From Mucilaginibacter sp. (GTDB lineage Bacteria; Bacteroidota; Bacteroidia; Sphingobacteriales; Sphingobacteriaceae), in contig NZ_JBDSZG010000024.1 in NCBI RefSeq assembly GCF_039925265.1, positions 15,626 to 79,625 on the forward strand: 64,000 nt of DNA. Reading direction: 5' to 3'. The notes below the pieces were generated by a model. That model worked only from the letters and a program-made list of their open reading frames with translations, was not told the DNA's origin and did not search any database. Shown in pieces: positions 1-64,000 of this stretch. The position numbers were made by a program, and so were the translations under genes. The first letter of the stretch is position 1. The number at the start of each line of letters is the position of its first letter.

Positions 1-583
1 GCGCAAACATTTTTGCCGCCATAATGCTCATTTCTCGGCCGGCATGTTTTTCTACCAGGTACAAAAGCAGGTTCCAGTAGGAGGTTGCGCCGCCGCTGCT
101 GTAAAGTCCCTGCTGCTCGGTAACTATCCTGTCATCCACCAACGTAACTTGCGGGAACATCTCCCTGAATTGGTTGGCAAAACGCCAGTGACTGCTACAT
201 TCTTTACCGTTAAGCAGGCCCGTGGCGGCCAGCAGGAACGCGCCAACGCATAAACTCGCTACCTCGGCGCCACCGCTATATTGTTGCGCTATCCATGGTA
301 AAAACTCTTCGTTGCGCTTAATGGCTGTTGCCATATCGCCACCCATTGCAGGTATAATAACAATGTCGCTTTTTGGCACATCTTTCAGCAAAGCATCTGT
401 ATGCACCGAAAACAATCCGCTATGCAGGCGTACCTCGCTGGCCAACCCTATCAGTTGTACTTTAAACATGGGCGGTTTACCTGCTGCGGCCAAAAAATCG
501 TTAACGCCGGTAAACATAATACGCGGATCGGCAATGCTTGCTAAAACAGCGTCGTTGGTAATGAGGATAGATACGTGCTTCAT
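1..583 (-). CDS. GlxA-family transcriptional regulator (DJ-1/PfpI-like domain; AraC HTH presumably beyond window edge), partial
   Basis: Not in the ORF track. Manual translation from ATG 583 gives MKHVSILITNDAVLASIADPRIMFTGVN...DIVIIPAMGG...ASLCVGAFLLAATGLLNGKECSSHW...LYSSGGATSYWNLLLYLVEK, open to the window edge. Confidence 0.85.
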   Translation of the reverse strand, partial: MKHVSILITNDAVLASIADPRIMFTGVNDFLAAAGKPPMFKVQLIGLASEVRLHSGLFSVHTDALLKDVPKSDIVIIPAMGGDMATAIKRNEEFLPWIAQQYSGGAEVASLCVGAFLLAATGLLNGKECSSHWRFANQFREMFPQVTLVDDRIVTEQQGLYSSGGATSYWNLLLYLVEKHAGREMSIMAAKMFA

Positions 584-717
584 TTTTTGTGGCGATTGCT
601 TATGATATTGGTTAAATATACAATTGGCAAATTACAAAATAATCGCAATTACTGCTAAAGTCGCAAAGCGCCCGTTAAAAGTCTTTTTTGCACCGCTGCA
701 GGCGGGCAATGTTGCCA

Positions 718-725
718 TACCTTTG
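718..725 (+). promoter_or_regulatory. Bacteroidota housekeeping -7 element (TAnnTTTG)
   Basis: TACCTTTG 18 nt upstream of ATG 744; no clear -33 element. Confidence 0.5.
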
Positions 726-743
726 ATGTGTAAATAAAAACAA

Positions 744-1310
744 ATGAGAAAGATAAAATTTCAGATACAGGTAACCCTCGATGGCTACGTTGCCGGGCCT
801 GAGGGTGAAATGGATTGGATGACCTGGAACTGGGACGACGAATTGAAAGAATATGTTACCGCCATAACCGAGCCGGTAGATCTCATCATCCTCGGCAGGG
901 TACTTGCAGAAGGTTTTATCCCGGTTTGGGAGCAGCGCCTAACAGAATTCGGCCCCGAAGATGGCGCTGAGAAAATGGTAAACACCCCCAAAGTTGTGTT
1001 CACCAAAACCATGACGGAGAATCCCTGGGAGAATACTACCCTTGCCACCGGTGATATAACGGAAGAGGTATGCCGATTTAAAAACCAGCCCGGAGGTGAT
1101 ATTATGGTTTACGGCGGCGCACGGCTGGCATCGGCCATGATTAAAAATAACCTGATAGATGAGTACCACATTTTTGTGAACCCGGTAGTAATAGGCAAGG
1201 GGATGACGATATATAACGACTTGAAAGACAGATTGAATTTGAAGCTGGTGGAGACGCGGTCGTTCCCCTGCGGTATAAATGTGCTGGTTTATAACCCGGC
1301 AGAAAAATAA
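744..1310 (+). CDS. Dihydrofolate reductase-like (RibD C-terminal domain) protein
   Basis: N-terminal VTLDGYVAGP, LGR, GGARLA...LIDEYHIFVNPVVIGKG motifs. Confidence 0.85.
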   Translation: MRKIKFQIQVTLDGYVAGPEGEMDWMTWNWDDELKEYVTAITEPVDLIILGRVLAEGFIPVWEQRLTEFGPEDGAEKMVNTPKVVFTKTMTENPWENTTLATGDITEEVCRFKNQPGGDIMVYGGARLASAMIKNNLIDEYHIFVNPVVIGKGMTIYNDLKDRLNLKLVETRSFPCGINVLVYNPAEK

Positions 1311-1313
1311 GCA

Positions 1314-1889
1314 ATGCCGATGCGGAAGGTAATCGTATCGATGAATGTAACGCTGAATGGTTGTATGGCCGGGCCTGATGGTGAACTCGACTGGCATTAC
1401 AGCCGTTGGAGCGAGGACATGGCGCGAACAACGTCGGCACATTTAGGCGAAGCCGATACTATTTTATTTGGGCGGATAACGTACCAGGCAATGGCCGGAT
1501 ATTGGATAGCCAAAGGCCGTGATATGTTTGACGCAAGAGAGGATGCCGATTTTACGGAGATGATTAATGGCTATACTAAGATCGTCTTCTCCAGGACCTT
1601 GAAAACCACGGCCTGGCAAAACAGCCGGATGGCAAAAAACATTGCAAAGGAAGTTATGGCGTTGAAACGCCAAAGCGGTAAAGACATCCTTGTTTATGGC
1701 AGCGGTAAAATTGTTACCACATTAAATGAGCTGAATTTGATAGATGAATACAGGCTTTGGGTACATCCGGTAGTGATACACGGAGGGAGGCCGCTGTTTA
1801 AAACCAACACCCCGTTGCAATTTACAAGCAAAACCACCTTTGATACCGGTGTGGTGTTGATGAGTTACAAAGCAGGTTTGCAGATATGA
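1314..1889 (+). CDS. Dihydrofolate reductase-like (RibD C-terminal domain) protein, second paralog
   Basis: VTLNGCMAGP, FGRITY, GSGKIV...LIDEYRLWVHPVVIHGG; starts 3 nt after the first paralog. Confidence 0.85.
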   Translation: MPMRKVIVSMNVTLNGCMAGPDGELDWHYSRWSEDMARTTSAHLGEADTILFGRITYQAMAGYWIAKGRDMFDAREDADFTEMINGYTKIVFSRTLKTTAWQNSRMAKNIAKEVMALKRQSGKDILVYGSGKIVTTLNELNLIDEYRLWVHPVVIHGGRPLFKTNTPLQFTSKTTFDTGVVLMSYKAGLQI

Positions 1890-1930
1890 GTAACTATTTT
1901 GTACTTTAGGGCAACCTAACACAAGCTGCA

Positions 1931-2296
1931 ATGTTTACCAACCCATTTGTATTTTACGGCCGCATCAGGCGAAAGGAGTATGGCTATAGCTTGCTGGGAT
2001 ATTTTTTCGCACTTATTTTTATTGCATCGCAGGCAAGTAAACATGGGCACAGCATCTATCTTTTAGCGCTTTTCCCACTGTTTTGGTTCCGAATTGCGCA
2101 GGGGGCAAAACGCTGTCACGATTTGGGGAACAGCGGCTGGTGGCAACTAATACCGTTTTATGTCTTTTGGCTGCTGCTTGAGGATGGCAAAATAGGCCCT
2201 AATCAATACGGCGAAAACCCCAAGGACAATAACTACCCCAACTATACCTATAAAGGCCCAACGGGCCCACAAGATGCAGGTAATCCAAACTATTGA
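1931..2296 (+). CDS. DUF805 family membrane protein
   Basis: FYGRIRRKEY...AKRCHDLGNSGWWQLIPFY...GPNQYGENP signature. Confidence 0.85.
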   Translation: MFTNPFVFYGRIRRKEYGYSLLGYFFALIFIASQASKHGHSIYLLALFPLFWFRIAQGAKRCHDLGNSGWWQLIPFYVFWLLLEDGKIGPNQYGENPKDNNYPNYTYKGPTGPQDAGNPNY

Positions 2297-2342
2297 TTGC
2301 AATTGCAGGAAATAGTATTTTAGAAGGCCTTAATCAATCGCT

Positions 2343-2717
2343 ATGCTCAGGAATCTCTTTTCATTCAGTGGCCGCATCCGGCGCGCGGAATACGCCATTA
2401 GCTGTGTAGCATATTTGTTTTGTTATTACTTTATATGGGGCATGGATGAAGGGCGAGGCGGTGGCGCTGTTGCCATGATGCTTGTGGCGCCTATGCTTTG
2501 GTTTGCAGCAGCCCAGGGTGCCAAGCGTTGCCACGATATTGATAAAAGCGGCTGGTGGCAGCTAATCCCTTTCTACTTGCTATGGTTGATATTTAAAAAG
2601 GGCATGACAGGTCCAAATCAATACGGCAAAGACCCTAAAGAAGCGCCGTACGAAGACGTAGATGAGGCGTATGACAAACCCTATGACTATCGCCGGCCCG
2701 AAGACCCGCAATATTAA
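2343..2717 (+). CDS. DUF805 family membrane protein, second paralog
   Basis: FSGRIRRAEY...AKRCHDIDKSGWWQLIPFY...GPNQYGKDP. Confidence 0.85.
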   Translation: MLRNLFSFSGRIRRAEYAISCVAYLFCYYFIWGMDEGRGGGAVAMMLVAPMLWFAAAQGAKRCHDIDKSGWWQLIPFYLLWLIFKKGMTGPNQYGKDPKEAPYEDVDEAYDKPYDYRRPEDPQY

Positions 2718-2724
2718 AATAACT

Positions 2725-2775
2725 AACGCTTATTGATCATCATTTGCAATCAGCAAGTGAAAATCAATAAGCGTT
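2725..2775. terminator. Inverted repeat between convergent DUF805 and pgi, possible bidirectional terminator
   Basis: AACGCTTATTGAT (2725-2737) and ATCAATAAGCGTT (2763-2775) are a perfect 13-bp inverted repeat; the 25-nt loop is long for a terminator. Confidence 0.45.
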
Positions 2776-2783
2776 TCAAAACG

Positions 2784-2803
2784 CCCCCTTCAGGGGCTGG
2801 GGG
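2784..2803. repeat. REP-like palindromic element, single copy (CCCCCTTCAGGGG family)
   Basis: CCCCCTTCAGGGGCTGGGGG; near-identical units at 7624-7678 and 11051-11130. Confidence 0.75.
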
Positions 2804-2819
2804 ACTCGCAAACTGAAAC

Positions 2820-4496
<1,677 letters not shown>

Positions 4497-4728
4497 TTAA
4501 TTTAGGGCAGTAAATAAAAAATGAAATTATGGCTTAACAGTGTGATTTTGTGTCGTTTCAACACATTGAACATAGTGTTAGGCTTACACTTTATAAATTG
4601 TCATTATTTTAACATAATTATCAATTATTTTTTATTATTGGAATAATTATTTGATATATTTGTTTGGTTGATAAATAAATATCTTGTTTGTCGCCAAATC
4701 CTCAATACGCTATTTAAAACTTACCGCC

Positions 4729-5166
4729 ATGTTTGAAAAACTGTATTTGCTTGTTAAAAATAACGCCGGGACGGCTGTTATAGACAACCCTTTAATTGCA
4801 CCAAAATTTCACGAATCGGTCATAAACGATGCGTCGAGTTCGATAATAGAAGTAATAAAGGCGCAGATAGAAAGTGGTAAGTTAAAAGACCTGGTAAAAT
4901 ATTTCCAGTTTGCTGGTGCGTATGATAATCCGCTTATCAATAGTGCGGTTAATAAATTTGCTATAAAGCTGGACAAGTATTACGATATCAGTTCGGCCGA
5001 TGCAAAACGCATTTCCAATGAATTGATACGCCCGGTGATGCAGGAATTAATTCGCGAAAGCAAAACCGAGCAAAATAAAGAGTTCGCTTTAAATACCCTG
5101 CTATCGAAAATAAGCGGCAACGTTGCCGATATGGGTATGCTTTTAACCCAGCTTAAAATAGCTTAA
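4729..5166 (+). CDS. Hypothetical protein
   Basis: Open ORF with ATG 4729 (track starts at TTG 4684), upstream TATATTTG at 4655-4662 and a downstream terminator; no motif recognised. Confidence 0.6.
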   Translation: MFEKLYLLVKNNAGTAVIDNPLIAPKFHESVINDASSSIIEVIKAQIESGKLKDLVKYFQFAGAYDNPLINSAVNKFAIKLDKYYDISSADAKRISNELIRPVMQELIRESKTEQNKEFALNTLLSKISGNVADMGMLLTQLKIA

Positions 5167-5188
5167 ACAAACTAAACTCTTACATATG

Positions 5189-5222
5189 AAGCCTGCTTTG
5201 TTAATTCAATGCAGGCTTTTTT
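5189..5222 (+). terminator. Intrinsic terminator
   Basis: AAGCCTGC-loop-GCAGGCTT followed by a T run, 22 nt after the 5166 stop. Confidence 0.65.
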
Positions 5223-5247
5223 GTGGGGGAGAAGTTGTAACGGTTGG

Positions 5248-5363
5248 GAGAGGTTGAAAGGGTTAGAAATGTTAATAGTTGGAAAAGTTGCAATTTAACT
5301 TGTCATACTCTCCCCTGGGTTCTTAGAATATTCCAAACTTTTCTCTAACCCTTTCAACCTCTC
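5248..5363. repeat. Inverted repeat with periodic (TAACC/CAACC-type) arms upstream of prfB
   Basis: GAGAGGTTGAAAGGGTTAGA (5248-5267) is the exact reverse complement of TCTAACCCTTTCAACCTCTC (5344-5363); degenerate units continue to about 5404. Confidence 0.8.
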
Positions 5364-5416
5364 TTAACCCTTCTTAACCTTTCTAACTTCTCTGCAACTT
5401 TAACTATCTTTGCTCC

Positions 5417-6509
5417 ATGACCAAAGAAAATATTCAGGATTTAAGGGATAGAACAACTTCCCTGAGGAGGCATCTTTGACATCGATACCAAACTCGATGC
5501 GTTGCACCAGGAACAGGAGATAACCATTGGTCCCAATTTTTGGGATCATCCTAAAGAGGCGGAAAAAGTCCTCGCTTCCATCAAAACAAAAAAAATATGG
5601 ACCGACGCTTTCCAAAAAGTAGTATCGGTAGTTGACGATACCGGCGTATTGTTCGAATTTTTCCAGGGTGGCGATGCTACCGAGGCAGAAATGAAAGAAC
5701 AGTTTGAAGCCGCGGTAACCGCCGTGGAAGAACTGGAGTTTAAAAATATGCTTAGCGCCGAGGAGGACCAGTTCCATGCGGTGCTGCAAATTACCGCAGG
5801 CGCCGGTGGTACTGAAAGTTGCGACTGGGCCGCTATGCTGATGCGTATGTATATTATGTGGGGCGACAAAAACGGCTACAAAGTTACCGAGCAGGACTAC
5901 CAGCCGGGTGATGTGGCCGGTGTGAAAACTGTTACCCTGCAACTGGAAGGCGATTTTGCTTACGGTTACTTAAAAGGAGAGAACGGAGTACATCGTTTGG
6001 TACGCGTATCTCCGTTTGATGCTAACGCCAAACGCCATACCTCGTTTGCATCTGTGTATGTTTATCCGCTGGTAGATGATACCATAGAGATAGATGTAAA
6101 GGATGCCGATATTGAGTTTGAAACTTTCCGCGCCGGTGGTGCGGGTGGGCAAAACGTAAACAAGGTGGAAACCGCCGTGCGTTTATATCACAAACCATCG
6201 GGCATCATCATTAAAAACCAGGAGTCGCGTTCGCAATTACAGAATAAGGAGAACGCTATCCGTTTACTGAAATCGCAGTTATACGAGGCCGAAATGCGCA
6301 AACGTGCCGAAGCATCGAGCGCGGTAGAAGGCAACAAAAAGAAAATTGAGTGGGGGTCGCAAATCCGCAACTACGTGCTGCACCCGTACAAATTGGTGAA
6401 AGACCTGCGTACCGACCATGAAACTTCCAATGCCGCCGCCGTATTAGATGGCGACCTGAACGAGTTTTTAAAATCGTACCTGATGGAATTTGGCGGGCCG
6501 AAAAGTTAA
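5417..6509 (+). CDS. prfB: Peptide chain release factor 2 (programmed +1 frameshift)
   Basis: ATG 5417 opens a 20-codon ORF ending CTT TGA C (5474-5480), preceded by AGGAGG (5465-5470). The +1 frame joins ORF 5502-6509, which has GGQ ([11 protein letters not shown]) and SPF (RVSPFD) motifs. Confidence 0.97.
5465..5480 (+). promoter_or_regulatory. prfB frameshift cassette (internal SD-like AGGAGG plus CTT TGA C)
   Basis: Sequence AGGAGGCATCTTTGAC read directly; matches the established RF2 autoregulatory site. Confidence 0.95.
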
Positions 6510-6621
6510 GTTTGGATAAAGAAGGTTTGGACAAAGCACCCCACTTGCTTAGTTGGCGACTTTGGTCAACGGCTACTTTATAATGGGGTGTTGAAACATG
6601 TTCCATTAGACGAGACTATTT

Positions 6622-6656
6622 AAAAAACGATGCTGTACAACACAGTATCGTTTTTT
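6622..6656. terminator. Intrinsic terminator-like hairpin
   Basis: AAAAAACGATGCTGT / ACAGTATCGTTTTTT with one G-U pair and A/T tails on both sides. Confidence 0.65.
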
Positions 6657-6702
6657 ATTTCAGGTTTTGTAACTTGCCGCAACCAATTCTGTGGATTTTT
6701 TT

Positions 6703-7617
6703 ATGAAGAACATCTTAACCGCCCTCATTTTGACCGCTATTAATTTTACTGCTTACAGCCAGCAAAGCCCTATGCCTTTGTACCCTAAAGGGGTGCCAAA
6801 TTCCAAACCGACACCAGCCGGTTATGTTGAAGTAACCGACAGCAATAATTGGATAACCAAGGTAAGCATACCCACCATTACGCCTTACCTGCCCGAAAAA
6901 GGCACGGCTAACGGTGCAGCCATAGTTATATTTCCGGGTGGAGGATATGGCGGTTTGGCTAACAACCACGAGGGCATGGCCATTGCAAAAGCGTTTAATA
7001 ACATTGGCGTTACCGCCTTCCTGGTGAAATACCGCCTGCCTACAGATGAGATCATGATCGATAAAACCATCGGTCCCCTACAGGATGCCCAGCGTGCTAT
7101 ACAAATAGTAAGGCAGGGAGCAGCTATATGGGGTGTGGATCCTAATCGCATAGGTATCATCGGCTTTTCTGCAGGCGGGCATTTGGCATCAACGGCAGGT
7201 ACACATTTTGATAAAGTGGTTATTGAGAACAAGGATAACATCAGCGTTCGGCCGGATTTTATGATGCTGATATACCCGGTAATCACTTTCGGGCCAAAGG
7301 GCCATACCGGCTCAAGGGATAACCTGATCGGTAAAAACCCGTCGCAAGCGCTGATAGATCTGTACTCCAACGAAAAACAGGTAACACCAAACACACCACC
7401 CACATTTTTAATACATGCCCAGGACGATGGCGCGGTACCGGTAGAGAACAGCCTGATGATATACCAGGCCTTAACGGATGCCAAAGTAAAAGTAGAGATG
7501 CATCTTTTCCAAAACGGCGGTCACGGTTTCGGGATGCCAAACCCTACCACCAAAGAGAAATGGTTTGATTGGGCCGCAGCATGGATGGATGTGAATGGCT
7601 GGTTGAAGAAGAAATAA
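6703..7617 (+). CDS. Secreted alpha/beta hydrolase (esterase)
   Basis: Signal peptide MKNILTALIL..., PGGGY oxyanion loop, GFSAGG nucleophile elbow, DDGAV Asp and GGHGFG His. Confidence 0.85.
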   Translation: MKNILTALILTAINFTAYSQQSPMPLYPKGVPNSKPTPAGYVEVTDSNNWITKVSIPTITPYLPEKGTANGAAIVIFPGGGYGGLANNHEGMAIAKAFNNIGVTAFLVKYRLPTDEIMIDKTIGPLQDAQRAIQIVRQGAAIWGVDPNRIGIIGFSAGGHLASTAGTHFDKVVIENKDNISVRPDFMMLIYPVITFGPKGHTGSRDNLIGKNPSQALIDLYSNEKQVTPNTPPTFLIHAQDDGAVPVENSLMIYQALTDAKVKVEMHLFQNGGHGFGMPNPTTKEKWFDWAAAWMDVNGWLKKK

Positions 7618-7623
7618 ACGGAG

Positions 7624-7678
7624 CCCCCCAGCCCCCTGAAGGGGGAGTTAAAGTTCCCCTCTTGAGAGGGGTTAGGGG
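7624..7678. repeat. REP-like doublet (two inverted units)
   Basis: CCCCCCAGCCCCCTGAAGGGGGA followed by variant CCCCTCTTGAGAGGGGTTAGGGG in the opposite orientation. Confidence 0.75.
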
Positions 7679-7724
7679 TGTGTTATACGATAACCCTCTA
7701 AAAGAACGATATAATCCGATACTC

Positions 7725-8063
7725 ATGCATATCCCCTTCCAAACCATCCAATGGGATAACATCCCTAAAGAAGAGCACCCCGGCGCCACAGGTACATCCT
7801 TTTGGCAGGTGCTGCAATTACCTGGTTTGAGAATAAGATTAGTAGAATACACCGCCGGCTACCTTGCCGACCATTGGTGCCAGAAAGGACACATTGTTCA
7901 CTGCCTGGAAGGCGAGTTTGAAAGCGAGCTGGAAACCGGCGACTTCTTTACCCTAACTGCCGGGATGAGCTACGTAGTTTCGGACGATGCAAGTTCGCAC
8001 CGGTCGATCTCCAAAAATGGGGTGAAGCTTTTGATAGTGGATGGGGATTTTTTAAAGAAGTAA
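7725..8063 (+). CDS. DHCW-motif cupin-fold protein
   Basis: YLADHWCQKGHIVHCLEGE. Start moved to ATG 7725 because the track's N-terminal extension runs through the REP element and the upstream gene. Confidence 0.85.
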   Translation: MHIPFQTIQWDNIPKEEHPGATGTSFWQVLQLPGLRIRLVEYTAGYLADHWCQKGHIVHCLEGEFESELETGDFFTLTAGMSYVVSDDASSHRSISKNGVKLLIVDGDFLKK

Positions 8064-8456
8064 AAATTCGGCGGCTGTGACTATTGGAATCCCGTTAAAA
8101 GGATTAAGTACAAGCAAATCTTTATCGCCAGTGATCAGGCAAGCAGCCTTTGAAGTTACCGCGAGTTCGAGAAATTTATTATCCTTAGGATCTCGGCAAG
8201 CATTAATATTGATTGAGACGGTCATAAATTGGCTTGTTTGCTCTAAATCTGCAATCGAATCCAATCTTTCACTCAAAGGCAAATATTTATCGAATTTTGG
8301 TCGGCAGAAAGTTTCAACAAACTCTCCAAATGTTGCAGGAGAATGGACCAGGATTCCCTTTTTAATAGCCATTCTTAAGGCCTGCCTGCTGATAGAGTTA
8401 CGCAACAAATATGCACTAATCAAGCTATTGGTGTCGAATACAAATAATTCAATCAT
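8052..8456 (-). CDS. PIN-domain toxin of a putative type II toxin-antitoxin pair
   Basis: VFDTNSLIS N-terminus and CRDPKDNKFLELA...LITGDKDLL acidic motifs. Confidence 0.85.
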   Translation of the reverse strand: MIELFVFDTNSLISAYLLRNSISRQALRMAIKKGILVHSPATFGEFVETFCRPKFDKYLPLSERLDSIADLEQTSQFMTVSININACRDPKDNKFLELAVTSKAACLITGDKDLLVLNPFNGIPIVTAAEFLLL

Positions 8457-8679
8457 TCGTATTCAGCAATTCATCTAATTTTTCCTGAGTTAGGCCATTT
8501 TTCACAGCCTGATCGCTCAATTTGTCTAATTTGAGCATGTATGTGTCAAAGTTCAAGTCGTTTATAGACTTTTTTAACATTATGCTAATCGACTCCTGAA
8601 ATCTGATCTTATCTTCATCAGTAAATGTCCGATAAAACTTACCAGCTGCATCATCAACTTCTAACACTATTCTTTCCAT
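8449..8679 (-). CDS. Small protein, putative antitoxin
   Basis: 76 aa from ATG 8679 (MERIVLEVDD...), overlapping the PIN gene start by 8 nt. Confidence 0.6.
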   Translation of the reverse strand: MERIVLEVDDAAGKFYRTFTDEDKIRFQESISIMLKKSINDLNFDTYMLKLDKLSDQAVKNGLTQEKLDELLNTND

Positions 8680-8749
8680 CTTATGCTTTATTAATTGTGT
8701 TAATAACAAATTTACTCAATTTTTAATCAAATCTAAAGTCTGTAAAGGG

Positions 8750-9430
8750 CTATTTAACCAGCAAAATATTCTGATAATACGAACTCCCCACAGGCAGCAC
8801 CGCGCCGTTTACCACCAATTGGTGGCGCTCTATTTTCTCCACTTTGTTTACTGCAGCTATGAATGAGCGATGGATGCGGATGAATTGCTCTGCAGGGAGC
8901 AGGTTCTCCACTTCGGAAATCGTCATGCGGGAGAGGAGTTGCTTGTTCTTCAGTTCGAAGTTTACGTAGTTGCCGGTAGCCTCCAGGTAGCAGATGTCGT
9001 CGAACATTACTTTCACCTGCTCGTACCCCGTCTTTAGGAACAGGTAATCCTTTTTATCTTCTTTGGCATTGCGGAAGTTGTAAAGCTCGTAAGCTTTATT
9101 ACAGGCTTTGGTGAACCGTGCCAGCGAGAATGGCTTGAGCAGGTAATCCACAGCATCCAGCTCAAAACTGGTAACGGCGTGCTCGGTATAGGCCGTGGTG
9201 AATATCACCAGCGGTTTTTTGCTAAGGCAGCCGAGCAGGTCGATACCCGAGATATCGGGCATCTTAATATCCAAAAACAACAGATCCACCGGGTTGTGCT
9301 GCAGGTATTCCATGGCTTTAAAGGCATCGGTAAATTCGGCTTTCAGATCAACGAACGGAACCTTAGCCGCATGGGAGCGCACCACTCCAAGGGCTAAAGG
9401 TTCGTCGTCTATGGCTACAGCGGTTATCAA
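8750..9430 (-). CDS. LytTR-family response regulator
   Basis: IDDEP, LFLDIKMP, FTTAY, DYLLKP receiver motifs; FIRIHRSFI LytTR motif. Confidence 0.95.
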   Translation of the reverse strand: MITAVAIDDEPLALGVVRSHAAKVPFVDLKAEFTDAFKAMEYLQHNPVDLLFLDIKMPDISGIDLLGCLSKKPLVIFTTAYTEHAVTSFELDAVDYLLKPFSLARFTKACNKAYELYNFRNAKEDKKDYLFLKTGYEQVKVMFDDICYLEATGNYVNFELKNKQLLSRMTISEVENLLPAEQFIRIHRSFIAAVNKVEKIERHQLVVNGAVLPVGSSYYQNILLVK

Positions 9431-9434
9431 AATA

Positions 9435-10964
9435 TCAGGCCAGATTAATGGTTAAATGTATAAAAAATTCGCTTGCGTTTTCGCGAATGATCAGTTCGTG
9501 CTTGTTATGGTAAAGCAGCTTCAACCGTTGCTTTACATTCACCAGGCCAATGCCACTTTTGCCTTTTTCAGGGTCATTATCCGGGCGGATGTGGATGCTG
9601 TTATGCACATCAAAATACAGCGTGTTCTCTTTAGTTTGCAGCGTTATTTTAATGTGCGATGGCTCGCGCAGGCTGATGCCGTGTTTAAAAGCGTTCTCTA
9701 TAAACGGAATAAGGAGCATTGGGGCGATCTGCAGGCCCAGTATATGATCTTCTATCTGCACATCTATGTTAATATCCGGTGAGGTTTGCGTACGCAGCTT
9801 TTGCAGGGCGATGTAGTTGTTAAGATAGTCTATCTCGCGGGTAAGCAGTATTTTCTCGTGCATGTTCTCCTGCAGCATAAAGCGCATCATATCGCCAAGG
9901 CGCTGAATCCCCTCGCTGGTGCGGTCGGCGTTTTCCTGTATGGCGGTGCCGTAAAGGGTGTTTAGCGCGTTAAATAAAAAGTGCGGGTTTATCTGCGAAC
10001 GCAAAAAATCCAGGTTGGCCGCAGAGTTGCCGAGCGCTGTTTTCAGGTTAAGCAGTTCGGTAGTGCCCGCCATGCGGCGCTTGTAAGTGATCCATGAGAA
10101 TGCAGTAGTTACCAAAAGTTGAAAAATGGCATTAAAGCCCAGTGAGATAACAACAGCTTCGTGTCGCCGTAAGGCTACCGCCAAAATGAATCCGGCGGGA
10201 ATGGATACCGCTGCAACCATTATAAATACTTTGGTCCAGTAATGCATAAAGCGGTGTCCTTTGGCAAGCGTAGCCGGGATAAGGCTATAAGTAGAAATGG
10301 CATGCAAGCCTATTGCCACGGGTATGGTAAGGAAAAACAGGCTGATAACATCCATGTTGGCATCAATCAGCAACAGCCCAAATATTAGTAACATCCAAAG
10401 TACCAGGGCAACAATGCTATCGCGGGTGAGCATTTTGTATTCCGACTGGATCCGGTCGGTATTGTTGAGCAAGTAATTCGCCACATGCTTTATCAGGCTA
10501 TAAAGCGTAAGCATCATGGTTACCCATATGGCGTAAATAAGGTTTGTTTTAAACACAAGGTTGTACACATATTCCGGCGATTTGTGGTAAAACAAATAGC
10601 CTTTAAGCCAGGTATCGGTAATGCCGCAAAACAGCCATATCGCCCCAAAGAGCGTAACGGCCAATATGACCATTAAGGTGGTTTTACGTTTTTCTATCAG
10701 CGAGGGAATGATGACAAAATTCCAAAGTAGGAACGAAAAAAAGTAAAGCGTGTACCGCGCCACCATAGGGAAGAAGAAATATTTGGAGTAGGAGTAGTGC
10801 AGGTGGTATTCCTCAAACATGTAGCGGTAAGGCGTCCATACCACGTTTACATTGCTATCTGCTACCCGTGCAATTAGCAACAGTAACACAAAACCGTAAA
10901 TAAGGCCGGCTCCCCAGAGTTCTATTTTTTTAATGTCGACAGGTTTTTGGATAAGGGTGATCAT
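9435..10964 (-). CDS. LytS-type sensor histidine kinase
   Basis: LRSQINPHFLFNALN H-box, IENAFKHG N-box, GIGLVNV G-box; multi-TM N-terminal half. Confidence 0.92.
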   Translation of the reverse strand: MITLIQKPVDIKKIELWGAGLIYGFVLLLLIARVADSNVNVVWTPYRYMFEEYHLHYSYSKYFFFPMVARYTLYFFSFLLWNFVIIPSLIEKRKTTLMVILAVTLFGAIWLFCGITDTWLKGYLFYHKSPEYVYNLVFKTNLIYAIWVTMMLTLYSLIKHVANYLLNNTDRIQSEYKMLTRDSIVALVLWMLLIFGLLLIDANMDVISLFFLTIPVAIGLHAISTYSLIPATLAKGHRFMHYWTKVFIMVAAVSIPAGFILAVALRRHEAVVISLGFNAIFQLLVTTAFSWITYKRRMAGTTELLNLKTALGNSAANLDFLRSQINPHFLFNALNTLYGTAIQENADRTSEGIQRLGDMMRFMLQENMHEKILLTREIDYLNNYIALQKLRTQTSPDINIDVQIEDHILGLQIAPMLLIPFIENAFKHGISLREPSHIKITLQTKENTLYFDVHNSIHIRPDNDPEKGKSGIGLVNVKQRLKLLYHNKHELIIRENASEFFIHLTINLA

Positions 10965-11050
10965 GTTGATATAAAATTATGCCGCAAGATAACCCCGACA
11001 AATATGCCGCTAAAACAAATGGGACGAAAGGGCGAAAAAATGGGGTGAAG

Positions 11051-11130
11051 CCCCCTAACCCCCTGAAGGGGGAACCAAAGTTGATGACCTCAAGCAAATC
11101 AAAAGCTCCCCCTTCAGGGGGCGGGGGGGG
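11051..11130. repeat. REP-like doublet overlapping a gene end
   Basis: CCCCCTAACCCCCTGAAGGGGGA (11051-11073) and inverted TCCCCCTTCAGGGGGCGGGGGGG (11107-11130). Confidence 0.8.
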
Positions 11131-11986
11131 CTTCCAATATCCCCAGCAGTTCATTCAACTCATCCACCTTTTCGGCTGCGCCGGCATGTTCGTAGGCGCT
11201 GATGAGGTTGCGCAGTACGCGTTTAATAATATCGGCGTTAGAGCAGGGCTCGTAAAATTGCTTATCGAATTTCAGGTTCAGCTGTTTTAAAAACATATCT
11301 ACATCGCGCCTGCCAAATATGAAGCCCTTGTTAAAAGCATTAATATAAAACAGGATGCCGCCTTCAAATTCGGTTTCCTGGCTCTCGTCCATATAGGCCA
11401 AAATAAAGTGCTGCGGCAGGTTTACGCCGTATACCGGGATATCCAATTTTTGGGCGATGATGGAATAGATAATAGCCAGCGAGATCTGGTTGCCCTTCTT
11501 GCTTTCCAGCACCTGGCTTATGTAGCTGTTCTGCGGGTCGCGGTGGTTGGTGGTGTTGCCGCTAAAGCCATGGATGCTGTAAAACACATGGTTCATCAGC
11601 TTTATTTGTTCTACGGGGCTGGCTTCGTTCATCATCTGCAGCCATATATCGCGTTTAATGGCTTCTATCTGGTTAATTACCTTCTGCTCATCCAGGTCGG
11701 GGTATTGGTACCGGTTAATGATGAGGATCCCCTGCAAAAGATCGAACGCCCCGCCATGAAACCACAACTGCAGATCATTCTTTACCGTGCTGAATTGTAT
11801 CTCGTGAACCAAATTAGCAATACGCTCTTGTTGAATAGCATCAAACGCCTGTTCGAACGCACTTTCTAAATATTCGATAACCTCAGTACCATAAGAACGT
11901 AACTTTTGGTGTACATGTTCGTATACCTCCGCGTCGGTATCGTCGAGCAGTCTGATCAGGGAGTTTACTTCTGTTGGATTTATCAT
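11114..11986 (-). CDS. Transglutaminase-like (SirB1/Transglut_core2-type) protein
   Basis: GFSGN...QVLESKKGNQISLAIIY...GVNLPQHFIL...YINAFNKG...RVLRNL pattern. Confidence 0.8.
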   Translation of the reverse strand: MINPTEVNSLIRLLDDTDAEVYEHVHQKLRSYGTEVIEYLESAFEQAFDAIQQERIANLVHEIQFSTVKNDLQLWFHGGAFDLLQGILIINRYQYPDLDEQKVINQIEAIKRDIWLQMMNEASPVEQIKLMNHVFYSIHGFSGNTTNHRDPQNSYISQVLESKKGNQISLAIIYSIIAQKLDIPVYGVNLPQHFILAYMDESQETEFEGGILFYINAFNKGFIFGRRDVDMFLKQLNLKFDKQFYEPCSNADIIKRVLRNLISAYEHAGAAEKVDELNELLGILEAPPAP

Positions 11987-12040
11987 GTCTCTATCCGCTA
12001 AAATACTAAAGTTTGTATACTTTTACGCCAATTTAAACCG

Positions 12041-12826
12041 ATGTCTAATCTAACGTTCACAAAAGATTTCTTGTTTCACAGGCTTACGTCAAAAAACCGT
12101 CATGGTTTGCACTCTCCGTTTGTTTACAAACTGGTTGACGAAGTTATTTACGACCGCAAGCACAAACCCGCCTACGACAAAATAGAAAAAGAGCGCGATA
12201 ACCTGCTGATTGATGACCGCATTATCACCGTTACCGACCTTGGCGCCGGTTCCCGGGTGAATAAGAATAGCCAAAAAAAGATAAGCGATATCACCATCAA
12301 CGCGCTTAAACCTCCAAAGCTGGCGCAATTGTTACACCGTCTTGCAGCCTTTGTAAAGCCTAAAAGCATTGTTGAGTTGGGCACTTGCCTGGGCATTACA
12401 ACCCTATACCTGCATCAGGCAGCACCCGATGCAAAAGTTTATACCCTGGAGGGTTGCCCCGAAACAGCTGAAGTAGCCAAAGAAGTATTTAAGAGCGCCG
12501 GCCTGCACGATGTGAACCTGGTAACCGGCAATTTTGATGACACCCTTGCAGGCGTTTTAGGCAAGCATGAGCAACTGGATTTTGTATACATCGATGGCAA
12601 CCATCAGCGTGTAGCAACCCTTAATTACTTTGAGCAATGCCTGCCCAAAGTGCACGAAGGCACCATGCTGATATTTGACGATATTTATTGGAGCGAGGGC
12701 ATGAAACAAGCCTGGGCACAGATAAAGGCCAACCCACAGGTAACCGTAACAGTCGATTTGTTTTGGATAGGATTGGTGTTTTTTAAAACAGGTAGGGTGA
12801 AGGAAGATTTTAAAATAAGGGTATGA
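12041..12826 (+). CDS. Class I SAM-dependent methyltransferase
   Basis: IVELGTCLGIT motif I, YTLEG, YIDGNH, IFDDIYW. Confidence 0.85.
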   Translation: MSNLTFTKDFLFHRLTSKNRHGLHSPFVYKLVDEVIYDRKHKPAYDKIEKERDNLLIDDRIITVTDLGAGSRVNKNSQKKISDITINALKPPKLAQLLHRLAAFVKPKSIVELGTCLGITTLYLHQAAPDAKVYTLEGCPETAEVAKEVFKSAGLHDVNLVTGNFDDTLAGVLGKHEQLDFVYIDGNHQRVATLNYFEQCLPKVHEGTMLIFDDIYWSEGMKQAWAQIKANPQVTVTVDLFWIGLVFFKTGRVKEDFKIRV

Positions 12827-12830
12827 TAGT

Positions 12831-13445
12831 ATGTTGAAGAAATTTGAAAATAAATTCGGAATTGTATCCAAAAGCAAAGTCAGCAATGACTTGCAACCCT
12901 ACAAAAGCAGTTTTCCGGAGCCGGTATTTGAGGTGATAAATTTATATGGAGGGATAACCATAAGCAATGGATTATACCGTATACATACATTTGAAAGCAG
13001 TTTAACCTGGGCTAAAAATATTGAAGATTACTTTATAGCGTATAGGGACCTAATCGTCCCTTTTGGTTTCGATTGGATGGGAAGGCAATTTTGTATGAAC
13101 AAGCAAAATACTCAGCAGCTATATATGTTCGACCCTTCATCCGGCGAAGATTTTGAATTGGGGCAAAACGTTTTGCTGTTTCATGAAAATGATCTGGTTG
13201 ATGATACCGATGCTATGCTTTCGGACGATTTGTTTTTAGAGGCACTTAAGTGGGCTGAGGTTCCTGGTCTTAATTATGATGAATGCCTCACGCCAAAAAA
13301 CTCATTGTTATTAGGTGGCGAAGATATTTTAGAAGAGTATGAAGTATCTGATTTAGATGTTCATTGGCATATACATGACCAAATATATAACCAAATAAAA
13401 GATCTACCGCCCGGTACGAAGATCAATTCGATTAAAATTGATTGA
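12831..13445 (+). CDS. SMI1/KNR4- or Tdi1 (GAD-like/DUF1851)-type immunity protein
   Basis: YGGITISNGLYRI, FGFDWMGRQF, C-terminal LLLGGED...DLDVHW...QI...LPPGTKI; visibly AT-richer than neighbours. Confidence 0.65.
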   Translation: MLKKFENKFGIVSKSKVSNDLQPYKSSFPEPVFEVINLYGGITISNGLYRIHTFESSLTWAKNIEDYFIAYRDLIVPFGFDWMGRQFCMNKQNTQQLYMFDPSSGEDFELGQNVLLFHENDLVDDTDAMLSDDLFLEALKWAEVPGLNYDECLTPKNSLLLGGEDILEEYEVSDLDVHWHIHDQIYNQIKDLPPGTKINSIKID

Positions 13446-13548
13446 TTATTAACAGGATAAGGAAAACTTTAAATAGGGGTTAGATGAATTGGGAATGTGT
13501 CATTGCCTTTACCATGAACCATGATCTATGAATCATAAGCTGATAAAA

Positions 13549-14685
13549 CTAAAACGCTTCCCCCAAACCAATATAAACTCCGCTCAACCTTGGTTCATTA
13601 GCGCGTTTCTCGCCAACGCCGTAATCTACGCGGATACTTAAGCCTTTCTCCGTATCAAAAAAATAGCGCAGGCCGCCGCCGTAATTGGGTTTCAGTTCAT
13701 CAAAACTAAAGGTACTGTTCCATACCTGGCCGGTGCCTACAAAGCCCACTATGCCAATGCGGGTACCGATACGGTAACGCAGTTCGGTTTGGGCGGCTAT
13801 GAGGTTGCGGTCGCGGAAACGGCCGTTGTAGTAGCCGCGCATTATTTCGTCGCTGCCCAGGGCAGGCATCAAATAAAATGGCGACTGGCTGCCTGTAAGG
13901 CTTTGCTCCTGCGCGTTAAAACCCAAAACAAGGCGCTTGCTTAACGAGAAAAACTGCGCGTACTCGATATTTAATAGCCCACCCGAATAGCTGCTGTTGG
14001 TGCCTACGCCTTTCATCAGATCGAGATAACTGGTGATTACCGCGCCTTTGGTGGTATAGGTGTTGTTGTTGCGGCTATCAAAAATAAGGGTTGGCCCCGC
14101 GTAAATAGTTGTTCCGCCGTGGCGGCCTTCAATGCTTGGGTCGGTTTCAAATACGCCTGTTTTGTCTGCATCGGTAAATCGGTAATCAAACCCGCCCGCA
14201 ACAAGGCCGATGTACAGGCTTTGCGAGATCTTTTTTTCGCCGGACATGGCGAGCTTAAAGCGTTTCAGGCCCAGTCTGTCGGCATTGCTTTTTAAAGTAT
14301 TGTTGCCTACTCCATAAAAATCAAAGGGGAAATTGATATAAGAGATGGCTGCTATGTAATGGTATTTGTTTTGGGGTGTCCAGTAATTGGTGCTCAGGCT
14401 AAAGCGGCTTTGCCCTTTTGTAGTAACGGTAGCATACGCAAATATGTTGGATACCCGGGTGTTTCGGTTGACGGTATCGGTATAAAAAGAGAGCAAGCCG
14501 GCACCACCAAGCTCTAAGCCGGTTTCGGGCGCGGTGCTTAAAACAGGCAGTATTACAAAACTGTTTTTTTTGCTGGTGTCTTTATCAAAATACATCTTAC
14601 GGATGAATTTTGGCAGGAAGCTGTTTTGCGCGAACACGGGTTGTAAAACGGCCGTTAAAAATAGCGCGATAATGAGTTTTTTCAT
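13549..14685 (-). CDS. BamA/TamA-family outer membrane beta-barrel protein
   Basis: Signal peptide, MRGYYNGRFRD motif, GGGLRY, C-terminal GLGEAF. Confidence 0.8.
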   Translation of the reverse strand: MKKLIIALFLTAVLQPVFAQNSFLPKFIRKMYFDKDTSKKNSFVILPVLSTAPETGLELGGAGLLSFYTDTVNRNTRVSNIFAYATVTTKGQSRFSLSTNYWTPQNKYHYIAAISYINFPFDFYGVGNNTLKSNADRLGLKRFKLAMSGEKKISQSLYIGLVAGGFDYRFTDADKTGVFETDPSIEGRHGGTTIYAGPTLIFDSRNNNTYTTKGAVITSYLDLMKGVGTNSSYSGGLLNIEYAQFFSLSKRLVLGFNAQEQSLTGSQSPFYLMPALGSDEIMRGYYNGRFRDRNLIAAQTELRYRIGTRIGIVGFVGTGQVWNSTFSFDELKPNYGGGLRYFFDTEKGLSIRVDYGVGEKRANEPRLSGVYIGLGEAF

Positions 14686-14768
14686 AAGGTAGTAGTGACG
14701 CTAAAGGTAAAGCTTAAGCATTGTTTTAACCAATTTTCAATTTAAAATTCTGTTGTGCTCAAAATACC

Positions 14769-14776
14769 TACTTTTG
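14769..14776 (+). promoter_or_regulatory. Housekeeping -7 element
   Basis: TACTTTTG 23 nt upstream of ATG 14800. Confidence 0.5.
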
Positions 14777-14799
14777 CAAAATAATCAGCATAAATAAAT

Positions 14800-15780
<981 letters not shown>

Positions 15781-15917
15781 TTATTTTTTTGAAAAAAATC
15801 AAAAAATAATTGGGCGGTAATTTTTTAACCATTGTTTAAAAAAGCCTTTTTTACACACGATAAAGGGCTTTTTGCATTTGTTTAGAACGATTATAAATTA
15901 GATATTACTGTCACTAA

Positions 15918-15951
15918 TTTGTCAGCTATCCCTTAATAAATTTTACTTTTG
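15918..15951 (+). promoter_or_regulatory. Housekeeping promoter of the respiratory cluster
   Basis: TTTG (15918-15921), 22-nt spacer (slightly long), TACTTTTG (15944-15951). Confidence 0.5.
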
Positions 15952-16033
15952 TGGCTGAAAAAATGGCTAAAACATACATCGTTACGTCAGTTTAACTCAT
16001 TAACACTATAATTATTTAGCATAAATACACTTT

Positions 16034-17305
16034 ATGAGAAATATCTCATTGATTCTTAAACAGTTCTCAAAGTCGGTTTTGCTGGTTGCGGGTATTGCGC
16101 TTTGCGGGCTTACTGCGAACGCTCAGGCCGATGCAGCAAAAGGGGAAGCGATCTTTAAAGCCAAATGTACAGCATGTCATAAAATAGACGTGCGCATGAC
16201 CGGTCCAGCCTTAGGCCCTCAGCTTACACAGGAAACGGATGACGCTTACCTAACCAAGTGGATCCAGAACAACCAGGCATTAATTGCTGCAAAAAACCCT
16301 AAAGCACTCAAAATTTATAACGAGTACAACCAGGCAGGCATGACGGTTTTTTCCGAACTTGCTGATGCGGATGTGGCTAACGTTATAGCTTATGTGCGCG
16401 ACGACTGGAAAAAAATTCAGGCTGATAAAGCTAAAGCGCCAGCAGGTGGCGATGCCGCTGCTGCCGATGCAGGTCCAAGCAATCTGGTTATCTTTGGTTT
16501 GATAGGTGTTATCCTTATCGCCTTCATCGTAATACTTGTTTTAAACAAGGTTATTGCAACACTCGAGCGTTTGTTGTTGAGCAACAAGGGTTTGTTGGTT
16601 GAGGAAGAAGAAACCGAAGAAAAAGTAAAAGGCGACAGATTAGCGGTAGTTAAAAAAGCGCTGAAGAATAAAAAACTTGTTTTCTTCATCGTGCTATGCG
16701 GTACCATTGCAATGGGCAGCTGGAGCTGGGTTACCATGTGGAACACTAACGTTCACCAGGGATACCAACCGGTACAACCTATCAAATACTCGCATAAACT
16801 GCACGCAGGTACCATGAAACTGGAGTGCCAGTATTGCCACACCGGTGCGTTCAAATCTAAAAACGCGTCTATACCATCGTTAAACGTTTGTATGAACTGC
16901 CACAAGGCCGTTAAAACCGAATCTCCGGAAATACACAAGATATATGATGCTTTGGGTTACGATCCGCAAACCCAGAAATACGATACTACAAAAGCACATC
17001 CTATACAGTGGGTGCGTATCCACAACCTGCCAGATCTGGCTTACTTTAACCACTCACAACACACTGTTGTTGGTGCCATCAAATGTCAGAAATGCCACGG
17101 CGAGGTTCAGGAAATGCAGGAAGTATACCAATACTCACCGCTTACCATGAAATGGTGTATACAGTGCCACAAACGTACCAACGTTAACTACAAAGGAAAC
17201 GGTTACTACGATAAGATACTTGCGCTGCACGATGCTATTAAAAAAGGCAAAAAGCCTACGGTTGATGTATTAGGCGGTATAGAATGCGCCAAGTGCCATT
17301 ATTAA
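16034..17305 (+). CDS. actA: Alternative complex III multiheme subunit (monoheme plus pentaheme)
   Basis: Six CxxCH motifs: CTACH near the N-terminus, then CQYCH, CMNCH, CQKCH, CIQCH, CAKCH. Confidence 0.92.
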   Translation: MRNISLILKQFSKSVLLVAGIALCGLTANAQADAAKGEAIFKAKCTACHKIDVRMTGPALGPQLTQETDDAYLTKWIQNNQALIAAKNPKALKIYNEYNQAGMTVFSELADADVANVIAYVRDDWKKIQADKAKAPAGGDAAAADAGPSNLVIFGLIGVILIAFIVILVLNKVIATLERLLLSNKGLLVEEEETEEKVKGDRLAVVKKALKNKKLVFFIVLCGTIAMGSWSWVTMWNTNVHQGYQPVQPIKYSHKLHAGTMKLECQYCHTGAFKSKNASIPSLNVCMNCHKAVKTESPEIHKIYDALGYDPQTQKYDTTKAHPIQWVRIHNLPDLAYFNHSQHTVVGAIKCQKCHGEVQEMQEVYQYSPLTMKWCIQCHKRTNVNYKGNGYYDKILALHDAIKKGKKPTVDVLGGIECAKCHY

Positions 17306-17346
17306 TAAACGAAATAGAACTTAACATTACAGTTTATATAGCTTAA

Positions 17347-20300
17347 ATGGATAGCAATAAAAAATACTGGAAAGGTTTAGAGGAACTAAACAGAACGCCA
17401 GAATTTGTTGAGAAAAATAAACACGAGTTTGCGGAGCCGATCCCTATTGAAGAGGTATTAAGCGGAGGAGGGTTGTCTGCAAAAACACCCCGCCGCGACT
17501 TTTTAAAGGCGCTGGGCTTTGGTGTGGGTGCGGTTACTTTGGCGGCTTGCCAAAAGGTGCCGGTGCATAAATCTATACCATACCTTGTAAAACCTGAGGA
17601 AATTACCCCGGGTATCGCTAACTACTATTCATCAACATACGAAGGCAGCGCGATACTTGTAAAAACCCGCGAAGGCAGGCCAATTAAGGTGGAAGGTAAC
17701 CCTGGTGACCTATTATCAAAAGGTGGTTTAAGTGCACAGGCGCAGGCTTCGGTACTTGAATTGTACGATACCAGCCGCGTAAAAGACCCTAAGTTAAATG
17801 GCAACCCAACCGGTTGGCCACAACTTGATAAATTTGTTAAGGACGAGCTTACCGCTATTAAAGCCGGTGGCAAGAGAATAAGCATTGTATCATCAACCGT
17901 ACACAGCCCATCTACTTTAGCTGTTATTGCTGATTTTATTACCGCATTCCCTACTGCAAGCCATGTTACTTATGATGCAGTATCTTACACAGGTATTATC
18001 CAGGCAAACAAAAACAGCTTTGGTAAAGCCGTATTGCCGCACTACTATTTTGATAAAGCTGATGTAATTGTAAGTTTTGGTGCCGATTTCCTTGGAACAT
18101 GGATCTCTGGCGAGGAATTTACATCACAATACGTTAAAAACAGGAATAACAAATCCCTGGAAGCAAAGAAAATGTCGCGCCACATCCAGTTTGAAAGCGG
18201 GATGAGCCTGACAGGTACCAATGCAGACGTTCGTATGCCGATAAAACCTTCTGAGGATGGTATCGCGCTGATGAACTTATACAACGCATTATCTGGTACT
18301 TCTTTACCGGGTTCTAAAAAATTAACTAACGCGAATGCCGATAAAGCGATCGTATTAGTAGCCAAAGAGCTTTTAGCAGCAAAAGGCAGATCACTGGTTG
18401 TTGCCGGTTCAAACGATGTATCGGTTCAAACACTGGTAAACGCCATCAACTCATTGTTGGGCAGCTACGGTACTACTATCGATCTGGATAACCCATCACG
18501 CCAGTATGCCGGTAACGATACCGACTGGACCAAGTTTGTAGCTGATGCGAAAGCTGGTTTGGTAGATGCGGTTTTATTTCTGGATGCCAACCCTGCTTAC
18601 GATTATTACAACGCAAAAGATATTGAGGCTGCGCTTAAAAAGGTTCGCCTTAAAGTAACGTTCTCAGATCATGACGACGAAACCGCAGCTTTATGTAACG
18701 CGGTTGCGCCTAACCTCCACTACCTGGAATCATGGGGCGATGATAGCGCGATAGAAGGTTACTACACCGTAGTACAACCAACTATCAACCCGGTTAACAA
18801 CACCCGCCAGGCCGAAGAAAGCTTGTTGCTGTGGAGCGATAACGCGGTTAAAACTTACTACACTTATTTAAGAGCCAACTGGGAAACCAACTTATTAGCC
18901 AAAGGCGCTTTAGCCGGCCAGGCTGGTTGGGAGGCCCTTTTACAAAAAGGCTTTATTAACGCGGCACCGGCTGCAGCAGGTACCTACAGTTTTGCTTTAG
19001 ACCTTAACGCCGTTGCGCAAACCATATTAAGCCAAAGCGGTAAAATTGCTGCGGGTGGCAAATACGAATTACAGGTGTACCAAACACCAGCCATGCGCGA
19101 TGGTAAAAAAGCAAACAACCCATGGTTACAAGAGCTGCCAGATCCGGTAACTAAGGTTACCTGGGATAACTTTGCGGCTATGTCGCCATCTGATATCAAA
19201 GACCTTGGTCTTGATGAGTTCCAGGTGGTAACTATAAAAAGTGTTAACGGATATTCGGTAAGCTTACCGGTATTATCACAGCCGGGCCAGGCAAGGGGTA
19301 CAGTATCAGTAGCCGTAGGTTATGGCCGTACTGCAGCAGGCCTTGTTGGTAACAACGTTGGTAAAAATGCATACCCTTTCTACAACCTGCTTAATGGTAC
19401 GTTCCAAACTACCTCTGCGGTATCTGTAGATGTAACAAGCGATATATTCCCGCTTTCGCAAACGCAAACGCACCACTCTTTTGAGGGCCGTAATGTGATC
19501 CGCGAAGCAACCTTTACCGAATACAAAAAGAACGCAGCTGCGGGCAGTGGTAAAGACGAAGAGCACGAGAAATATGACCTTTGGGAAAAGAGCGTAGATG
19601 ATGCAAGTCACTCACGCCCTGTGTACGATTGGGTTATGGCTATTGACCTTAACGCCTGTACCGGTTGCGGCGCCTGTGTTGTAGCATGTAGCGCTGAGAA
19701 CAATATCCCTGTTGTAGGTAAAGACGAAGTTGGCCGCCGCCGCGAAATGCACTGGATCCGTATCGACCGCTACTATAGCTATGATAACGGTAAGGGCGAA
19801 CTAAACGTTACCAAGGAGAAAGAGATTGATGAGTTGAAAGACTTTGAGAACGTATCGGTAGTTCACCAGCCTATGCTTTGCCAGCACTGCGACCACGCAC
19901 CTTGCGAAACTGTATGCCCGGTATTGGCTACTGTACACTCAAGCGAAGGCTTAAACCAAATGGCTTACAACCGTTGCGTTGGTACACGTTACTGCGCAAA
20001 CAACTGCCCGTACAAAGTACGCCGCTTCAACTGGTTCAACTACTGGAACGATAGCCGCTTTGATAACTATCTGAGCAACGAACACACGCAATTAGTATTA
20101 AATCCGGATGTTACCACCCGTTTCCGTGGGGTAATGGAAAAATGCTCGATGTGCGTTCAGCGTATCCAGGCCGGTAAGTTAAAGGCCAAGATAGAAAAAC
20201 GCCCGTTGGCTGACGGTGAGGTTAAAGTTGCCTGCCAGCAAACATGTTCTGCAAACGCTATTGTTTTCGGTAACCGTAACGATCCTAACTCTGAAGTTTC

Positions 20301-20412
20301 AAAAGCTTTGAACAGCGAAAGGACTTACTACGTACTGGAAGAACTTAACGTGAAACCAGGCATTGGTTACCAGGTAAAAGTAAGGAACACATTATCAGAA
20401 TTACAGGCTTAA
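17347..20412 (+). CDS. actB: Alternative complex III molybdopterin-oxidoreductase-like/Fe-S subunit
   Basis: YWKGLEEL and RRDFLK Tat-variant leader; C-terminal CTGCGACVVAC, CQHCDHAPC, CVGTRYCANNCPY, CSMC Fe-S motifs. Confidence 0.93.
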   Translation: MDSNKKYWKGLEELNRTPEFVEKNKHEFAEPIPIEEVLSGGGLSAKTPRRDFLKALGFGVGAVTLAACQKVPVHKSIPYLVKPEEITPGIANYYSSTYEGSAILVKTREGRPIKVEGNPGDLLSKGGLSAQAQASVLELYDTSRVKDPKLNGNPTGWPQLDKFVKDELTAIKAGGKRISIVSSTVHSPSTLAVIADFITAFPTASHVTYDAVSYTGIIQANKNSFGKAVLPHYYFDKADVIVSFGADFLGTWISGEEFTSQYVKNRNNKSLEAKKMSRHIQFESGMSLTGTNADVRMPIKPSEDGIALMNLYNALSGTSLPGSKKLTNANADKAIVLVAKELLAAKGRSLVVAGSNDVSVQTLVNAINSLLGSYGTTIDLDNPSRQYAGNDTDWTKFVADAKAGLVDAVLFLDANPAYDYYNAKDIEAALKKVRLKVTFSDHDDETAALCNAVAPNLHYLESWGDDSAIEGYYTVVQPTINPVNNTRQAEESLLLWSDNAVKTYYTYLRANWETNLLAKGALAGQAGWEALLQKGFINAAPAAAGTYSFALDLNAVAQTILSQSGKIAAGGKYELQVYQTPAMRDGKKANNPWLQELPDPVTKVTWDNFAAMSPSDIKDLGLDEFQVVTIKSVNGYSVSLPVLSQPGQARGTVSVAVGYGRTAAGLVGNNVGKNAYPFYNLLNGTFQTTSAVSVDVTSDIFPLSQTQTHHSFEGRNVIREATFTEYKKNAAAGSGKDEEHEKYDLWEKSVDDASHSRPVYDWVMAIDLNACTGCGACVVACSAENNIPVVGKDEVGRRREMHWIRIDRYYSYDNGKGELNVTKEKEIDELKDFENVSVVHQPMLCQHCDHAPCETVCPVLATVHSSEGLNQMAYNRCVGTRYCANNCPYKVRRFNWFNYWNDSRFDNYLSNEHTQLVLNPDVTTRFRGVMEKCSMCVQRIQAGKLKAKIEKRPLADGEVKVACQQTCSANAIVFGNRNDPNSEVSKALNSERTYYVLEELNVKPGIGYQVKVRNTLSELQA

Positions 20413-20435
20413 TTATTACAAGAGATTTATAATAT

Positions 20436-21905
20436 ATGGCATCTCACAATGAATCAATAATCAGGGAACCGTTAATTACGGGCAAAGGTATCACCTATGC
20501 CCAGATCACTAACGACGTTTTAAACCCTGTAGAAAATAAACCTAACAAAGCCTGGTGGATAGGCTTTACCGTTGCTTCTTTAGGCTCGTTACTTTGGGTT
20601 GTATCTATCAGCTACACCTTTTGGTTCGGCTTAGGTGCCTGGGGCTTAAATAAAACAGTAGGATGGGCCTGGGATATCACCGGTTTCGTATGGTGGGTAG
20701 GTATTGGCCACGCCGGTACGCTTATCTCTGCGGTACTCTTAATATTCCGCCAAAACTGGCGAAACTCCATTAACCGCTCTGCAGAGGCGATGACCATCTT
20801 CGCGGTAATTTGCGCGGCCACTTATATTGTGGCGCACATGGGCCGCCCATGGTTAGCATACTTTACTTTACCACTGCCAAACCAGTACGTACTTTGGGTA
20901 AACTGGAACTCGGCTCTGATGATGGACGTGTTCGCGATCTCTACTTACTTCTCTGTATCATTATTATTCTGGTACACAGGTTTGTTGCCGGATATCGCTT
21001 CTATCCGCGACCGTGCTACAGGTTTACGCCGCCGTATCTACTCTATCCTTTCTTTCGGGTGGACAGGCTCGGTAAAAACCTGGCAGCGTTTTGAGACTGT
21101 ATCATTAATATTAGCGGGTATCTCTACACCACTGGTGCTTTCGGTACACACTATCGTATCCTTCGACTTTGCTACATCCCTTGAACCGGGATGGCACACA
21201 ACCATATTCCCGCCATACTTCGTTGCGGGTGCTATCTTCTCGGGTTTCGCCATGGTGCAAACACTATTGCTGGTTACCCGTAAGGTATTAGGTTTAGAAA
21301 ACTACATCACGATGTTCCACATCGAATCGATGAACAAGATCATTATGCTTACAGGTTCAATTGTAGGTGTGGCTTACATCACCGAGTTCTTTATCGCATG
21401 GTATTCTGGTGTAGAATATGAGCAATACGCTTTCATCAACCGTGCAACCGGTCCATACTGGTGGGCATACTGGAGCATGATGAGCTGTAACGTGATCTCT
21501 CCCCAGTTATTCTGGTCGAGCAAATTGCGCAGAAGCATCAAGTTCTCGTGGTTCTTATCTATCATCGTGAATATAGGTATGTGGTTCGAACGTTTCGTGA
21601 TCATCGTTACTTCCCTGCACCGCGATTATATTCCTTCGAGTTGGGTTATGTTTTACCCAACCTGGGTTGACGTAAGTGTGTTCATCGGCTCTATCGGTAT
21701 CTTCTTCACCATGTTCCTGTTATTTATCAGGGTGTTACCTTCGGTAGCTATGGCGGAAGTGAAGTTATTGTTGAAAACATCCAGTGAGCAATCTAAGAAG
21801 AAGGAAATAGAGGAAGGACACCTCGATCCTGTAGAAGTGCAGTATTACAAAGAGTCGTTAGTTAAATACGATAGTGTTGACATGTCTGATTACGAAAAAA
21901 TATAA
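20436..21905 (+). CDS. actC: Alternative complex III NrfD-like quinol-oxidising subunit
   Basis: FVWWVGIGHAGT, RSAEAMT, HMGRPW, HTIVSFDFA, GWHTTIFPPYF. Confidence 0.93.
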   Translation: MASHNESIIREPLITGKGITYAQITNDVLNPVENKPNKAWWIGFTVASLGSLLWVVSISYTFWFGLGAWGLNKTVGWAWDITGFVWWVGIGHAGTLISAVLLIFRQNWRNSINRSAEAMTIFAVICAATYIVAHMGRPWLAYFTLPLPNQYVLWVNWNSALMMDVFAISTYFSVSLLFWYTGLLPDIASIRDRATGLRRRIYSILSFGWTGSVKTWQRFETVSLILAGISTPLVLSVHTIVSFDFATSLEPGWHTTIFPPYFVAGAIFSGFAMVQTLLLVTRKVLGLENYITMFHIESMNKIIMLTGSIVGVAYITEFFIAWYSGVEYEQYAFINRATGPYWWAYWSMMSCNVISPQLFWSSKLRRSIKFSWFLSIIVNIGMWFERFVIIVTSLHRDYIPSSWVMFYPTWVDVSVFIGSIGIFFTMFLLFIRVLPSVAMAEVKLLLKTSSEQSKKKEIEEGHLDPVEVQYYKESLVKYDSVDMSDYEKI

Positions 21906-21907
21906 AA

Positions 21908-22444
21908 ATGAGTAGTACAAAATTTATATTAGGCTTATTTGACGATCCCGATGACATGATGCACGGGATAGAGAAGCTGCAAAAGAACAGTATCCCCATC
22001 TACGACGTTTACACCCCTATGCCTATCCACGGGATAGAGGATAAACTGGGCGTAAAAGAATCAAGGCTTGGTTACGCGGCATTTTGCTTCGGCTGCCTTG
22101 GTATGACAGTTATCTTCAGCATATTGTATTACACACTGGTGCACGATTGGCCAATGAACGTTGGTGGTAAACCAAACTTCGCTATTCCAAACTTTGTACC
22201 GTTCACCTTTGAGTGGACCATATTATTCACTGCGTTTGGTATGACGCTTACCTTTTTTGCCGCTACCCACCTTTTCCCGGGCCGCGCGCCAAGGGTAATG
22301 GACCTGCGTGCAACTGATGACCGTTTTGTTATCGCCATCAATGCTAAAGGCAACGTGCCACACGAGGATATCACTAATTTATTAAAAGAAGCAGGAGCTG
22401 TAGAAGTAAAGCATAACGACAGAAAATATGTTAGCTATGAATAA
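21908..22444 (+). CDS. actD: Alternative complex III subunit D (DUF3341)
   Basis: DVYTPMPIHG, DWPMNVGGKP, FEWTILF; position after actC. Confidence 0.9.
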   Translation: MSSTKFILGLFDDPDDMMHGIEKLQKNSIPIYDVYTPMPIHGIEDKLGVKESRLGYAAFCFGCLGMTVIFSILYYTLVHDWPMNVGGKPNFAIPNFVPFTFEWTILFTAFGMTLTFFAATHLFPGRAPRVMDLRATDDRFVIAINAKGNVPHEDITNLLKEAGAVEVKHNDRKYVSYE

Positions 22445-23012
22445 ATTTAAAATATTGGGCACAACGGCTATCGTTATCGCTGCATCGATCGTACTAACAT
22501 CATGCAAGGATAGACGCAGTACCGGCTGGGAATATGCTCCCAATATGTACGAACATACCGCATACGACCCCGACCAACCTAACAATCAGTTTAAGGATGG
22601 CAAAACCGCACAACTTCCGCCGGCAGGTACAATCCCTGTAGGTTTTAAGCGCTTTGATTACCCAAACACGCGTGAAGGTTACGACAAAGCGAGCCTGGAA
22701 GTTGCCAGCCTGATAGCGCAAACGCCAAAGCATTTGGCCGAAGGTAAAGTGTTGTTCACTACATTTTGCGCTCCTTGCCACGGTTTAACCGGCCAGGGCG
22801 ATGGTTTAGTTGTGGCGCATGGTTATCCTGCTCCGCCATCTTATTCCAAAGGGCAATCATCACGCGGTGGTGCGATGAAAGACCTTACAGACGGTAAAAT
22901 TTATCATACTATAACTTATGGAGTAAACTCTATGGGTTCATATGCATCCCAGGTAGCACCTGAAGATCGTTGGAAAATAGTTATGTATGTTCACCAATTA
23001 CAAAAATTATAA
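22437..23012 (+). CDS. actE: Alternative complex III monoheme cytochrome c lipoprotein
   Basis: Lipobox VLTSC, PNMY, CAPCH, MGSY; ATG overlaps the actD stop. Confidence 0.9.
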   Translation: MNKFKILGTTAIVIAASIVLTSCKDRRSTGWEYAPNMYEHTAYDPDQPNNQFKDGKTAQLPPAGTIPVGFKRFDYPNTREGYDKASLEVASLIAQTPKHLAEGKVLFTTFCAPCHGLTGQGDGLVVAHGYPAPPSYSKGQSSRGGAMKDLTDGKIYHTITYGVNSMGSYASQVAPEDRWKIVMYVHQLQKL

Positions 23013-23022
23013 GCTTAGGTTA

Positions 23023-24285
23023 ATGAAGACTCATAATAGTTTAGACGAAAAATTTGAATTTGCAGGCAATGCCAAAACGTGGAGTTTGGTTGCTATTGTA
23101 ATTGGTGTTGTGGCAATAGTAGTTGGCCTGATGATGGGCGGCGTACATGTACAACGTACATTTACCAATTTGCTGCTGATGTCATACTACTTTGTATGTG
23201 TTTGCACGGCGGGCGTATTCTTTTGCGCATACCAGTATGCAGCACAGGCAGGCTGGTCGGCATCGCTGATCCGTATACCACAGGCATTTGCTAAAGTATT
23301 GCCGTTTGCAAGCTTAATTTTAATTTTAGTGGTAACCGCCGGTTTGTTCACCACTCACGAAATTGAAATAGAAGGCCATAAAGAAACTGTTCCTTATTTA
23401 TATGCATCATGGGCAACCCACGGTTTAACCGTAGTAGGGTCGGAAAATTATAACGCGGTTATCGCAGGGAAGTCGGCGTTTCTAAACGTAGGTTTCTTTT
23501 ACGGTATGCTAATCGTACTACTGGGCGCTTACAGCTACTTAGGTTTGGCCCTGGCCAAAGCCTCAGAGAACGAAGATAGCGTTGGCGGCATGAGCAACTA
23601 CGATAAAAGCTTCAAACTGTCTTGTATATTCCTGGTGATCTTTGGTTTTACTTTCCCAATATTTGCTTTCGGTACCATCATGTCCTTAGAAGCGCACTGG
23701 TTCTCTACCATGTTTGGTTGGTACAATTTAGCAGCCATGCACGTAAGCGGGCTGGCTATTATTGCCCTTGTGATCATCTTACTGAGAAAGAAAGGTAATT
23801 TTTTATGGCTATCAGAAAACCATTTACACAGCTTGGGTAAATTAATGTTCGGGTTCTCAATCTTCTGGACCTACGTATGGTTTGCACAGTTCTTCCTTAC
23901 CTGGTACGCCAACATCCCCGAGGAGTCGGTCTACTTTTTCAGGCGCTGGGAGCCGGAATTTAAATGGTTATTCTGGTTGAACATCGTAGTGAACTTTTTA
24001 GCACCATTGTTATTGCTGATGTCTCGCGATGCAAAACGTTTAACTACCCGTATGATGTGGACTTGTATAATACTTATAGTTGGCCACTGGCTCGATTATT
24101 ATTTGATGACAATGCCCGGCACTATCCCTACAGAACATAGCGGTTTTGGTGTTGAGGAGATAGGTATATTTTTAGGTTTTGCAGGTTTGTTTACTTTCCT
24201 GATGCTTACTGCATTGAGCAAGTTCAAATCACTGGTGCCCAAAAAACACCCTTTCCTGCAAGAGAGCCTGCATCATCACATATAA
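23023..24285 (+). CDS. actF: Alternative complex III membrane subunit F
   Basis: About 10 TM segments, MSLEAHWFSTMFGW, QFFLTWYANIPEE; position after actE. Confidence 0.88.
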   Translation: MKTHNSLDEKFEFAGNAKTWSLVAIVIGVVAIVVGLMMGGVHVQRTFTNLLLMSYYFVCVCTAGVFFCAYQYAAQAGWSASLIRIPQAFAKVLPFASLILILVVTAGLFTTHEIEIEGHKETVPYLYASWATHGLTVVGSENYNAVIAGKSAFLNVGFFYGMLIVLLGAYSYLGLALAKASENEDSVGGMSNYDKSFKLSCIFLVIFGFTFPIFAFGTIMSLEAHWFSTMFGWYNLAAMHVSGLAIIALVIILLRKKGNFLWLSENHLHSLGKLMFGFSIFWTYVWFAQFFLTWYANIPEESVYFFRRWEPEFKWLFWLNIVVNFLAPLLLLMSRDAKRLTTRMMWTCIILIVGHWLDYYLMTMPGTIPTEHSGFGVEEIGIFLGFAGLFTFLMLTALSKFKSLVPKKHPFLQESLHHHI

Positions 24286-24333
24286 TAATTATTAAATTTG
24301 CAACAGAATACAGCATTCAAAACCACCAATAAA

Positions 24334-25530
24334 ATGGGATTTAAAAGTTTAATTAGTTCTAAAAAAATGCTTTCGGTTTTAGCTGCATTCCTGCTGTTAG
24401 GCACCAACATGCTTATGGCCCAGGATGCAACGAAGGACGCGGCGGCGACAGCCTCAAATAGCGATGCTACACCCAGTGTTTGGCTTGCCCCAAGTTACTA
24501 TATATTGCTATTTGTTATTGTATGCTTTGTTGTAGGCATCGTTGGCAAAATACTGCGTGTGTATGACCTTACCCAGCAGATCCAAAACAAAAAGCCTATT
24601 AACTGGCACAACGTAATGGGTATTTGCTGTATCATATTCCTGGTGGCAGGTATGTATGGCGCTTATTGGGAGTTTGCCGTACAGGGCGCTATGATATTGC
24701 CTGAGTCTGCTTCGGCACACGGCGTGAAAATAGATGAGATGTTTTGGACAACCACCGTGTTAACCGTCATCGTATTTGTAATTACCCAGATATTACTTTT
24801 TGGTTTCCTTTTCCGTTACCGTTACAATGCAAACCGCCGCGGACACTTTTTACCGCACAACAATACCATCGAGAAAGTTTGGACCATTGCACCGGCTATC
24901 GTTTTAACCATCCTGGTTATCTTCGGTTTCTTTACCTGGCAGCAAATTACCAATTCGCTTGATGCTAAAGGCGAGCAGGCTTCTATTAACGTAGACATCA
25001 CCGGTCATCAGTTTGCCTGGGAGTTACGTTACCCAGGCGCCGATGGAACCCTGGGCGCAACCGATTATAAACTGGTAAGCGGTACAAACAAAATAGGCGT
25101 TGATTTTAAGAAAAAAGAAAGCTATGACGATTTGCAGGCTGATACTATGTATCTGCCGGTTCGTAAATCAATCAGGTTAAATATCCACGCGCAGGATGTT
25201 ATCCATAGCGTTTACATGCCACATTTCCGTGTTCAGCTTAACGCGGTACCGGGCTTGCCAACCTACTTTAAATTTACGCCAACCATTACCACTGCAGAGA
25301 TGCGCCGCAAAGTGGGCGATCCTAAATTTGAGTACCTTGTTTATTGCAATAAAATATGCGGGGCAGCACATTACAATATGCAAAAAGTTGTACGTGTGGT
25401 TGAAGAATCAGAATACCAGGCATGGTTAGCACAGCAAAAGCCTTACCTGACAGACCAGATCAAGAAAGATCTGAAATTTGCCGATGCAAAACCGGCTGCA
25501 ACACAAAACAGGTTAGCGTTAAACAATTAA
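24334..25530 (+). CDS. ctaC: Cytochrome c oxidase subunit II
   Basis: GHQFAW, DVIHS and CuA motif CNKICGAAHYNM. Confidence 0.93.
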   Translation: MGFKSLISSKKMLSVLAAFLLLGTNMLMAQDATKDAAATASNSDATPSVWLAPSYYILLFVIVCFVVGIVGKILRVYDLTQQIQNKKPINWHNVMGICCIIFLVAGMYGAYWEFAVQGAMILPESASAHGVKIDEMFWTTTVLTVIVFVITQILLFGFLFRYRYNANRRGHFLPHNNTIEKVWTIAPAIVLTILVIFGFFTWQQITNSLDAKGEQASINVDITGHQFAWELRYPGADGTLGATDYKLVSGTNKIGVDFKKKESYDDLQADTMYLPVRKSIRLNIHAQDVIHSVYMPHFRVQLNAVPGLPTYFKFTPTITTAEMRRKVGDPKFEYLVYCNKICGAAHYNMQKVVRVVEESEYQAWLAQQKPYLTDQIKKDLKFADAKPAATQNRLALNN

Positions 25531-25549
25531 TTCAAAAAGATTAGCGAGT

Positions 25550-27439
25550 ATGTCAACATTATCAGTTCAAGATCACGGAGTAGTTCATCACGAAGACGAT
25601 CACGGACACCATCATCATAAAGAAACGTTCCTGAGTAAATACATTTTTAGCCAGGATCATAAAATGATCGCGAAGCAATTCCTGGTTACAGGTATTACTA
25701 TGGCGGTTATCGCGATGATATTATCTATATTATTTCGTATCCAGTTAGCTTACCCTGATAAAGCTTTCCCTTTAATGGAAACCTTATTAGGCCGTTTTGC
25801 ACCTGGTGGCCGTTTAAATGCCGATTTTTACCTGGCGCTGGTTACCATACACGGTACCATCATGGTATTCTTTGTACTTACAGCCGGTTTGAGCGGTACC
25901 TTTAGTAACCTGCTTATACCATTGCAATTAGGAGCACGTGATATGGCATCGCCATTCATGAACATGCTGTCGTACTGGTTCTTCTTTACCGCCAGTGTGG
26001 TAATGCTTTCTTCATTCCTGGTACAAAAAGGCCCTGCAAGCGGTGGTTGGACCATATATCCACCATTATCTGCCTTGCCAAAAGCAATGCCGGGCTCTGG
26101 TATGGGTATGACGTTGTGGCTAATCAGTATGGTGCTGTTTATCGCGTCATCATTAATGGGTGCCATCAACTACGTAAGTACAGTACTAAACATGCGTACC
26201 AAAGGGATGGATCTTTGGAAAATGCCTTTAACTATCTGGGCGTTCTTCCTTACCGCTATCCTGGGTATCCTGGCGTTCCCTGTATTGGTTGCCGGTGTGG
26301 TATTATTAATATTCGACCGTAGTTTCGGCACGAGTTTTTACCTATCAGAGATCGTACTGGGCGGTAGCGCGCAGCCGTTTGAAGGCGGTAGCCCTATATT
26401 GTTCCAGCACTTGTTCTGGTTCCTGGGTCACCCGGAGGTGTACATCGTAATTATGCCTGCAATGGGCATATCATCAGAAGTAATGTCTGTAAACTCTCGT
26501 AAACCGATCTTTGGTTACCACGCCATGGTTTACTCGCTAATAGGTATCACCGTCCTTTCGTTTATCGTATGGGGTCACCACATGTTTGTAACGGGTATGA
26601 ATCCGTTCCTGGGTGGTGTGTTCATGATCACTACGCTGATCATCGCGGTACCATCTGCAGTGAAAACGTTTAACTGGCTGGCCACTTTATGGCGAGGCAA
26701 CATCCGCTTTACATCAGCCATGCTGTTTGCAATCGGGATGGTTTCTTTCTTCATCTCTGGTGGTTTAACCGGTATCTTCTTAGGTAATGCCGCGTTGGAT
26801 ATCAATTTGCACGATACTTACTTTGTGGTTGCCCACTTCCACCTGGTAATGGGTTCGGCTGCAATATTTGGTATGTTGGCCGGGGTATACCACTGGTTCC
26901 CTAAAATGTATGGCCGCATGATGAACGAGAAATTAGGCTACCTGCACTTTTGGTTAACTTTTATAGGAGCATACCTTGTGTTTTTCCCGATGCACTTTAT
27001 GGGGCTTGATGGCGTACCCCGCCGTTACTATGCCTTCACCGAGTTTGAATCGATGAAACGCTGGTTATCTGTAAATACATTTATTACATGGGCGGCTATT
27101 ATGGCGGCTTGTGCGCAGGTTGCTTTCCTGGTTAACTTTATATATTCCATGTTCTGGGGTAAGAAAACTGTACAAAACCCATGGGAAGCAAATACATTGG
27201 AGTGGACAGCACCTGTCGAGCATTTCCACGGCAACTGGCATGGTGAGATACCAACTGTTTACCGTTGGCCGTATGATTACAGCAAGCCTGGCGCCGAAGA
27301 GGACTTTATACCACAAACCGTTCCGCTTTCGCAAACCATGAGTTCTAACCTGCCGCATGATTTTGAAGACAATCCAGCAGGGTTAGAAGCGCATGCTAAA
27401 TGGGCCAGCACTCAAAAAAGCAACGAAGAAGTAAAATAA
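25550..27439 (+). CDS. ctaD: Cytochrome c oxidase subunit I (A1 type)
   Basis: HGTIM, WFLGHPEVY, VWGHHMF, HDTYFVVAHFH, PRRY. Confidence 0.97.
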   Translation: MSTLSVQDHGVVHHEDDHGHHHHKETFLSKYIFSQDHKMIAKQFLVTGITMAVIAMILSILFRIQLAYPDKAFPLMETLLGRFAPGGRLNADFYLALVTIHGTIMVFFVLTAGLSGTFSNLLIPLQLGARDMASPFMNMLSYWFFFTASVVMLSSFLVQKGPASGGWTIYPPLSALPKAMPGSGMGMTLWLISMVLFIASSLMGAINYVSTVLNMRTKGMDLWKMPLTIWAFFLTAILGILAFPVLVAGVVLLIFDRSFGTSFYLSEIVLGGSAQPFEGGSPILFQHLFWFLGHPEVYIVIMPAMGISSEVMSVNSRKPIFGYHAMVYSLIGITVLSFIVWGHHMFVTGMNPFLGGVFMITTLIIAVPSAVKTFNWLATLWRGNIRFTSAMLFAIGMVSFFISGGLTGIFLGNAALDINLHDTYFVVAHFHLVMGSAAIFGMLAGVYHWFPKMYGRMMNEKLGYLHFWLTFIGAYLVFFPMHFMGLDGVPRRYYAFTEFESMKRWLSVNTFITWAAIMAACAQVAFLVNFIYSMFWGKKTVQNPWEANTLEWTAPVEHFHGNWHGEIPTVYRWPYDYSKPGAEEDFIPQTVPLSQTMSSNLPHDFEDNPAGLEAHAKWASTQKSNEEVK

Positions 27440-27479
27440 TTTAATACTGATCTGATCTTTTAGGGTAGTTGAATTTCAA

Positions 27480-27538
27480 ATTTGAAGATTTGAAAATGGG
27501 TGAATTTGAAAATGAAAATAATTTTCAAATCTTCAAAT
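27480..27538. repeat. Inverted repeat with periodic TTTGAA-type arms
   Basis: ATTTGAAGATTTGAAAAT (27480-27497) and its exact reverse complement (27521-27538); extra degenerate units flank both. Confidence 0.8.
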
Positions 27539-27594
27539 CAGAGAATCTTCAAATTAATAAATTCAGGTACCCTAATTTGTTAGAAATATTTTGA

Positions 27595-28656
27595 ATGAGC
27601 AGTAACGTACCGGGGAACAGATTTTTAAAAATAAACTTACTTACTATTATCCTGCTGTTTGTATTGATACTGGCAGGAGGGGTTGTGCGAAGCACAGGCT
27701 CTGGTATGGGTTGCCCGGACTGGCCAAAATGCTTTGGGCAGTACGTACCGCCAACGAGTATATTAGAATTGCCTGCAAATTATAAACAGGTTTATGCCGA
27801 TAAGCGCCTGGCCAAAAACCAGAAGTTTGCAAAAATGCTGGATGTTTTTGGTTACAGCCAGATGGCTATGCGCATCCGTAACGACAGATCGATACTGGTG
27901 CCCGAAGAGTTTAATAGCGCACGCACCTGGACGGAGTATATCAACCGCTTGATAGGCGCTATTACCGGTGTGTTTTTGTTTCTAACAGCTATCTACTCTT
28001 TCAAATACTGGAAGAGCAGTAAATTGATAGTTATCCTGAGTGTATTAAACCTGATACTGGTTGGTTTCCAGGGATGGTTGGGCTCTATAGTAGTGTCAAC
28101 CCACTTAGTAGCCTGGATAGTTACCGTGCACATGTTACTGGCTTTGGCCATACTTGCTATAAGCATAGCTACGTACCACATGGCTAAAGTTAACGGGCGA
28201 TATAAACTTACAACAAAGCCGTTTATCGCCATACTGACGCTATTGGTATTGGCTTTAAGCGTATTGCAGATAACCTTTGGCACCGAGGTACGTGAGAAGA
28301 TAGACGCGGTTGCCAGCCATTTGGAGGGCAGTTACCGCGATAGCTGGACAACCCGCGCAGGCGAAATATTCTCGCAGCACCGGGATATGGCCGTGGTAGT
28401 GTTAATACTTAACATCGTTTTATATGCATTGATCCGCCGCACGTTTAGCAGGCATTCTATGCAGCAGCAGTTGATGAGCTTTACCTTTTTGATGCTGATG
28501 CTGCAGATTGTAACGGGTATAGTATTATCATATTGGGCGTTACCACCTTACGCGCAGGCGGCACATATTGTATTGGCGAGTTTAGTTTTTGGTGCTCAAT
28601 TTTATTTACTGCTGAATTTATACAGTTCGGCTAATTTACAGGGAGCGAACAGATGA
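27595..28656 (+). CDS. ctaA: Heme A synthase (COX15/CtaA)
   Basis: GSGMGCPDWPKC, EYINRLIG, VHMLLA, QAAHIVLA. Confidence 0.92.
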   Translation: MSSNVPGNRFLKINLLTIILLFVLILAGGVVRSTGSGMGCPDWPKCFGQYVPPTSILELPANYKQVYADKRLAKNQKFAKMLDVFGYSQMAMRIRNDRSILVPEEFNSARTWTEYINRLIGAITGVFLFLTAIYSFKYWKSSKLIVILSVLNLILVGFQGWLGSIVVSTHLVAWIVTVHMLLALAILAISIATYHMAKVNGRYKLTTKPFIAILTLLVLALSVLQITFGTEVREKIDAVASHLEGSYRDSWTTRAGEIFSQHRDMAVVVLILNIVLYALIRRTFSRHSMQQQLMSFTFLMLMLQIVTGIVLSYWALPPYAQAAHIVLASLVFGAQFYLLLNLYSSANLQGANR

Positions 28657-29552
28657 AGTGGGCCGATTTTAGTAAACTGATAAAACTGAGGCTTACCTTT
28701 TTGGTAACGTTTTCGGCATCCATATCGTTCATCATCGCGGTAAAAGCAAATGGAGGCGATACATGGGGTTCGCTTTACAGCAGCACCATGTGGCTCAATT
28801 GGGTAAAGTTGGTTATAGGTGGTTTCCTGGTTACTTCGGCGGCAAATAGCTTTAACGAGGTTATTGAAGTGGAGACCGATAAATTAATGAAACGTACTAT
28901 GGACAGGCCAATGCCTGCCGGGCGTATGACCACCGGTCAGGGCCTGGTATTAGGCTTAGGTATGGGTATGTTGGGTACTTATCTTTTAGGTAGTTTAAAT
29001 ATCCTTACTGGCTTGCTGTCTGTTTTTTCTATCCTGTTATATGCGTTTGTGTACACGCCGCTAAAGCGCAGATCGGGAGTAACAGCGGTTGTTGTAGGCG
29101 CTATACCAGGTGCATTGCCTGCCTTAATTGGATACGTGGCCGGGCAGCCCCATGGCCGTATAGACGAGATCGCGCTGATACTGTTCAGCATTCAGTTCAT
29201 TTGGCAGTTTGTGCATTTTTGGGCCATTGCCTGGGTGCTGGATGATGATTATAAGCTGGCAGGGTTCCGCTTATTGCCTACAGGTAAAAGAGATAAGGCC
29301 AGCGCCGTAATAACCTTTATATTTGCCATTATAATGGTGCCGGTGAGTTTACTGCCAACTATTTATGGTTACGGCGGTTATTATGTAGGCGGCGTATCAT
29401 TAGCAATGAGCCTGCTATTTTTATACCAGGCATTTAACCTTTTACGTACGCTGGAAGTTACCGCGGCCCGTAAGTTAATGTTTGGCTCTTTTTATTATTT
29501 GCCGGTAGTGCAATTAATGTTTTTGTTTGATTTTATAGGAAAAGTGAAATGA
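28653..29552 (+). CDS. cyoE: Protoheme IX farnesyltransferase (heme O synthase)
   Basis: KLRL, DKLMKRTMDRPMPAG, YTPLKR, WQFVHFWAIAW. Confidence 0.95.
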   Translation: MKWADFSKLIKLRLTFLVTFSASISFIIAVKANGGDTWGSLYSSTMWLNWVKLVIGGFLVTSAANSFNEVIEVETDKLMKRTMDRPMPAGRMTTGQGLVLGLGMGMLGTYLLGSLNILTGLLSVFSILLYAFVYTPLKRRSGVTAVVVGAIPGALPALIGYVAGQPHGRIDEIALILFSIQFIWQFVHFWAIAWVLDDDYKLAGFRLLPTGKRDKASAVITFIFAIIMVPVSLLPTIYGYGGYYVGGVSLAMSLLFLYQAFNLLRTLEVTAARKLMFGSFYYLPVVQLMFLFDFIGKVK

Positions 29553-30130
29553 TGGCTAATATAGAACAGGAAGATAAACACCAGTTTGCGCCGAAGAAAT
29601 TCAACATGTGGGTATTCGTATTCACCTCGTTCATGTTCTTTGCCGCGCTTACAAGCGGTTTTATCGTATACAGCGGTGGCCACGGTACGGGCATCGATAT
29701 TAAATTACCCGCGATTTTTACATATAGTACTATTATCATAGTGGCAAGCAGTATTACCATGTACCTGGCATCCAAAGCCGCGCGCGAACTTCAATTTGGA
29801 AAACAACGACTTTTTTTAACCCTAACCATATTGTTGGGCGTAGCATTTTTTGCTATACAATCCTACGCGTGGTTAGTATTGCTGCCCGGCATGGGCATTT
29901 ATTTCAGCAACCCAAATGCATCGCAATCTTTTGTGTATGTATTTATATGGATGCATTTATTACACATTTTAGCCGGTGTTTTGCTCTTAGCTAATACGCT
30001 TTGGGGTACTTACAGGAACAAGCAGCAGGTTAAAAATTTATTCGGAATGCAGATGTCCTCTATTTTTTGGCATTTTGTCGATATTATATGGATTTATCTG
30101 TATGTTTTTTTACTTTTGAACCAATATTAA
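29549..30130 (+). CDS. Cytochrome c oxidase subunit III-like protein
   Basis: MFFAAL, MHLLHI, WHFVDIIW. Confidence 0.85.
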   Translation: MMANIEQEDKHQFAPKKFNMWVFVFTSFMFFAALTSGFIVYSGGHGTGIDIKLPAIFTYSTIIIVASSITMYLASKAARELQFGKQRLFLTLTILLGVAFFAIQSYAWLVLLPGMGIYFSNPNASQSFVYVFIWMHLLHILAGVLLLANTLWGTYRNKQQVKNLFGMQMSSIFWHFVDIIWIYLYVFLLLNQY

Positions 30131-30137
30131 CAAACAC

Positions 30138-30860
30138 ATGAGTGCACAAGTATCACCTATTGATGAAGTAAAATCCACACCATGGTCTGGCGGTAAATCA
30201 CCGTTTGATGTGGAGTACGGTAAAATGATGATGTGGTTTTTCCTCCTGTCGGATGCGTTTACCTTTTCTTCGTTATTAATTTCTTACGGCGCATTGCGCT
30301 TCAGCGCTGCCAGCTGGCCGGCTCCCGATCTGGTATTCCAATCTATACCATTAACAAGTGTAGAACATGGCGCACCGCTTGTATTTGTGGGTTTGATGAC
30401 CTTTATCCTTATCCTTAGTTCGGTAACCATGGTATTGGCTGTTGAGGCCGGTCACCGTATGGCAAAAAAGGAAGTGCTTTGGTGGATGGTAGCAACCATT
30501 ATAGGTGGTTTTACCTTTTTAGGTTGCCAGGCATTAGAGTGGACACACTTACACCACGAAGGTTTTTGGTGGGGAAGCATCCCTAACGCCGAAGAGCTTA
30601 AGCACCTGTTTAAAGGCGGCAAAGAAGTTACTTATGGTACTTACGCGCAGCAATTTGCAAACTTGTTTTTCACCATAACAGGTTTCCATGGTTTCCACGT
30701 ATTTAGCGGGGTTGTTATCAATATCATCATCACTATAAACGTGCTGGTTGGTACCTACGCAAAACGCGGCAGCTATTTAATGGTCGAAAAAGTAGGTCTT
30801 TACTGGCACTTTGTAGATCTTGTATGGGTATTCGTATTTACCTTCTTCTATTTAGTATAA
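30138..30860 (+). CDS. ctaE: Cytochrome c oxidase subunit III
   Basis: WFFLLSD, FFTITGFHGFHV, YWHFVDLVWVF. Confidence 0.9.
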   Translation: MSAQVSPIDEVKSTPWSGGKSPFDVEYGKMMMWFFLLSDAFTFSSLLISYGALRFSAASWPAPDLVFQSIPLTSVEHGAPLVFVGLMTFILILSSVTMVLAVEAGHRMAKKEVLWWMVATIIGGFTFLGCQALEWTHLHHEGFWWGSIPNAEELKHLFKGGKEVTYGTYAQQFANLFFTITGFHGFHVFSGVVINIIITINVLVGTYAKRGSYLMVEKVGLYWHFVDLVWVFVFTFFYLV

Positions 30861-30880
30861 AAATTTAACTGATCAAATAT

Positions 30881-31231
30881 ATGTCATCAGAACCAACAGG
30901 TGCTCACGCAGAGCACGGCGAGCACGAAGGAATGACCAAAAAGAAGATCTTCCAGATCTTTGGAGTGTTATTGGGAATTACCGTTATCGAATTTATCATT
31001 GCCCTTTGGTTAGTGCCGGCAGGCAGATTGCCGATTCACTGGGCTAACCCGATATACATCGTTTTAACATTGCTTAAAGCCTTTTATATTGTTGCATACT
31101 TTATGCACCTAAAGTTTGAAAAAATTGGCTTAGCATTGGCCATCATTGTGCCTATCCTGTTTATTATAGGGCTTATACTGGTACTTACAAACGAAAGCCA
31201 CTACTGGGTAGACCTGCGCCCTAAGTTGTAA
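30881..31231 (+). CDS. Cytochrome c oxidase subunit IV family protein
   Basis: Three TM segments with YFMHLKFE. Confidence 0.88.
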   Translation: MSSEPTGAHAEHGEHEGMTKKKIFQIFGVLLGITVIEFIIALWLVPAGRLPIHWANPIYIVLTLLKAFYIVAYFMHLKFEKIGLALAIIVPILFIIGLILVLTNESHYWVDLRPKL

Positions 31232-31929
31232 TGCGCAAGGCAAGCATTCTAAAAAAAATCCTGATCCTGGTAATGATATTAGCATTACCGGGATTTTTAT
31301 ATTATTTGCTAACCGTAAAGGGTAAAAACAGGTATACGCCACTTCCATTTTACGGTAGTAAAACAGTAGCCAAAACCAGCCACCGCGTGCACGGTAAGAA
31401 TATCCCCGATACCATTTACCATAAACTGGATGAGTTTAAGCTAACCGACCAAAATGGCAAACCGGTATCTTTTAAAAACTTTGATAAAAAGGTATTTGTA
31501 GCGGCCTTTTTTTACACCCGCTGCCCCGAGGTTTGCAATACGGTTAACAGTTTTATGGATAGCCTTGATATTAACTACCGTAAGAATAAAATGGTGCATT
31601 TTGTATCCATCACGGTAGACCCGGAATACGATACGCAGCCTGTTTTAAAACAATACGCCGCTAAATTTAAACCGAGCGATAAGTGGCTGTTCTTAACCGG
31701 GGACACAACAACCATATACAACCTGGCCCACAACGGGCTGCTGGTTAACGCAACCAGGGCCGGTGAAGGCAGTTTTATTTTAGATGATAAGCTGATACTG
31801 GTGGACGCGGAAAAGCGTATCAGGGGTTATTACTCCGGCACTTCGCGCGCCGATGTAATGAAGCTGAAGGACGAGATAAAAGTGCTGATAGCTGAAGAGC
31901 TGCGTAAGGTTGATAAAGCGTTGTATTAG
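31231..31929 (+). CDS. SCO family copper chaperone
   Basis: FFYTRCPEVC (CxxxC), SITVDP, LTGD. Confidence 0.9.
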   Translation: MRKASILKKILILVMILALPGFLYYLLTVKGKNRYTPLPFYGSKTVAKTSHRVHGKNIPDTIYHKLDEFKLTDQNGKPVSFKNFDKKVFVAAFFYTRCPEVCNTVNSFMDSLDINYRKNKMVHFVSITVDPEYDTQPVLKQYAAKFKPSDKWLFLTGDTTTIYNLAHNGLLVNATRAGEGSFILDDKLILVDAEKRIRGYYSGTSRADVMKLKDEIKVLIAEELRKVDKALY

Positions 31930-31945
31930 AACCAAGAATTAAGAA

Positions 31946-32015
31946 GCAAGATTCAAGAAGAAAACAATTGCGAACTCATTTAAACATTACAGGCATCTTG
32001 ATTCTTGAATCTTGC
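31946..32015. repeat. Inverted repeat with heptamer-periodic CAAGA arms
   Basis: GCAAGATTCAAGAA (31946-31959) and exact reverse complement TTCTTGAATCTTGC (32002-32015); units CCAAGAA/TTAAGAA/GCAAGAT/TCAAGAA. Confidence 0.75.
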
Positions 32016-32034
32016 CGTCCTGAATCCCTACAAA

Positions 32035-32610
32035 ATGACAGATAAATTCATATTCCGTTTTGTTGCAGGCGTTACCATTTTTGTAATAGCCGTTGTAATT
32101 ATACTTAACCGTCACCTTATACCCGGCCCGGCGGTTGCTCCTTCGTTTACACCATATTTACCCATGCTGAATGCCGTGCTTAACGGTACCTGTAGTATTT
32201 TGCTGTTGGTATCATTATACTTTATTAAGCAAGGTAATATTACGGTGCATAAAAGGCTTAATATTTTAACATTCTGCCTGTCCTCGCTCTTCCTGGTATC
32301 GTACATCTTGTTTCATTACCTCATGCAGCACGATACCCCTTACGGCGATACAAGCGGCGATGGCATTGCCTCGCCCGAAGAGCGGGCCGCTGCCGGCGGA
32401 TTGCGTACCTTATACTTAACAATCCTTGTTCCGCATATTGTATTGGCGGCGGGCGTATTACCGCTTATATTGTTGAGTTTTTACCGCGGCTTGCAAATGC
32501 AGGTAGAAAAACATAAGAAACTGGTAAGATGGGCGTTTCCTATATGGTTGTTCGTTACAGTATCCGGAGTTGTTGTATATTTGATGATCAAACCTTACTA
32601 CCACTTTTAA
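32035..32610 (+). CDS. DUF420 membrane protein
   Basis: NAVLNG, FLVSYILFH, ILVPHIVLA, HKKLVRWAFPIWLFVTVSGVVVY. Confidence 0.88.
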   Translation: MTDKFIFRFVAGVTIFVIAVVIILNRHLIPGPAVAPSFTPYLPMLNAVLNGTCSILLLVSLYFIKQGNITVHKRLNILTFCLSSLFLVSYILFHYLMQHDTPYGDTSGDGIASPEERAAAGGLRTLYLTILVPHIVLAAGVLPLILLSFYRGLQMQVEKHKKLVRWAFPIWLFVTVSGVVVYLMIKPYYHF

Positions 32611-32624
32611 TTTTTTTGAAAAGC

Positions 32625-32900
32625 ATGAAAAAGGTTACTTATTTATTCTTCGCCATAGCATTCAGTTTAATGATCTTAAGCATTGTACCTGCCAAAGCGC
32701 AATGCGCCATGTGCACAGCTGCGGTAGAATCAAACTCTAAAAGTGGTAACCATGCCACTAAAGGATTAAATGCTGGCATTATGTATTTGTTAGCTGCGCC
32801 TTATTTAGCTGTTACTGTTTGTGGTTACATCTGGTATAAAAAATACCGCCGTAAAAATGTTGTCCTTGATATGCACAACGAAAAGCTTAACTTAAATTAA
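32625..32900 (+). CDS. Small membrane-anchored protein with CAMC motif
   Basis: Signal peptide, AQCAMC, then GLNAGIMYL and one TM segment; 91 aa from ATG 32625. Confidence 0.7.
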   Translation: MKKVTYLFFAIAFSLMILSIVPAKAQCAMCTAAVESNSKSGNHATKGLNAGIMYLLAAPYLAVTVCGYIWYKKYRRKNVVLDMHNEKLNLN

Positions 32901-32947
32901 ACTTTACTACAGCTACCCCGTTGTTTAGTAATCATTAATTTTTAGGC

Positions 32948-33610
32948 ATGATCCAGGCACAAACGCTCGATTTTTTAAAGGAGCTTGTAGATAATAATAA
33001 CCGAGAGTGGTTCCAGGCAAATAAAGAACGGTACGACAAGGCGCGCGAAAACCTCATCGGGCTTACAACCATCCTTATCAGCAAAGTACACCAGATAGAC
33101 CCCGGTGTTAGTGCCGACCTCGACCCCAAAAAGAGCGTGATGCGCATTTACCGCGACATTCGTTTCAGCAAAAATAAAACACCTTATAAAAATAATTTTG
33201 GCGTTAGTATACCATCGCATGGCTTAAAACTTGGCGGTGTGGAGTACTATCTGCAGATCCAACCCGGTAAATCATTTATTGCCGGCGGTTACTGGATGCC
33301 CGAAGCCGAACACCTGAAGGCTATTCGCCAGGAGATTGATTATAACGCTGCCGATCTGAAAAAGATAATTGACGAGCCAGGTTTTGTAAAGCTGTTTGGT
33401 GAGTTCAGGAAACAGGAGCAGCTAAAAACTGTTCCGCGCGATTACAGCGCCGATAACGAAAATATTGAACTGCTGAAACTGAAGAGTTTTATAGTTTTTC
33501 ACCAGCTTACAGATAAGGAAGTGCAAAGCGCTACGGCAGCCGAAGATATAGCCGGGCTATGCAATAAGATCTATCCGTTGAATGTTTTCCTGAAGAACGC
33601 AATTGGTTAA
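32948..33610 (+). CDS. DUF2461 family protein
   Basis: NNNREWF, RIYRDIRFSKNKTPYK, AGGYW. Confidence 0.9.
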   Translation: MIQAQTLDFLKELVDNNNREWFQANKERYDKARENLIGLTTILISKVHQIDPGVSADLDPKKSVMRIYRDIRFSKNKTPYKNNFGVSIPSHGLKLGGVEYYLQIQPGKSFIAGGYWMPEAEHLKAIRQEIDYNAADLKKIIDEPGFVKLFGEFRKQEQLKTVPRDYSADNENIELLKLKSFIVFHQLTDKEVQSATAAEDIAGLCNKIYPLNVFLKNAIG

Positions 33611-33628
33611 CCTATATTAAACACTATC

Positions 33629-34456
33629 ATGAAAATTAAACACCTTTTATTAGCCGCAACTTTGATGATGGCGCTGCATTCCTGCGTGGTATTATCGCCC
33701 AAAAAGTACAAAGCGCTGTTGGCCGAACGCGATTCGCTTTCCACCCGTACAGTTAGCCTTGAGACCGAGAAAAGCCAGCTAATGGCAGATACAGCGCGCC
33801 TGCATGGGCAGATAGCCAAACTGAATGGCAACTACAGTGAGTTGGATAAAAAGTATAACAGTTTAGATAAAAACTACAGCGCCAGTTCCTCCAAAGTAAC
33901 CGAGCTTTCTTCTGACCTGCAAAAACGTGAGGCACGCCTGAAAGAGGTAGAAGAGATTTTGCGCAAGCGCGATGAAGCCACAAACGCCCTGAAGGATAAA
34001 CTGCAGAAGGCTTTGCTGGGCTTCCAGCAAAGCGGCCTGAGCGTAGATATCCGCAATGGCAAGGTGTACGTATCTCTGACAGATAAATTGTTGTTCCCGT
34101 CGGGGAGTATCGTTATCGACGAGAAGGGTAAACAAGCCTTAAAATCACTTGCTGCCGTTTTAAATAAAGAAGCCGATATTAACATCGCGGTAGAAGGGCA
34201 CACCGATAATAAGAAAGTAAAAAACCTTGGCCAGATAAAAGATAACTGGGACCTGAGCGTACTGCGTTCAACATCCGTAACCCGTTATTTAACCGAGATT
34301 GAAATGATAGACCCAAAAAGGCTTACCGCCACAGGCAAAGGCGAGTTTCAGCCGATAGATACCGGCGCAACACCGGAAGCGCTATCCAAAAACCGCCGGA
34401 TAGAAATTGTGCTAACGCCGAAACTGGATGAGTTATATAACCTCATCACCAAATAA
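33629..34456 (+). CDS. OmpA/MotB-domain lipoprotein with coiled-coil stalk
   Basis: Lipobox LHSC, long coiled coil, VEGHTD, NWDLSVLR, NRRIEI. Confidence 0.88.
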   Translation: MKIKHLLLAATLMMALHSCVVLSPKKYKALLAERDSLSTRTVSLETEKSQLMADTARLHGQIAKLNGNYSELDKKYNSLDKNYSASSSKVTELSSDLQKREARLKEVEEILRKRDEATNALKDKLQKALLGFQQSGLSVDIRNGKVYVSLTDKLLFPSGSIVIDEKGKQALKSLAAVLNKEADINIAVEGHTDNKKVKNLGQIKDNWDLSVLRSTSVTRYLTEIEMIDPKRLTATGKGEFQPIDTGATPEALSKNRRIEIVLTPKLDELYNLITK

Positions 34457-34768
34457 ACGTCATTAATATTCAAATTAAAATCCTTCGACAAAGAGCAATA
34501 GCCCATAAGAAGTGTTTATTAAATTTCTTTACGGATTCATAATAAAAGATTTTGAATTTATGGTGACACGATTATTCCAAAAAAAATGTTAACCCTGTGT
34601 TTTTTTAACTTATTGATTATCAAATAATTGAAAAACATTTATTGAAATTGTGTTAAGTTATGTTAACCCTAAGCAAGCATGTTTGATAGTTAATAAAATG
34701 GGTAGAATGAACTGCCTTTGAATGCGCTATAGTCCTGCAAAGGAGATTTTTGTTTAGGGTATGGTGAG

Positions 34769-34796
34769 GCAACCATCAGCGGCTGCCAAGCGTATT
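34769..34796 (+). promoter_or_regulatory. Putative ECF sigma promoter (site 1)
   Basis: GCAACC-16 nt-CGTATT; one of seven matches. Confidence 0.75.
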
Positions 34797-34817
34797 TGGT
34801 GTAGATACCCGCGCCCC

Positions 34818-36491
34818 TTGAAACAAATTTTAAAAAGCATCTTCCTTATCCTCACTCCGCAGGAAAAAAACAAGCTGTTTAAGCTCATCGCTTTTGATGT
34901 GCTGATAGCTTTGCTGGATATTGCTTTCCTGGCGTCTTTGTTGGTTGTTATCAATTTTTATACGCAGGTATCCGGTGCAAACAAGCTTGCCTTTTTACCA
35001 CAATGGCTGGCCGATAACAAGTCGCTCAAATTGATCGGTTTGTTTTTGTTGCTGTTTGCCTGCAAGAATGCTTTAGGATTTTTTGGGCAAAGGTCGCAGC
35101 ATCATTTTTTCTACCGGGTGGCGTCGCGGTTGTCGGCACGGAATATTGGTAATTATTTACGCGGTGGGTATCAGCAGTTTGTGCATACCAATTCATCGGT
35201 ACACACCCGCCGTATCAGCAATCAGCCTATCGAGTTTAGTCACTACATTTTAACCAACTTTCAGCAGCTTGTATCGCAAACCTTGCTGATAATTTTTACC
35301 GTTGTTGCCATCCTGTTTTATCACCCTTCGCTATTTTTGATCATGCTTCTGTTGTTGCTGCCCCCGGTTGTGCTATTGGGGCTGTACACTCGTAAACGGC
35401 AGGCGGCGTTAAGGCATCAAACTAAAACAGCCAGCGCGAAAACCATCCAGCATCTGAACGAATCATTGTCCGGCTATGTGGAAAGCAACATGTATGATAA
35501 GGATGATTTTTTTAGCGACAGGTATTTAAACTACCAGCAGCAACTGAATAATACCATCGCCGCGCAACAAACCTGGCAAAGCCTGCCCGGCCGTTTAATG
35601 GAAGTTTTTGCGGTACTGGGCTTTTTAATATTGGTGGGCATTAGCAAGTACATCACCAACGCACCGGGCATTGGCATGTTAACCATTGGCATATTTATGG
35701 CCGCGGCTTACAAAGTAATACCGGGCATTGTTAAAATAATGAACAGCACCGGGCAAATGAAAACCTATGCCTTTATCCTGGAAGACCTGGTTGCCGATAA
35801 CGAAGTAAAACGTGCCGGGCCGGGCGAAAAAGTAAATACTATCCGGCAGGTTAAATTTGAAGGAATTAGTTTCGGTTACCAATCCCGACCGGTGTTGGAT
35901 GACCTGAACTTTGAAATAGCCCAGGGCGATATGATGGGTATCTCCGCAGATTCCGGCAAAGGCAAAACCACTATCATTAACTTATTGCTGGGATTTTTAA
36001 AATATGATAGCGGCTCTATTCACATAAATAATCGCGTTGCCGATACCGAAAGCTTTAATGCTTACCGTAAAAATATCTCTCTTGTAAAGCAGCAGCCCTT
36101 TCTTATTCACGATTCTATCCAAAATAATATTACGCTGAGCGATGATATTGCCGACCAGGCCCGGCTTGCGTATGCTGTGGAGTTTTGCGGATTGGATGAG
36201 TTTGTGGAAAAATACCCGGAAGGGTTCGATCATTTGATAACCGAGAACGGTAAGAACATCAGCGGGGGACAAAGGCAACGGCTGATGCTGGCAAGGGCGC
36301 TGTACCATGATTTTGACCTGCTGATACTGGATGAACCTTTTAGCGAAATGGACAGTAAGGGGGAGCAGGAAATCCTCGCGAAGCTAAACCAACTGGCCAA
36401 ACAGGGTAAAATGATCATCCTGATAACACATAATAAAGCAAGCCTTGCTTTTTGCAATAAAATAATTTTATTAGAGGGGGCATATGCCTGA
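34818..36491 (+). CDS. ABC exporter, fused permease/ATPase (MsbA/PglK/HepA-like)
   Basis: TM N-half, Walker A ADSGKGKT, ISGGQRQR, LILDEP, ITH; no C39 peptidase domain. Start placed at TTG 34818 because ATG 34761 lies upstream of the promoter motif. Confidence 0.88.
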   Translation: MKQILKSIFLILTPQEKNKLFKLIAFDVLIALLDIAFLASLLVVINFYTQVSGANKLAFLPQWLADNKSLKLIGLFLLLFACKNALGFFGQRSQHHFFYRVASRLSARNIGNYLRGGYQQFVHTNSSVHTRRISNQPIEFSHYILTNFQQLVSQTLLIIFTVVAILFYHPSLFLIMLLLLLPPVVLLGLYTRKRQAALRHQTKTASAKTIQHLNESLSGYVESNMYDKDDFFSDRYLNYQQQLNNTIAAQQTWQSLPGRLMEVFAVLGFLILVGISKYITNAPGIGMLTIGIFMAAAYKVIPGIVKIMNSTGQMKTYAFILEDLVADNEVKRAGPGEKVNTIRQVKFEGISFGYQSRPVLDDLNFEIAQGDMMGISADSGKGKTTIINLLLGFLKYDSGSIHINNRVADTESFNAYRKNISLVKQQPFLIHDSIQNNITLSDDIADQARLAYAVEFCGLDEFVEKYPEGFDHLITENGKNISGGQRQRLMLARALYHDFDLLILDEPFSEMDSKGEQEILAKLNQLAKQGKMIILITHNKASLAFCNKIILLEGAYA

Positions 36492-37539
36492 AACGCTGAT
36501 CATCCTCACGCCCGGTTTCCCTGCGGATGAAGCAGATACCACCTGCATTCCGCCACAGCAGGTTTTTGTTAAAGCACTAAAGGATAACTACCCTAAGCTG
36601 CGGATCATTATCCTGAGTTTTCAATATCCCTTCCAGGAGAAGGAATACCTATGGCATGGGATAAAGGTAATTGCCTTTGGCGGGCAAGGCAAAGGAGGGG
36701 CCAATAGAATGGTGACCTGGTTTAAAGTGTGGCAATGTTTACGGGCGATAAAGGAACGGCATAAACCCATCGGCATACTTAGTTTTTGGCTGGGCGAAGT
36801 TGCTTTTGTGGGTAGCCTTTTTGCGAAATGGAACAAGCTGAAGCATTATAGCTGGCTGCTTGGCCAGGACGCGAAAGCCGGTAACAAATACGCGCGCCGG
36901 ATAAAGCCCCAAAGCCCCGGCCTCATCGCCATTTCAGATTTTATTGTAACCCAGTACCAGCAAAATTATGGTATAAAGCCCGGGCAGGTGATCCCGGTGG
37001 GCGTTTCCCCGCAACCTTTTAAAAATGTTGGCGATGCGAGGGATATCGGCCTCCTGGCGGCCGGGTCGTTAATCCCTTTAAAGCGGTACCATTTGTTTGT
37101 GGAGTTGGTAAAAGAATTAAAAAAAGACCACCCCAATATCCGTGCTGTTCTTTGCGGCGCCGGCCCCGAAATGGAACGCCTGCGCGCTTTGGTAGCAGAA
37201 CTTGAATTGCAAGATAATTTAACAATAAAAGGAGAACTGCCTCATCAACAGGTGCTGGATCTGATGCAGCATGCAAAGGTGTTTGTGCACCCATCCGAAT
37301 ACGAAGGTTTCAGCACCGTTTGCCTGGAAGCGCTTGATGCAGGCGCCGGGGTGGTTAGCTTCATCAAAGCAATGAATGCGGATATCCCAAACTGGCACAT
37401 CGCCAACACACCTGAAGAAATGCACCGGATTGTTGGAGAATTGCTGAATGATGATACACGAAAGTACCAGCCAGCAGTGCCCTATTCTGTCAATGAAAGC
37501 GCAAAAACGATGATGGCTTTGTTTAATTACAGCGAATGA
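36484..37539 (+). CDS. Glycosyltransferase, GT4/GT-B
   Basis: GSLIPLKR, GELPH, HPSEYEGFSTVCLEAL. Confidence 0.88.
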   Translation: MPETLIILTPGFPADEADTTCIPPQQVFVKALKDNYPKLRIIILSFQYPFQEKEYLWHGIKVIAFGGQGKGGANRMVTWFKVWQCLRAIKERHKPIGILSFWLGEVAFVGSLFAKWNKLKHYSWLLGQDAKAGNKYARRIKPQSPGLIAISDFIVTQYQQNYGIKPGQVIPVGVSPQPFKNVGDARDIGLLAAGSLIPLKRYHLFVELVKELKKDHPNIRAVLCGAGPEMERLRALVAELELQDNLTIKGELPHQQVLDLMQHAKVFVHPSEYEGFSTVCLEALDAGAGVVSFIKAMNADIPNWHIANTPEEMHRIVGELLNDDTRKYQPAVPYSVNESAKTMMALFNYSE

Positions 37540-38630
37540 GCTATCTGCTCTATTTGCCGGGCGATGGCTTCGAAAGAGAGCGTTGTTTTAAAATACTCCA
37601 GCGAGCGTTTTCGTTTATCCCAAAGATCTATTTGCCTGGTTTTATTCAGGGCTTCCAGTAAAGCCTCCTCACTGCCGGGTGTGTAAAGAATGCCGCAATC
37701 GCCGTTATTGGTGATCATCCTGAACGAAAGTATATCTGTAACAACCGGCACGCACCCGCATGACATAGCCTCGCAAACCGAGGCCCCGCTTCCCTCATAA
37801 TGCGAACCGGAAATAATAAAATCGGCACTGTTAAACCAATATAAAAGTTCGTGATGAGGGACCTTGCCAACCAATACTACCGTACGTGAAAGCTGGGGGC
37901 TGCTTGACAGCAGCGCCTGAATAGTGTGCAGTAATTCATCGGTATGGTAGATCATGTAGAGCTTTGCGTTTGGCTCCTGGTGGGTAAATTTTAAAAATGC
38001 CTTAACCACATTCACAGGGTCTTTATTGGCGTTTAAACGGCCCACCCACAAAAATACAGGGTTACCCGTTATACCGGTTTTAAGTTTGGCTACCTCCCCG
38101 TTTACCGGGTAAAATACCGAAGATACCTCCATCGCCTCATGGATCTTAGCTGCTGAGGCTAAATTCCCGACAGCTACCCATTCTACTCCCATGGCATATG
38201 ACGCAAATACATAAGCATCAATATAGTTATCGGCTAAGCGCTGGAGCTGTTTTTTTAAGCCGGTTGCGGGTCGCTCAGCGTGGTTTTGCACCATTATTTT
38301 TACCCGCTTACCCAGTACAAGACGCAGCAACATCACCTGTAAGGGGAAATGAAGGCTTTGAATAACCACTACATCGGGCTGCAGGCTTTTAATAAACTGG
38401 TTTAACTTGCGGGGATAGTACCGCAAAGCGGCTGCCGGGTATCGTTTAAAGTGGTAGTCGACCCCGCCGCTAAAATGCCGGCCCTCATAATCTATTTGTT
38501 CTATACTGACTACTTCGTTGGTACGACTAAGCGCTCCCTGTATGCCGGCGTAGGCATTGATGCGTTTTAGCCAGGCATCGGGCTCGTGAAAGTTAGGGGT
38601 ATAAACGTAGCTTGCAAAAACAAATCTCAT
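37527..38630 (-). CDS. Glycosyltransferase, GT4/GT-B
   Basis: VGRLNANK, GKVPH, SHYEGSGASVCEAMSCG. Confidence 0.9.
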   Translation of the reverse strand: MRFVFASYVYTPNFHEPDAWLKRINAYAGIQGALSRTNEVVSIEQIDYEGRHFSGGVDYHFKRYPAAALRYYPRKLNQFIKSLQPDVVVIQSLHFPLQVMLLRLVLGKRVKIMVQNHAERPATGLKKQLQRLADNYIDAYVFASYAMGVEWVAVGNLASAAKIHEAMEVSSVFYPVNGEVAKLKTGITGNPVFLWVGRLNANKDPVNVVKAFLKFTHQEPNAKLYMIYHTDELLHTIQALLSSSPQLSRTVVLVGKVPHHELLYWFNSADFIISGSHYEGSGASVCEAMSCGCVPVVTDILSFRMITNNGDCGILYTPGSEEALLEALNKTRQIDLWDKRKRSLEYFKTTLSFEAIARQIEQIAHSL

Positions 38631-38642
38631 GAAGAGGGCGCG

Positions 38643-39611
38643 TTAAAAAATATCAATATCGGCAAAGGTAAAAGCGAGTTTATCTGCAGGGATGCCCGAG
38701 CCCATATCCTTAATGGCGATGGTAAAAGAGGGAATTGGCTGAGCATATTTTTGCAACATGGCGTGTAAGCGGCTTTTTGCACACACCTGGAACTGTAATT
38801 GCTGCAGCCCAAGGCGTTTGGTTAATTTAAGTAATTTTGCCACTACTTCATCCATATTGTCGCCAAGGCCGGTTATGTCGCCAACTATCAGTCCGTTTTT
38901 TATTTTGAACCATACCCGTGCTTGTCCAATTTGCACGGTGTGGGTGTAGGCATAACCTTTATAGGTTAAAAATTCTTCGTCACGATAAACCCCGCCATAA
39001 CCCTCGCCCAGTACAGAATTACTGATGCCCGAGGGTTGCTTTTCGGCTTTAATTACGAGGTTTAAATAAGCATCGTAAAGCGGTTTCGCCACATTGAATT
39101 TCGTGGCGAACTTTTCTAAAGGGATCGCCTTAACCGGGATAGTGAAACGCTCGAGACAACCCACCGCTTCCCAGCCAAGCTTGTTGATAAAGCCGGGCAA
39201 TGAGTTTTGATTAGGAAAGCCGAATATCAACCGGATACCTTCTGCACGACACAGGCTATAAGTTTGGTTAGCAAGCGCGACAAACAGTCCCTTATTGCGG
39301 TGCTCGGGGTGTGTCATGGTATCGGCAGATTGCCCGGCCAGCGTTAAGCGCCCACCATGATCCACAAAGCAGGGGAGTACCCCATAAAATGCTACAGGCA
39401 GGTCGGTTTGATCATAAGCAAGGTAGCCTACATAGGTTACTACCGTAAAGGCAGTGTTATATTTTTTCAGTAAGAAATCGCGGTTCAGCAGCTTATCGTA
39501 AACTGCCATGTGCAGGTAAACCAGGTCATTTAGTTTATCCACGCTAAACCGCTCTACACGGTAGCCACCCGCTATGGTTTTACCCTCAGTATGTGCCTCT
39601 AACGTTTGCAT
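38643..39611 (-). CDS. GNAT-family N-acyltransferase
   Basis: DTMTHPEHRNKGLF acyl-CoA-binding motif, FGFPNQNS...LGW. Confidence 0.82.
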   Translation of the reverse strand: MQTLEAHTEGKTIAGGYRVERFSVDKLNDLVYLHMAVYDKLLNRDFLLKKYNTAFTVVTYVGYLAYDQTDLPVAFYGVLPCFVDHGGRLTLAGQSADTMTHPEHRNKGLFVALANQTYSLCRAEGIRLIFGFPNQNSLPGFINKLGWEAVGCLERFTIPVKAIPLEKFATKFNVAKPLYDAYLNLVIKAEKQPSGISNSVLGEGYGGVYRDEEFLTYKGYAYTHTVQIGQARVWFKIKNGLIVGDITGLGDNMDEVVAKLLKLTKRLGLQQLQFQVCAKSRLHAMLQKYAQPIPSFTIAIKDMGSGIPADKLAFTFADIDIF

Positions 39612-40587
39612 ACATTTGGTTTGTGGTTGATATAAAAGGATTTATGGTGAGGCGTTCGCGCATCGCAGGCTCTGCTCCGTCCTCGGCATGATGATAATCG
39701 GTAGCTAACAATTGTGTATACCCACAGGCTTTAGCCGCGTTAACTACAGCCTGGTTATAACTGCCGTAGGGGAAGGCAATACTGTTCACGGCCTTGCCCG
39801 TTACACTTTCCAGGTATTGTTTGCTTTGTGCAAGCTCTTTTGCAGCTTCAGCAGCGGTTATTCCCGCGAGGTCGTTATGGTAATACCCATGCGAGCCAAT
39901 GGTTACATAAGGCGAGGCCGCCATTTGTTTAATTTGATCGGCAGTCATTTGCAACCAATAATCCTGGTGCTCCTTGTTTTTGCGGAAGGGACACAATTTA
40001 TCCAGCAGGCGCATTAGTTCCGCCTTATCGGAAAAGCCGAATCGTCGTAGTTTTACATTCAGGCTTATGCCTTCGGCATCAACGTAATGGCGATAGGTGT
40101 TTTTGTGATACGATCGATCTTTAAAAGTTAAAACCGCCGGGCCATATTTGCCCGCAATGCTCAGCATATCGTTCCATAAAATATCGTAGCCGGCGGCACT
40201 GGCGGCCGTCACAAAAAAAGTTGCAGGTACCCGGTATTTATGGAGCAGGGGTAGCGCGTAGGCGTAGTTATTTGCAAACCCGTCGTCAAAAGTGAGGCAG
40301 ATATTGAATTTTTCTTCAGAAAAACGCTGTAAGTAAAAGTCGTCCATCGAAACTAAATTGAAGTATCTTTTGTAATAACTAAGATGTCGCTCAAAAGTTT
40401 GCAGGGTAATAAAAAGGGTATTGAACTTGGTGGGGGCGTTTTGGCAGATCCCATGATAGGCTAATATGCGGCTACCCCGGGCACTTTTGTAATAGTTTTT
40501 ATCCACCCCCATAATATGAGAGATGTCGCCTTGTATGTAGCGTGCCCTGCGGCTGGTTTTGGTAATTATTTTCTCTAATACGCTCAT
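39586..40587 (-). CDS. Polysaccharide deacetylase (CE4/NodB-like)
   Basis: LTFDDG, ATFFV, IGSHGYYH, AFPYG. Confidence 0.88.
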   Translation of the reverse strand: MSVLEKIITKTSRRARYIQGDISHIMGVDKNYYKSARGSRILAYHGICQNAPTKFNTLFITLQTFERHLSYYKRYFNLVSMDDFYLQRFSEEKFNICLTFDDGFANNYAYALPLLHKYRVPATFFVTAASAAGYDILWNDMLSIAGKYGPAVLTFKDRSYHKNTYRHYVDAEGISLNVKLRRFGFSDKAELMRLLDKLCPFRKNKEHQDYWLQMTADQIKQMAASPYVTIGSHGYYHNDLAGITAAEAAKELAQSKQYLESVTGKAVNSIAFPYGSYNQAVVNAAKACGYTQLLATDYHHAEDGAEPAMRERLTINPFISTTNQMYANVRGTY

Positions 40588-40589
40588 AG

Positions 40590-41750
40590 TTAGGCGGCAG
40601 GTTCTGAGGGTATATAAACAGGAAACTGTATATCAGCCTGATACTGCTGTATCTGGTTCATCAGCTCAGGTAGATCCCCCTGCACATATTTAACACTCTT
40701 CCCGCTATACACTTTACTGAATTGATATAGTGGCATATCGCCCAATTGGTGATACAAGCTTTGGTCGAAAAGCCGGATGTTTCCCTTGCTCATCACCATT
40801 AAAATATCTTCAGGTTTAATGCCATAAAAGGCATCTAAACCCTTGTTGCCGGTATCTTTAACCAGCAGCAGGTCGGCATCAAACCCTTCGGCAATGCTGC
40901 CACAGTTTAGCTTCCAAACATTGGCCGCGTCACTTGTAAGAGAACGGAACAGCTCCTCATCGCTCAGCATTTGCGTTTCGCGGGCGAGGGAAATATGCTC
41001 CCAGATGTTCCAGTCGCTGGTGAGGGTGGAATCTGTGCCGAATAAAATGCGGGTGAACTTTTTTAAGTGGTTAACCGGCGCGGTGGCATTCAGTAAAAAA
41101 TAGTTCGACTGCGGGCACCACACCAGCGCCTTAAAATATCTCGCCTGCGCGGGGCTAAGCGCTACCCCATGAATGCCTATGAGTTTGCGATGCAATAAAT
41201 TCCAGCGGATAAGTTCGTCAATTTCGCTGTGTGCGGCGGGGTTGGTACCCTCGCCAACATGCATTACAACAGGTTGGTTTATCTTTAATGGGTTGTTCAG
41301 CCGTTTTTTCCATTGCTTTTCAAAAGCTACCGAATGCAGGTCCTGCTTGTTTTCTACCAGGCTGATCAGGGCATCATTCGGCCCATTCCGTTCGCCATGG
41401 TTTACTACTGTGGTAACGCCGCAAAGCAGGTTTTTATAAATGCCCCATTGCTCGCGCAGCGCAAGGGGGATCTTTAGCCCCGCGGCAATTTCATCCGCAT
41501 AGGTTTTATGGATATGTTCCCCCCATTCGGTATAGCTTTTATAAGTAAGGTTGCCTAATTGGGGGAAGAGATTAAAATCGAGATGGTCGTGCGAATTGAT
41601 CAGCCCGGGGAAGGCCCAGGCGTTGGAAAACATCACTTCGGATTGCCCCTTTTCTATCAGAGGCACAGTTGATAGCCGGGCAATTTTGCCTTCGCTTATG
41701 CGGATACTTACGTTTGTACCGTTAATGAGCTGCACATTATTTAGTATCAT
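40590..41750 (-). CDS. Metal-dependent amidohydrolase (nucleoside deaminase-like)
   Basis: PGLINSHDH (HxH), MHVGEG, IHGV, FGTDS, GSIAEGFDAD; start at ATG 41750. Confidence 0.85.
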   Translation of the reverse strand: MILNNVQLINGTNVSIRISEGKIARLSTVPLIEKGQSEVMFSNAWAFPGLINSHDHLDFNLFPQLGNLTYKSYTEWGEHIHKTYADEIAAGLKIPLALREQWGIYKNLLCGVTTVVNHGERNGPNDALISLVENKQDLHSVAFEKQWKKRLNNPLKINQPVVMHVGEGTNPAAHSEIDELIRWNLLHRKLIGIHGVALSPAQARYFKALVWCPQSNYFLLNATAPVNHLKKFTRILFGTDSTLTSDWNIWEHISLARETQMLSDEELFRSLTSDAANVWKLNCGSIAEGFDADLLLVKDTGNKGLDAFYGIKPEDILMVMSKGNIRLFDQSLYHQLGDMPLYQFSKVYSGKSVKYVQGDLPELMNQIQQYQADIQFPVYIPSEPAA

Positions 41751-42489
41751 TTCCCCTCCCAAAATGCATCCCGTAGATGATCGGGAAATCTTTATAGCTT
41801 TCGTACACATGCAGGGCTTTCTGCTTTTCGTAATAGTGCTTTACCGATTCATCTATCTTCATTTCCTCCTGGGCAATCAGCCGGAAGTTATGATTGAGCA
41901 AGATCTCTTTGATGGTACTGGTGAGGTGCACAAAGTTTTGCACCGCGATGAAAGCGTTATCGTGTTTAAAAGTGCGCTTGCCGCCGTATGCCAATGTGCT
42001 GGGATGAAAATCAGTTATCACAATGTCGCCGGTATTTTTTAGGATGCGGCACCAGGCCTTTAGCGCCTCCTCGATGTTTTTAATATGGGCAACGGTGAGG
42101 GTAGAAACAATGGTATCATAGCTTTTTGAGGGGATATCCTTAAACAGGTTATCGGTGATCTGGTAAGTTTGGGCCTCAGGAAACTTTTGCTCCAACCGGC
42201 GCAGCATGCCCGATGATACATCAAAGCCGGTAAGTTTCGCCGGGCGAAGGTTCAGTATTTTTTGCCAGTGCCTGCCTGTTCCACAGCCAATATCCGCCAC
42301 TTTTTTATTTTGGACAGGCAGGTTGGCCAGCAGTTTTGTAAACACGGCCTCGTCGAGGTCAAGCATGAGGTTATCCGGCTGCTCATCGTAGTTTTTCGAC
42401 CAGATATCATACGCCTCAACGGAATCTTTCTCCTTTATTGTCGAAGGAAAAAGATGCTGTTTTACATAGTTTTTAAGCGTTGCTATCAC
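41737..42489 (-). CDS. Class I SAM-dependent methyltransferase
   Basis: AYDIWSKNYD, VADIGCGTGR, GFDVSSGML. Confidence 0.88.
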   Translation of the reverse strand: MIATLKNYVKQHLFPSTIKEKDSVEAYDIWSKNYDEQPDNLMLDLDEAVFTKLLANLPVQNKKVADIGCGTGRHWQKILNLRPAKLTGFDVSSGMLRRLEQKFPEAQTYQITDNLFKDIPSKSYDTIVSTLTVAHIKNIEEALKAWCRILKNTGDIVITDFHPSTLAYGGKRTFKHDNAFIAVQNFVHLTSTIKEILLNHNFRLIAQEEMKIDESVKHYYEKQKALHVYESYKDFPIIYGMHFGRGNDTK

Positions 42490-42521
42490 GGGCGATGAGA
42501 TTTAAAACCTGGTTAATAAGA

Positions 42522-42549
42522 ATTACGGTTACCTGCCTGCAAAGGTTGC
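42522..42549 (-). promoter_or_regulatory. Putative ECF sigma promoter (site 2)
   Basis: Minus strand GCAACC-16 nt-CGTAAT, facing GTG 42489. Confidence 0.75.
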
Positions 42550-42575
42550 CAGCGCTGTTTTATTTATGTGCCGAG

Positions 42576-42603
42576 GCAACGGGCAAGCCTGGCCCGGCGT
42601 ATT
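42576..42603 (+). promoter_or_regulatory. Putative ECF sigma promoter (site 3)
   Basis: GCAACG-16 nt-CGTATT, back-to-back with site 2. Confidence 0.7.
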
Positions 42604-42659
42604 TATAAATGTGCGGGATGATAAGTGCCGACAGATTAAAGTTTTTGTGATATGGGCAG

Positions 42660-42710
42660 CTCCCGGTTTAAACGAGGTGAGGGTAAAACCTCATCACCGG
42701 GAGATTTTTT
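42660..42710 (+). terminator. Terminator/attenuator-like hairpin in the radical SAM operon leader
   Basis: CTCCCGGT...GGTGAGG-GTAAAA-CCTCATC-ACCGGGAG followed by ATTTTTT. Confidence 0.5.
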
Positions 42711-42741
42711 GATAGCGATAAATAAAGCCGGGCAACCCCTA

Positions 42742-44244
42742 ATGGACAGGATATTATTATTTAACCCCAAAAGCTCGATAAATAAGTACCGGATCCCCAA
42801 CTCCATTTTAAACATTGCAGCCTCGGTTGATGGGAAATATGGCTGGGTGATAGTGGATGGCAATTGCGAGGCCGATCCCCTGGCGAAAATTGACAGCTAC
42901 CTCGGCGGCGGCGAGATCAAATACCTTGGTTTTACTGTGATGCCCGGTCCGCAGTTAAAGCAGGCCATCACCATTGCCAAAGCTATTAAAGCCAAATATC
43001 CGCGTACAAAAATGATATGGGGCGGTTACTTCCCCTCCAACCAGCCCAATGCCGTGCTGTATTCGGGCTATGTGGATTTTATTATCAACGGCCCCGGCGA
43101 TCACGCTTTTCCACAGTTGATAGAGGCTTTGGAGAACGGGCAGCCTTTCGAATTTATTAAAAATCTCATTTATAAAGCTACCGATGGCCGCATCTTTAAA
43201 ACCGCGAAGGAGGACCTGATAGACCAGGATTCGCTGCCGCCATTGCCCTATGATAAGCTGGCCAAATTTTACCCTATCCCTAAATTTTTAGGGAAGACTT
43301 ACCTGGGCGAAAAAACACTGGCCTACCATTCCAGTATCGGCTGCCCCTTCACTTGTTCGTTTTGCGCGGTGGTACCTATTTACGAGGCCAGGTGGAAGGC
43401 GAAATCGGCGCAAACGGTTTATAACGATGTGAAATATATTAAGGATAAATGGGGTGCGGATGCGATCGAATTTCATGATAATAACTTCTTTGTATCAGAA
43501 AAACGCGCGGTTGAATTTGCCAGGCTGATAAAACCCGAGAACATGACCTGGTGGGGCATGGCACGCATCGATACCATGCACAAATTCAAAGATTCGTCGT
43601 TACAAGCCATTCGCGAATCGGGCTGTAAGATCATCTTCTTTGGTGCCGAAAGCGGTAACAACGCCATACTGGAACAAATGGATAAAGGCGGTACCCAAAC
43701 CGGCGACCAGATCATCGAATTTGCCGAACGGCTGAAAAAATTTGATATCATCCCCGAATACTCTTTTGTATTGGGTACGCCCGCGCCAACAGCGCAGCAG
43801 GTGCAATCGCAGATAGATTTTGAGATAGATTTCATCAAAAAAGTAAAAGCCGTAAACCCCAAAACGGAGATAGTGATCTATACCTATAGCCCTGTACCTA
43901 CAGAAGGTTCGGAACTGTACAAACAGGTTTTATCGAGTGGTTTCCGCTTCCCCGAAACGCTGGAGGATTGGATAAGCCCGGCCTGGGAAAGCTTCGATCT
44001 TCGTAAAAACCCGCTTACGCCCTGGCTTACGCCGGAGATGATAGATAAGATAAGGAATTTTGAGACGGTGCTGAACGGCGTATACCCAACGGTAACCGAT
44101 ATCCGCCTCAACTGGCTAAAACGCCGGGCCATAAAGCTGATAGCAGGCTTACGCTACAAAACAGACCTGTACCAATACCCGTACGAGATAAAGCTATTGC
44201 AAAAAGTTTGGCGCTACCGCCAGCCCGAGATCCAGGGTTTTTAA
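42742..44244 (+). CDS. Cobalamin-binding-domain radical SAM protein (class B-like) 1
   Basis: N-terminal B12-binding-type fold (GFTVM, IWGGYFP), GCPFTCSFC, FHDNNF, FGAESG; ATG 42742. Confidence 0.9.
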   Translation: MDRILLFNPKSSINKYRIPNSILNIAASVDGKYGWVIVDGNCEADPLAKIDSYLGGGEIKYLGFTVMPGPQLKQAITIAKAIKAKYPRTKMIWGGYFPSNQPNAVLYSGYVDFIINGPGDHAFPQLIEALENGQPFEFIKNLIYKATDGRIFKTAKEDLIDQDSLPPLPYDKLAKFYPIPKFLGKTYLGEKTLAYHSSIGCPFTCSFCAVVPIYEARWKAKSAQTVYNDVKYIKDKWGADAIEFHDNNFFVSEKRAVEFARLIKPENMTWWGMARIDTMHKFKDSSLQAIRESGCKIIFFGAESGNNAILEQMDKGGTQTGDQIIEFAERLKKFDIIPEYSFVLGTPAPTAQQVQSQIDFEIDFIKKVKAVNPKTEIVIYTYSPVPTEGSELYKQVLSSGFRFPETLEDWISPAWESFDLRKNPLTPWLTPEMIDKIRNFETVLNGVYPTVTDIRLNWLKRRAIKLIAGLRYKTDLYQYPYEIKLLQKVWRYRQPEIQGF

Positions 44245-44256
44245 TTTTTTTTGAAC

Positions 44257-45003
44257 ATGCCCCAGCAGGAAACCTACATATTGCCAATACAAGAAACAGA
44301 GTCCGATTTTGAGCAGCTGTACCTTGGCGTGCGCGGGCTGGAGCAACGGATTTATACCGATGAACAGCTACGGCAACTGCCGGAGATAGCGTCATCGCAT
44401 GTGCATTACCAAGAATGGCAGATCAGGAAGCGCTCGTCGGAACGGTTGGTTACTTACCTCGCCAAAAAGAAAAAGCCTTTAACTATTTTGGAGATAGGCT
44501 GCGGCAACGGATGGTTGGCAGCAAAACTGGCACAAGTAGCCGGTGCAGACGTTGTTGCACTGGATGTGAACCGGCTGGAAATTAGCCAGGCAAAACGTGT
44601 TTTTAAACAAGCCAATCTGCAATTTTTTAGCGGCAGTTTTGATGAGCAGCATTTTGCAGGACTTAGGTTTGATGTAATCGTGTTCGCGGCGGCGATCCAA
44701 TACTTTTCTCCGCTAAAAGATATGCTGCAAAAGATGCAGGGGTATCTTAGTAATGAAGGCGAGATCCACATCATCGACAGTAATTTTTATACTCCTTTTA
44801 CTGTGGAGCACGCCGTTTTGCGCACACAGGAATATTATATGGCCATGCGGTACCCGGAGATGGCGGCCTTTTATTATCATCACCGCCTGGATGAATTGGA
44901 CGGTTTCGACTACCAGATCTTAAGTGATCCGCATAGTTTTAAGAACCGTTTGTTGAAAGATAGGCCGTTTTATTGGATACGAGTTAACAATGGCGCGGTA
45001 TGA
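44257..45003 (+). CDS. Class I SAM-dependent methyltransferase
   Basis: ILEIGCGNGW, ALDVN, FDVIVFAAAIQY. Confidence 0.88.
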   Translation: MPQQETYILPIQETESDFEQLYLGVRGLEQRIYTDEQLRQLPEIASSHVHYQEWQIRKRSSERLVTYLAKKKKPLTILEIGCGNGWLAAKLAQVAGADVVALDVNRLEISQAKRVFKQANLQFFSGSFDEQHFAGLRFDVIVFAAAIQYFSPLKDMLQKMQGYLSNEGEIHIIDSNFYTPFTVEHAVLRTQEYYMAMRYPEMAAFYYHHRLDELDGFDYQILSDPHSFKNRLLKDRPFYWIRVNNGAV

Positions 45004-46046
45004 TAGGGCAGGGCTTATTCCATACTTTTAAGCGTTACCGCACGCTGCAAACGCATCAAATAACCGCGCTGCCTGTGGTGATTTTAATGCCCCATAGTGC
45101 CTGCAACTGCCGCTGTGTAATGTGCGATATATGGAAGGATAACAAAAACCTGAAGCAGCTAACCGAGCGGGACGTTGAGGGGCTATTAACCAATTTAAAA
45201 CAACTGGGCACTCAGCAGGTGCTCATGTCGGGCGGGGAGGCTTTGCTGAATGCCAACTTCTTCGGGCTGTGCCGCATCCTGAAAAAGCAGGGTATAAAAA
45301 TTACGCTGCTATCTACCGGGCTGTCCATCAAAAGGCACGCTTTGGACATTATACAATGGGTAGACGATCTCATCCTGTCGCTGGATGGTGACGAGTCACT
45401 GCACGATGCTATCCGCGATATCCCCGGGGCATTTAAAAAACTGAAGGAAGGAGTGGAGCAGATCCGTTCGATAGAACCGGCCTACCCCATTACCGCCCGT
45501 ACAGTCATCCATCGGTTGAATTTTCGCAATTGGCAGACTATTATTGATGCCGCGAAAAACATAGGGATAAACCAGGTAAGTTTTTTACCCGCAGATGTAA
45601 GTAGCCATGCCTTTAACCGCCAAACAGCATGGAGCGAACCCAGGCAAAATGAAATACTGCCGGGCGAAAATGAACTGGCAGAACTATATCAAATAGTGGA
45701 AGCGGTAATTGCTGACAAGGCCAATTTCGACAATCAATTCATCGCCGAATCGCCCGAAAAACTCCACGACATTTATAGATACTACGCCGCTTTTTATGGG
45801 TTGAACGCTTTTCCGTTTAAAAAATGTAACGCGCCCTGGGTGTCGGCAGTAATAGAAGCTGATGGTAGCGTCCGCCCCTGCTTTTTCCATGAAGCTACGG
45901 GTAACATTCGCGATTCTTCGCTGGCGCAGATCCTGAATAGCGAGGCTTCGGTAAACTTCCGCCGAACGCTGGATATGGGCACCAACCCAACCTGCGTAAA
46001 ATGTGTGTGTTCGTTAAATTTATCGCCCCTGGCGAAACTTAATTAA
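45000..46046 (+). CDS. Radical SAM protein with SPASM/twitch domain
   Basis: CNCRCVMC, SGGEALL, SLDG, C-terminal CNAPW...DGSVRPC...CVKCVC. Confidence 0.9.
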   Translation: MIGQGLFHTFKRYRTLQTHQITALPVVILMPHSACNCRCVMCDIWKDNKNLKQLTERDVEGLLTNLKQLGTQQVLMSGGEALLNANFFGLCRILKKQGIKITLLSTGLSIKRHALDIIQWVDDLILSLDGDESLHDAIRDIPGAFKKLKEGVEQIRSIEPAYPITARTVIHRLNFRNWQTIIDAAKNIGINQVSFLPADVSSHAFNRQTAWSEPRQNEILPGENELAELYQIVEAVIADKANFDNQFIAESPEKLHDIYRYYAAFYGLNAFPFKKCNAPWVSAVIEADGSVRPCFFHEATGNIRDSSLAQILNSEASVNFRRTLDMGTNPTCVKCVCSLNLSPLAKLN

Positions 46047-46054
46047 GCAGAAAC

Positions 46055-47518
46055 ATGGGCAGCATCCTATTCACTCATTCCTACTTTTTACGTTTCGACC
46101 CGAAGCAATGGTCTATAGGGCAACCCTATGCGCCATTGGGAACTTTATACGCCGCCGCCCTGATGCGGCAGCATGGATATGAGACAAGTTTATTTGATAC
46201 CATGTTTGCGCACAGCGCGGATGAGGTGATCCCTGCTATTGAAGCGCAAACGCCCCAATTCTTTGTGATCTACGATGATGGCTTTAACTACCTCACCAAA
46301 ATGTGCCTCACCAATATGCGCGAGGCGGCATTTAAAATGTGCAAGCTGGCTAAAGAGCGCGGATGCACGGTGATTGTATCCAGTTCAGATTCTACCGACC
46401 GCTATGCCGAATATCTTGCCGAAGGCGCCGATCTGGTGATCATCGGCGAGGCGGAGCATACGTTATTGGAGTTGTGTAACCATATCAAAGGCGGCCAAAC
46501 CGACTACAGCGGCATTATGGGACTTGCATTTGATGATGGCCATAAAATAACCAAAACACCCGCCCGCCCGGTGCTGAAGGACCTCGACAGCCTGCCCCTG
46601 CCTGCCTGGGACTTGGTGGATATGGATAAATACCGGGACATGTGGATGCGGCACACGGGGTATTTCTCCATCAATATTGGCACTACACGCGGCTGTCCGT
46701 TTAAATGTAACTGGTGCGCCAAGCCTATTTACGGCAACCGCTATAACTCGCGCAGCCCGCAAAATGTGGTGGCGGAAATTAAGCTGCTGAAACAAAATTA
46801 CCGGATGGACCACATTTGGTTTTGTGATGATATTTTTGGGCTGAAACCCGGCTGGGTTTTAGAATTTGCCCGCTTGCTGGAGCAGGAAGAGATAAGCATA
46901 AAATTCAAAATTCAATCCCGCGCCGATCTGTTGGTGGAGGAGGAATTGGTAGCCGCCCTTGCCCGCTCGGGCTGCCAAAACGTTTGGATAGGGGCGGAAA
47001 GCGGCTCGCAAAAGATACTGGACGCTATGGATAAAGGCATCACCACTACACAGATTGCAACGGCCACAGGTTTGATGAAAAAGCATGGTATCAAACCTTC
47101 GTTCTTTATCCAGTTTGGTTACCCCGGCGAAACAAAAAGCGATATCGGTCTCACCATCGATATGATCAACAGACTGTTGCCTTTTGAGATAGGAATCTCG
47201 GTATCGTACCCTTTACCCGGCACCGGTTTTTACGAAAAGGTAAAAGCCGAACTGAAAAAGAAAACCAACTGGGCCGATTCTGACGAGATGGCGCTGATGT
47301 TTACCAATACCTTCCCGGCGCCGTATTACAAGCAATTGCATAGTTACGTGCACCAGAACTATCATAAGCACCTGGCCAAGAACAGCCTGGTTAAATTGCT
47401 CAAAGCGCCGGCATCTGCAACAAAGAGCACGCTTAGAAAAGCGCTCTCGGTATTTTACCATACGCCCCGTACCTACATTGAAAAATTAAAGCTGAACAGA
47501 TTGGAGAACGCGTTATGA
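46055..47518 (+). CDS. Cobalamin-binding-domain radical SAM protein (class B-like) 2
   Basis: PLGTLYAAA, IGEAE, TRGCPFKCNWC, FCDDIF, IGAESGSQKILDAMDKG, FGYPGET. Confidence 0.92.
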   Translation: MGSILFTHSYFLRFDPKQWSIGQPYAPLGTLYAAALMRQHGYETSLFDTMFAHSADEVIPAIEAQTPQFFVIYDDGFNYLTKMCLTNMREAAFKMCKLAKERGCTVIVSSSDSTDRYAEYLAEGADLVIIGEAEHTLLELCNHIKGGQTDYSGIMGLAFDDGHKITKTPARPVLKDLDSLPLPAWDLVDMDKYRDMWMRHTGYFSINIGTTRGCPFKCNWCAKPIYGNRYNSRSPQNVVAEIKLLKQNYRMDHIWFCDDIFGLKPGWVLEFARLLEQEEISIKFKIQSRADLLVEEELVAALARSGCQNVWIGAESGSQKILDAMDKGITTTQIATATGLMKKHGIKPSFFIQFGYPGETKSDIGLTIDMINRLLPFEIGISVSYPLPGTGFYEKVKAELKKKTNWADSDEMALMFTNTFPAPYYKQLHSYVHQNYHKHLAKNSLVKLLKAPASATKSTLRKALSVFYHTPRTYIEKLKLNRLENAL

Positions 47519-48336
47519 CGGAAGCGATCCATCCAAATGAGCAATTGGCAGAAACAGCCTTCAGCAATCAATCGGTTGTGTTTGATAAGCTGTACTCCGG
47601 CAATACCATTATCAATTACAAGCGTAGGCGCGTACGCGATCATGTGTTGCAATACCTTAAACCCGGCGGCGGTATATTAGAATTGAACAGCGGCACCGGC
47701 GAGGATGCTATATTCTTTGCGCAGCGGGGCTTCAAAGTTCACGCCACTGATATCTCCGTGGGGATGCAGGGCGAATTGAAACGCAAAGCGGAGCTCTTGG
47801 GGCTTACTGACGATATTAGTAACGAAATCTGCTCGTACACCCAGCTAAACGAGCTGCAAAATAAAGGGCCGTACGATTTGATCTTCTCCAATTTTGCCGG
47901 CCTGAATTGCACCGGTGAACTTGATAAGGTACTAACCTCCTTTCCCGCCTTACTAAAATCGGGCGGCATGGCTACACTGGTGATCCTCCCTAAATTTTGT
48001 TTATGGGAAACGCTGCTGGTTTTCAAAGGGAAGTTCAGAACCGCTTTCCGCAGGTTTTTTAGCAGCAAGGGCCGTAAGGCGCATGTGGAGGGTGTGCATT
48101 TTAAATGCTGGTACTATAACCCATCCTATGTGATCAACCAACTGAAAAATGAATTTGATGTTTTAGGTATTGAGGGTTTATGCACCATGGTGCCGCCATC
48201 CTACATAGAAAGTTTTGCGGAAAAGCATCCCACGACCTATAAACGCCTGAGCAGGCTGGAAGACAAATGGAAAAGTACCTGGCCCTGGAAATACATGGGC
48301 GATTACTACATTATCTCGCTAAAAAAGAAGCTGTAA
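47515..48336 (+). CDS. Class I SAM-dependent methyltransferase
   Basis: ILELNSGTGED, ATDIS, YDLIFSNFAGLNC. Confidence 0.88.
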   Translation: MTEAIHPNEQLAETAFSNQSVVFDKLYSGNTIINYKRRRVRDHVLQYLKPGGGILELNSGTGEDAIFFAQRGFKVHATDISVGMQGELKRKAELLGLTDDISNEICSYTQLNELQNKGPYDLIFSNFAGLNCTGELDKVLTSFPALLKSGGMATLVILPKFCLWETLLVFKGKFRTAFRRFFSSKGRKAHVEGVHFKCWYYNPSYVINQLKNEFDVLGIEGLCTMVPPSYIESFAEKHPTTYKRLSRLEDKWKSTWPWKYMGDYYIISLKKKL

Positions 48337-48337
48337 A

Positions 48338-49258
48338 TTATTGCGCCACGCGCTCTTCGGTTTGTTGCAGCAGGTAGTTGAGCTTGTTTTTATAGCGCTC
48401 TATCAACCGGTTTTGAAAATTGACCGGGTCGGGTTTGGCGAAGTGTTTGCCTGCCGACATGCCCATCACTATCCCCCGCAGGTTCAGCTTTTTCTGCACG
48501 GTTTTCTTAACCCATCGTTTAGAAGTGATCTTCAGGAAGGTATCATCCAGCAGATCGCCAAGTTGGTTATTCAGCAGGAACTCTACCAGTTTTTTAAGCA
48601 CATAAGTTTGTAATGGCTTTGCCGAAGCGAGGCGTAAGGGTTTATTAGGCAGAAAGGTACGTGTCCAGCTGTTGGCGGCGTAGAATTTCTCAAACACCAC
48701 ATCACCCTCCAAAGGGATCAGGGTATCGGTCTCAATGGCGGTATAAATATTCTTCTCGGCAATTTGCAGTTGCTGCTCATCTATATAATAATTCATGCAG
48801 TAATTGTGCTGCTTGTTTACCAAAAACGTGAATTTTTTAAAGCAGTGCATCAGCGTGCGCGCTACCCAAAGGCGGTTTTTGGCGGTGATGATAAACAGGT
48901 CGATATCTGAGCGTTCATCCGCGAAGTTTTTTGATAAGGAACCCGAGATGCCGATGCCGCGCACGTATGGGAATTTGATAAGGAACTGGCCAACCTCCTT
49001 GGCCTTCGCTATCATTTCGGCGGCTTTTTGGTTACCGCAGTTACGGCGGATGATGATGAGGTAATCGTTTTTTAGCGAGTAGAATTTATCAAACTGGTAG
49101 ATCATTTTACCGGCAACCAGATAATTAATGGCCTCGCTGAATTGCGCCTGGCAATGCTTTTCGCCCAAAAACAGGTAGATCTCGCCGTAGGTAAGGGGAT
49201 AATCAAACATATCAAAGTATGCGAGGGCGGCTAAGATATTTCTGTTAATGGTTAACAC
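48338..49258 (-). CDS. Nucleotidyltransferase-domain protein
   Basis: GISGSLS...DIDLFII matches the Pol-beta-type GS-x(n)-DxD motif; N-terminal YFDMFDYPLT segment. Confidence 0.65.
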   Translation of the reverse strand: MLTINRNILAALAYFDMFDYPLTYGEIYLFLGEKHCQAQFSEAINYLVAGKMIYQFDKFYSLKNDYLIIIRRNCGNQKAAEMIAKAKEVGQFLIKFPYVRGIGISGSLSKNFADERSDIDLFIITAKNRLWVARTLMHCFKKFTFLVNKQHNYCMNYYIDEQQLQIAEKNIYTAIETDTLIPLEGDVVFEKFYAANSWTRTFLPNKPLRLASAKPLQTYVLKKLVEFLLNNQLGDLLDDTFLKITSKRWVKKTVQKKLNLRGIVMGMSAGKHFAKPDPVNFQNRLIERYKNKLNYLLQQTEERVAQ

Positions 49259-49320
49259 GTGTTGCTTTTTGATTTTATTTATGCCGGATTAACCGGTACC
49301 GTTGGCTATTGTATATAATG

Positions 49321-49348
49321 ATGACGGGCCAAAACCCTGTTTGGTTGC
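49321..49348 (-). promoter_or_regulatory. Putative ECF sigma promoter (site 4)
   Basis: Minus strand GCAACC-16 nt-CGTCAT, facing GTG 49258. Confidence 0.75.
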
Positions 49349-49357
49349 TTGTTTAAA

Positions 49358-50626
49358 CTATTTATGCTGTAATGGTTCTGCTTTTTCATTGCCGGAGAAG
49401 ATGAGAAGCGAAAAGAAAACGCTGTAAAAAAATATGCCTTTATCCACATCCAAAAAATTCTCAGAGCAGGACACGGCAGCAATGATCACCATAAAGGCGA
49501 ACAGCAGAATATCTTTCCTAAATATGGCTTTCCGGAAACCAAAGTAAAGCGTGCTTAAATAAGCCAGCAAGCCAATGATGCCGGTTTTGATAAAAAAGCT
49601 AATGAATTGGTTGTGCGCGTTCAACCCAGCCAGGTAAGAGCGGTAAAACCGTGCCTCGAAAAAGCGCTCCTTCAGCAGCCCGATTTCCGAGCCTGAACCA
49701 TGCCCAATAATTGGCGACTGTACCGCCAGCTTTAAAGCAACCTGCCAGCGGGCCAGCCTTGGGTCGAAAAGTTCATCGGCTTTTGCCTTGCTTAGGTCGG
49801 TTTTCAGGTCGGTGATGTAGCGCTCTTTTAGGTTATCCATTTGGTAAATGCCGGTGATGATGGCTGCCGATAAGAAAAGCGTAGCGGCAGCGTATTTTAG
49901 CCGCACGGCGCCTTTCTGCAAAAAAACGGGAATGGCAATATTGATGATAATGAGCAGTGCCGCAAACACCGATTTTGAACCCAACTGGATAATACCTGTG
50001 GCCAGTATCGCGCAGCAAAACCAGCACAACCCTTTATAGTGCGTAGTTTCGGTTTTCAATAGTTCTGTTATCAAAAACACCAGGGCTATGGCCACCTGCA
50101 TCGAAAAAAATGTGGCGTGGATGTCCAGTGGACCCGAAAAATTATGATTGGTAAAGTCAGATGAAAATAACGCCGATAATGGGAAATTGTAAAATCGGAT
50201 AGCCCTCAATGCCTGCATATACAGCAAAAGAATAGCTATGGTACTGCTCAACGCGAATGTTAAAAGCAGGCTGCCCCTGTACTTCTTTACGTCCAGCGGG
50301 TTGAGGCAAAACACCAGCGGGAAAAGTAAAATAGTGATCTGCTTGGCCCACTCGTTAAAGGCTTCGGGCTTGTTGATGCTGTAGAATGTACCCGCAACCG
50401 TAACAAAAAACACCGATGCCAGCACGATATTGGTTGTGGTAAGCAATGGTTTTATATCGACCCTGCTCAGGTTTATCAGTGTGTGAAGGATAAAGCTGAT
50501 CAGGATCAAATGGCTGTAAAACCTGTCGTACGGCAGGCTGATGAGCAGCAACACTAAATGGTAATAGCTGATCTGGTTGGCCAGGCTATCTGCTGCCGGG
50601 AACAATTTTTTCAAGGTTGCGGGCAT
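49358..50626 (-). CDS. O-antigen ligase/Wzy_C-family membrane protein
   Basis: Multi-TM; RLARW, GHGSG, NAHNQFI...GIIG. Confidence 0.85.
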   Translation of the reverse strand: MPATLKKLFPAADSLANQISYYHLVLLLISLPYDRFYSHLILISFILHTLINLSRVDIKPLLTTTNIVLASVFFVTVAGTFYSINKPEAFNEWAKQITILLFPLVFCLNPLDVKKYRGSLLLTFALSSTIAILLLYMQALRAIRFYNFPLSALFSSDFTNHNFSGPLDIHATFFSMQVAIALVFLITELLKTETTHYKGLCWFCCAILATGIIQLGSKSVFAALLIIINIAIPVFLQKGAVRLKYAAATLFLSAAIITGIYQMDNLKERYITDLKTDLSKAKADELFDPRLARWQVALKLAVQSPIIGHGSGSEIGLLKERFFEARFYRSYLAGLNAHNQFISFFIKTGIIGLLAYLSTLYFGFRKAIFRKDILLFAFMVIIAAVSCSENFLDVDKGIFFYSVFFSLLIFSGNEKAEPLQHK

Positions 50627-51719
50627 AGTGGCATTCCATTATAAATTCTTCGTACTCGTCTATGATCTTTTCCCAGTTAAACTGGTATTGTATTTTGTGC
50701 AAATTGTTTTTCACCATCGTTTTTTCGATGTCGTGGCGTTGCACGTTCTCTACCAGGTTTCGTACCTCGGCGGCGTTATTAAAATAGAAAGCGTCAGAAC
50801 TCAGTACCGATTTATTAAAAGGGTTATCGTGCGCCGCGATGAGCGCCTCGCTGGCCATCGCCTCTAAAAGCGATGGGTTAGTGCCACCAACGCTATGCCC
50901 GTGGAAATACAAATAAGAGTTGTTTTGCAGCGACCGAACCGCCGTATTATCAAATATCGACCCCTTGAACTGGATGCGTTCGTCGTTCTTGAATTTATGG
51001 GTGATGTATTTGCCAAAGCGGTTGCCGGTATCGCCCAGCACCTTAAAGTTTTTGCGCGATGTGCTGTTGTTAAAGCCCTCTAAAATGCTTTCGATATTAT
51101 TCTCGGGCTCCATACGGGCCATCAGCAAAAAGTAGTCTTCCTTTTGCGCTTCGCTTTTATCAAACTGCTCGCGCTCCTGCTCGGAGAATAAGTCGGCGCC
51201 GTAGGGGATGTAGCGGCTATCGATATGGTATTTATCTTTCAGGTAGCCTTTAATTACCCGCGAATCGGCAATGTAAAACTGACTGTGCTTTACCGCCAGT
51301 TTTTCGGCATATTTTAAAAAGCGCTGCACGGGTTTGGAGTATTTGGATCGTTTCCATTCCAGCCCGTCCATATTGGTGATGATGGCGCTATCCTTAGGAT
51401 ACAGCCTCCCCCAAACCGAACTGCTGGTATAACCCATCAGCAGCACCACATCAAAGTTGCGTTTGCGGGCATCGGCCAGGCAATTAAAATCATAAGCAAA
51501 CTGGCCGGCTGTGCCTATTAAATATTCCGGGTCGTAGCGGTGTACAATGTCCACGCCGTTCCAGTTATGGGCGCTGTAGGGGTGATTGTGCGAGTTATAA
51601 ACCGTTACCGAATGCCCCTTTTTCACCAGCCCTTCTGATACGTACTCGGAGATATGCTCAAACCCGCCGTAATGGTTGGGGATGCCGCGGGTGCCTAAAA
51701 TGCCAATTCGTAGTTTCAT
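50586..51719 (-). CDS. Glycosyltransferase, GT4 with DUF1972-type N-terminus
   Basis: GTRGIPNHYGGFE, NMDGLEWKRSK, ARMEPENN, HSVGGTNPSLLEAM. Confidence 0.9.
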   Translation of the reverse strand: MKLRIGILGTRGIPNHYGGFEHISEYVSEGLVKKGHSVTVYNSHNHPYSAHNWNGVDIVHRYDPEYLIGTAGQFAYDFNCLADARKRNFDVVLLMGYTSSSVWGRLYPKDSAIITNMDGLEWKRSKYSKPVQRFLKYAEKLAVKHSQFYIADSRVIKGYLKDKYHIDSRYIPYGADLFSEQEREQFDKSEAQKEDYFLLMARMEPENNIESILEGFNNSTSRKNFKVLGDTGNRFGKYITHKFKNDERIQFKGSIFDNTAVRSLQNNSYLYFHGHSVGGTNPSLLEAMASEALIAAHDNPFNKSVLSSDAFYFNNAAEVRNLVENVQRHDIEKTMVKNNLHKIQYQFNWEKIIDEYEEFIMECHYARNLEKIVPGSR

Positions 51720-52795
51720 GCTGAGTATGCTAATTGATATGCTTTATATGTTTGTATGGCTGCCTGCTGCCAGGTAAACTGCTTTACTATTTTGCGGCGA
51801 AGGCCCTTGTTAAAATCTGCCTCGCTTGCTTTTTCAACCGCGGCCAGGATGCTTTTTGGCTGACCTGGGTCGCAATAAAAGGCGTCATCTGTAAAATATT
51901 CGCGGGTATCGCCTTTGTCAGTTATCACAATGTTGCAGCCCATGGCCGCCGCTTCTATCGAGCTTAGTCCAGTGGTTTCGAACCAGCTGGGCAGGATATG
52001 CACCTTTGCTGCCGAATAATATTTAACAAGCTCCTGCTGCGGGATGTGGCTAATAAAGCGGATATTATCTGCGGCTATAGCCCGGCACCGGTTATAATAG
52101 GCCAGCTGGTTTGGCGCGTGCGATCCAATCAGCATCAGCGTAAAACCGGTATTATTTAATGCTTTGATAAGGTTGAGCTGGTTTTTAATGCCCTCTATCC
52201 GCGCCACGCAAAGCACCAGGTTTTTGTTCCTGCTCAATTCCGTGTCGCAGGTAAAAAGCTTTGGATCGATGCCGTTTGTAACCACGCTAAATTTTGTGCT
52301 GCAAGTATATTGCTTAATAATACGTTGGTACTCCGACAACGAGTTAGGCAGTATCAGCGCTGCCTGGCGCAGTACTTTTTGGATGCTCTTGCGTTGCCCC
52401 ATCCACAGGTAGGCTTTGGCGGAAAGATGGTCTTTCCCCAATAACCAGCGGGCAATGGTTTTGATATAATCGATACCGTTTGCCGGCAGAAAAGCCATCA
52501 GCGCTCTTAACCCTTTGGCTTGTTGCTTATCGTATTCGCTGTAGTTGCACAGGATGGTTGATACCACGAAAGGTTTGTTGGCCTTTTGGCTGTGGTACAG
52601 GATATCCGCCGGGCGGGTAAGATTAAAGAAATGCAGCAGATCGAAATCCTCGTAACTGATCTCCTCGTTAGATAATTTTATGGACACATCCACGCCTATC
52701 TCCGCCAAATGGCGGGCTGTTTGCACCGCCTGTACCGTGTCCCCGCCGGGAACGGTGTATAAAGTAGACCGTGTGATAAATGCCACTCTCATCAT
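51716..52795 (-). CDS. Glycosyltransferase, GT4
   Basis: GGDTVQ, VARIEGIKNQ, PSWFETTGLSSIEAAAMG. Confidence 0.9.
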   Translation of the reverse strand: MMRVAFITRSTLYTVPGGDTVQAVQTARHLAEIGVDVSIKLSNEEISYEDFDLLHFFNLTRPADILYHSQKANKPFVVSTILCNYSEYDKQQAKGLRALMAFLPANGIDYIKTIARWLLGKDHLSAKAYLWMGQRKSIQKVLRQAALILPNSLSEYQRIIKQYTCSTKFSVVTNGIDPKLFTCDTELSRNKNLVLCVARIEGIKNQLNLIKALNNTGFTLMLIGSHAPNQLAYYNRCRAIAADNIRFISHIPQQELVKYYSAAKVHILPSWFETTGLSSIEAAAMGCNIVITDKGDTREYFTDDAFYCDPGQPKSILAAVEKASEADFNKGLRRKIVKQFTWQQAAIQTYKAYQLAYSA

Positions 52796-53742
52796 TTCGC
52801 CAGGTTTAGGTGCAGCCAGTTTATCAATCGCTCGGGGAGATAACTCACCGTGTAAAGCAGGTAATTATCCAAGCGCAATGGCTGTAGCGCAATGGCCTTA
52901 ACCATATGGCGCCGTGCACGCTGCGGTTGGTAATTGTTCAGCAAAAACTTTTTACCGCACAGGGCATAATAGGCCCCCTGCTTGTTTTTGGGCGAGTATT
53001 GCGTGCTGCCTATCTCGTGTAATTCTTTCCCTTCGGATGCCGTAATGCGCTGGGTTTTGAGTGAAGTATGCTTTATCAACCGGAATTTGCGCGTATGCCA
53101 TTTTTCATCAATGGTAACCGATTCGGGGTTGAGCCGCACCTTTATCAGCGACTGTGGCAGGTTGCAGGCCTTTTCTGTTTTAAGCAGGTTGGCCCATAAA
53201 AAATGATCCTCAAAGGTATAAGCATGCTCATTGTATCCTCCGGCATTTATGATAACGTCTTTTTTGTAAAGTACGCAGGAGTGGATCATGGGACAAACGC
53301 GCACATCCAGCTTTTTAATTTCATCATAGCTGTAACCCGCCAATTGGTGCTTGAATAGAAATTCACCTTCGGTATTAATATAATCCGCTTCGGAGCCAAT
53401 GATGCTGTATTCGGGATGCGTGCAGATAAAATCGTATTGCGTCTGCAGTCGGGTGGGGTAGCAAATATCATCGGCATCGAAACGGGCGATGTATGGCGCA
53501 CGGGCATATTTTAACCCGGTATTGAGGGCCGCCGCTACGCCTTTGTTAGCCTGGTGGATTACCACGATGCGGGCATCGTTGAACGAACTGATGACATCCA
53601 GCGTATCATCTTTAGAGCCGTCGTTAACGATCATCAACTCAAAATCATCGAAGGTTTGCGCCAGTACCGAACTGATGGCCTCGCGGATATATTTACCGGC
53701 ATCATAAGCCGGCATTAATACGGTGATCTTTGGCTCATGCAT
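52792..53742 (-). CDS. Glycosyltransferase, GT2
   Basis: VLMPAYD, VNDGSKD, ARFDADD, EDHFLW; start at ATG 53742. Confidence 0.9.
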   Translation of the reverse strand: MHEPKITVLMPAYDAGKYIREAISSVLAQTFDDFELMIVNDGSKDDTLDVISSFNDARIVVIHQANKGVAAALNTGLKYARAPYIARFDADDICYPTRLQTQYDFICTHPEYSIIGSEADYINTEGEFLFKHQLAGYSYDEIKKLDVRVCPMIHSCVLYKKDVIINAGGYNEHAYTFEDHFLWANLLKTEKACNLPQSLIKVRLNPESVTIDEKWHTRKFRLIKHTSLKTQRITASEGKELHEIGSTQYSPKNKQGAYYALCGKKFLLNNYQPQRARRHMVKAIALQPLRLDNYLLYTVSYLPERLINWLHLNLAK

Positions 53743-55390
53743 GGCTAAGCCCTCCTTCCCGCGCTTCGGTCTCTTTAATGTTGAGGAACAACAACAGCTC
53801 GAAAAACACCAGGATGGATAATTGCTCAAACCAGTAATCCACAAAAAGCACCGCCATCAGCAACAACAAAATGGGCAGCCCGTAAGTAAGTTTGTGGTAG
53901 TGCCAGGCAAAAAACCACAGGTAATAAACAAAGAAGATAACTAAGCCAATGAGGCCGTATTCGGCTAATAGCTGGTCGTAAACCGAAAAAGGGCTGTTGG
54001 TTAAGGAATGCAGCCCGGTTTGCTTGCTAAAAAAATCGAGGTACACATCCAGGTGGTTCGTTAAAAAATCGGGATTTATGTAGATGTATCGGTGCGGATA
54101 TCCGCCTGCTATGCCCAGCCCCGTTGCCCGGAATGCCAGTTTGGATGAGAAGTTACCCATGCCATCGCCGGTAAGTACTTTGGCAGGGTGCTGCATCAAA
54201 AATTTACCCGTTTGTAAAACGCTGATGGCTTTACCCGGCAAGGCAGGTACCCGGATGGTTCTGGCAGAAATGGGCAGCGCCGTATCGTGCGTGTTGATAA
54301 ACCTGATGAGCGGTTGCTGGGCCGCCTGTGGTACTTTTATGCTTTGGTAGGTTGCCGAGTGGATGTTGGCCTGCGGCATTAAGATGCGCCCATCATCGTT
54401 ACGGATAACCTCTTTTTTTACAACGGGCAACTTGCCTTTGGTGTCTTTTAAATATTCGGCGCTGCTTAGGCTATCCAGGTACAGTTTCGCGAATTTCTCC
54501 TTCCGTTCTTCGGGGTTTAGGGTAGAGTCGGGGCGTTCGCTTATGGGTAGTAAGGCTGCCTGCGTAACAGCATGGCGTGCCGGTTTTTCAAAAGTGTTCT
54601 TGATGGTCTCGGCTACATAAATATTGTTTTGCGGTGATACCTTCACCATAAAAGTAACCAGAAACATAAGGCAGATAACCACCAGACTTTTTTGCGCGCG
54701 GGTACTTCTGAAAATAAACAGCAGGCCAAGGATGAGCAGTAAAACAATATTGATAAAGTTGCTCCCGGTTAAAAGCAAGGTGGACATACTGGCCATTAGC
54801 ATCAGTGGTTTTTGGCGTGCCAAAAAATAAATAACGCCCATGGCATTAATAGCGGCATTGGTGGTGCTGGTGTCGAAGGTTACGCCCTTGATATAGTCGC
54901 CCGTGCCGATGAAGTATTTTTGATAATTGCCCTGGTAAGTATAGGGGTTGAGGGCATGCGTTTCGATGATGATGCGGAGCAGGTTGATGGCCGATACGCC
55001 TGCGTTGATGGCAAAAAATACGAGGAGCGTGTTGTGCAGTACTTCCACGCTTTGCTTTTCTACCGAGAGTTTTACCTGATGAATGGCCAGTATGCACAAC
55101 AGCCAAAAAAACAGCCCCGTGGCAAAAACGATGAGGTAATTGATGTTTTGAAAACCTTTGCCAATAAACAAGCCTACAAACGACAGCGGAATAATGAGCA
55201 GGTAAAATAATGGCAGCCGCGAATTTTTAAGGCTGAAGCCAAACTTAAAATCGAATTGTAGCAGGTAGATCAGCGCTAAGGCGGGGATCTTTATCGCCAA
55301 CTTTACATTTAAAAACAGCAGGAGTAAGGCAAGCAGTTTCCAGTCTGCATAACTCTTCCATTTTTTAATGTCGATAGGGCTTATGGCCAT
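53735..55390 (-). CDS. Wzy/WaaL-like polytopic membrane protein with a large soluble insertion
   Basis: Many TM segments; GDGMGNF and QLLAEYGLIG resemble Wzy_C motifs; hydrophilic stretch of roughly 150 aa precedes them. Confidence 0.55.
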   Translation of the reverse strand: MAISPIDIKKWKSYADWKLLALLLLFLNVKLAIKIPALALIYLLQFDFKFGFSLKNSRLPLFYLLIIPLSFVGLFIGKGFQNINYLIVFATGLFFWLLCILAIHQVKLSVEKQSVEVLHNTLLVFFAINAGVSAINLLRIIIETHALNPYTYQGNYQKYFIGTGDYIKGVTFDTSTTNAAINAMGVIYFLARQKPLMLMASMSTLLLTGSNFINIVLLLILGLLFIFRSTRAQKSLVVICLMFLVTFMVKVSPQNNIYVAETIKNTFEKPARHAVTQAALLPISERPDSTLNPEERKEKFAKLYLDSLSSAEYLKDTKGKLPVVKKEVIRNDDGRILMPQANIHSATYQSIKVPQAAQQPLIRFINTHDTALPISARTIRVPALPGKAISVLQTGKFLMQHPAKVLTGDGMGNFSSKLAFRATGLGIAGGYPHRYIYINPDFLTNHLDVYLDFFSKQTGLHSLTNSPFSVYDQLLAEYGLIGLVIFFVYYLWFFAWHYHKLTYGLPILLLLMAVLFVDYWFEQLSILVFFELLLFLNIKETEAREGGLSHA

Positions 55391-55484
55391 TGCGTCTTTA
55401 TAGTTTTAGCTGAATTGGGGAGCAAGCGGCAACAGCCGCCTATCCGGGGAGAATTGCTTCTGCCCGGGTTAATTCTCTAAAAAC

Positions 55485-55512
55485 ATTACGCTTTGGAATT
55501 TGGAATGGTTGC
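55485..55512 (-). promoter_or_regulatory. Putative ECF sigma promoter (site 5)
   Basis: Minus strand GCAACC-16 nt-CGTAAT, facing ATG 55390. Confidence 0.75.
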
Positions 55513-55662
55513 CTGTGGATGGCGGCCGTGGAGGATATTTAATATGAGGACGGGATGAATTTTTGCATGAAGTTTGTGTTGTTTGCGAAAAGCAATTGTT
55601 TGGCCTCGGTTAATTATCTTTACGGTAAAGCAATAGCCCTATGATTAGATAGCCCTCATAAA

Positions 55663-55799
55663 ACGTTCCTATGGAACGTGAAAATGTTTTTACTTATTTC
55701 TACCCATAAGTCGTTCCGACGGAACGTTTTCTTTTCAGCCCTTAGGGCTGTTTTATGGGTAGAAAACCCCAACAATTTTTCTACGTTCCATCGGAACGT
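55663..55799. repeat. REP/REPIN-like palindrome cluster
   Basis: ACGTTCC-TAT-GGAACGT (55663), CGTTCC-GAC-GGAACG (55712), CAGCCC-TTA-GGGCTG (55736), ACGTTCC-ATC-GGAACGT (55783); TTCTACCCATAA/TTATGGGTAGAA arms at 55698 and 55753. Confidence 0.8.
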
Positions 55800-55868
55800 C
55801 TGATGAAACGGAGCCTATCCAAGTCCAATACGCGATTACCTTGGCCAATGCTCATACCAAATAAGAAT

Positions 55869-57293
55869 TTATCCCGAAAATGCTGCCGCTGCAGTTTTCC
55901 TATCGCTAAGCCTTAGTTGTTTGCTTAGGTAAAGTAGCACGATATACAGGAAGGTTCCCAGCAGCAATGCCAGCCAGCAATTAACCGCACATGATTTCAT
56001 GGCTACGCCGCTTGCCAGGGCGCAAGCCGTGCACAGCGCCAGGTTTTGCCAAATGGCATTTAATTGCTTAATACGGTTATGGCTCAAATAAAACACTGCC
56101 TGCACCACATAAGATGCCAGGAAGCCTGTGGCCGCACCCTCATTGCCAAAGTAGGGTATCAGCACCACATCCAGCCCGGCGTTTACCAAAAAGGTAATGA
56201 TGAAACCTTTCAATATCATCTTCATTTCGCCTTTGGCAAAAAAGATGGTCCACAAAAAATTATTAAGGTACAGGAAAGGGATGCAAAGCGATAGGATAAA
56301 AACAGTGCCGGCATTAACAGCGCCGTATTTGCCCGCAGTAATAGCATCCATTACCGGCGACCAGAGGATGTTGAGCGCCAGCCCGGTAAAAGCGGCAATG
56401 GCCATTTCGGCGCGTAAAAGGTTTTGAAGGCCAGCGATATCGGCGGTGCCTTGCTTAAACATTTTTGTAAATTTAGGTATCAGCAGCGGCGCAATGGCCA
56501 GCAGTGGCAGGGTACTCATTTCAAAAACCTTATAAGCAAAACTGTATTCGGCCAGTTTAACTGCCGATGCCATAAAACCGATAAATACCCAGTCGAACCG
56601 GGCTATGGCCGAGGTGAGGATGTTAACCCCCGTTTGCGGCAGTGCCTCGCGGAGCAGGGCGGTATATTTAGCCCGGTGCCATAAGATATTAAACAAAATT
56701 TTTGTGCCACGACTGAAAATGATCGCGGTGATCAGTAGCTCCAGCACATCTCCGGCTACAAAAATTATAACGGCATTTTGTAATGAAATGGCGTGTATAA
56801 TAGCCAGCATCAGCAAAGCCACGCTACGTATTAGGTTTGATACTATTAGCATAGTACCCAGCAGGCGGAAGCGTTCCAGCCCGCTGGCAGCCTGTTTAAA
56901 GGGGGTGGAAAAGTAGATCATCAGCTTGCCCGCGCCAACAAGTAAAAGCAAGGGATAAACGCCATTGGTTTGGCTGATGAATAAGCTGCCCAGCAATATC
57001 AACCCATAAAATAAAAAGCCGGTGAGCAGTACATGGAACAGGTAAAGCGAGAGCACTTCCCCTGCGTCTTCGCCCGAAGCTATTTTGCGGATGGATACCT
57101 GGTCGATACCCAGCGAGAGCAGGTTAAAGGCCATCATCAGGATAGCCAGCGCGAGGTTCAGCTGCCCGAAACTGTTTTTATCGAGCCCGGTAGAGAGCAG
57201 GTAAAAAATAACCAGTCCGGCCAGTTGATTAATAACCAGCTGCAGGGTATTTGCCGAAAGATTTTGAAATAGTTTGCTTTTCAAAACGATCAA
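55869..57293 (-). CDS. Wzx/MOP-family oligosaccharide flippase
   Basis: About 12-14 TM segments, SFGQLNLA, RFDWVFIG...AEYSFAYK, YFGNEGAA. Confidence 0.85.
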   Translation of the reverse strand: MIVLKSKLFQNLSANTLQLVINQLAGLVIFYLLSTGLDKNSFGQLNLALAILMMAFNLLSLGIDQVSIRKIASGEDAGEVLSLYLFHVLLTGFLFYGLILLGSLFISQTNGVYPLLLLVGAGKLMIYFSTPFKQAASGLERFRLLGTMLIVSNLIRSVALLMLAIIHAISLQNAVIIFVAGDVLELLITAIIFSRGTKILFNILWHRAKYTALLREALPQTGVNILTSAIARFDWVFIGFMASAVKLAEYSFAYKVFEMSTLPLLAIAPLLIPKFTKMFKQGTADIAGLQNLLRAEMAIAAFTGLALNILWSPVMDAITAGKYGAVNAGTVFILSLCIPFLYLNNFLWTIFFAKGEMKMILKGFIITFLVNAGLDVVLIPYFGNEGAATGFLASYVVQAVFYLSHNRIKQLNAIWQNLALCTACALASGVAMKSCAVNCWLALLLGTFLYIVLLYLSKQLRLSDRKTAAAAFSG

Positions 57294-58096
57294 TATTCAA
57301 CCACCAGTTTTTTGGGTGCCGGTAACTTACCCGAAGGTAGGTATTTGCCTGCTTCAAAAAGTTTTAAGTAATGATATTTAAGCCGGGTGTTTTTGTAAAG
57401 CATCAGCGCGATATCCAACCCTTCCAGTCCATCTAAAAAGCCTAACCGGATAAGGTAGCTGATGAGAAAGCAAAATACAGGCGAAAGGTAGAGCTTAAAA
57501 AAAGCGGCCTTTTTGCCGGCGCTTAAGTATTTGATGGCGCTTAGTCGAGCGTAATGAATCGCTTTTTTATCGCACTCTTTTATATTTTGTACCGAGTAAT
57601 GGTGCAGGTAGCCGCCTACCCTTTTTACAGTAGCGCCGGGCGGAAGCAGTAAAGTTTCGTGCACCTCCGTTTCCGACCATTTTACCCGTGTGCGGTTAAA
57701 AAGGCGGCGGTGGTGATCTCGGCCCCAGGTGCCGTATTTAATTAGCTTATCCCCAAAGTAAGATCGGAATTGGATATCGTACACCACATCAGGGTTATCA
57801 AATGTTAGGCAGTGCAGAGTGTTGATGAGCTGCACATCGGCTATCTCATCAGCATCGATGCTTAAGATCCAGTCGTGCCGGGCCAGCGCTATCCCCTTGT
57901 TTTTATTCGCGCCGTAGCCATCCCAGCTTTTGTGGTAAACGCGGCAGCCGTAAGCTTCGGCAATTTTCAGGGTATCATCGGTGCTGCCATTGTCTACCAC
58001 TACGATATCATCGCTGATAAAGCTTGCCATTTTAAGGCATCTGCCCAATATGGCCGCTTCGTTTTTGGTAATAATTACGATGGAAACCGGTATCAT
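57290..58096 (-). CDS. Glycosyltransferase, GT2 (WaaE/KdtX-like)
   Basis: VIITKNE, VDNGSTD, LSIDADE, VHE, LHHYS, GFLDGLEG. Confidence 0.88.
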   Translation of the reverse strand: MIPVSIVIITKNEAAILGRCLKMASFISDDIVVVDNGSTDDTLKIAEAYGCRVYHKSWDGYGANKNKGIALARHDWILSIDADEIADVQLINTLHCLTFDNPDVVYDIQFRSYFGDKLIKYGTWGRDHHRRLFNRTRVKWSETEVHETLLLPPGATVKRVGGYLHHYSVQNIKECDKKAIHYARLSAIKYLSAGKKAAFFKLYLSPVFCFLISYLIRLGFLDGLEGLDIALMLYKNTRLKYHYLKLFEAGKYLPSGKLPAPKKLVVEY

Positions 58097-58160
58097 TTAT
58101 GGATATTGTATGATGAATAATAGCATGTAACTTACCTTTTATTGCGGCTGGTTATATACT

Positions 58161-58188
58161 ATATCGTTTGCAATGGGGCAGGGGTTGC
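58161..58188 (-). promoter_or_regulatory. Putative ECF sigma promoter (site 6)
   Basis: Minus strand GCAACC-16 nt-CGATAT, facing ATG 58096. Confidence 0.7.
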
Positions 58189-58296
58189 CTCGGGTAAAGG
58201 TGCAGGAGAAATAAATATTGAATGGTTTTACCTAAAAATTTAAACTCTTTAAAATCAAATGTTTAAACAGCGGTAAAATATTTTTTAAATAAACAG

Positions 58297-58324
58297 GCAA
58301 CCTTTAAACCTGCAATTACGTGAT
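58297..58324 (+). promoter_or_regulatory. Putative ECF sigma autoregulatory promoter (site 7)
   Basis: GCAACC-16 nt-CGTGAT, about 50 nt upstream of the sigma ATG 58372. Confidence 0.72.
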
Positions 58325-58371
58325 GTAGAAAGATAAGGTTAAATTTATAGGCATATAGTTTAATAACCCGC

Positions 58372-59013
58372 ATGGGCGACGAAGAGTTACATCAACTGAT
58401 ACGAGGCTGTGTAAAGCAGGACAGGAAATGTCAGAAAATGCTGTATAAGGCATTTTACGGCTTTTCTATGGGCATTTGCCTGCGCTATGCCAACAACCGG
58501 GATGAGGCTGCCGAAGTAATGAATCAGGGGTTTTATAAGGTTTATACGCATATCGAGCGGTTTGATATGACGCGGCCGTTTAAAGCATGGTTGGGCCGTA
58601 TTATGATGAATGTTTCTATCGATTACTATCGCGCCAACCTTAAAATGGCCTATACCGACGACCTGGATAAGGCCGAACATTTAACCGACGGCGAGCTGGT
58701 AGACCGCAACCTAAACTATGAGGACCTGCTGCGCATGGTGCAGCAATTGCCTCAGGCCTACCGTACGGTGTTCAACCTTTTCGCTATAGATGGGTACTCG
58801 CACGAGGAGATAGGAGATATGCTGAACATCAGCCCGGGGACATCAAAATCGAATTTGCACAAGGCCCGACAAAAATTAAAAACAATGATCTTAAAAGCAG
58901 ACGATGCTGCAAACAGCCAAAACTATAACCGGGGGATGGATTATAACCCCATAGTAGCGATGTGTGGCAGCGATATCAAAAACGCTTTTTTTAATAATGG
59001 TATCAGAAAATGA
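58372..59013 (+). CDS. ECF RNA polymerase sigma-70 factor
   Basis: Region 2 (EAAEVMNQGF...FKAWLGRI) and region 4 (LPQAYRTVF...YSHEEIG...GTSKSNLHKAR), plus a C-terminal tail of about 35 aa. Confidence 0.93.
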   Translation: MGDEELHQLIRGCVKQDRKCQKMLYKAFYGFSMGICLRYANNRDEAAEVMNQGFYKVYTHIERFDMTRPFKAWLGRIMMNVSIDYYRANLKMAYTDDLDKAEHLTDGELVDRNLNYEDLLRMVQQLPQAYRTVFNLFAIDGYSHEEIGDMLNISPGTSKSNLHKARQKLKTMILKADDAANSQNYNRGMDYNPIVAMCGSDIKNAFFNNGIRK

Positions 59014-60287
59014 AAGAGGGGGAGGAAAAAATAGATAGCATATTTAAAAAGCGCCTGGAGGACCCGGCGAACAACCTCGCTCACAACGAGGATGACTGGG
59101 ATGCCCTTGAACAAATGCTGGATAAAGGCAAAAAACGCCCCGTAATAGCATACTGGTTGCCTGTACTGAGTGGCATGGCGGCACTGTTGTTACTGTTTTT
59201 AGGCTGGTGGCTTTTTAAACCTCAGCAGGGCGCTGTTAAACCAAACCAACAAGTTGCAGTTAAAAAACGGGAGCCGCAAAGCGCAAACAGCGATACCAGC
59301 ATTAAAAACACACCACAGGCACCTGTAAGCGTGCCCATGAATAGCATAGCGGTTAACCCGCAAACAACCAATAAAAACCAGGGAGATATCTATTTGCCAA
59401 AAAGAAAACAGGCGGACGTAAAAGGAACGGCTGCCGCTGAAAATACAGGAACTACCATATTAGCTGCCAGTGGCATAACTACACCGCAGCAGAACAATAC
59501 GGTTGTAACACCGGTGCAAAAGGACACCGCACCACCAGTAAAAGCAAACATGATGGCCATGCAAAAAGACACCACGCCGACTGTAAAGACAATCGGCACA
59601 GCAAATGCCGGGCAGGCCGTAATAGCACAGATGGAACCGGCCAAAACAACCGAAAAGGTAAAAGTGAAGGCAGGCTCCTTTGGTGCTAATCGCCCGAGGT
59701 ATGCGCTGAGTGTAATTGCTTCATCAGATATTAACGGGGTTAACTCGTTCCAGCAAAGCAAGGTGGGCAGCAATTTTGGGGCAATGTTTTCGGTAAGCAT
59801 CAAAAAATGGACGATAACTACCGGGGCAACTTATTCTGTTAAGCCGTATGCAACCACGTTTGCAAATTACACCACGGCCTACCAGTTTAAGCAGGATCCA
59901 ACCAATGTTACCGCAGATTGCCGCATGTTGGATATTCCGCTGAATATTGGTTACCAGGTTTACCAGAAAGGTAAAAATAAGTTTTCGCTGGGTACGGGGC
60001 TGTCATCGTACTTTATGCTGCATGAAAATTACAAATATACATACAGTTCGGCATACCCTAACGGGCCGGCAAACTATACCGTTGCTAACCCGCAAAACTA
60101 TTTATTCAGCAACCTTAATTTAAACGCAACGTTCGAGCACCGGGTAAATTCAAAATTCAGTTTAAGTGTACAACCTTACCTGAAACTGCCGCTGAAGCCG
60201 GTGGGCTATAGCCAGGTAAACCTGCATACTGCGGGGGTAGCCGTTGGCTTCAACTGGAACATCAATTCATTCACCAAACCAAAGTAG
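59010..60287 (+). CDS. Putative anti-sigma factor with C-terminal outer-membrane beta-barrel
   Basis: ATGA overlap with sigma; short N-terminal cytoplasmic domain (DWDALEQMLD), one TM helix, P/T/A-rich linker, beta-strand-rich C-terminus (LDIPLNIGY, GFNW). Confidence 0.75.
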   Translation: MKEGEEKIDSIFKKRLEDPANNLAHNEDDWDALEQMLDKGKKRPVIAYWLPVLSGMAALLLLFLGWWLFKPQQGAVKPNQQVAVKKREPQSANSDTSIKNTPQAPVSVPMNSIAVNPQTTNKNQGDIYLPKRKQADVKGTAAAENTGTTILAASGITTPQQNNTVVTPVQKDTAPPVKANMMAMQKDTTPTVKTIGTANAGQAVIAQMEPAKTTEKVKVKAGSFGANRPRYALSVIASSDINGVNSFQQSKVGSNFGAMFSVSIKKWTITTGATYSVKPYATTFANYTTAYQFKQDPTNVTADCRMLDIPLNIGYQVYQKGKNKFSLGTGLSSYFMLHENYKYTYSSAYPNGPANYTVANPQNYLFSNLNLNATFEHRVNSKFSLSVQPYLKLPLKPVGYSQVNLHTAGVAVGFNWNINSFTKPK

Positions 60288-60288
60288 C

Positions 60289-60840
60289 ATGAAGTACATC
60301 TGTATTATTTTACTTGCCTGGTTAAGCATCAAAAACCAGGCAGGGCAGGATCTCTATGCCTGTAAAAACGCAAAGATCAGTTTATTTTCCTCGGCCCCGC
60401 TGGAGGATATACAAGCCTCGAGCAGCAGTGGCACATCGGTTTATAACCCTGCCACCGGCGACCTGGCCTTTAGTGTAGGCATCCGCTCGTTCCAGTTCCC
60501 AAAATCGCTGATGCAGGAGCATTTTAACGAGAACTATATGGAGAGCGATAAGTACCCCAAAGCCACCTTTAAAGGAAAGATAAAGGAACCGGTTGATGTA
60601 ACCAAAAACGGCAGCTACCCGGTAAACGTAACCGGCGAACTGAGCGTTCACGGTGTTACGCAAACCCGTACCATCCCCGGCACCGTAGTGGTGAACAATG
60701 GTACGGTAAGCATGACGTCGGAATTTATGGTGAAATGTGCCGACCATAAGATCGACATCCCCACGCTGGTATTCAAGAAGATTGCCGAGAGTATCAAAAT
60801 GAACGTATCGGCAACCTACACGGCAGTAAAAAGCAGCTGA
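60289..60840 (+). CDS. YceI-family protein
   Basis: Signal peptide, LMQEHFNENYMESDKYPKATFKG, GELSVHGVT, DHKIDIP. Confidence 0.9.
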   Translation: MKYICIILLAWLSIKNQAGQDLYACKNAKISLFSSAPLEDIQASSSSGTSVYNPATGDLAFSVGIRSFQFPKSLMQEHFNENYMESDKYPKATFKGKIKEPVDVTKNGSYPVNVTGELSVHGVTQTRTIPGTVVVNNGTVSMTSEFMVKCADHKIDIPTLVFKKIAESIKMNVSATYTAVKSS

Positions 60841-60860
60841 AACCCTATAACACATAAACA

Positions 60861-61805
60861 ATGAAGAAGCTAATATCCCTTGCAGCCTGCGCTGTAATTA
60901 GTACCGCCGTATGGGCGCAAACCACACCGGCCCAAAGCAAAACCGCAGCAGATTCGCTGCTGAACAGTATGGATAGCGGTACCAAGGCCGAACCCGTTAT
61001 CGCTACCTTTAAATCAACCCGGTTAATTTTGGGTGCCACTACCGAAACCGTTAAAAAGAATAACCTCAACTTTTTGGTGATCCACCGCTTCGGCGATATA
61101 GGCGGTTCGGAAGGCGGGGGTAAAACCCTCTTCGGCCTTGATAATTCCAGTGATATTTACATCGGCTTTGAGTACGGCCTTAGTGATAATCTGGATATCG
61201 ATTTTGGCCGCAGCAAATTTGCGCAGCAGGTAGATCTGGGGCTGAAGTACGCCATCATTCACCAAACATCAGACAACGCCACGCCATTTGCCGTAACCCT
61301 TTTGGGCAAGGCGGGCATAAAAGCCTACCATGCCGACCAGGGCGAGTTCCCAACCTTTACGGATAGATTTGCCTACGTGGCGCAGGCGATCATCGCCCGT
61401 AAGTTCTCAGCGAATTTTTCCCTGCAGTTAACGCCAACCTATGTGCGCGACAATTCACCCTTTCCGTTTTTGGCGGGGAATGAGCGCAGCTTTTTTGCCA
61501 TGGGTATAGCAGGCCGCTTAAAGGTGACCAAACGGATGGGCATCGTGGTAGATTACGCGCATCCCTTCTCTTCCTTCCGTAGCAACGCGACGGGCGATAA
61601 CGCCTTTTACGATCCGCTGGGTATAGGTATTGAGATAGAGACAGGCGGGCACGTGTTCACCATCGTGTTCAGCAATGCCAAGGCGATCTCCGAAACCAGC
61701 TACTTAAGCGCCAGCCAGAGCGATTGGGGCAAAGGGCAGTTTAGGTTAGGGTTCACCATTTCGAGGATGTTCAGCTTTAACAAAAAGGCCAAAAAAGCTT
61801 ATTAA
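60861..61805 (+). CDS. DUF5777-family beta-barrel protein
   Basis: FKSTRLI, IHRFG, IETGGHVF, GFTISRMF. Confidence 0.8.
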   Translation: MKKLISLAACAVISTAVWAQTTPAQSKTAADSLLNSMDSGTKAEPVIATFKSTRLILGATTETVKKNNLNFLVIHRFGDIGGSEGGGKTLFGLDNSSDIYIGFEYGLSDNLDIDFGRSKFAQQVDLGLKYAIIHQTSDNATPFAVTLLGKAGIKAYHADQGEFPTFTDRFAYVAQAIIARKFSANFSLQLTPTYVRDNSPFPFLAGNERSFFAMGIAGRLKVTKRMGIVVDYAHPFSSFRSNATGDNAFYDPLGIGIEIETGGHVFTIVFSNAKAISETSYLSASQSDWGKGQFRLGFTISRMFSFNKKAKKAY

Positions 61806-61825
61806 TCCTACTAAAATACAACACC

Positions 61826-62251
61826 ATGGAAAGACAACAATTTTTAGCGAAGCTGGGCATCGGCCTGGCGGCTGTTTGTACCGGATGCAGTTTAGTATCT
61901 TGCGGCAGCAACCCCAAAAACGAAGACCCCACGCCAACCGCCGATGGTAATATATTTACCACCAATTTGGATAGTGAATTGCTGAATGTGGGCGATGCCA
62001 AGGTATCCAACGGTGTAATTTTAGCCCGTATCGCGGCAGGCAATGCGGTCGGCTCGTTCTCCGCGGTGCAGGTGGCCTGTACACATGAAGGGACTTTCAT
62101 TAATTATAACCAGGCCGGGGGGATCTACATTTGCCCGCTGCATGGCAGCCGTTTCAGCAAAGAAGGCTTTGTACTGCAAGGGCCGGCAGCATCATCCCTC
62201 AAAAAATACAACGTAGTAATTACCGGCGCAAGCTTAAACGTGCGGGCATAA
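61826..62251 (+). CDS. Rieske (2Fe-2S) domain lipoprotein
   Basis: CTHEG and CPLHGSRF ligand boxes; Tat-like ERQQFL leader and LVSC lipobox. Confidence 0.88.
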   Translation: MERQQFLAKLGIGLAAVCTGCSLVSCGSNPKNEDPTPTADGNIFTTNLDSELLNVGDAKVSNGVILARIAAGNAVGSFSAVQVACTHEGTFINYNQAGGIYICPLHGSRFSKEGFVLQGPAASSLKKYNVVITGASLNVRA

Positions 62252-62277
62252 GATTGTTTAATTTTGATATGATAGGG

Positions 62278-62311
62278 GCGGCCTATTCCTGGTTAGGATG
62301 GGCCGTTTTTT
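62278..62311 (+). terminator. Intrinsic terminator closing the sigma operon
   Basis: GCGGCCTATTCCT-GGTT-AGGATGGGCCGT imperfect stem followed by a T run. Confidence 0.55.
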
Positions 62312-62367
62312 ATTATTGGCGGAGACATTAATAAACACTACATTAGTTTACGTAAACCTAAGCTGAT

Positions 62368-63347
62368 ATGGAAACTCCGCGCATTACGCGTAAGCAAATA
62401 CATATCGTAAGCAAGCATAGCCAATGGCCGGCCGGCGGTATCAAACAAACGCTCCATGATGAAGGCATTTATGCCAATACCGGAAGCTGGGCTAAATTTA
62501 TCGACGTTGCACTACTAAGCCTCGGCGTTGCTTTTGCCGTTGCAGGCATCATATTCTTTTTCGCTTACAACTGGCATACCTTGCACAAGTTTGCAAAACT
62601 CGGTATTGCACAGCTGCTGTTACTTGCAGCTGTTTTGGTGGTTTTGTTTGTAAAACTGCCGGGATTGATCAAGAATATCGTTCTTACCGGTGCATCAGTG
62701 CTTGTAGGCTTATTATTCTCTGTTTTTGGGCAGATATACCAAACCGGTGCCGAGGCCTATGATTTTTTCTTAGGTTGGACGGTATTCATTCTCATTTGGG
62801 CCATCGTAGCCGAGTTTGCCCCGCTGTGGCTCATCCTTCCTTACTAATTAACACCACTATAGTTTTTTATAGCGCGCAGGTGGGGCCTACATGGGAAGCC
62901 ACAACGCTCTGCTTAGTGCTTTTTGCCATAAATGTTGGGGCAATTGGTATAACGCAATTGTTTTACCGGGGCCGCACTGCGGGGATGGTGCCGGGTTATT
63001 TTAGCAAAGTAGTGGCTTTAAGTGCTGCCGGCTGCATAACCGTTAGTATAGTTACTGGCATATTTGATAGTTACAATGGTTATGCCGATACGCTTTGGAT
63101 AGCTTTACTGGCGCTTGTTTTGGTTTATGGATTTGCGGTAAGTTATAGTTTAAAAAACCGGTCGCTTTATTACCTGTGTATCATCCCGTTAAGTATCATT
63201 ATTATCATATCGTCATGGCTGTTTAAGGTGTTTGCCAGGAACTCCGGGGGGGTGTTTTTTTTCGTTAGCCTTTTTGTCATCATTAGTATTACGGTATTGG
63301 TAAACGCACTCATCACCCTAAATAAAAGCTGGAATGGAAACAAATAG
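62368..63347 (+). pseudogene. DUF2157-like membrane protein split by a one-base frameshift (or sequencing error)
   Basis: ORF 62368-62847 (FFFAYNW, GQIYQTGA) stops at LILPY*. The hydrophobic product continues as SLLINTT... in another frame to 63347; adding one base near 62836-62840 fuses them into about 326 aa. Confidence 0.7.
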
Positions 63348-64000
63348 TAAAGTAGACACACTTTTACAGACCGTTAGCGAAGAGTATGATTGGGACTTGT
63401 CAATACACCGCGAGGCCATTGAAAAAGAATTGACGGCAGATGAAAGCTCGTATCAGGGGCTGGGGATCAAATTATTGTCCATTGCGGGCGGTTTGCTGGC
63501 TGCCGGCTTCTTTTTGGGTTTTGTTGGCATAACGCTCATGTCAGTGCCCGCTTTGGCCATATTTATCGGTTTATTGGTAATGGGCTGCGCTATCGTATTA
63601 AATAAAACATCTACCAACACGGTTTTAGATACTCTGCTTATATCATCATACCTGGCCAGCTATGCCATGGTGGGCTTTGGCATGTCTCAAATGCGTATGG
63701 ATTCCAATATAATTGCAACCGCGTTGCTGCTATTGGCCATTATAACCCCTGTCATCACATCGGGCTATATGTTGAATTTCTTTTCGGTGCTGGTCGCTTC
63801 CGCATGTTTGTTCTCCTTCGTTTTTATAAACGATAGCTACGAAACTGTACACGTGTACACCTTGCTGTTTGCGGCCGGTTATGCCTGGTTAAGCTTGTCC
63901 GAAACCGAATTGATTGCACAAAACCCGCCTTTGAATACCCGGTATATGGCATTGCGAAATGGTTTCCTTTTCGCGTTTATAGGGCTTTTATGCTATTTGG
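63334..64000 (+). CDS. DUF4401-like membrane protein, partial
   Basis: Not in the ORF track. ATG 63334 gives METNSKVDTLLQ...GIKLLSIAGGLLAAGFFLGF..., open to the window end; follows the DUF2157-like gene. Confidence 0.7.
   Translation, partial: METNSKVDTLLQTVSEEYDWDLSIHREAIEKELTADESSYQGLGIKLLSIAGGLLAAGFFLGFVGITLMSVPALAIFIGLLVMGCAIVLNKTSTNTVLDTLLISSYLASYAMVGFGMSQMRMDSNIIATALLLLAIITPVITSGYMLNFFSVLVASACLFSFVFINDSYETVHVYTLLFAAGYAWLSLSETELIAQNPPLNTRYMALRNGFLFAFIGLLCYL

Follow-up and report, generated by a model that had tools for sequence, protein, structure and literature searches.

Results

Gene content of the locus

Between 34.8 and 62.3 kb of the window, i.e. the whole stretch of 64,000 nucleotides of Mucilaginibacter sp. 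DNA that was analysed, seven tightly packed transcription units (TUs) are found. Their genes and associated features are the following.

34818..37539, plus strand: TU1, MsbA/PglK-like ABC exporter and GT4 glycosyltransferase (Pfam, NCBIfam)
37527..42489, minus strand: TU2, SAM methyltransferase, amidohydrolase, polysaccharide deacetylase, GNAT and GT4 (Pfam)
42660..42710, plus strand: hairpin with U-run in the leader from P3 to the radical SAM (rSAM) start codon (folding z = -2.05)
42742..48336, plus strand: TU3, B12-binding rSAM, methyltransferase, rSAM-SPASM, B12-binding rSAM and methyltransferase (Pfam, NCBIfam)
48338..49258, minus strand: TU4, 306-aa protein with a weak nucleotidyltransferase (NTase)-fold match (Pfam, E = 2.5e-4)
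49358..55390, minus strand: TU5, 551-aa polytopic membrane protein, GT2, GT4, GT4 (DUF1972) and a Wzy_C/O-antigen-ligase-like protein (Pfam)
55869..58096, minus strand: TU6, GT2 glycosyltransferase and Wzx-type flippase (Pfam)
58372..59013, plus strand: ECF sigma factor of 213 aa whose C-terminal tail, about 40 aa long, is conserved (Pfam, TIGR02937)
59010..60287, plus strand: Dma-like anti-sigma candidate of 425 aa (AlphaFold2 model, Foldseek; weak PF13568 match)
60289..62251, plus strand: remainder of the sigma operon, YceI-like protein, DUF5777 membrane beta-barrel and small Rieske protein (Pfam)
62274..62310, plus strand: terminator-like hairpin closing the sigma operon

Two gene starts deserve comment. 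For the ABC exporter gene, TTG 34818 is a more likely start than ATG 34761, a codon that overlaps the promoter. For the first rSAM gene, ATG 42742 is more likely than 42652, as its orthologues align from residue 31. The genes of TU2 overlap or lie at most 12 nt apart. In TU3, all NCBIfam matches fall below the equivalog cut-offs, and the 306-aa protein of TU4 has no NCBIfam match. The hairpin in the rSAM leader recurs with a stem of at least 9 bp in 54 of 63 distinct orthologous rSAM leaders, compared to 17% of shuffles, with many compensatory variants; possibly it acts as an attenuator or stabiliser. A search of 34-63 kb against Rfam gave zero matches at E <= 1, hence the leader holds no known riboswitch.

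Mucilaginibacter is known for exopolysaccharide production. Several features of a Wzx/Wzy locus are present, namely a flippase (PF01943, 55869-57293), two GT2 and five GT4-type genes. Candidates for Wzy are the product of 49358-50626, which matches PF04932 (Wzy_C, O-antigen ligase), and the family-less 551-aa polytopic protein, which has about 9-10 hydrophobic segments and a 210-aa loop. An initiating phosphoglycosyl transferase, Wzc and Wza were not found by Pfam among the cluster proteins and may be encoded elsewhere. Judged by its gene content, the product of the cluster would be a surface glycan or glycolipid.

Seven predicted ECF-type promoter sites

Each of the seven units is preceded on its coding strand by one site with the layout of an ECF promoter, as seen from the open reading frame map and Pfam. 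The predicted promoters are listed with the number of orthologous leaders in which they are retained.

34769..34796, plus strand: P1, GCAACC-N16-CGTATT, ABC exporter/GT4; exact in 14/35, within one mismatch in 25/35
42522..42549, minus strand: P2, GCAACC-N16-CGTAAT, methyltransferase unit; exact in 63/73, within one mismatch in 72/73
42576..42603, plus strand: P3, GCAACG-N16-CGTATT, rSAM unit; exact in 46/75, within one mismatch in 74/75
49321..49348, minus strand: P4, GCAACC-N16-CGTCAT, NTase; exact in 26/26 and 41/44, within one mismatch in 44/44
55485..55512, minus strand: P5, GCAACC-N16-CGTAAT, 551-aa protein unit; exact in 33/60, within one mismatch in 60/60
58161..58188, minus strand: P6, GCAACC-N16-CGATAT, GT2/Wzx unit; exact in 54/72, within one mismatch in 72/72
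58297..58324, plus strand: P7, GCAACCTTT-N13-CGTGAT, putative autoregulatory promoter of the sigma operon; 78/79 exact

The pattern GCAAC[C/G]-N16-CG[T/A]N[A/T]T matches exactly seven times in the 64-kb window (34769+, 42549-, 42576+, 49348-, 55512-, 58188- and 58297+), thereby reproducing the seven correctly oriented sites that a preliminary description had placed ahead of every unit from 34.8 to 62.3 kb. The spacer measures 16 nt in all seven, and the -10 end lies 19-138 nt from the start codon. P2 and P3 stand back to back with 26 nt between their -35 boxes, P4 is 10 nt past the stop codon of the upstream Wzy_C gene, and P7 lies 47 nt ahead of the sigma start codon with AAC in its -35 box and CGT in its -10 box.

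In 100 dinucleotide-preserving shuffles the pattern occurred 0.40 times per 64 kb on average and three times at most; the seven-site pattern is real and far beyond chance. The preliminary description had estimated a 0.2% chance of a hit per 150-nt leader. That figure takes only the eight invariant bases into account; empirically the rate is below it, at about 0.04% per 123 positions. Allowing one mismatch added ten matches in the window, approximately the chance number (8.2 expected in total). All ten fall inside genes, and the leaders at 1-34 kb contain no site, either exact or with one mismatch, in agreement with the earlier reading by eye. Since the pattern was derived from the seven sites themselves, after inspecting them, independent proof had to come from orthologous Mucilaginibacter loci.

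The Bacteroidota sigma-A -7 box TAnnTTTG is absent from the five promoter-bearing intergenic regions. It precedes seven genes at 1-34 kb as well as the DUF2157 gene (62368) just outside the regulon, which has its own TAnnTTTG box at 62259 and lacks the ECF motif. As the promoter leaders are without a housekeeping box, the cluster should be nearly silent in the absence of the sigma factor. A scan for E. coli-type sigma-70 promoters, which tells little in Bacteroidota, returned a chance number of matches.

Conservation in other Mucilaginibacter

The pattern was applied unchanged to 2.6 Mb of DNA from other Mucilaginibacter, comprising 80 loci taken from genomes and 80 from metagenomes. Retention in orthologous loci had been proposed as a check of the motif, and across the 160 loci it was kept ahead of the orthologous first genes and not ahead of internal genes, where it occurred at background level. 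In the first locus set, 197 of 206 exact matches lie ahead of first genes; the remaining nine correspond to the chance rate. The sigma leaders carry the motif in 78 of 79 orthologues, all exact, and 74 of 75 distinct sigma-promoter sites read CGTGAT. Information in these is confined to AG-GCAACC-TTT and CGTGAT-G. The letters of the spacer are unconserved and drift among orthologues; its length is constant at 16. The forms of the -10 box are specific for the transcription unit, the CGTCAT form being confined to P4, and the NTase leaders keep the site with at most one mismatch in 70 of 70 orthologues. P1 is less well kept than the other promoters. In one locus (L076) the ABC-GT4 pair is fused behind GT2-Wzx and lacks a separate site, be it exact or with one mismatch. 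In two others (L022, L027) the rSAM block is relocated, and the back-to-back pair P2/P3 travelled along. A position weight matrix built from the orthologous sigma promoters alone placed five of the seven window sites among its top six; it was over-fitted to CGTGAT and was set aside.

The sigma factor and its candidate anti-sigma factor

The sigma factor consists of regions 2 and 4 only (PF04542, PF08281, PF07638). It scores 86.7 bits against TIGR02937 (cut-off 42.9) and 71.6 bits against NCBIfam sigma_PG0214, under the cut-off of 130. Across 80 loci its identity ranges from 67 to 99%, and the region 4.2 helix is invariant. A homologue search returned close Mucilaginibacter orthologues only and gave no indication of an ECF group.

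The ATG of the downstream gene overlaps the sigma stop codon (ATGA). In the AlphaFold2 model of its 425-aa product, two N-terminal helices (residues 5-16 and 26-42) are followed by a single membrane helix (44-68), a linker of about 155 aa (residues 70-224) that is disordered (pLDDT below 50) and rich in Q, T, P and N, and a barrel (230-417) with a block-mean pLDDT of about 76-93. In the N-terminus D9, F12, D29, W30 and E34 are invariant in 40 homologues. For the barrel, Foldseek finds NspA (target-normalised TM 0.79) and the OmpA membrane domain (0.62-0.64), and also Ail, OmpX and OmpW. PF13568 (OMP_b-brl_2) matches the candidate with E = 0.002 and is precomputed in several homologues. This modelled layout makes the protein a candidate dual membrane-spanning (Dma/Reo-type) anti-sigma factor.

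Expression data

For the window, one metatranscriptome was found, in which a lone 158-nt contig falls within the sigma gene. Along the M. kameinonensis locus, coverage by four rhizosphere metatranscriptomes rises at about 9967-10024, close to the predicted start, and two contigs begin earlier, at 9917 and 9857, upstream of the predicted sigma promoter. Metatranscriptome contigs thus place expression of a relative's sigma gene in rhizospheres. Neither the Mucilaginibacter RB-TnSeq paper nor the tundra genome paper mentions the sigma factor or the cluster.

Origin of the cluster

The preliminary description had called the locus an island. We reject horizontal acquisition as an island: the cluster keeps its synteny throughout the genus, beside genes for alternative complex III and cytochrome oxidase, and a locus kept genus-wide next to core respiratory genes is not a recent acquisition. 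Its G+C content is only about 3 points apart from that of the adjoining respiratory genes. In Pedobacter and more distant Bacteroidota the sigma/anti-sigma pair is found only with YceI and DUF5777, with a motif of the same kind ahead. This linkage is seen in Pedobacter, Prolixibacteraceae and other loci; loci of the Pedobacter type have the same motif, and two distant ones have GCAGCA-N15/16-CGTAT. Given that the pair elsewhere is accompanied by YceI/DUF5777 alone, the glycan cluster looks like a Mucilaginibacter-specific addition to the regulon. YceI-DUF5777 appear to be the ancestral targets, to which the glycan cluster was added in Mucilaginibacter.

Discussion

The reading we favour, with a probability of roughly 0.8, is that the seven sites are true ECF promoters (GCAACC, 16-nt spacer, CGTnAT) read by the sigma factor encoded at 58372-59013, and that they form a regulon held in check by an anti-sigma factor. 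An autoregulated ECF regulon had already been proposed in the preliminary description, and all its expectations at sequence level are borne out: a 213-aa sigma factor of regions 2 and 4, the motif in its own leader, and sites at first genes only. The type of the anti-sigma candidate and the apparent role of YceI/DUF5777 as ancestral targets had escaped that description.

That the regularity arose by chance or was over-fitted by eye would be a concern, since the pattern was composed after the sites had been seen. None of 100 shuffles reached seven matches, however, and the finding of the unchanged pattern ahead of the same genes across 2.6 Mb of orthologous DNA refutes this explanation, to which we give next to no weight. 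It is also improbable that the bipartite motif serves as the operator of some DNA-binding regulator, or as another cis element, instead of as a promoter. Two pairs of sites do stand back to back, as divergent operators can, but the motif is asymmetric and always directed at the downstream gene within 19-138 nt of its start codon; moreover, its layout of AAC in -35 and CGT in -10 at a fixed spacing is that of ECF promoters, the sigma gene itself has the motif ahead of it in 78 of 79 loci, and the leaders offer no alternative housekeeping promoter box.

Somewhat more weight, yet still little, goes to the view that the sites are ECF promoters which another sigma factor, e.g. a close paralogue, reads mainly or additionally. 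In some Mucilaginibacter metagenome-assembled genomes (MAGs) a paralogous sigma factor adjoins a sigma-54 two-component system. Two loci (L077, L079; from the same MAGs as L064 and L059) encode a 69%-identical sigma factor with a Dma-like partner; the leader there likewise reads GCAACCTTT-N13-CGTGAT, and the region 4.2 helix is identical. With a second pair of the same promoter and recognition helix, more than one sigma factor could read the sites in these MAGs. Against this, the paralogue was found in two MAGs only, whereas the orthologous sigma factor adjoins the cluster and has the divergent promoter region in common with it in 72 of 79 loci. We therefore retain the sigma factor at 58372 as the predicted binding partner of all seven sites; very probably, as far as sequence can tell, it switches the 28-kb glycan/rSAM cluster on as one unit.

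The following mechanism is proposed. At rest, the sigma factor would be tethered to the inner membrane through the N-terminal ~45 residues of the 425-aa protein co-translated with it, a protein predicted to have a cytoplasmic N-terminus, an inner-membrane helix, a disordered linker of about 155 aa across the periplasm and a small outer-membrane beta-barrel. The expected trigger is a disturbed outer membrane or cell surface, upon which, by analogy with Dma1/Reo, the anti-sigma factor would be degraded by proteolysis and the sigma factor released. Free sigma factor would then transcribe its own operon (sigma, anti-sigma, YceI, DUF5777, Rieske) as feedback, and six further units with about 20 genes, by which a surface glycan or glycolipid may be made, modified and exported. 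The modifying steps would be methylation, deacetylation, acylation and those of two B12-rSAM enzymes and one SPASM-rSAM enzyme; export and assembly would involve Wzx, the ABC exporter, and the Wzy-like and ligase-like proteins.

In AlgU(AlgT)/MucA of Pseudomonas alginate synthesis and in RpoE/RseA, a membrane anti-sigma factor holds an envelope-stress ECF sigma factor, with GAAC/CGT-like promoters and autoregulation. The present locus would share with them an envelope-stress ECF sigma factor that is held by a membrane anti-sigma factor, is autoregulated and acts on exopolysaccharide or envelope genes through promoters of this kind. There, the anti-sigma factor is confined to the inner membrane (RseA/MucA class I), signalling proceeds via DegS/AlgW and RseP, and a large regulon is scattered; the anti-sigma candidate described here would itself extend to the outer membrane, and the target genes are grouped next to the sigma gene. 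ECF240-type sigma factors associated with polysaccharide utilisation loci act with a FecR-like anti-sigma factor and a TonB-dependent transducer/SusC, and control glycan breakdown. They share with our system the Bacteroidota ECF sigma factor, the adjacent carbohydrate-related cluster and, presumably, the outer-membrane signal, but here neither FecR nor SusC is present, the anti-sigma candidate has its own barrel, and the cluster is biosynthetic.

Anti-sigma factors of the Dma/Reo type were described only in 2024, with outputs of a handful of genes in gut Bacteroides. Das1/Dma1 of Bacteroides thetaiotaomicron and EcfO/Reo of B. fragilis and Phocaeicola vulgatus consist of an ECF21 sigma factor and an anti-sigma factor of the dual membrane-spanning type (PMC10927553, PMC13088901, PMC13114119). 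Our candidate shares with Dma1/Reo the order of the genes, sigma first, and, as predicted, the layout of a short N-terminus for binding the sigma factor, one inner-membrane helix, a long disordered linker and a small OMP_b-brl_2-type barrel at the C-terminus for the outer membrane (PMC10927553, PMC13114119); restriction of the family to Bacteroidota and an apparently autoregulated sigma operon are likewise common to both. This likeness to Dma1 is one of architecture; for Dma1 itself, binding of the sigma factor by the N-terminus and the spanning of both membranes were examined by pull-down and cell fractionation (PMC10927553). Regulons known for Dma-type systems are small, with NigD lipoproteins and BT_1287 as members, are linked to stress and vesicle production and contain no glycan genes; the Dma papers state no promoter motif for ECF21/EcfO. 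In contrast, about 25 genes in seven units are predicted here, mostly for glycan/rSAM biosynthesis, with YceI, DUF5777 and Rieske as operon partners; unlike in the Dma1/EcfO regulon, Pfam found no NigD domain in the 27 proteins scanned at 34.7-63.3 kb. In common with Todor et al. 2020 (PMC7776599), the sigma factor's own promoter defines the motif, and nearby motif-bearing genes make up a small regulon; theirs is a general pipeline for ECF sigma factors that act as local regulators, ours concerns one locus.

The locus provides a clean promoter consensus (GCAACC, 16-nt spacer, CGTnAT) and a complete predicted regulon that is testable in the cultured M. gilvus, M. pedocola and M. gossypiicola. 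Deletion of one gene could switch on a silent, unusual glycan/rSAM cluster. Control of neighbouring genes by an ECF sigma factor with autoregulation is a textbook principle, so that the value lies in the specific system and not in a new concept. Evolutionarily, the regulon seems to have grown from YceI/DUF5777 alone to a whole glycan pathway. That an ancient Bacteroidota module of sigma factor, outer-membrane-spanning anti-sigma factor, YceI and DUF5777 was co-opted in Mucilaginibacter as the sole transcriptional driver of a pathway of about 20 genes for an rSAM-modified surface glycan is a tentative proposal, to which we give slightly less than even odds. If true, Dma-type systems would thereby gain their first promoter consensus and their first regulon that is both large and fully defined, and damage sensed directly at the outer membrane would lead to de novo remodelling of the cell surface.

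Motif sites and transcription units

Exact matches to the pattern GCAAC[C/G]-N16-CG[T/A]N[A/T]T number seven in the 64-kb window, compared with a mean of 0.40 and a maximum of 3 in dinucleotide-preserving shuffles. The seven sites of the preliminary description were all recovered at their positions and on their strands, and the window holds no further exact match. When one mismatch is allowed, ten more matches appear, which is approximately the number expected by chance, and all ten are intragenic. The region 1-34 kb, in which no site had been seen by eye, indeed has no leader with a match, even at one mismatch. The gene content that had been proposed for the cluster agrees with the ORF listing and with Pfam/NCBIfam scans.

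Sites (P1-P7) and the transcription units behind them (TU1-TU7); annotation by ORF listing and Pfam/NCBIfam
34769, +, P1, TU1: ABC exporter, GT4
42549, -, P2, TU2: methyltransferase, amidohydrolase, polysaccharide deacetylase, GNAT, GT4
42576, +, P3, TU3: B12-rSAM, methyltransferase, rSAM-SPASM, B12-rSAM, methyltransferase
49348, -, P4, TU4: nucleotidyltransferase-fold protein (NTase), weak match
55512, -, P5, TU5: 551-aa polytopic membrane protein, GT2, two GT4, Wzy_C/ligase-like protein
58188, -, P6, TU6: GT2, Wzx flippase
58297, +, P7, TU7: ECF sigma, 425-aa protein, YceI, DUF5777, Rieske

Within TU1-TU7 the genes overlap or are separated by at most about 20 nt. Each unit is faced by one upstream site, with 19-138 nt between the end of the -10 box and the start codon, and TU7 is closed by a terminator-like hairpin (62274-62310). 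Two longest-ORF starts are probably wrong. For the ABC exporter the most likely start is TTG 34818, because ATG 34761 lies upstream of promoter P1; for the first rSAM gene it is ATG 42742 rather than 42652, since orthologue alignments begin at residue 31.

Promoter or operator

Sites shared by several operons could be promoters or operators. We argue for promoters, because the motif is asymmetric and always faces the downstream gene, because a -35 AAC and a -10 CGT correspond to the established general layout of ECF promoters (Todor et al. 2020, PMC7776599), and because the motif is also present ahead of the sigma gene itself. The distribution of the Bacteroidota housekeeping -7 box, TAnnTTTG, argues in the same direction. 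This box occurs 65 times in the window. It stands ahead of seven first genes in the 1-34 kb region, including that of the alternative complex III operon, and ahead of DUF2157, just past the terminator of the sigma operon, and is found in 0/5 promoter-bearing intergenic regions of the cluster. Since it is missing from these leaders, the cluster seems to depend on ECF-type promoters alone.

Conservation in other Mucilaginibacter loci

The pattern had been written after the sites were seen and conservation is therefore the decisive test. Two sets of loci were fetched, 80 around sigma orthologues (67-99% identity) from species-representative genomes and another 80, from metagenomes, around first-rSAM-gene orthologues. 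Window proteins were placed on both sets by tblastn and the unchanged pattern was sought in the 450 nt upstream of every orthologue. The closest relatives by sigma identity are a MAG (99%) and M. gilvus F01003 (97%). Gene order is NTase - Wzy_C - GT4 - GT4 - GT2 - 551-aa protein - Wzx - GT2 <> sigma - 425-aa protein - YceI - DUF5777 (- Rieske) throughout the genus. Retention in orthologous loci, named beforehand as a check, was borne out, as sites are kept ahead of the orthologous first genes.

Motif matches in leaders of orthologous first genes (exact; at most one mismatch)
Sigma (TU7): 78/79; 78/79
GT2 (TU6): 54/72; 72/72
551-aa protein (TU5): 33/60; 60/60
NTase (TU4): 26/26 and 41/44; 26/26 and 44/44
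Methyltransferase (TU2): 63/73; 72/73
First rSAM (TU3): 46/75; 74/75
ABC (TU1): 14/35; 25/35

Upstream of most internal genes (Wzy_C, Wzx, the 425-aa gene, GT4s, GNAT, deacetylase, amidohydrolase, SPASM and others) exact matches are essentially absent, and the best matches there have 2-3 mismatches, i.e. background. The exception is the second B12-rSAM gene, for which 24/59 orthologues show a one-mismatch match within the upstream coding sequence; this match is absent in the window itself. Among the exact matches in the first set, 197/206 lie ahead of first genes, the other nine occurring at chance rate or at contig ends. Away from the cluster, exact sites in about 2.6 Mb of fetched DNA have approximately chance frequency.

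Information is restricted to (C)AG-GCAACC and CGTnAT, and the letters of the spacer drift while its length is fixed at 16. Per-unit logos of the orthologous loci reveal promoter-specific non-consensus bases at -10 positions 3-6 that are retained genus-wide: CGTGAT for sigma, CGTCAT for the NTase, CGTAAT/CGTAAC for TU5 and CGATAT/CGGTAT/CGTGAT for TU6. Bases just after the -35 box are also retained per promoter (TTT for sigma, AAA for the NTase). That orthologous sites each keep their own -10 form suggests that relative promoter strengths are tuned and under selection. Two rearrangements follow the operon logic. Where the ABC-GT4 pair is fused behind GT2-Wzx (locus L076), its own site is absent, exact or with one mismatch; where the rSAM block is relocated downstream of the sigma operon (loci L022 and L027), the back-to-back promoter pair has moved along.

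Sigma factor and candidate anti-sigma factor

Apart from regions 2 and 4, the sigma factor (213 aa) has only a conserved tail of about 40 aa. In the 16 aligned orthologues and paralogues the region 4.2 helix, GTSKSNLHKARQKLK, does not vary, in agreement with the invariant GCAACC. The tail past region 4 (58885-59010), with conserved Y185, I194, A196, F206, N208 and G210, is retained in orthologues and in a paralogue.

The gene of the 425-aa protein starts inside the sigma stop codon (ATGA). Neither Pfam nor NCBIfam matches the protein at standard thresholds. Its C-terminus hits OMP_b-brl_2 weakly (E = 0.002), and its homologues are named outer-membrane beta-barrel proteins, several with PF13568. 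In the sequence, 45 N-terminal residues are followed by a single hydrophobic helix and then by a linker enriched in Q, T, P and N. An AlphaFold2 model built with 40 homologues places helices at residues 5-42 and a membrane helix at 44-68; in it, residues 70-224 are disordered and 230-417 form a confidently predicted barrel, which resembles NspA (target-normalised TM 0.79), the OmpA membrane domain, Ail, OmpX and OmpW. The Bacteroides anti-sigma factor Dma1 binds the ECF21 sigma Das1 through its first 40 residues, and its barrel resides in the outer membrane (PMC10927553; PMC13114119); Reo, of the same dual membrane-spanning type, is thought to sense outer-membrane stress. The 45-aa N-terminus, membrane helix, linker and barrel of the 425-aa protein match the Dma layout, with its sigma-binding N-terminus of about 40 residues, and the protein is therefore of Dma type by architecture, with sigma binding and a two-membrane topology as predicted properties.

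Two MAGs (loci L077 and L079, ~9928-12000) carry, besides the cluster-linked copy, a second sigma (69% identical) with a Dma-like partner, next to MacB-type ABC genes and the genes of a histidine kinase and a sigma-54-dependent response regulator, which form a two-component system. Because this paralogue shares the autoregulatory leader motif and the recognition helix, cross-reading of sites is possible.

In metatranscriptome contigs of relatives the sigma gene is the best-covered part of the locus, contig depth being a poor measure. At the M. kameinonensis locus (L011), where the start is predicted near 9953, coverage rises at ~9967-10024; two contigs set in further upstream, before the promoter. 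Past the candidate anti-sigma gene of this locus (13557-13680), many metatranscriptome contigs with unrelated flanks stack on ~40-120 nt, which points to a small, strongly expressed and widely conserved element, e.g. a tRNA or small RNA. This element is absent from the window.

Wider distribution and history of the regulon

A profile of the 425-aa family matches 6749 representative clusters at E <= 1e-3, with named members from Pedobacter and a Prolixibacteraceae MAG. Five distant loci were fetched (regions L162 9215-9400, L166 7206-7438, L167 7150-7330, L164 6487-6735 and L168 4420-4670). The sigma/Dma-like pair adjoins YceI and DUF5777 in all five, together with a small protein of 118-180 aa and often also with Lipoprotein_15, and a glycan or rSAM cluster near the pair is found in 0/5. 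In the three Pedobacter-type loci the intergenic region carries the motif, as GCAACC-N16-CGTA, in two divergent copies; in L162, GCAACC-N16-CGTAAT faces the YceI-DUF5777 operon and GCAACCTTT-N13-CGTATA faces sigma. The operon of the two most distant Bacteroidota loci lies behind GCAGCA-N15/16-CGTAT, the same layout with one base changed. On the simplest reading, the ancestral regulon would have comprised the sigma pair and YceI/DUF5777, and in Mucilaginibacter the adjacent biosynthetic cluster would later have been given six further promoters.

The left half of the window (16034-31929) encodes alternative complex III including ActD, cytochromes c, COX15/CtaA and cytochrome oxidase subunit III; another ECF sigma was not found there. 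These are core respiratory genes and the glycan cluster is thus embedded in the core chromosome.

Additional cis elements and cluster product

The 138-nt leader between P3 and the probable rSAM start contains a strong hairpin with a U-run behind it (42660-42710, +). Orthologous leaders (loci L082-L161) have a G+C-rich stem of 9-17 bp at the same place with many compensatory variants, present in 54/63 distinct leaders versus 17% of shuffles; a T-rich tail follows in only 17/63. No Rfam family matches the hairpin, which may act as an attenuator or stabilise the mRNA.

At 55664-55798 the palindrome CGTTCC-N3-GGAACG occurs three times, with no copy expected by chance, alongside a fourth hairpin (55736-55750). 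They fill the unusually long gap of 479 nt between the Wzx and 551-aa genes, upstream of P5; in relatives this gap measures ~120-340 nt. The palindrome has no copies elsewhere in the window. These elements could be REP-like repeats, terminators insulating TU6 from TU5, or operator sites.

What the cluster makes is uncertain, since the Pfam/NCBIfam scans reveal no initiating phosphoglycosyl transferase and no Wza/Wzc among the cluster proteins and the rSAM enzymes of TU3 match models at superfamily level only.

Significance

An autoregulated ECF sigma controlling neighbouring operons is of a well-known kind, and pipelines already predict such regulons in bulk. Known Dma-type regulons comprise NigD-type genes only, and in the literature searched we found no description of the Mucilaginibacter regulon or cluster. 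The proposed regulon is solidly supported at the sequence level. It is of value mainly as a tractable system for learning which functions are under Dma-type control in environmental Bacteroidota.

Follow-up and report, generated by a model that had tools for sequence, protein, structure and literature searches.

A putative lipid-linked glycan assembly locus with three radical SAM enzymes in a soil Mucilaginibacter

The pgl pathways of Campylobacter and Neisseria comprise a small phosphoglycosyltransferase (PglC), GT4 glycosyltransferases (PglA, PglJ and PglH), the GT2 enzyme PglI, a flippase that is either the ABC protein PglK or the Wzx-type PglF, and a transferase, PglB or PglL. The Arn and Gtr systems carry out periplasmic glycosylation via polyprenyl-phosphate monosaccharides, and ArnD is a deformylase that acts on a lipid-linked sugar. 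Class B radical SAM enzymes, whose reactions also include ring contraction and cyclisation, count among them the lipid methylases HpnP and HpnR and the hopanoid head-group enzyme HpnJ, the last a member of the HpnI/HpnK/HpnJ trio in which a radical SAM protein is associated with a glycosyltransferase and a deacetylase. The locus described here, 20 genes from a soil Mucilaginibacter (34761-58096, about 23 kb, by ORF listing and Pfam scans) within an analysed window of 64,000 nucleotides, resembles each of these systems in part. A reading made earlier from the sequence only had recognised no characterised pathway with this combination of genes, and that stands: none of the 20 genes scores high enough to pass the equivalog cut-off of a named NCBIfam family, and targeted literature searches brought up no published account of such a pathway. 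The family matches of the key enzymes lie far below the curated cut-offs, and therefore no reaction is assigned to any of them.

Glycan assembly and export genes

All 20 genes (G1 to G20) of the sequence-only reading are present in the ORF listing, and 19 of its 20 domain calls were reproduced with Pfam, including the ABC protein, Wzx, amidohydrolase, CE4, GNAT and nucleotidyltransferase-like proteins and the counts of two B12 radical SAM enzymes, one SPASM protein, three methyltransferases and six glycosyltransferases. Matches to the locus sequence came solely from DNA runs of one rhizosphere metagenome.

The locus opens with G1 (34761-36491, + strand; start corrected from 34818), an ABC half-transporter with transmembrane and nucleotide-binding domains (Pfam ABC_membrane and ABC_tran) that aligns end to end with both PglK and MsbA (205 and 214 bits in NCBIfam, both far under cut-off). 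It carries no peptidase domain by Pfam, and is a candidate flippase or exporter of a lipid-linked product. Pfam places G2 (36484-37539, +; Glycos_transf_1), G3 (37527-38630, -) and G16 (51716-52795, -) among the GT4 enzymes, and G17 (52792-53715, -; Glycos_transf_2, E 1e-33; 307 aa by the gene caller) and G20 (57290-58096, -; with a C-terminal hydrophobic segment) among the GT2 enzymes. G3 and G16 weakly match NCBIfam models for MGlcDAG synthase, GlcN-PG synthase and the LTA-anchor enzyme IagA/BgsA, as well as the glyco_rSAM_CFB GT4 family TIGR04157 of a Bacteroidales peptide-modification system, where they score 35-37 bits and the cut-off is 400. The sixth glycosyltransferase, G15 (50586-51719, -), is a GT4 enzyme with a DUF1972 domain in Pfam and a median identity of 80% across related loci; it matches the NCBIfam Cps2T model over its full length (E 1e-65; 222 bits, under the cut-off of 500) and appears to be a Cps2T/WchF-like second-step enzyme acting on an Und-PP-sugar.

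Two Wzy/WaaL-like proteins had been claimed. One of them, G14 (49358-50626, -), is upheld by Pfam (Wzy_C, E 5e-18) as a membrane protein of the ligase/O-oligosaccharyltransferase/polymerase type; it carries the motif AHNQF...TGIIG and matches PDB entries 9rmk ('oligosaccharyltransferase', E 2.4e-5) and 7tpg (WaaL, E 0.098). The other, G18 (53735-55390, -; 551 aa), is a polytopic membrane protein that is possibly a divergent Wzy_C-like one, and here the claim is weaker: G18 has no match of its own in Pfam, NCBIfam or PADLOC and no relation to G14 by hhalign, and its single-sequence AlphaFold model (pLDDT 40) is unusable. Its topology, in which a loop of about 215 aa separates about eight N-terminal hydrophobic segments from two to three C-terminal ones, would suit such a protein; it carries a Wzy_C-like motif, FSVYDQLLAEYGLIG, and two of four members of its family weakly match Wzy_C (E 0.011). 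G19 (55869-57293, -; Polysacc_synt, E 5e-20) is a Wzx-type flippase, which accompanies the cluster in two further loci (L063 and L168). Divergent from G20 is a gene for an ECF sigma factor (58372-59013, +; Pfam Sigma70_r2/r4_2/ECF), next to one for a putative anti-sigma factor, a membrane protein of 425 aa with one transmembrane segment (59010-60287, +); the pairing of G20 with the sigma and anti-sigma genes is preserved in three other loci (L022, L024 and L168).

Absences in the window were as previously claimed. Among 50 ORFs scanned with Pfam outside the locus (4/50 without a match, a few ORFs of 100-200 aa being left out) there is no phosphoglycosyltransferase, Wza/Wzc, nucleotide-sugar enzyme, PKS/NRPS or peptidase, and the window contains no chain-length regulator or outer-membrane export gene by Pfam and no lipid-synthesis gene. 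No convincing small precursor ORF (at least 40 aa) lies in the gaps at 55.4-55.9 kb and 58.1-58.4 kb, the two that the listing covered, all others being at most about 300 bp each; nor does PADLOC find a defence system.

A conserved module of radical SAM enzymes

G8, G10 and G11 all contain CxxxCxxC. G8 (42742-44244, +) has the architecture of a class B radical SAM enzyme, with a Radical_SAM domain (cluster motif CPFTCSFC) and a B12-binding domain at 37.4 bits against the Pfam cut-off of 32.1. Its start is most likely at 42742 (M31 of the ORF) because homologues are 500 aa long, and its best NCBIfam match is HpnJ, at 127 bits where 578 would be required. In G11 (46055-47518, +), also of class B type, Radical_SAM scores 78.9 bits and the B12-binding domain 30.8, just under the same Pfam cut-off. 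Its closest solved relatives are AprD4 (E 3e-22), a diol dehydratase that binds no B12, and QCMT (9ccb, E 6e-20), a B12-dependent methylase, and binding of cobalamin by G11 is uncertain. Of the earlier proposal of cobalamin-dependent C-methylation, cobalamin use is predicted for G8 and putative for G11, and C-methylation is putative for both, class B enzymes catalysing ring contraction and cyclisation as well. G10 (45000-46046, +; Pfam Radical_SAM and SPASM) combines the motif CNCRCVMC with five C-terminal cysteines and a SPASM/twitch-like C-terminal domain, and matches SkfB and BlsE in the PDB (E about 1e-8).

Three class I SAM methyltransferases accompany these enzymes in Pfam: G7 (41737-42489, -; Methyltransf_11/23/25), the accessory G9 (44251-45003, +) and the core G12 (47515-48336, +; Methyltransf_25). 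G13 (48338-49210, -), likewise core, is a nucleotidyltransferase-like protein with weak NTP_transf_2/Polbeta matches in Pfam and a GS..DxD motif in which S91, D102 and D104 are invariant; its AlphaFold model (pLDDT 70), whose best Foldseek matches are ANT(4')/KNTase, MNT and AadA (E about 0.03), supports a pol-beta-type nucleotidyltransferase fold. G6 (40590-41750, -; Amidohydro_1) is a metallohydrolase of the amidohydrolase superfamily with an N-terminal HxH motif. It resembles COG0402-type nucleoside/base deaminases, with aminofutalosine deaminase, chlorohydrolase and guanine deaminase families as best NCBIfam matches, all below cut-off, and TM0936 as best PDB match (E 1e-4); there is no resemblance to sugar N-deacetylases. 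A GNAT acyltransferase (G4, 38643-39611, -; Acetyltransf_9, E 1e-9) and a CE4 polysaccharide deacetylase (G5, 39586-40587, -; Polysacc_deac_1, E 3e-30) are accessory.

Gene set and order are shared by 58 full-length loci of the Sphingobacteriaceae type, a set picked by similarity to G8. G6, G8, G10, G11 and G12 occur in 58/58, G1, G2 and G7 in 56, G3 in 54, G4 and G9 in 35, and G5 in 33. With dozens of genomes sharing this arrangement, a chance assembly can be dismissed; the locus is one conserved unit, kept across the genus. The full layout from G1 to G20 with the ECF gene is also found on a metagenome contig with a 67% identical G13. G8 is the most conserved gene, with a median identity of 86% across 55 loci against 45 to 80% for the others, a figure inflated by the choice of those loci on G8 itself.

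Beyond Mucilaginibacter the cluster was recovered from one Pedobacter, one Dyadobacter and Flavobacterium-type loci, a part of the phylum only. Flavobacterium-type loci keep together a core of G13, a G11 orthologue (about 50% identity), G12, an extra B12 radical SAM protein, a G8 orthologue (60%) and a methyltransferase, with G13 immediately upstream of the G11 orthologue and G12 after it, and exchange the glycosyltransferase and export set around this core. One gene set has an ABC protein, two GT4 enzymes and a SPASM protein; a second has a GT2, a GT87 (GT-C) and other membrane proteins; a third has CE4, GNAT-like, FkbM methyltransferase, GT4 and PMT_2 genes with sulfotransferase or SGNH genes. 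Variant A consists of an ABC protein, two GT4 enzymes and radical SAM proteins and nothing else, and G2 is also found there. A Wzy_C gene is often absent from Flavobacterium-type clusters; in the smallest locus (L158) an upstream protein carries a Wzy_C-type motif, HSEYLMYLAEMGIIG, read by eye. In Dyadobacter frigoris and three further loci (L074, L076 and L047) a Bac_transf primer heads the cluster, directly upstream of a G2-like or G1-like gene. The radical SAM block is thus tied to glycosyltransferase genes in 58/58 loci, and the Flavobacterium-type core also sits among glycan genes; homologue searches neither placed these genes in a known pathway nor separated the block from glycosyltransferases in any full-length locus. 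Beyond Bacteroidota, the genes closest to G8 (about 40% identity) come from Anaerolineae and stand alone, with no conserved glycan context around them, and therefore the G8 fold as such is not glycan-specific.

A proposed assembly line and its alternatives

We propose, with a probability of roughly 0.55, that these genes form a complete assembly line, running from cytoplasm to periplasm, whose product is a short, heavily tailored heteroglycan built on undecaprenyl diphosphate. The carrier, the order of steps, everything that the radical SAM module does chemically and the acceptor are as we infer them. A small phosphoglycosyltransferase, encoded elsewhere in this genome and within the cluster in some relatives, would prime the carrier; G15 would add the second sugar and the remaining GT4 and GT2 enzymes would lengthen the chain. 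In the cytoplasm at least one sugar, on the intermediate or on a nucleotide-sugar precursor, would be remodelled by radical chemistry and methylation through G8, G11, G12 and G13, joined in Sphingobacteriaceae by G10, G7 and G6. The radical reaction could be C-methylation, deoxygenation or rearrangement, with G13 possibly activating a hydroxyl or phosphate and G6 possibly removing the by-products 5'-deoxyadenosine and S-adenosylhomocysteine. Where present, CE4 and GNAT may exchange N-acyl groups. The product would be flipped by the PglK/MsbA-like ABC protein and/or Wzx, and G14 (perhaps also G18) would either polymerise it or transfer it en bloc to a periplasmic acceptor, be it LPS core, a different lipid or protein; expression may be controlled by the neighbouring sigma/anti-sigma pair.

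The sequence-only reading had instead taken the locus to decorate an existing glycan with, among others, re-acylated sugars. The Bac_transf primer in four related genomes and the Cps2T-like G15 speak against this and make it likelier that a glycan is assembled de novo on a lipid carrier, so that the genes most likely build their own Und-PP-linked oligosaccharide; re-acylation, for which GNAT and CE4 are at hand, is at most an optional decoration since both are accessory. The missing chain-length regulator and outer-membrane export genes fit a short glycan moved en bloc. Several points count against the Und-PP proposal: primer and nucleotide-sugar genes are missing from the window, so that carrier and sugars are not read from it; GT4 enzymes and MsbA-like exporters also serve undecaprenyl-free glycolipids; and the stand-alone Anaerolineae relatives of G8 speak against a glycan-specific G8 fold.

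The alternative that survives best, itself unlikely, is protein O-glycosylation, in which a PglL-like G14 would move the flipped oligosaccharide onto periplasmic or outer-membrane proteins. For G14 9rmk outranks WaaL, and the small phosphoglycosyltransferase of relatives, the GT4 enzymes, the PglI-like GT2 and the PglK-like ABC protein are Pgl-like parts. Moreover, the OTase, ligase and core-glycan flippase of Bacteroidota O-glycosylation are still undiscovered according to a 2025 review, and Bacteroidota O-glycans are commonly methylated (PMC12871550); the G14 locus could supply the missing components, or be a lineage-specific second system. However, Wzy_C does not separate ligase, OTase and polymerase, the PDB E-values are weak, the Wzy_C gene is often missing from Flavobacterium-type clusters, and the cluster occupies part of a phylum in which the general system is phylum-wide. 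LFG loci are marked by metG and a FucT gene (see PMC8698959); no metG was found among the scanned window ORFs, and none of the six glycosyltransferases has a fucosyltransferase-family match.

A membrane glycolipid or small glycosylated lipid is a doubtful second alternative: the GT4 enzymes would glycosylate a diacylglycerol-type or other lipid, the radical SAM enzymes and methyltransferases would act on that lipid or on its head group, and flipping of the product would fall to the MsbA-like ABC protein. The weak glycolipid-synthase matches of G3 and G16, the equal resemblance of G1 to MsbA and PglK, the existence of class B lipid enzymes (with HpnJ as the sub-threshold top match of G8) and the sparse Flavobacterium variant A are all consistent with this, but the Bac_transf primers, Cps2T-like G15, Wzx and Wzy_C, together with the GT-C enzymes of Flavobacterium variants, point to polyprenyl-phosphate carriers, and the window is devoid of lipid-synthesis genes. 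Finally, it is improbable that the radical SAM/methyltransferase/nucleotidyltransferase block merely lies beside the glycan genes and makes an unrelated cofactor, small metabolite or modified peptide, as G8-G12 (+ strand, a transcription unit of their own between oppositely oriented units), the Anaerolineae homologues and the TIGR04157 matches might suggest, given the glycan linkage in every full-length locus examined, across two Bacteroidota classes and despite turnover of glycosyltransferase and export genes, and the want of a convincing precursor in the two gaps, of a peptidase, of a peptidase domain on the ABC protein and of a PADLOC defence system.

Comparison with known systems

Flavobacterium-type variants, in which the radical SAM core is accompanied by a short GT2, GT-C enzymes (GT87, PMT_2) and multi-TM proteins, are similar to ArnC/ArnD/ArnT and GtrABC, and the CE4 enzyme recalls ArnD, but the window has GT4 enzymes, ABC, Wzx and Wzy_C in place of GT-C enzymes, and its genes matched no Arn or Gtr family model. 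With Wzx/Wzy O-antigen and capsule loci (such as pneumococcal cps, with Cps2T/WchF) the locus has in common Wzx, Wzy_C, a Cps2T-like GT4 and further glycosyltransferases; it differs in lacking a chain-length regulator, Wza/Wzc, an in-window primer and nucleotide-sugar genes, and in possessing an extra ABC exporter and a radical SAM module better conserved than most of its glycosyltransferases.

The pgl pathways are matched in the GT4 enzymes, the PglI-like GT2 and PglK-like ABC proteins (both end to end), Wzx, a Wzy_C-family transferase as in PglL systems, the small Bac_transf primer of related loci and the absence of Wzz/Wza/Wzc. Scores stay well under the equivalog cut-offs (PglK 205 against 1000, PglI 54 against 500, PglJ 29-41 against 500), the Mucilaginibacter locus is without bacillosamine genes and a protein acceptor is putative, and pgl systems are not known to carry radical SAM enzymes and methyltransferases, three of each, with a nucleotidyltransferase-like protein. 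G8 and G11 share the Rossmann B12-like domain and radical SAM core of class B tailoring enzymes (GenK, GenD1, MoeK5, Fom3; HpnJ, HpnP/R; AprD4) and, as in HpnI/HpnK/HpnJ, the genomic company of glycosyltransferases and a deacetylase; they differ in NCBIfam score (HpnJ 127-133 against 578, AprD4 88 against 500, KedN5 43-50 against 700) and in a context that is a Bacteroidota envelope-glycan locus, not an antibiotic or hopanoid cluster. The locus would accordingly join an otherwise ordinary lipid-linked sugar-chain assembly line to radical SAM enzymes and methyltransferases, three of each, an uncharacterised combination.

Layout and conservation of the locus

ORF listing together with Pfam scans resolved 20 genes (G1-G20) at 34761-58096, in four transcription units: G1-G2 (+), G3-G7 (-), G8-G12 (+) and G13-G20 (-). 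The first unit encodes an ABC half-transporter (G1) and G2, one of four GT4 glycosyltransferases along with G3, G15 and G16; the second adds a GNAT (G4), a CE4 deacetylase (G5), an amidohydrolase (G6) and the first of three class I methyltransferases (G7, G9 and G12). In the third unit G8 and G11 are radical SAM proteins with an N-terminal B12-binding-type domain, and G10 is a radical SAM protein with a SPASM-type C-terminus, while the fourth also includes an NTase-like protein (G13), a Wzy_C protein (G14), two GT2 glycosyltransferases (G17, G20), a 551-aa membrane protein without a family match (G18) and a Wzx flippase (G19). A CxxxCxxC motif is present in each of G8, G10 and G11, and the ORFs, Pfam domains and motifs together bear out the gene inventory of the earlier, sequence-only reading of this DNA. 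The gene caller gives 386 aa for G6 and 307 aa for G17. The longest ORF of G8 carries 30 surplus N-terminal codons (42652-42741) without counterpart in its homologues, almost all of them 495-507 aa long; given this 500-aa length, translation most likely begins with the ATG at 42742. A divergent G7/G8 promoter region of ~250 bp would then remain.

Homologues of G8 that are 82-98% identical occur in many Mucilaginibacter species, the nearest genomes being M. gilvus and M. pankratovii (G8 97-98% identical), and further homologues are found in Pedobacter sp. L105, Dyadobacter frigoris and a metagenome-assembled genome (MAG) labelled Runella. A search of sequencing runs placed the exact sequence in metagenome DNA runs from rhizosphere and lake; all matches were DNA runs, with no RNA run found to hold it. 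When the window proteins were compared by tblastn with 80 genome loci, gene order was identical throughout. Among the 58 loci spanning the full 21.5 kb, G6, G8, G10, G11 and G12 were present in all, G1, G2 and G7 in 56, G3 in 54, G13 and G14 in 50, G15 in 46, G17 in 42, G16 in 37, G4 and G9 in 35, and G5 in 33. Median identity was highest for G8 (86%), a rank to be read with the caution that the loci were picked by G8 similarity, followed by G15 (80%), G11 (75%), G10 (72%) and G12 (71%), with the rest at 45-66%. A contig found through a G13 homologue (67% identical) has the entire architecture, including anti-sigma and ECF genes divergent from G20, and in one rearranged locus (L063) G20 and G19 have shifted to the opposite end of the cluster and are still attached. 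The shared order, the complete contig and this attachment indicate that 34761-58096 delimits one conserved locus. The whole cluster is also present in D. frigoris (L018/L167), where it is flanked by SusC/SusD genes, and in the Runella-labelled MAG (L016); G8 is 89% identical to the window in both, inside the Mucilaginibacter range of variation, which suggests horizontal transfer between orders or, for the MAG, mis-binning.

Flanking genes are of a housekeeping kind and unrelated to the locus: alternative complex III and cytochrome oxidase genes, a DUF2461 protein and an OmpA-family protein upstream, and an ECF sigma factor, a single-pass membrane protein, YceI, a DUF5777 protein and a Rieske protein downstream. 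The respiratory genes form a complete block at 16034-32610 (multihaem cytochrome c, molybdopterin/Fe-S subunit, NrfD-like subunit, ActD and cytochrome c of alternative complex III, then cytochrome oxidase subunits II, I and III, CtaA, CtaB, SCO1 and DUF420) that looks ordinary for aerobic Bacteroidota. Also upstream, and with no relation to the locus, are a LytTR-type two-component pair of histidine kinase and response regulator (8750-10964) and a protein with a T6SS immunity Tdi1 C-terminal domain (12831-13445). The stretch 62368-63347 encodes a DUF2157 membrane protein and, after it, an ORF whose weak match to the STT3 N-terminal domain is sub-threshold (E 1.4e-4; 21.9 bits, cut-off 24.5) and probably reflects just a similar series of transmembrane segments. 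Pfam scans covering 50 of the ORFs outside the locus, four of them without any match, detected no priming phosphoglycosyltransferase, Wza, Wzc, Wzz, nucleotide-sugar enzyme, PKS/NRPS or peptidase, in agreement with the absences listed from the sequence alone. Scans for tRNAs and Rfam families, cobalamin riboswitches included, were negative across the window.

The ECF sigma factor and its 425-aa single-pass membrane protein (58372-60287) adjoin G20 divergently and are kept in three related loci (L022, L024 and L168), and the pair keeps its place beside G20 even in loci whose remaining genes have been reshuffled; we regard it as a candidate for a dedicated regulator. Within the G19/G18 gap (55391-55868) lies a ~150-nt inverted-repeat element (55656-55806) with three copies of the palindrome CGTTCC-N3-GGAACG, against 0.09 expected; the palindrome occurs nowhere else in the window and in none of 165 retrieved loci. 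In L168 this gap is only about 100 bp, and the element accordingly looks like a MITE/REP-like insertion or an operator array before G18-G13.

The radical SAM core and associated enzymes

Both G8 (CPFTCSFC) and G11 (CPFKCNWC) exceed the Pfam cut-off for the radical SAM domain. The call of two B12-binding radical SAM proteins stands for G8, whose B12-binding domain scores 37.4 bits (cut-off 32.1), and is less secure for G11, which at 30.8 bits falls below that cut-off and whose nearest solved structures include AprD4, an enzyme that has a B12-binding-type domain yet is cobalamin-free (PMC12931638). The other near structure is QCMT (9ccb; PMC12931638); AprD4 is a diol dehydratase acting on an aminoglycoside sugar and QCMT a B12-dependent methylase. 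G10 scores above cut-off for Radical_SAM (51 bits) and SPASM (45 bits), and its Cys-rich C-terminal domain (Cx17C at C276 and C294, then CxxCxC at 332-337) supports the SPASM/twitch assignment made earlier, with five cysteines against seven in the full SPASM motif. Its nearest solved structures are SkfB and BlsE, the latter a radical SAM enzyme that decarboxylates a sugar acid. No NCBIfam family is reached by G8, G10 or G11, and a place among the characterised sugar C-methylases of the GenK, GenD1 and MoeK5 type is not supported: the best scores, to HpnJ, BchE and PhpK, are 97-138 bits against cut-offs of 481-600, and the KedN5 model gives 43-50 bits against 700. For G8 the closest models are of the HpnJ type (127 bits, cut-off 578). 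The radical chemistry of the locus could be C-methylation, deoxygenation, decarboxylation or rearrangement, with cobalamin-dependent C-methylation a reasonable guess.

The three methyltransferases (41737-42489, 44251-45003 and 47515-48336) give sub-threshold matches of 63, 40 and 42 bits to CpaM, the 'corrinoid protein-associated methyltransferase' of NCBIfam (cut-off 180). These may reflect the generic class I fold only; they nevertheless raise the question of whether some methyltransferase of the locus services the radical SAM cobalamin rather than the glycan.

G13 contains the NTase motif G[SG]...[DE]x[DE] as GSLSKNFADERSDID, in which S91, D102 and D104 are invariant across 42 homologues. 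With an AlphaFold model (pLDDT 70) as the Foldseek query, the best matches are aminoglycoside nucleotidyltransferases (ANT(4'), AadA) and MNT, all weak (E ~0.03). In loci of the Flavobacterium type described below, G13 lies immediately upstream of the G11 orthologue in the same direction, which argues that it belongs to the same module; we infer that it may activate a hydroxyl or a phosphate by nucleotidylylation.

G6 is invariant in Sphingobacteriaceae-type loci and absent from the Flavobacterium type. To read it as a deacetylase would need correction: its best PDB match is TM0936 (E 1e-4), its sub-threshold NCBIfam matches are deaminase and chlorohydrolase families, and with its N-terminal HxH motif the sequence resembles COG0402 deaminases. 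TM0936 is a deaminase acting on S-adenosylhomocysteine and methylthioadenosine, and enzymes related to it act likewise on 5'-deoxyadenosine. On this basis G6 might clear inhibitory by-products of the three radical SAM enzymes and three methyltransferases, a role that we weakly favor over sugar de-N-acetylation. The CE4 and GNAT genes come and go together, as would suit lineages that exchange the N-acyl group of an amino sugar.

Exchangeable machinery around a constant core

An exhaustive search of 1.8 billion representative proteins showed G8 to be a tight family. Its own 50% cluster is represented by a Flavobacterium protein at 60% identity; the next relatives, 38-42% identical, are from Anaerolineae, Myxococcota and Elusimicrobia. 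The closest of these outside Bacteroidota (~42%; Anaerolineae contigs L082-L085) are 70-92% conserved within Anaerolineae and share no neighborhood, and in two Anaerolineae genomes the G8 relative stands alone without conserved neighbors. We also considered GT87 as a universal partner of the family and dropped it: a GT87 gene lies near one Anaerolineae locus, and the neighbor at the second locus is unrelated.

A second form of the cluster was recovered in a sample of 80 Flavobacterium-type metagenome loci. Its core begins with homologues of G13, G11 (~50% identical) and G12 and an extra B12 radical SAM gene, continues with a variable middle section, and closes with a G8 homologue (~60%) and an MTS-type methyltransferase. 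In variant A the middle section consists of an ABC exporter, two GT4s and a SPASM radical SAM, joined in some cases by a fourth B12 radical SAM; in variant B of a short GT2, a GT87 (GT-C), two more polytopic membrane proteins and a CxxCH lipoprotein; and in variant C of a CE4, a GNAT-like protein, an FkbM methyltransferase, a GT4 and a PMT_2 GT-C, accompanied at times by a sulfotransferase or SGNH hydrolase. In L158, the smallest locus, reading by eye shows a Wzy_C-type motif in an upstream protein and a Wzz-like character in a short one. The radical SAM/methyltransferase/NTase core is thus the constant part, and the surrounding glycosyl-transfer and export machinery is exchangeable and always of a glycan-handling kind. 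The proposed linkage between radical SAM and glycosyltransferase genes, which an unlinked radical SAM block elsewhere would have contradicted, is instead borne out, with the core staying among glycan-handling genes. This tailoring core is common to Sphingobacteriia and Flavobacteriia, and its carriers include named isolates with sequenced genomes (Mucilaginibacter gilvus, Pedobacter sp. L105, Flavobacterium soli and Flavobacterium sp. CF136 among them), so that the question is experimentally approachable, given genetic tools.

The sequence-only reading had the locus decorating an existing glycan. Pfam scans and tblastn detected no initiating phosphoglycosyltransferase in the window, and the priming transferase of this genome would be encoded outside the locus. 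Related loci carry one in the cluster: D. frigoris has a 236-aa Bac_transf phosphoglycosyltransferase at the G1 position, directly upstream of a G2-type GT4, and in L074, L076 and L047 the gene immediately upstream of G1 is a homologue of it. G15 aligns over its full length with the model for the beta-1,4-rhamnosyltransferase Cps2T (E 1e-65, 222 bits, below the cut-off of 500), and Cps2T adds the second sugar onto an undecaprenyl diphosphate-linked monosaccharide. G19 is a Wzx flippase (Polysacc_synt 72.6 bits, cut-off 28.2), and residues 23-572 of the ABC half-transporter G1 align with PglK 1-556 (205 bits, cut-off 1000), the MsbA model scoring 214 bits. Taken together, the primers of four relatives, the Cps2T-like G15, Wzx, Wzy_C and the PglK/MsbA-like transporter point to de novo assembly on undecaprenyl diphosphate, which would fit better than decoration of an existing glycan. 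The best PDB matches of G14 are 9rmk, annotated as an oligosaccharyltransferase (E 2.4e-5), and the O-antigen ligase WaaL (7tpg, E 0.098). Wzz, Wzc and Wza domains are absent by Pfam from all scanned ORFs of the window; with neither a chain-length regulator nor a gene for export across the outer membrane, the locus seems likelier to transfer a short glycan en bloc than to export a capsule or EPS. G18 was considered as a Wzy_C/GT-C relative and rejected, as hhalign comparisons with the G14 family and the Flavobacterium GT87, F11, PMT_2 and F3 families gave at most 2% probability; a profile search of the PDB had no match, a single-sequence AlphaFold model reached a pLDDT of 40, and what is left is a weak Wzy_C signal in two of four homologues.

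Interpretation and comparison with known systems

Our main reading, to which we give a probability of roughly 0.55, is that the locus assembles a short, heavily tailored glycan on undecaprenyl diphosphate, the tailoring being done by a conserved radical SAM/methyltransferase/NTase core. It is tempting, with the odds clearly against so specific a statement, to go further: the module of G13, G11, G12 and G8 would make an undescribed C-methylated, deoxygenated or ring-rearranged sugar on a polyprenyl- or nucleotide-linked intermediate, bringing class B radical SAM chemistry for the first time into the primary biosynthesis of an envelope glycan in free-living Bacteroidota, with delivery by interchangeable systems (ABC, GT4 and Wzy_C in Sphingobacteriaceae; GT2 and GT-C in Flavobacterium).

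We consider a protein O-glycosylation system an unlikely explanation. A 2025 review (PMC12871550) describes the oligosaccharyltransferase, ligase and core-glycan flippase of Bacteroidota protein O-glycosylation as still unknown and the O-glycans as often methylated, which keeps this explanation open. Against identity with the general O-glycosylation system (LFG), the cluster was recovered from part of the phylum only, and the window lacks the LFG-locus markers: these are metG and a conserved fucosyltransferase beside a Wzx/GT set (see also PMC8698959), and no tRNA-synthetase or fucosyltransferase family is present among the scanned window ORFs. A RiPP cluster can be set aside, since the two gaps searched for small ORFs (55.4-55.9 kb and 58.1-58.4 kb, other gaps being at most ~300 bp long) held no convincing candidate and no peptidase occurs in the locus or as a domain of G1. 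Anti-phage defence of the viperin or CBASS-like NTase kind can likewise be dismissed: PADLOC returned generic radical SAM-core matches only (G10 to pVip, 44-48 bits) and nothing for G13, G4, G6 or G18.

Sugar tailoring by radical SAM enzymes is known chiefly from antibiotic pathways. Here such a module lies within an envelope-glycan locus found genus-wide in Bacteroidota that are abundant in soil and the rhizosphere, its key enzyme among the best-conserved genes of the locus. If the assembly and tailoring model is true, both the modified sugar and the class B radical SAM reactions, acting on a natural lipid-linked substrate, would be new, and building the cell surface would include a B12-dependent step through which surface structure comes to depend on the cobalamin available in soil communities. 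It would also supply candidate genes for the still-unassigned flippase and transferase functions of Bacteroidota glycosylation; in the boldest version of the more specific reading above, the Wzy_C and ABC genes would be lineage-specific instances of the missing O-glycan transferase, ligase and flippase.

None of the 20 proteins matches a curated NCBIfam family at or above its cut-off, and literature searches on radical SAM/B12 enzymes and bacterial surface glycans turned up no description of such a cluster. The initial impression that no characterised pathway has this combination therefore holds, there being no curated family, defence model or paper found for the locus. Set beside the Wzx/Wzy-dependent pathway, it has Wzx (G19) and Wzy_C (G14) without Wzz, Wzc, Wza or an in-window primer. 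In architecture the locus comes closest to lipid-linked oligosaccharide pathways of the pgl or O-antigen type. All equivalog comparisons stay below their cut-offs, and a radical SAM module such as the one found here is not known from those systems. The locus is thus new in its uncharacterised radical SAM/methyltransferase/NTase core, set within a kind of lipid-linked glycan assembly that is already known.
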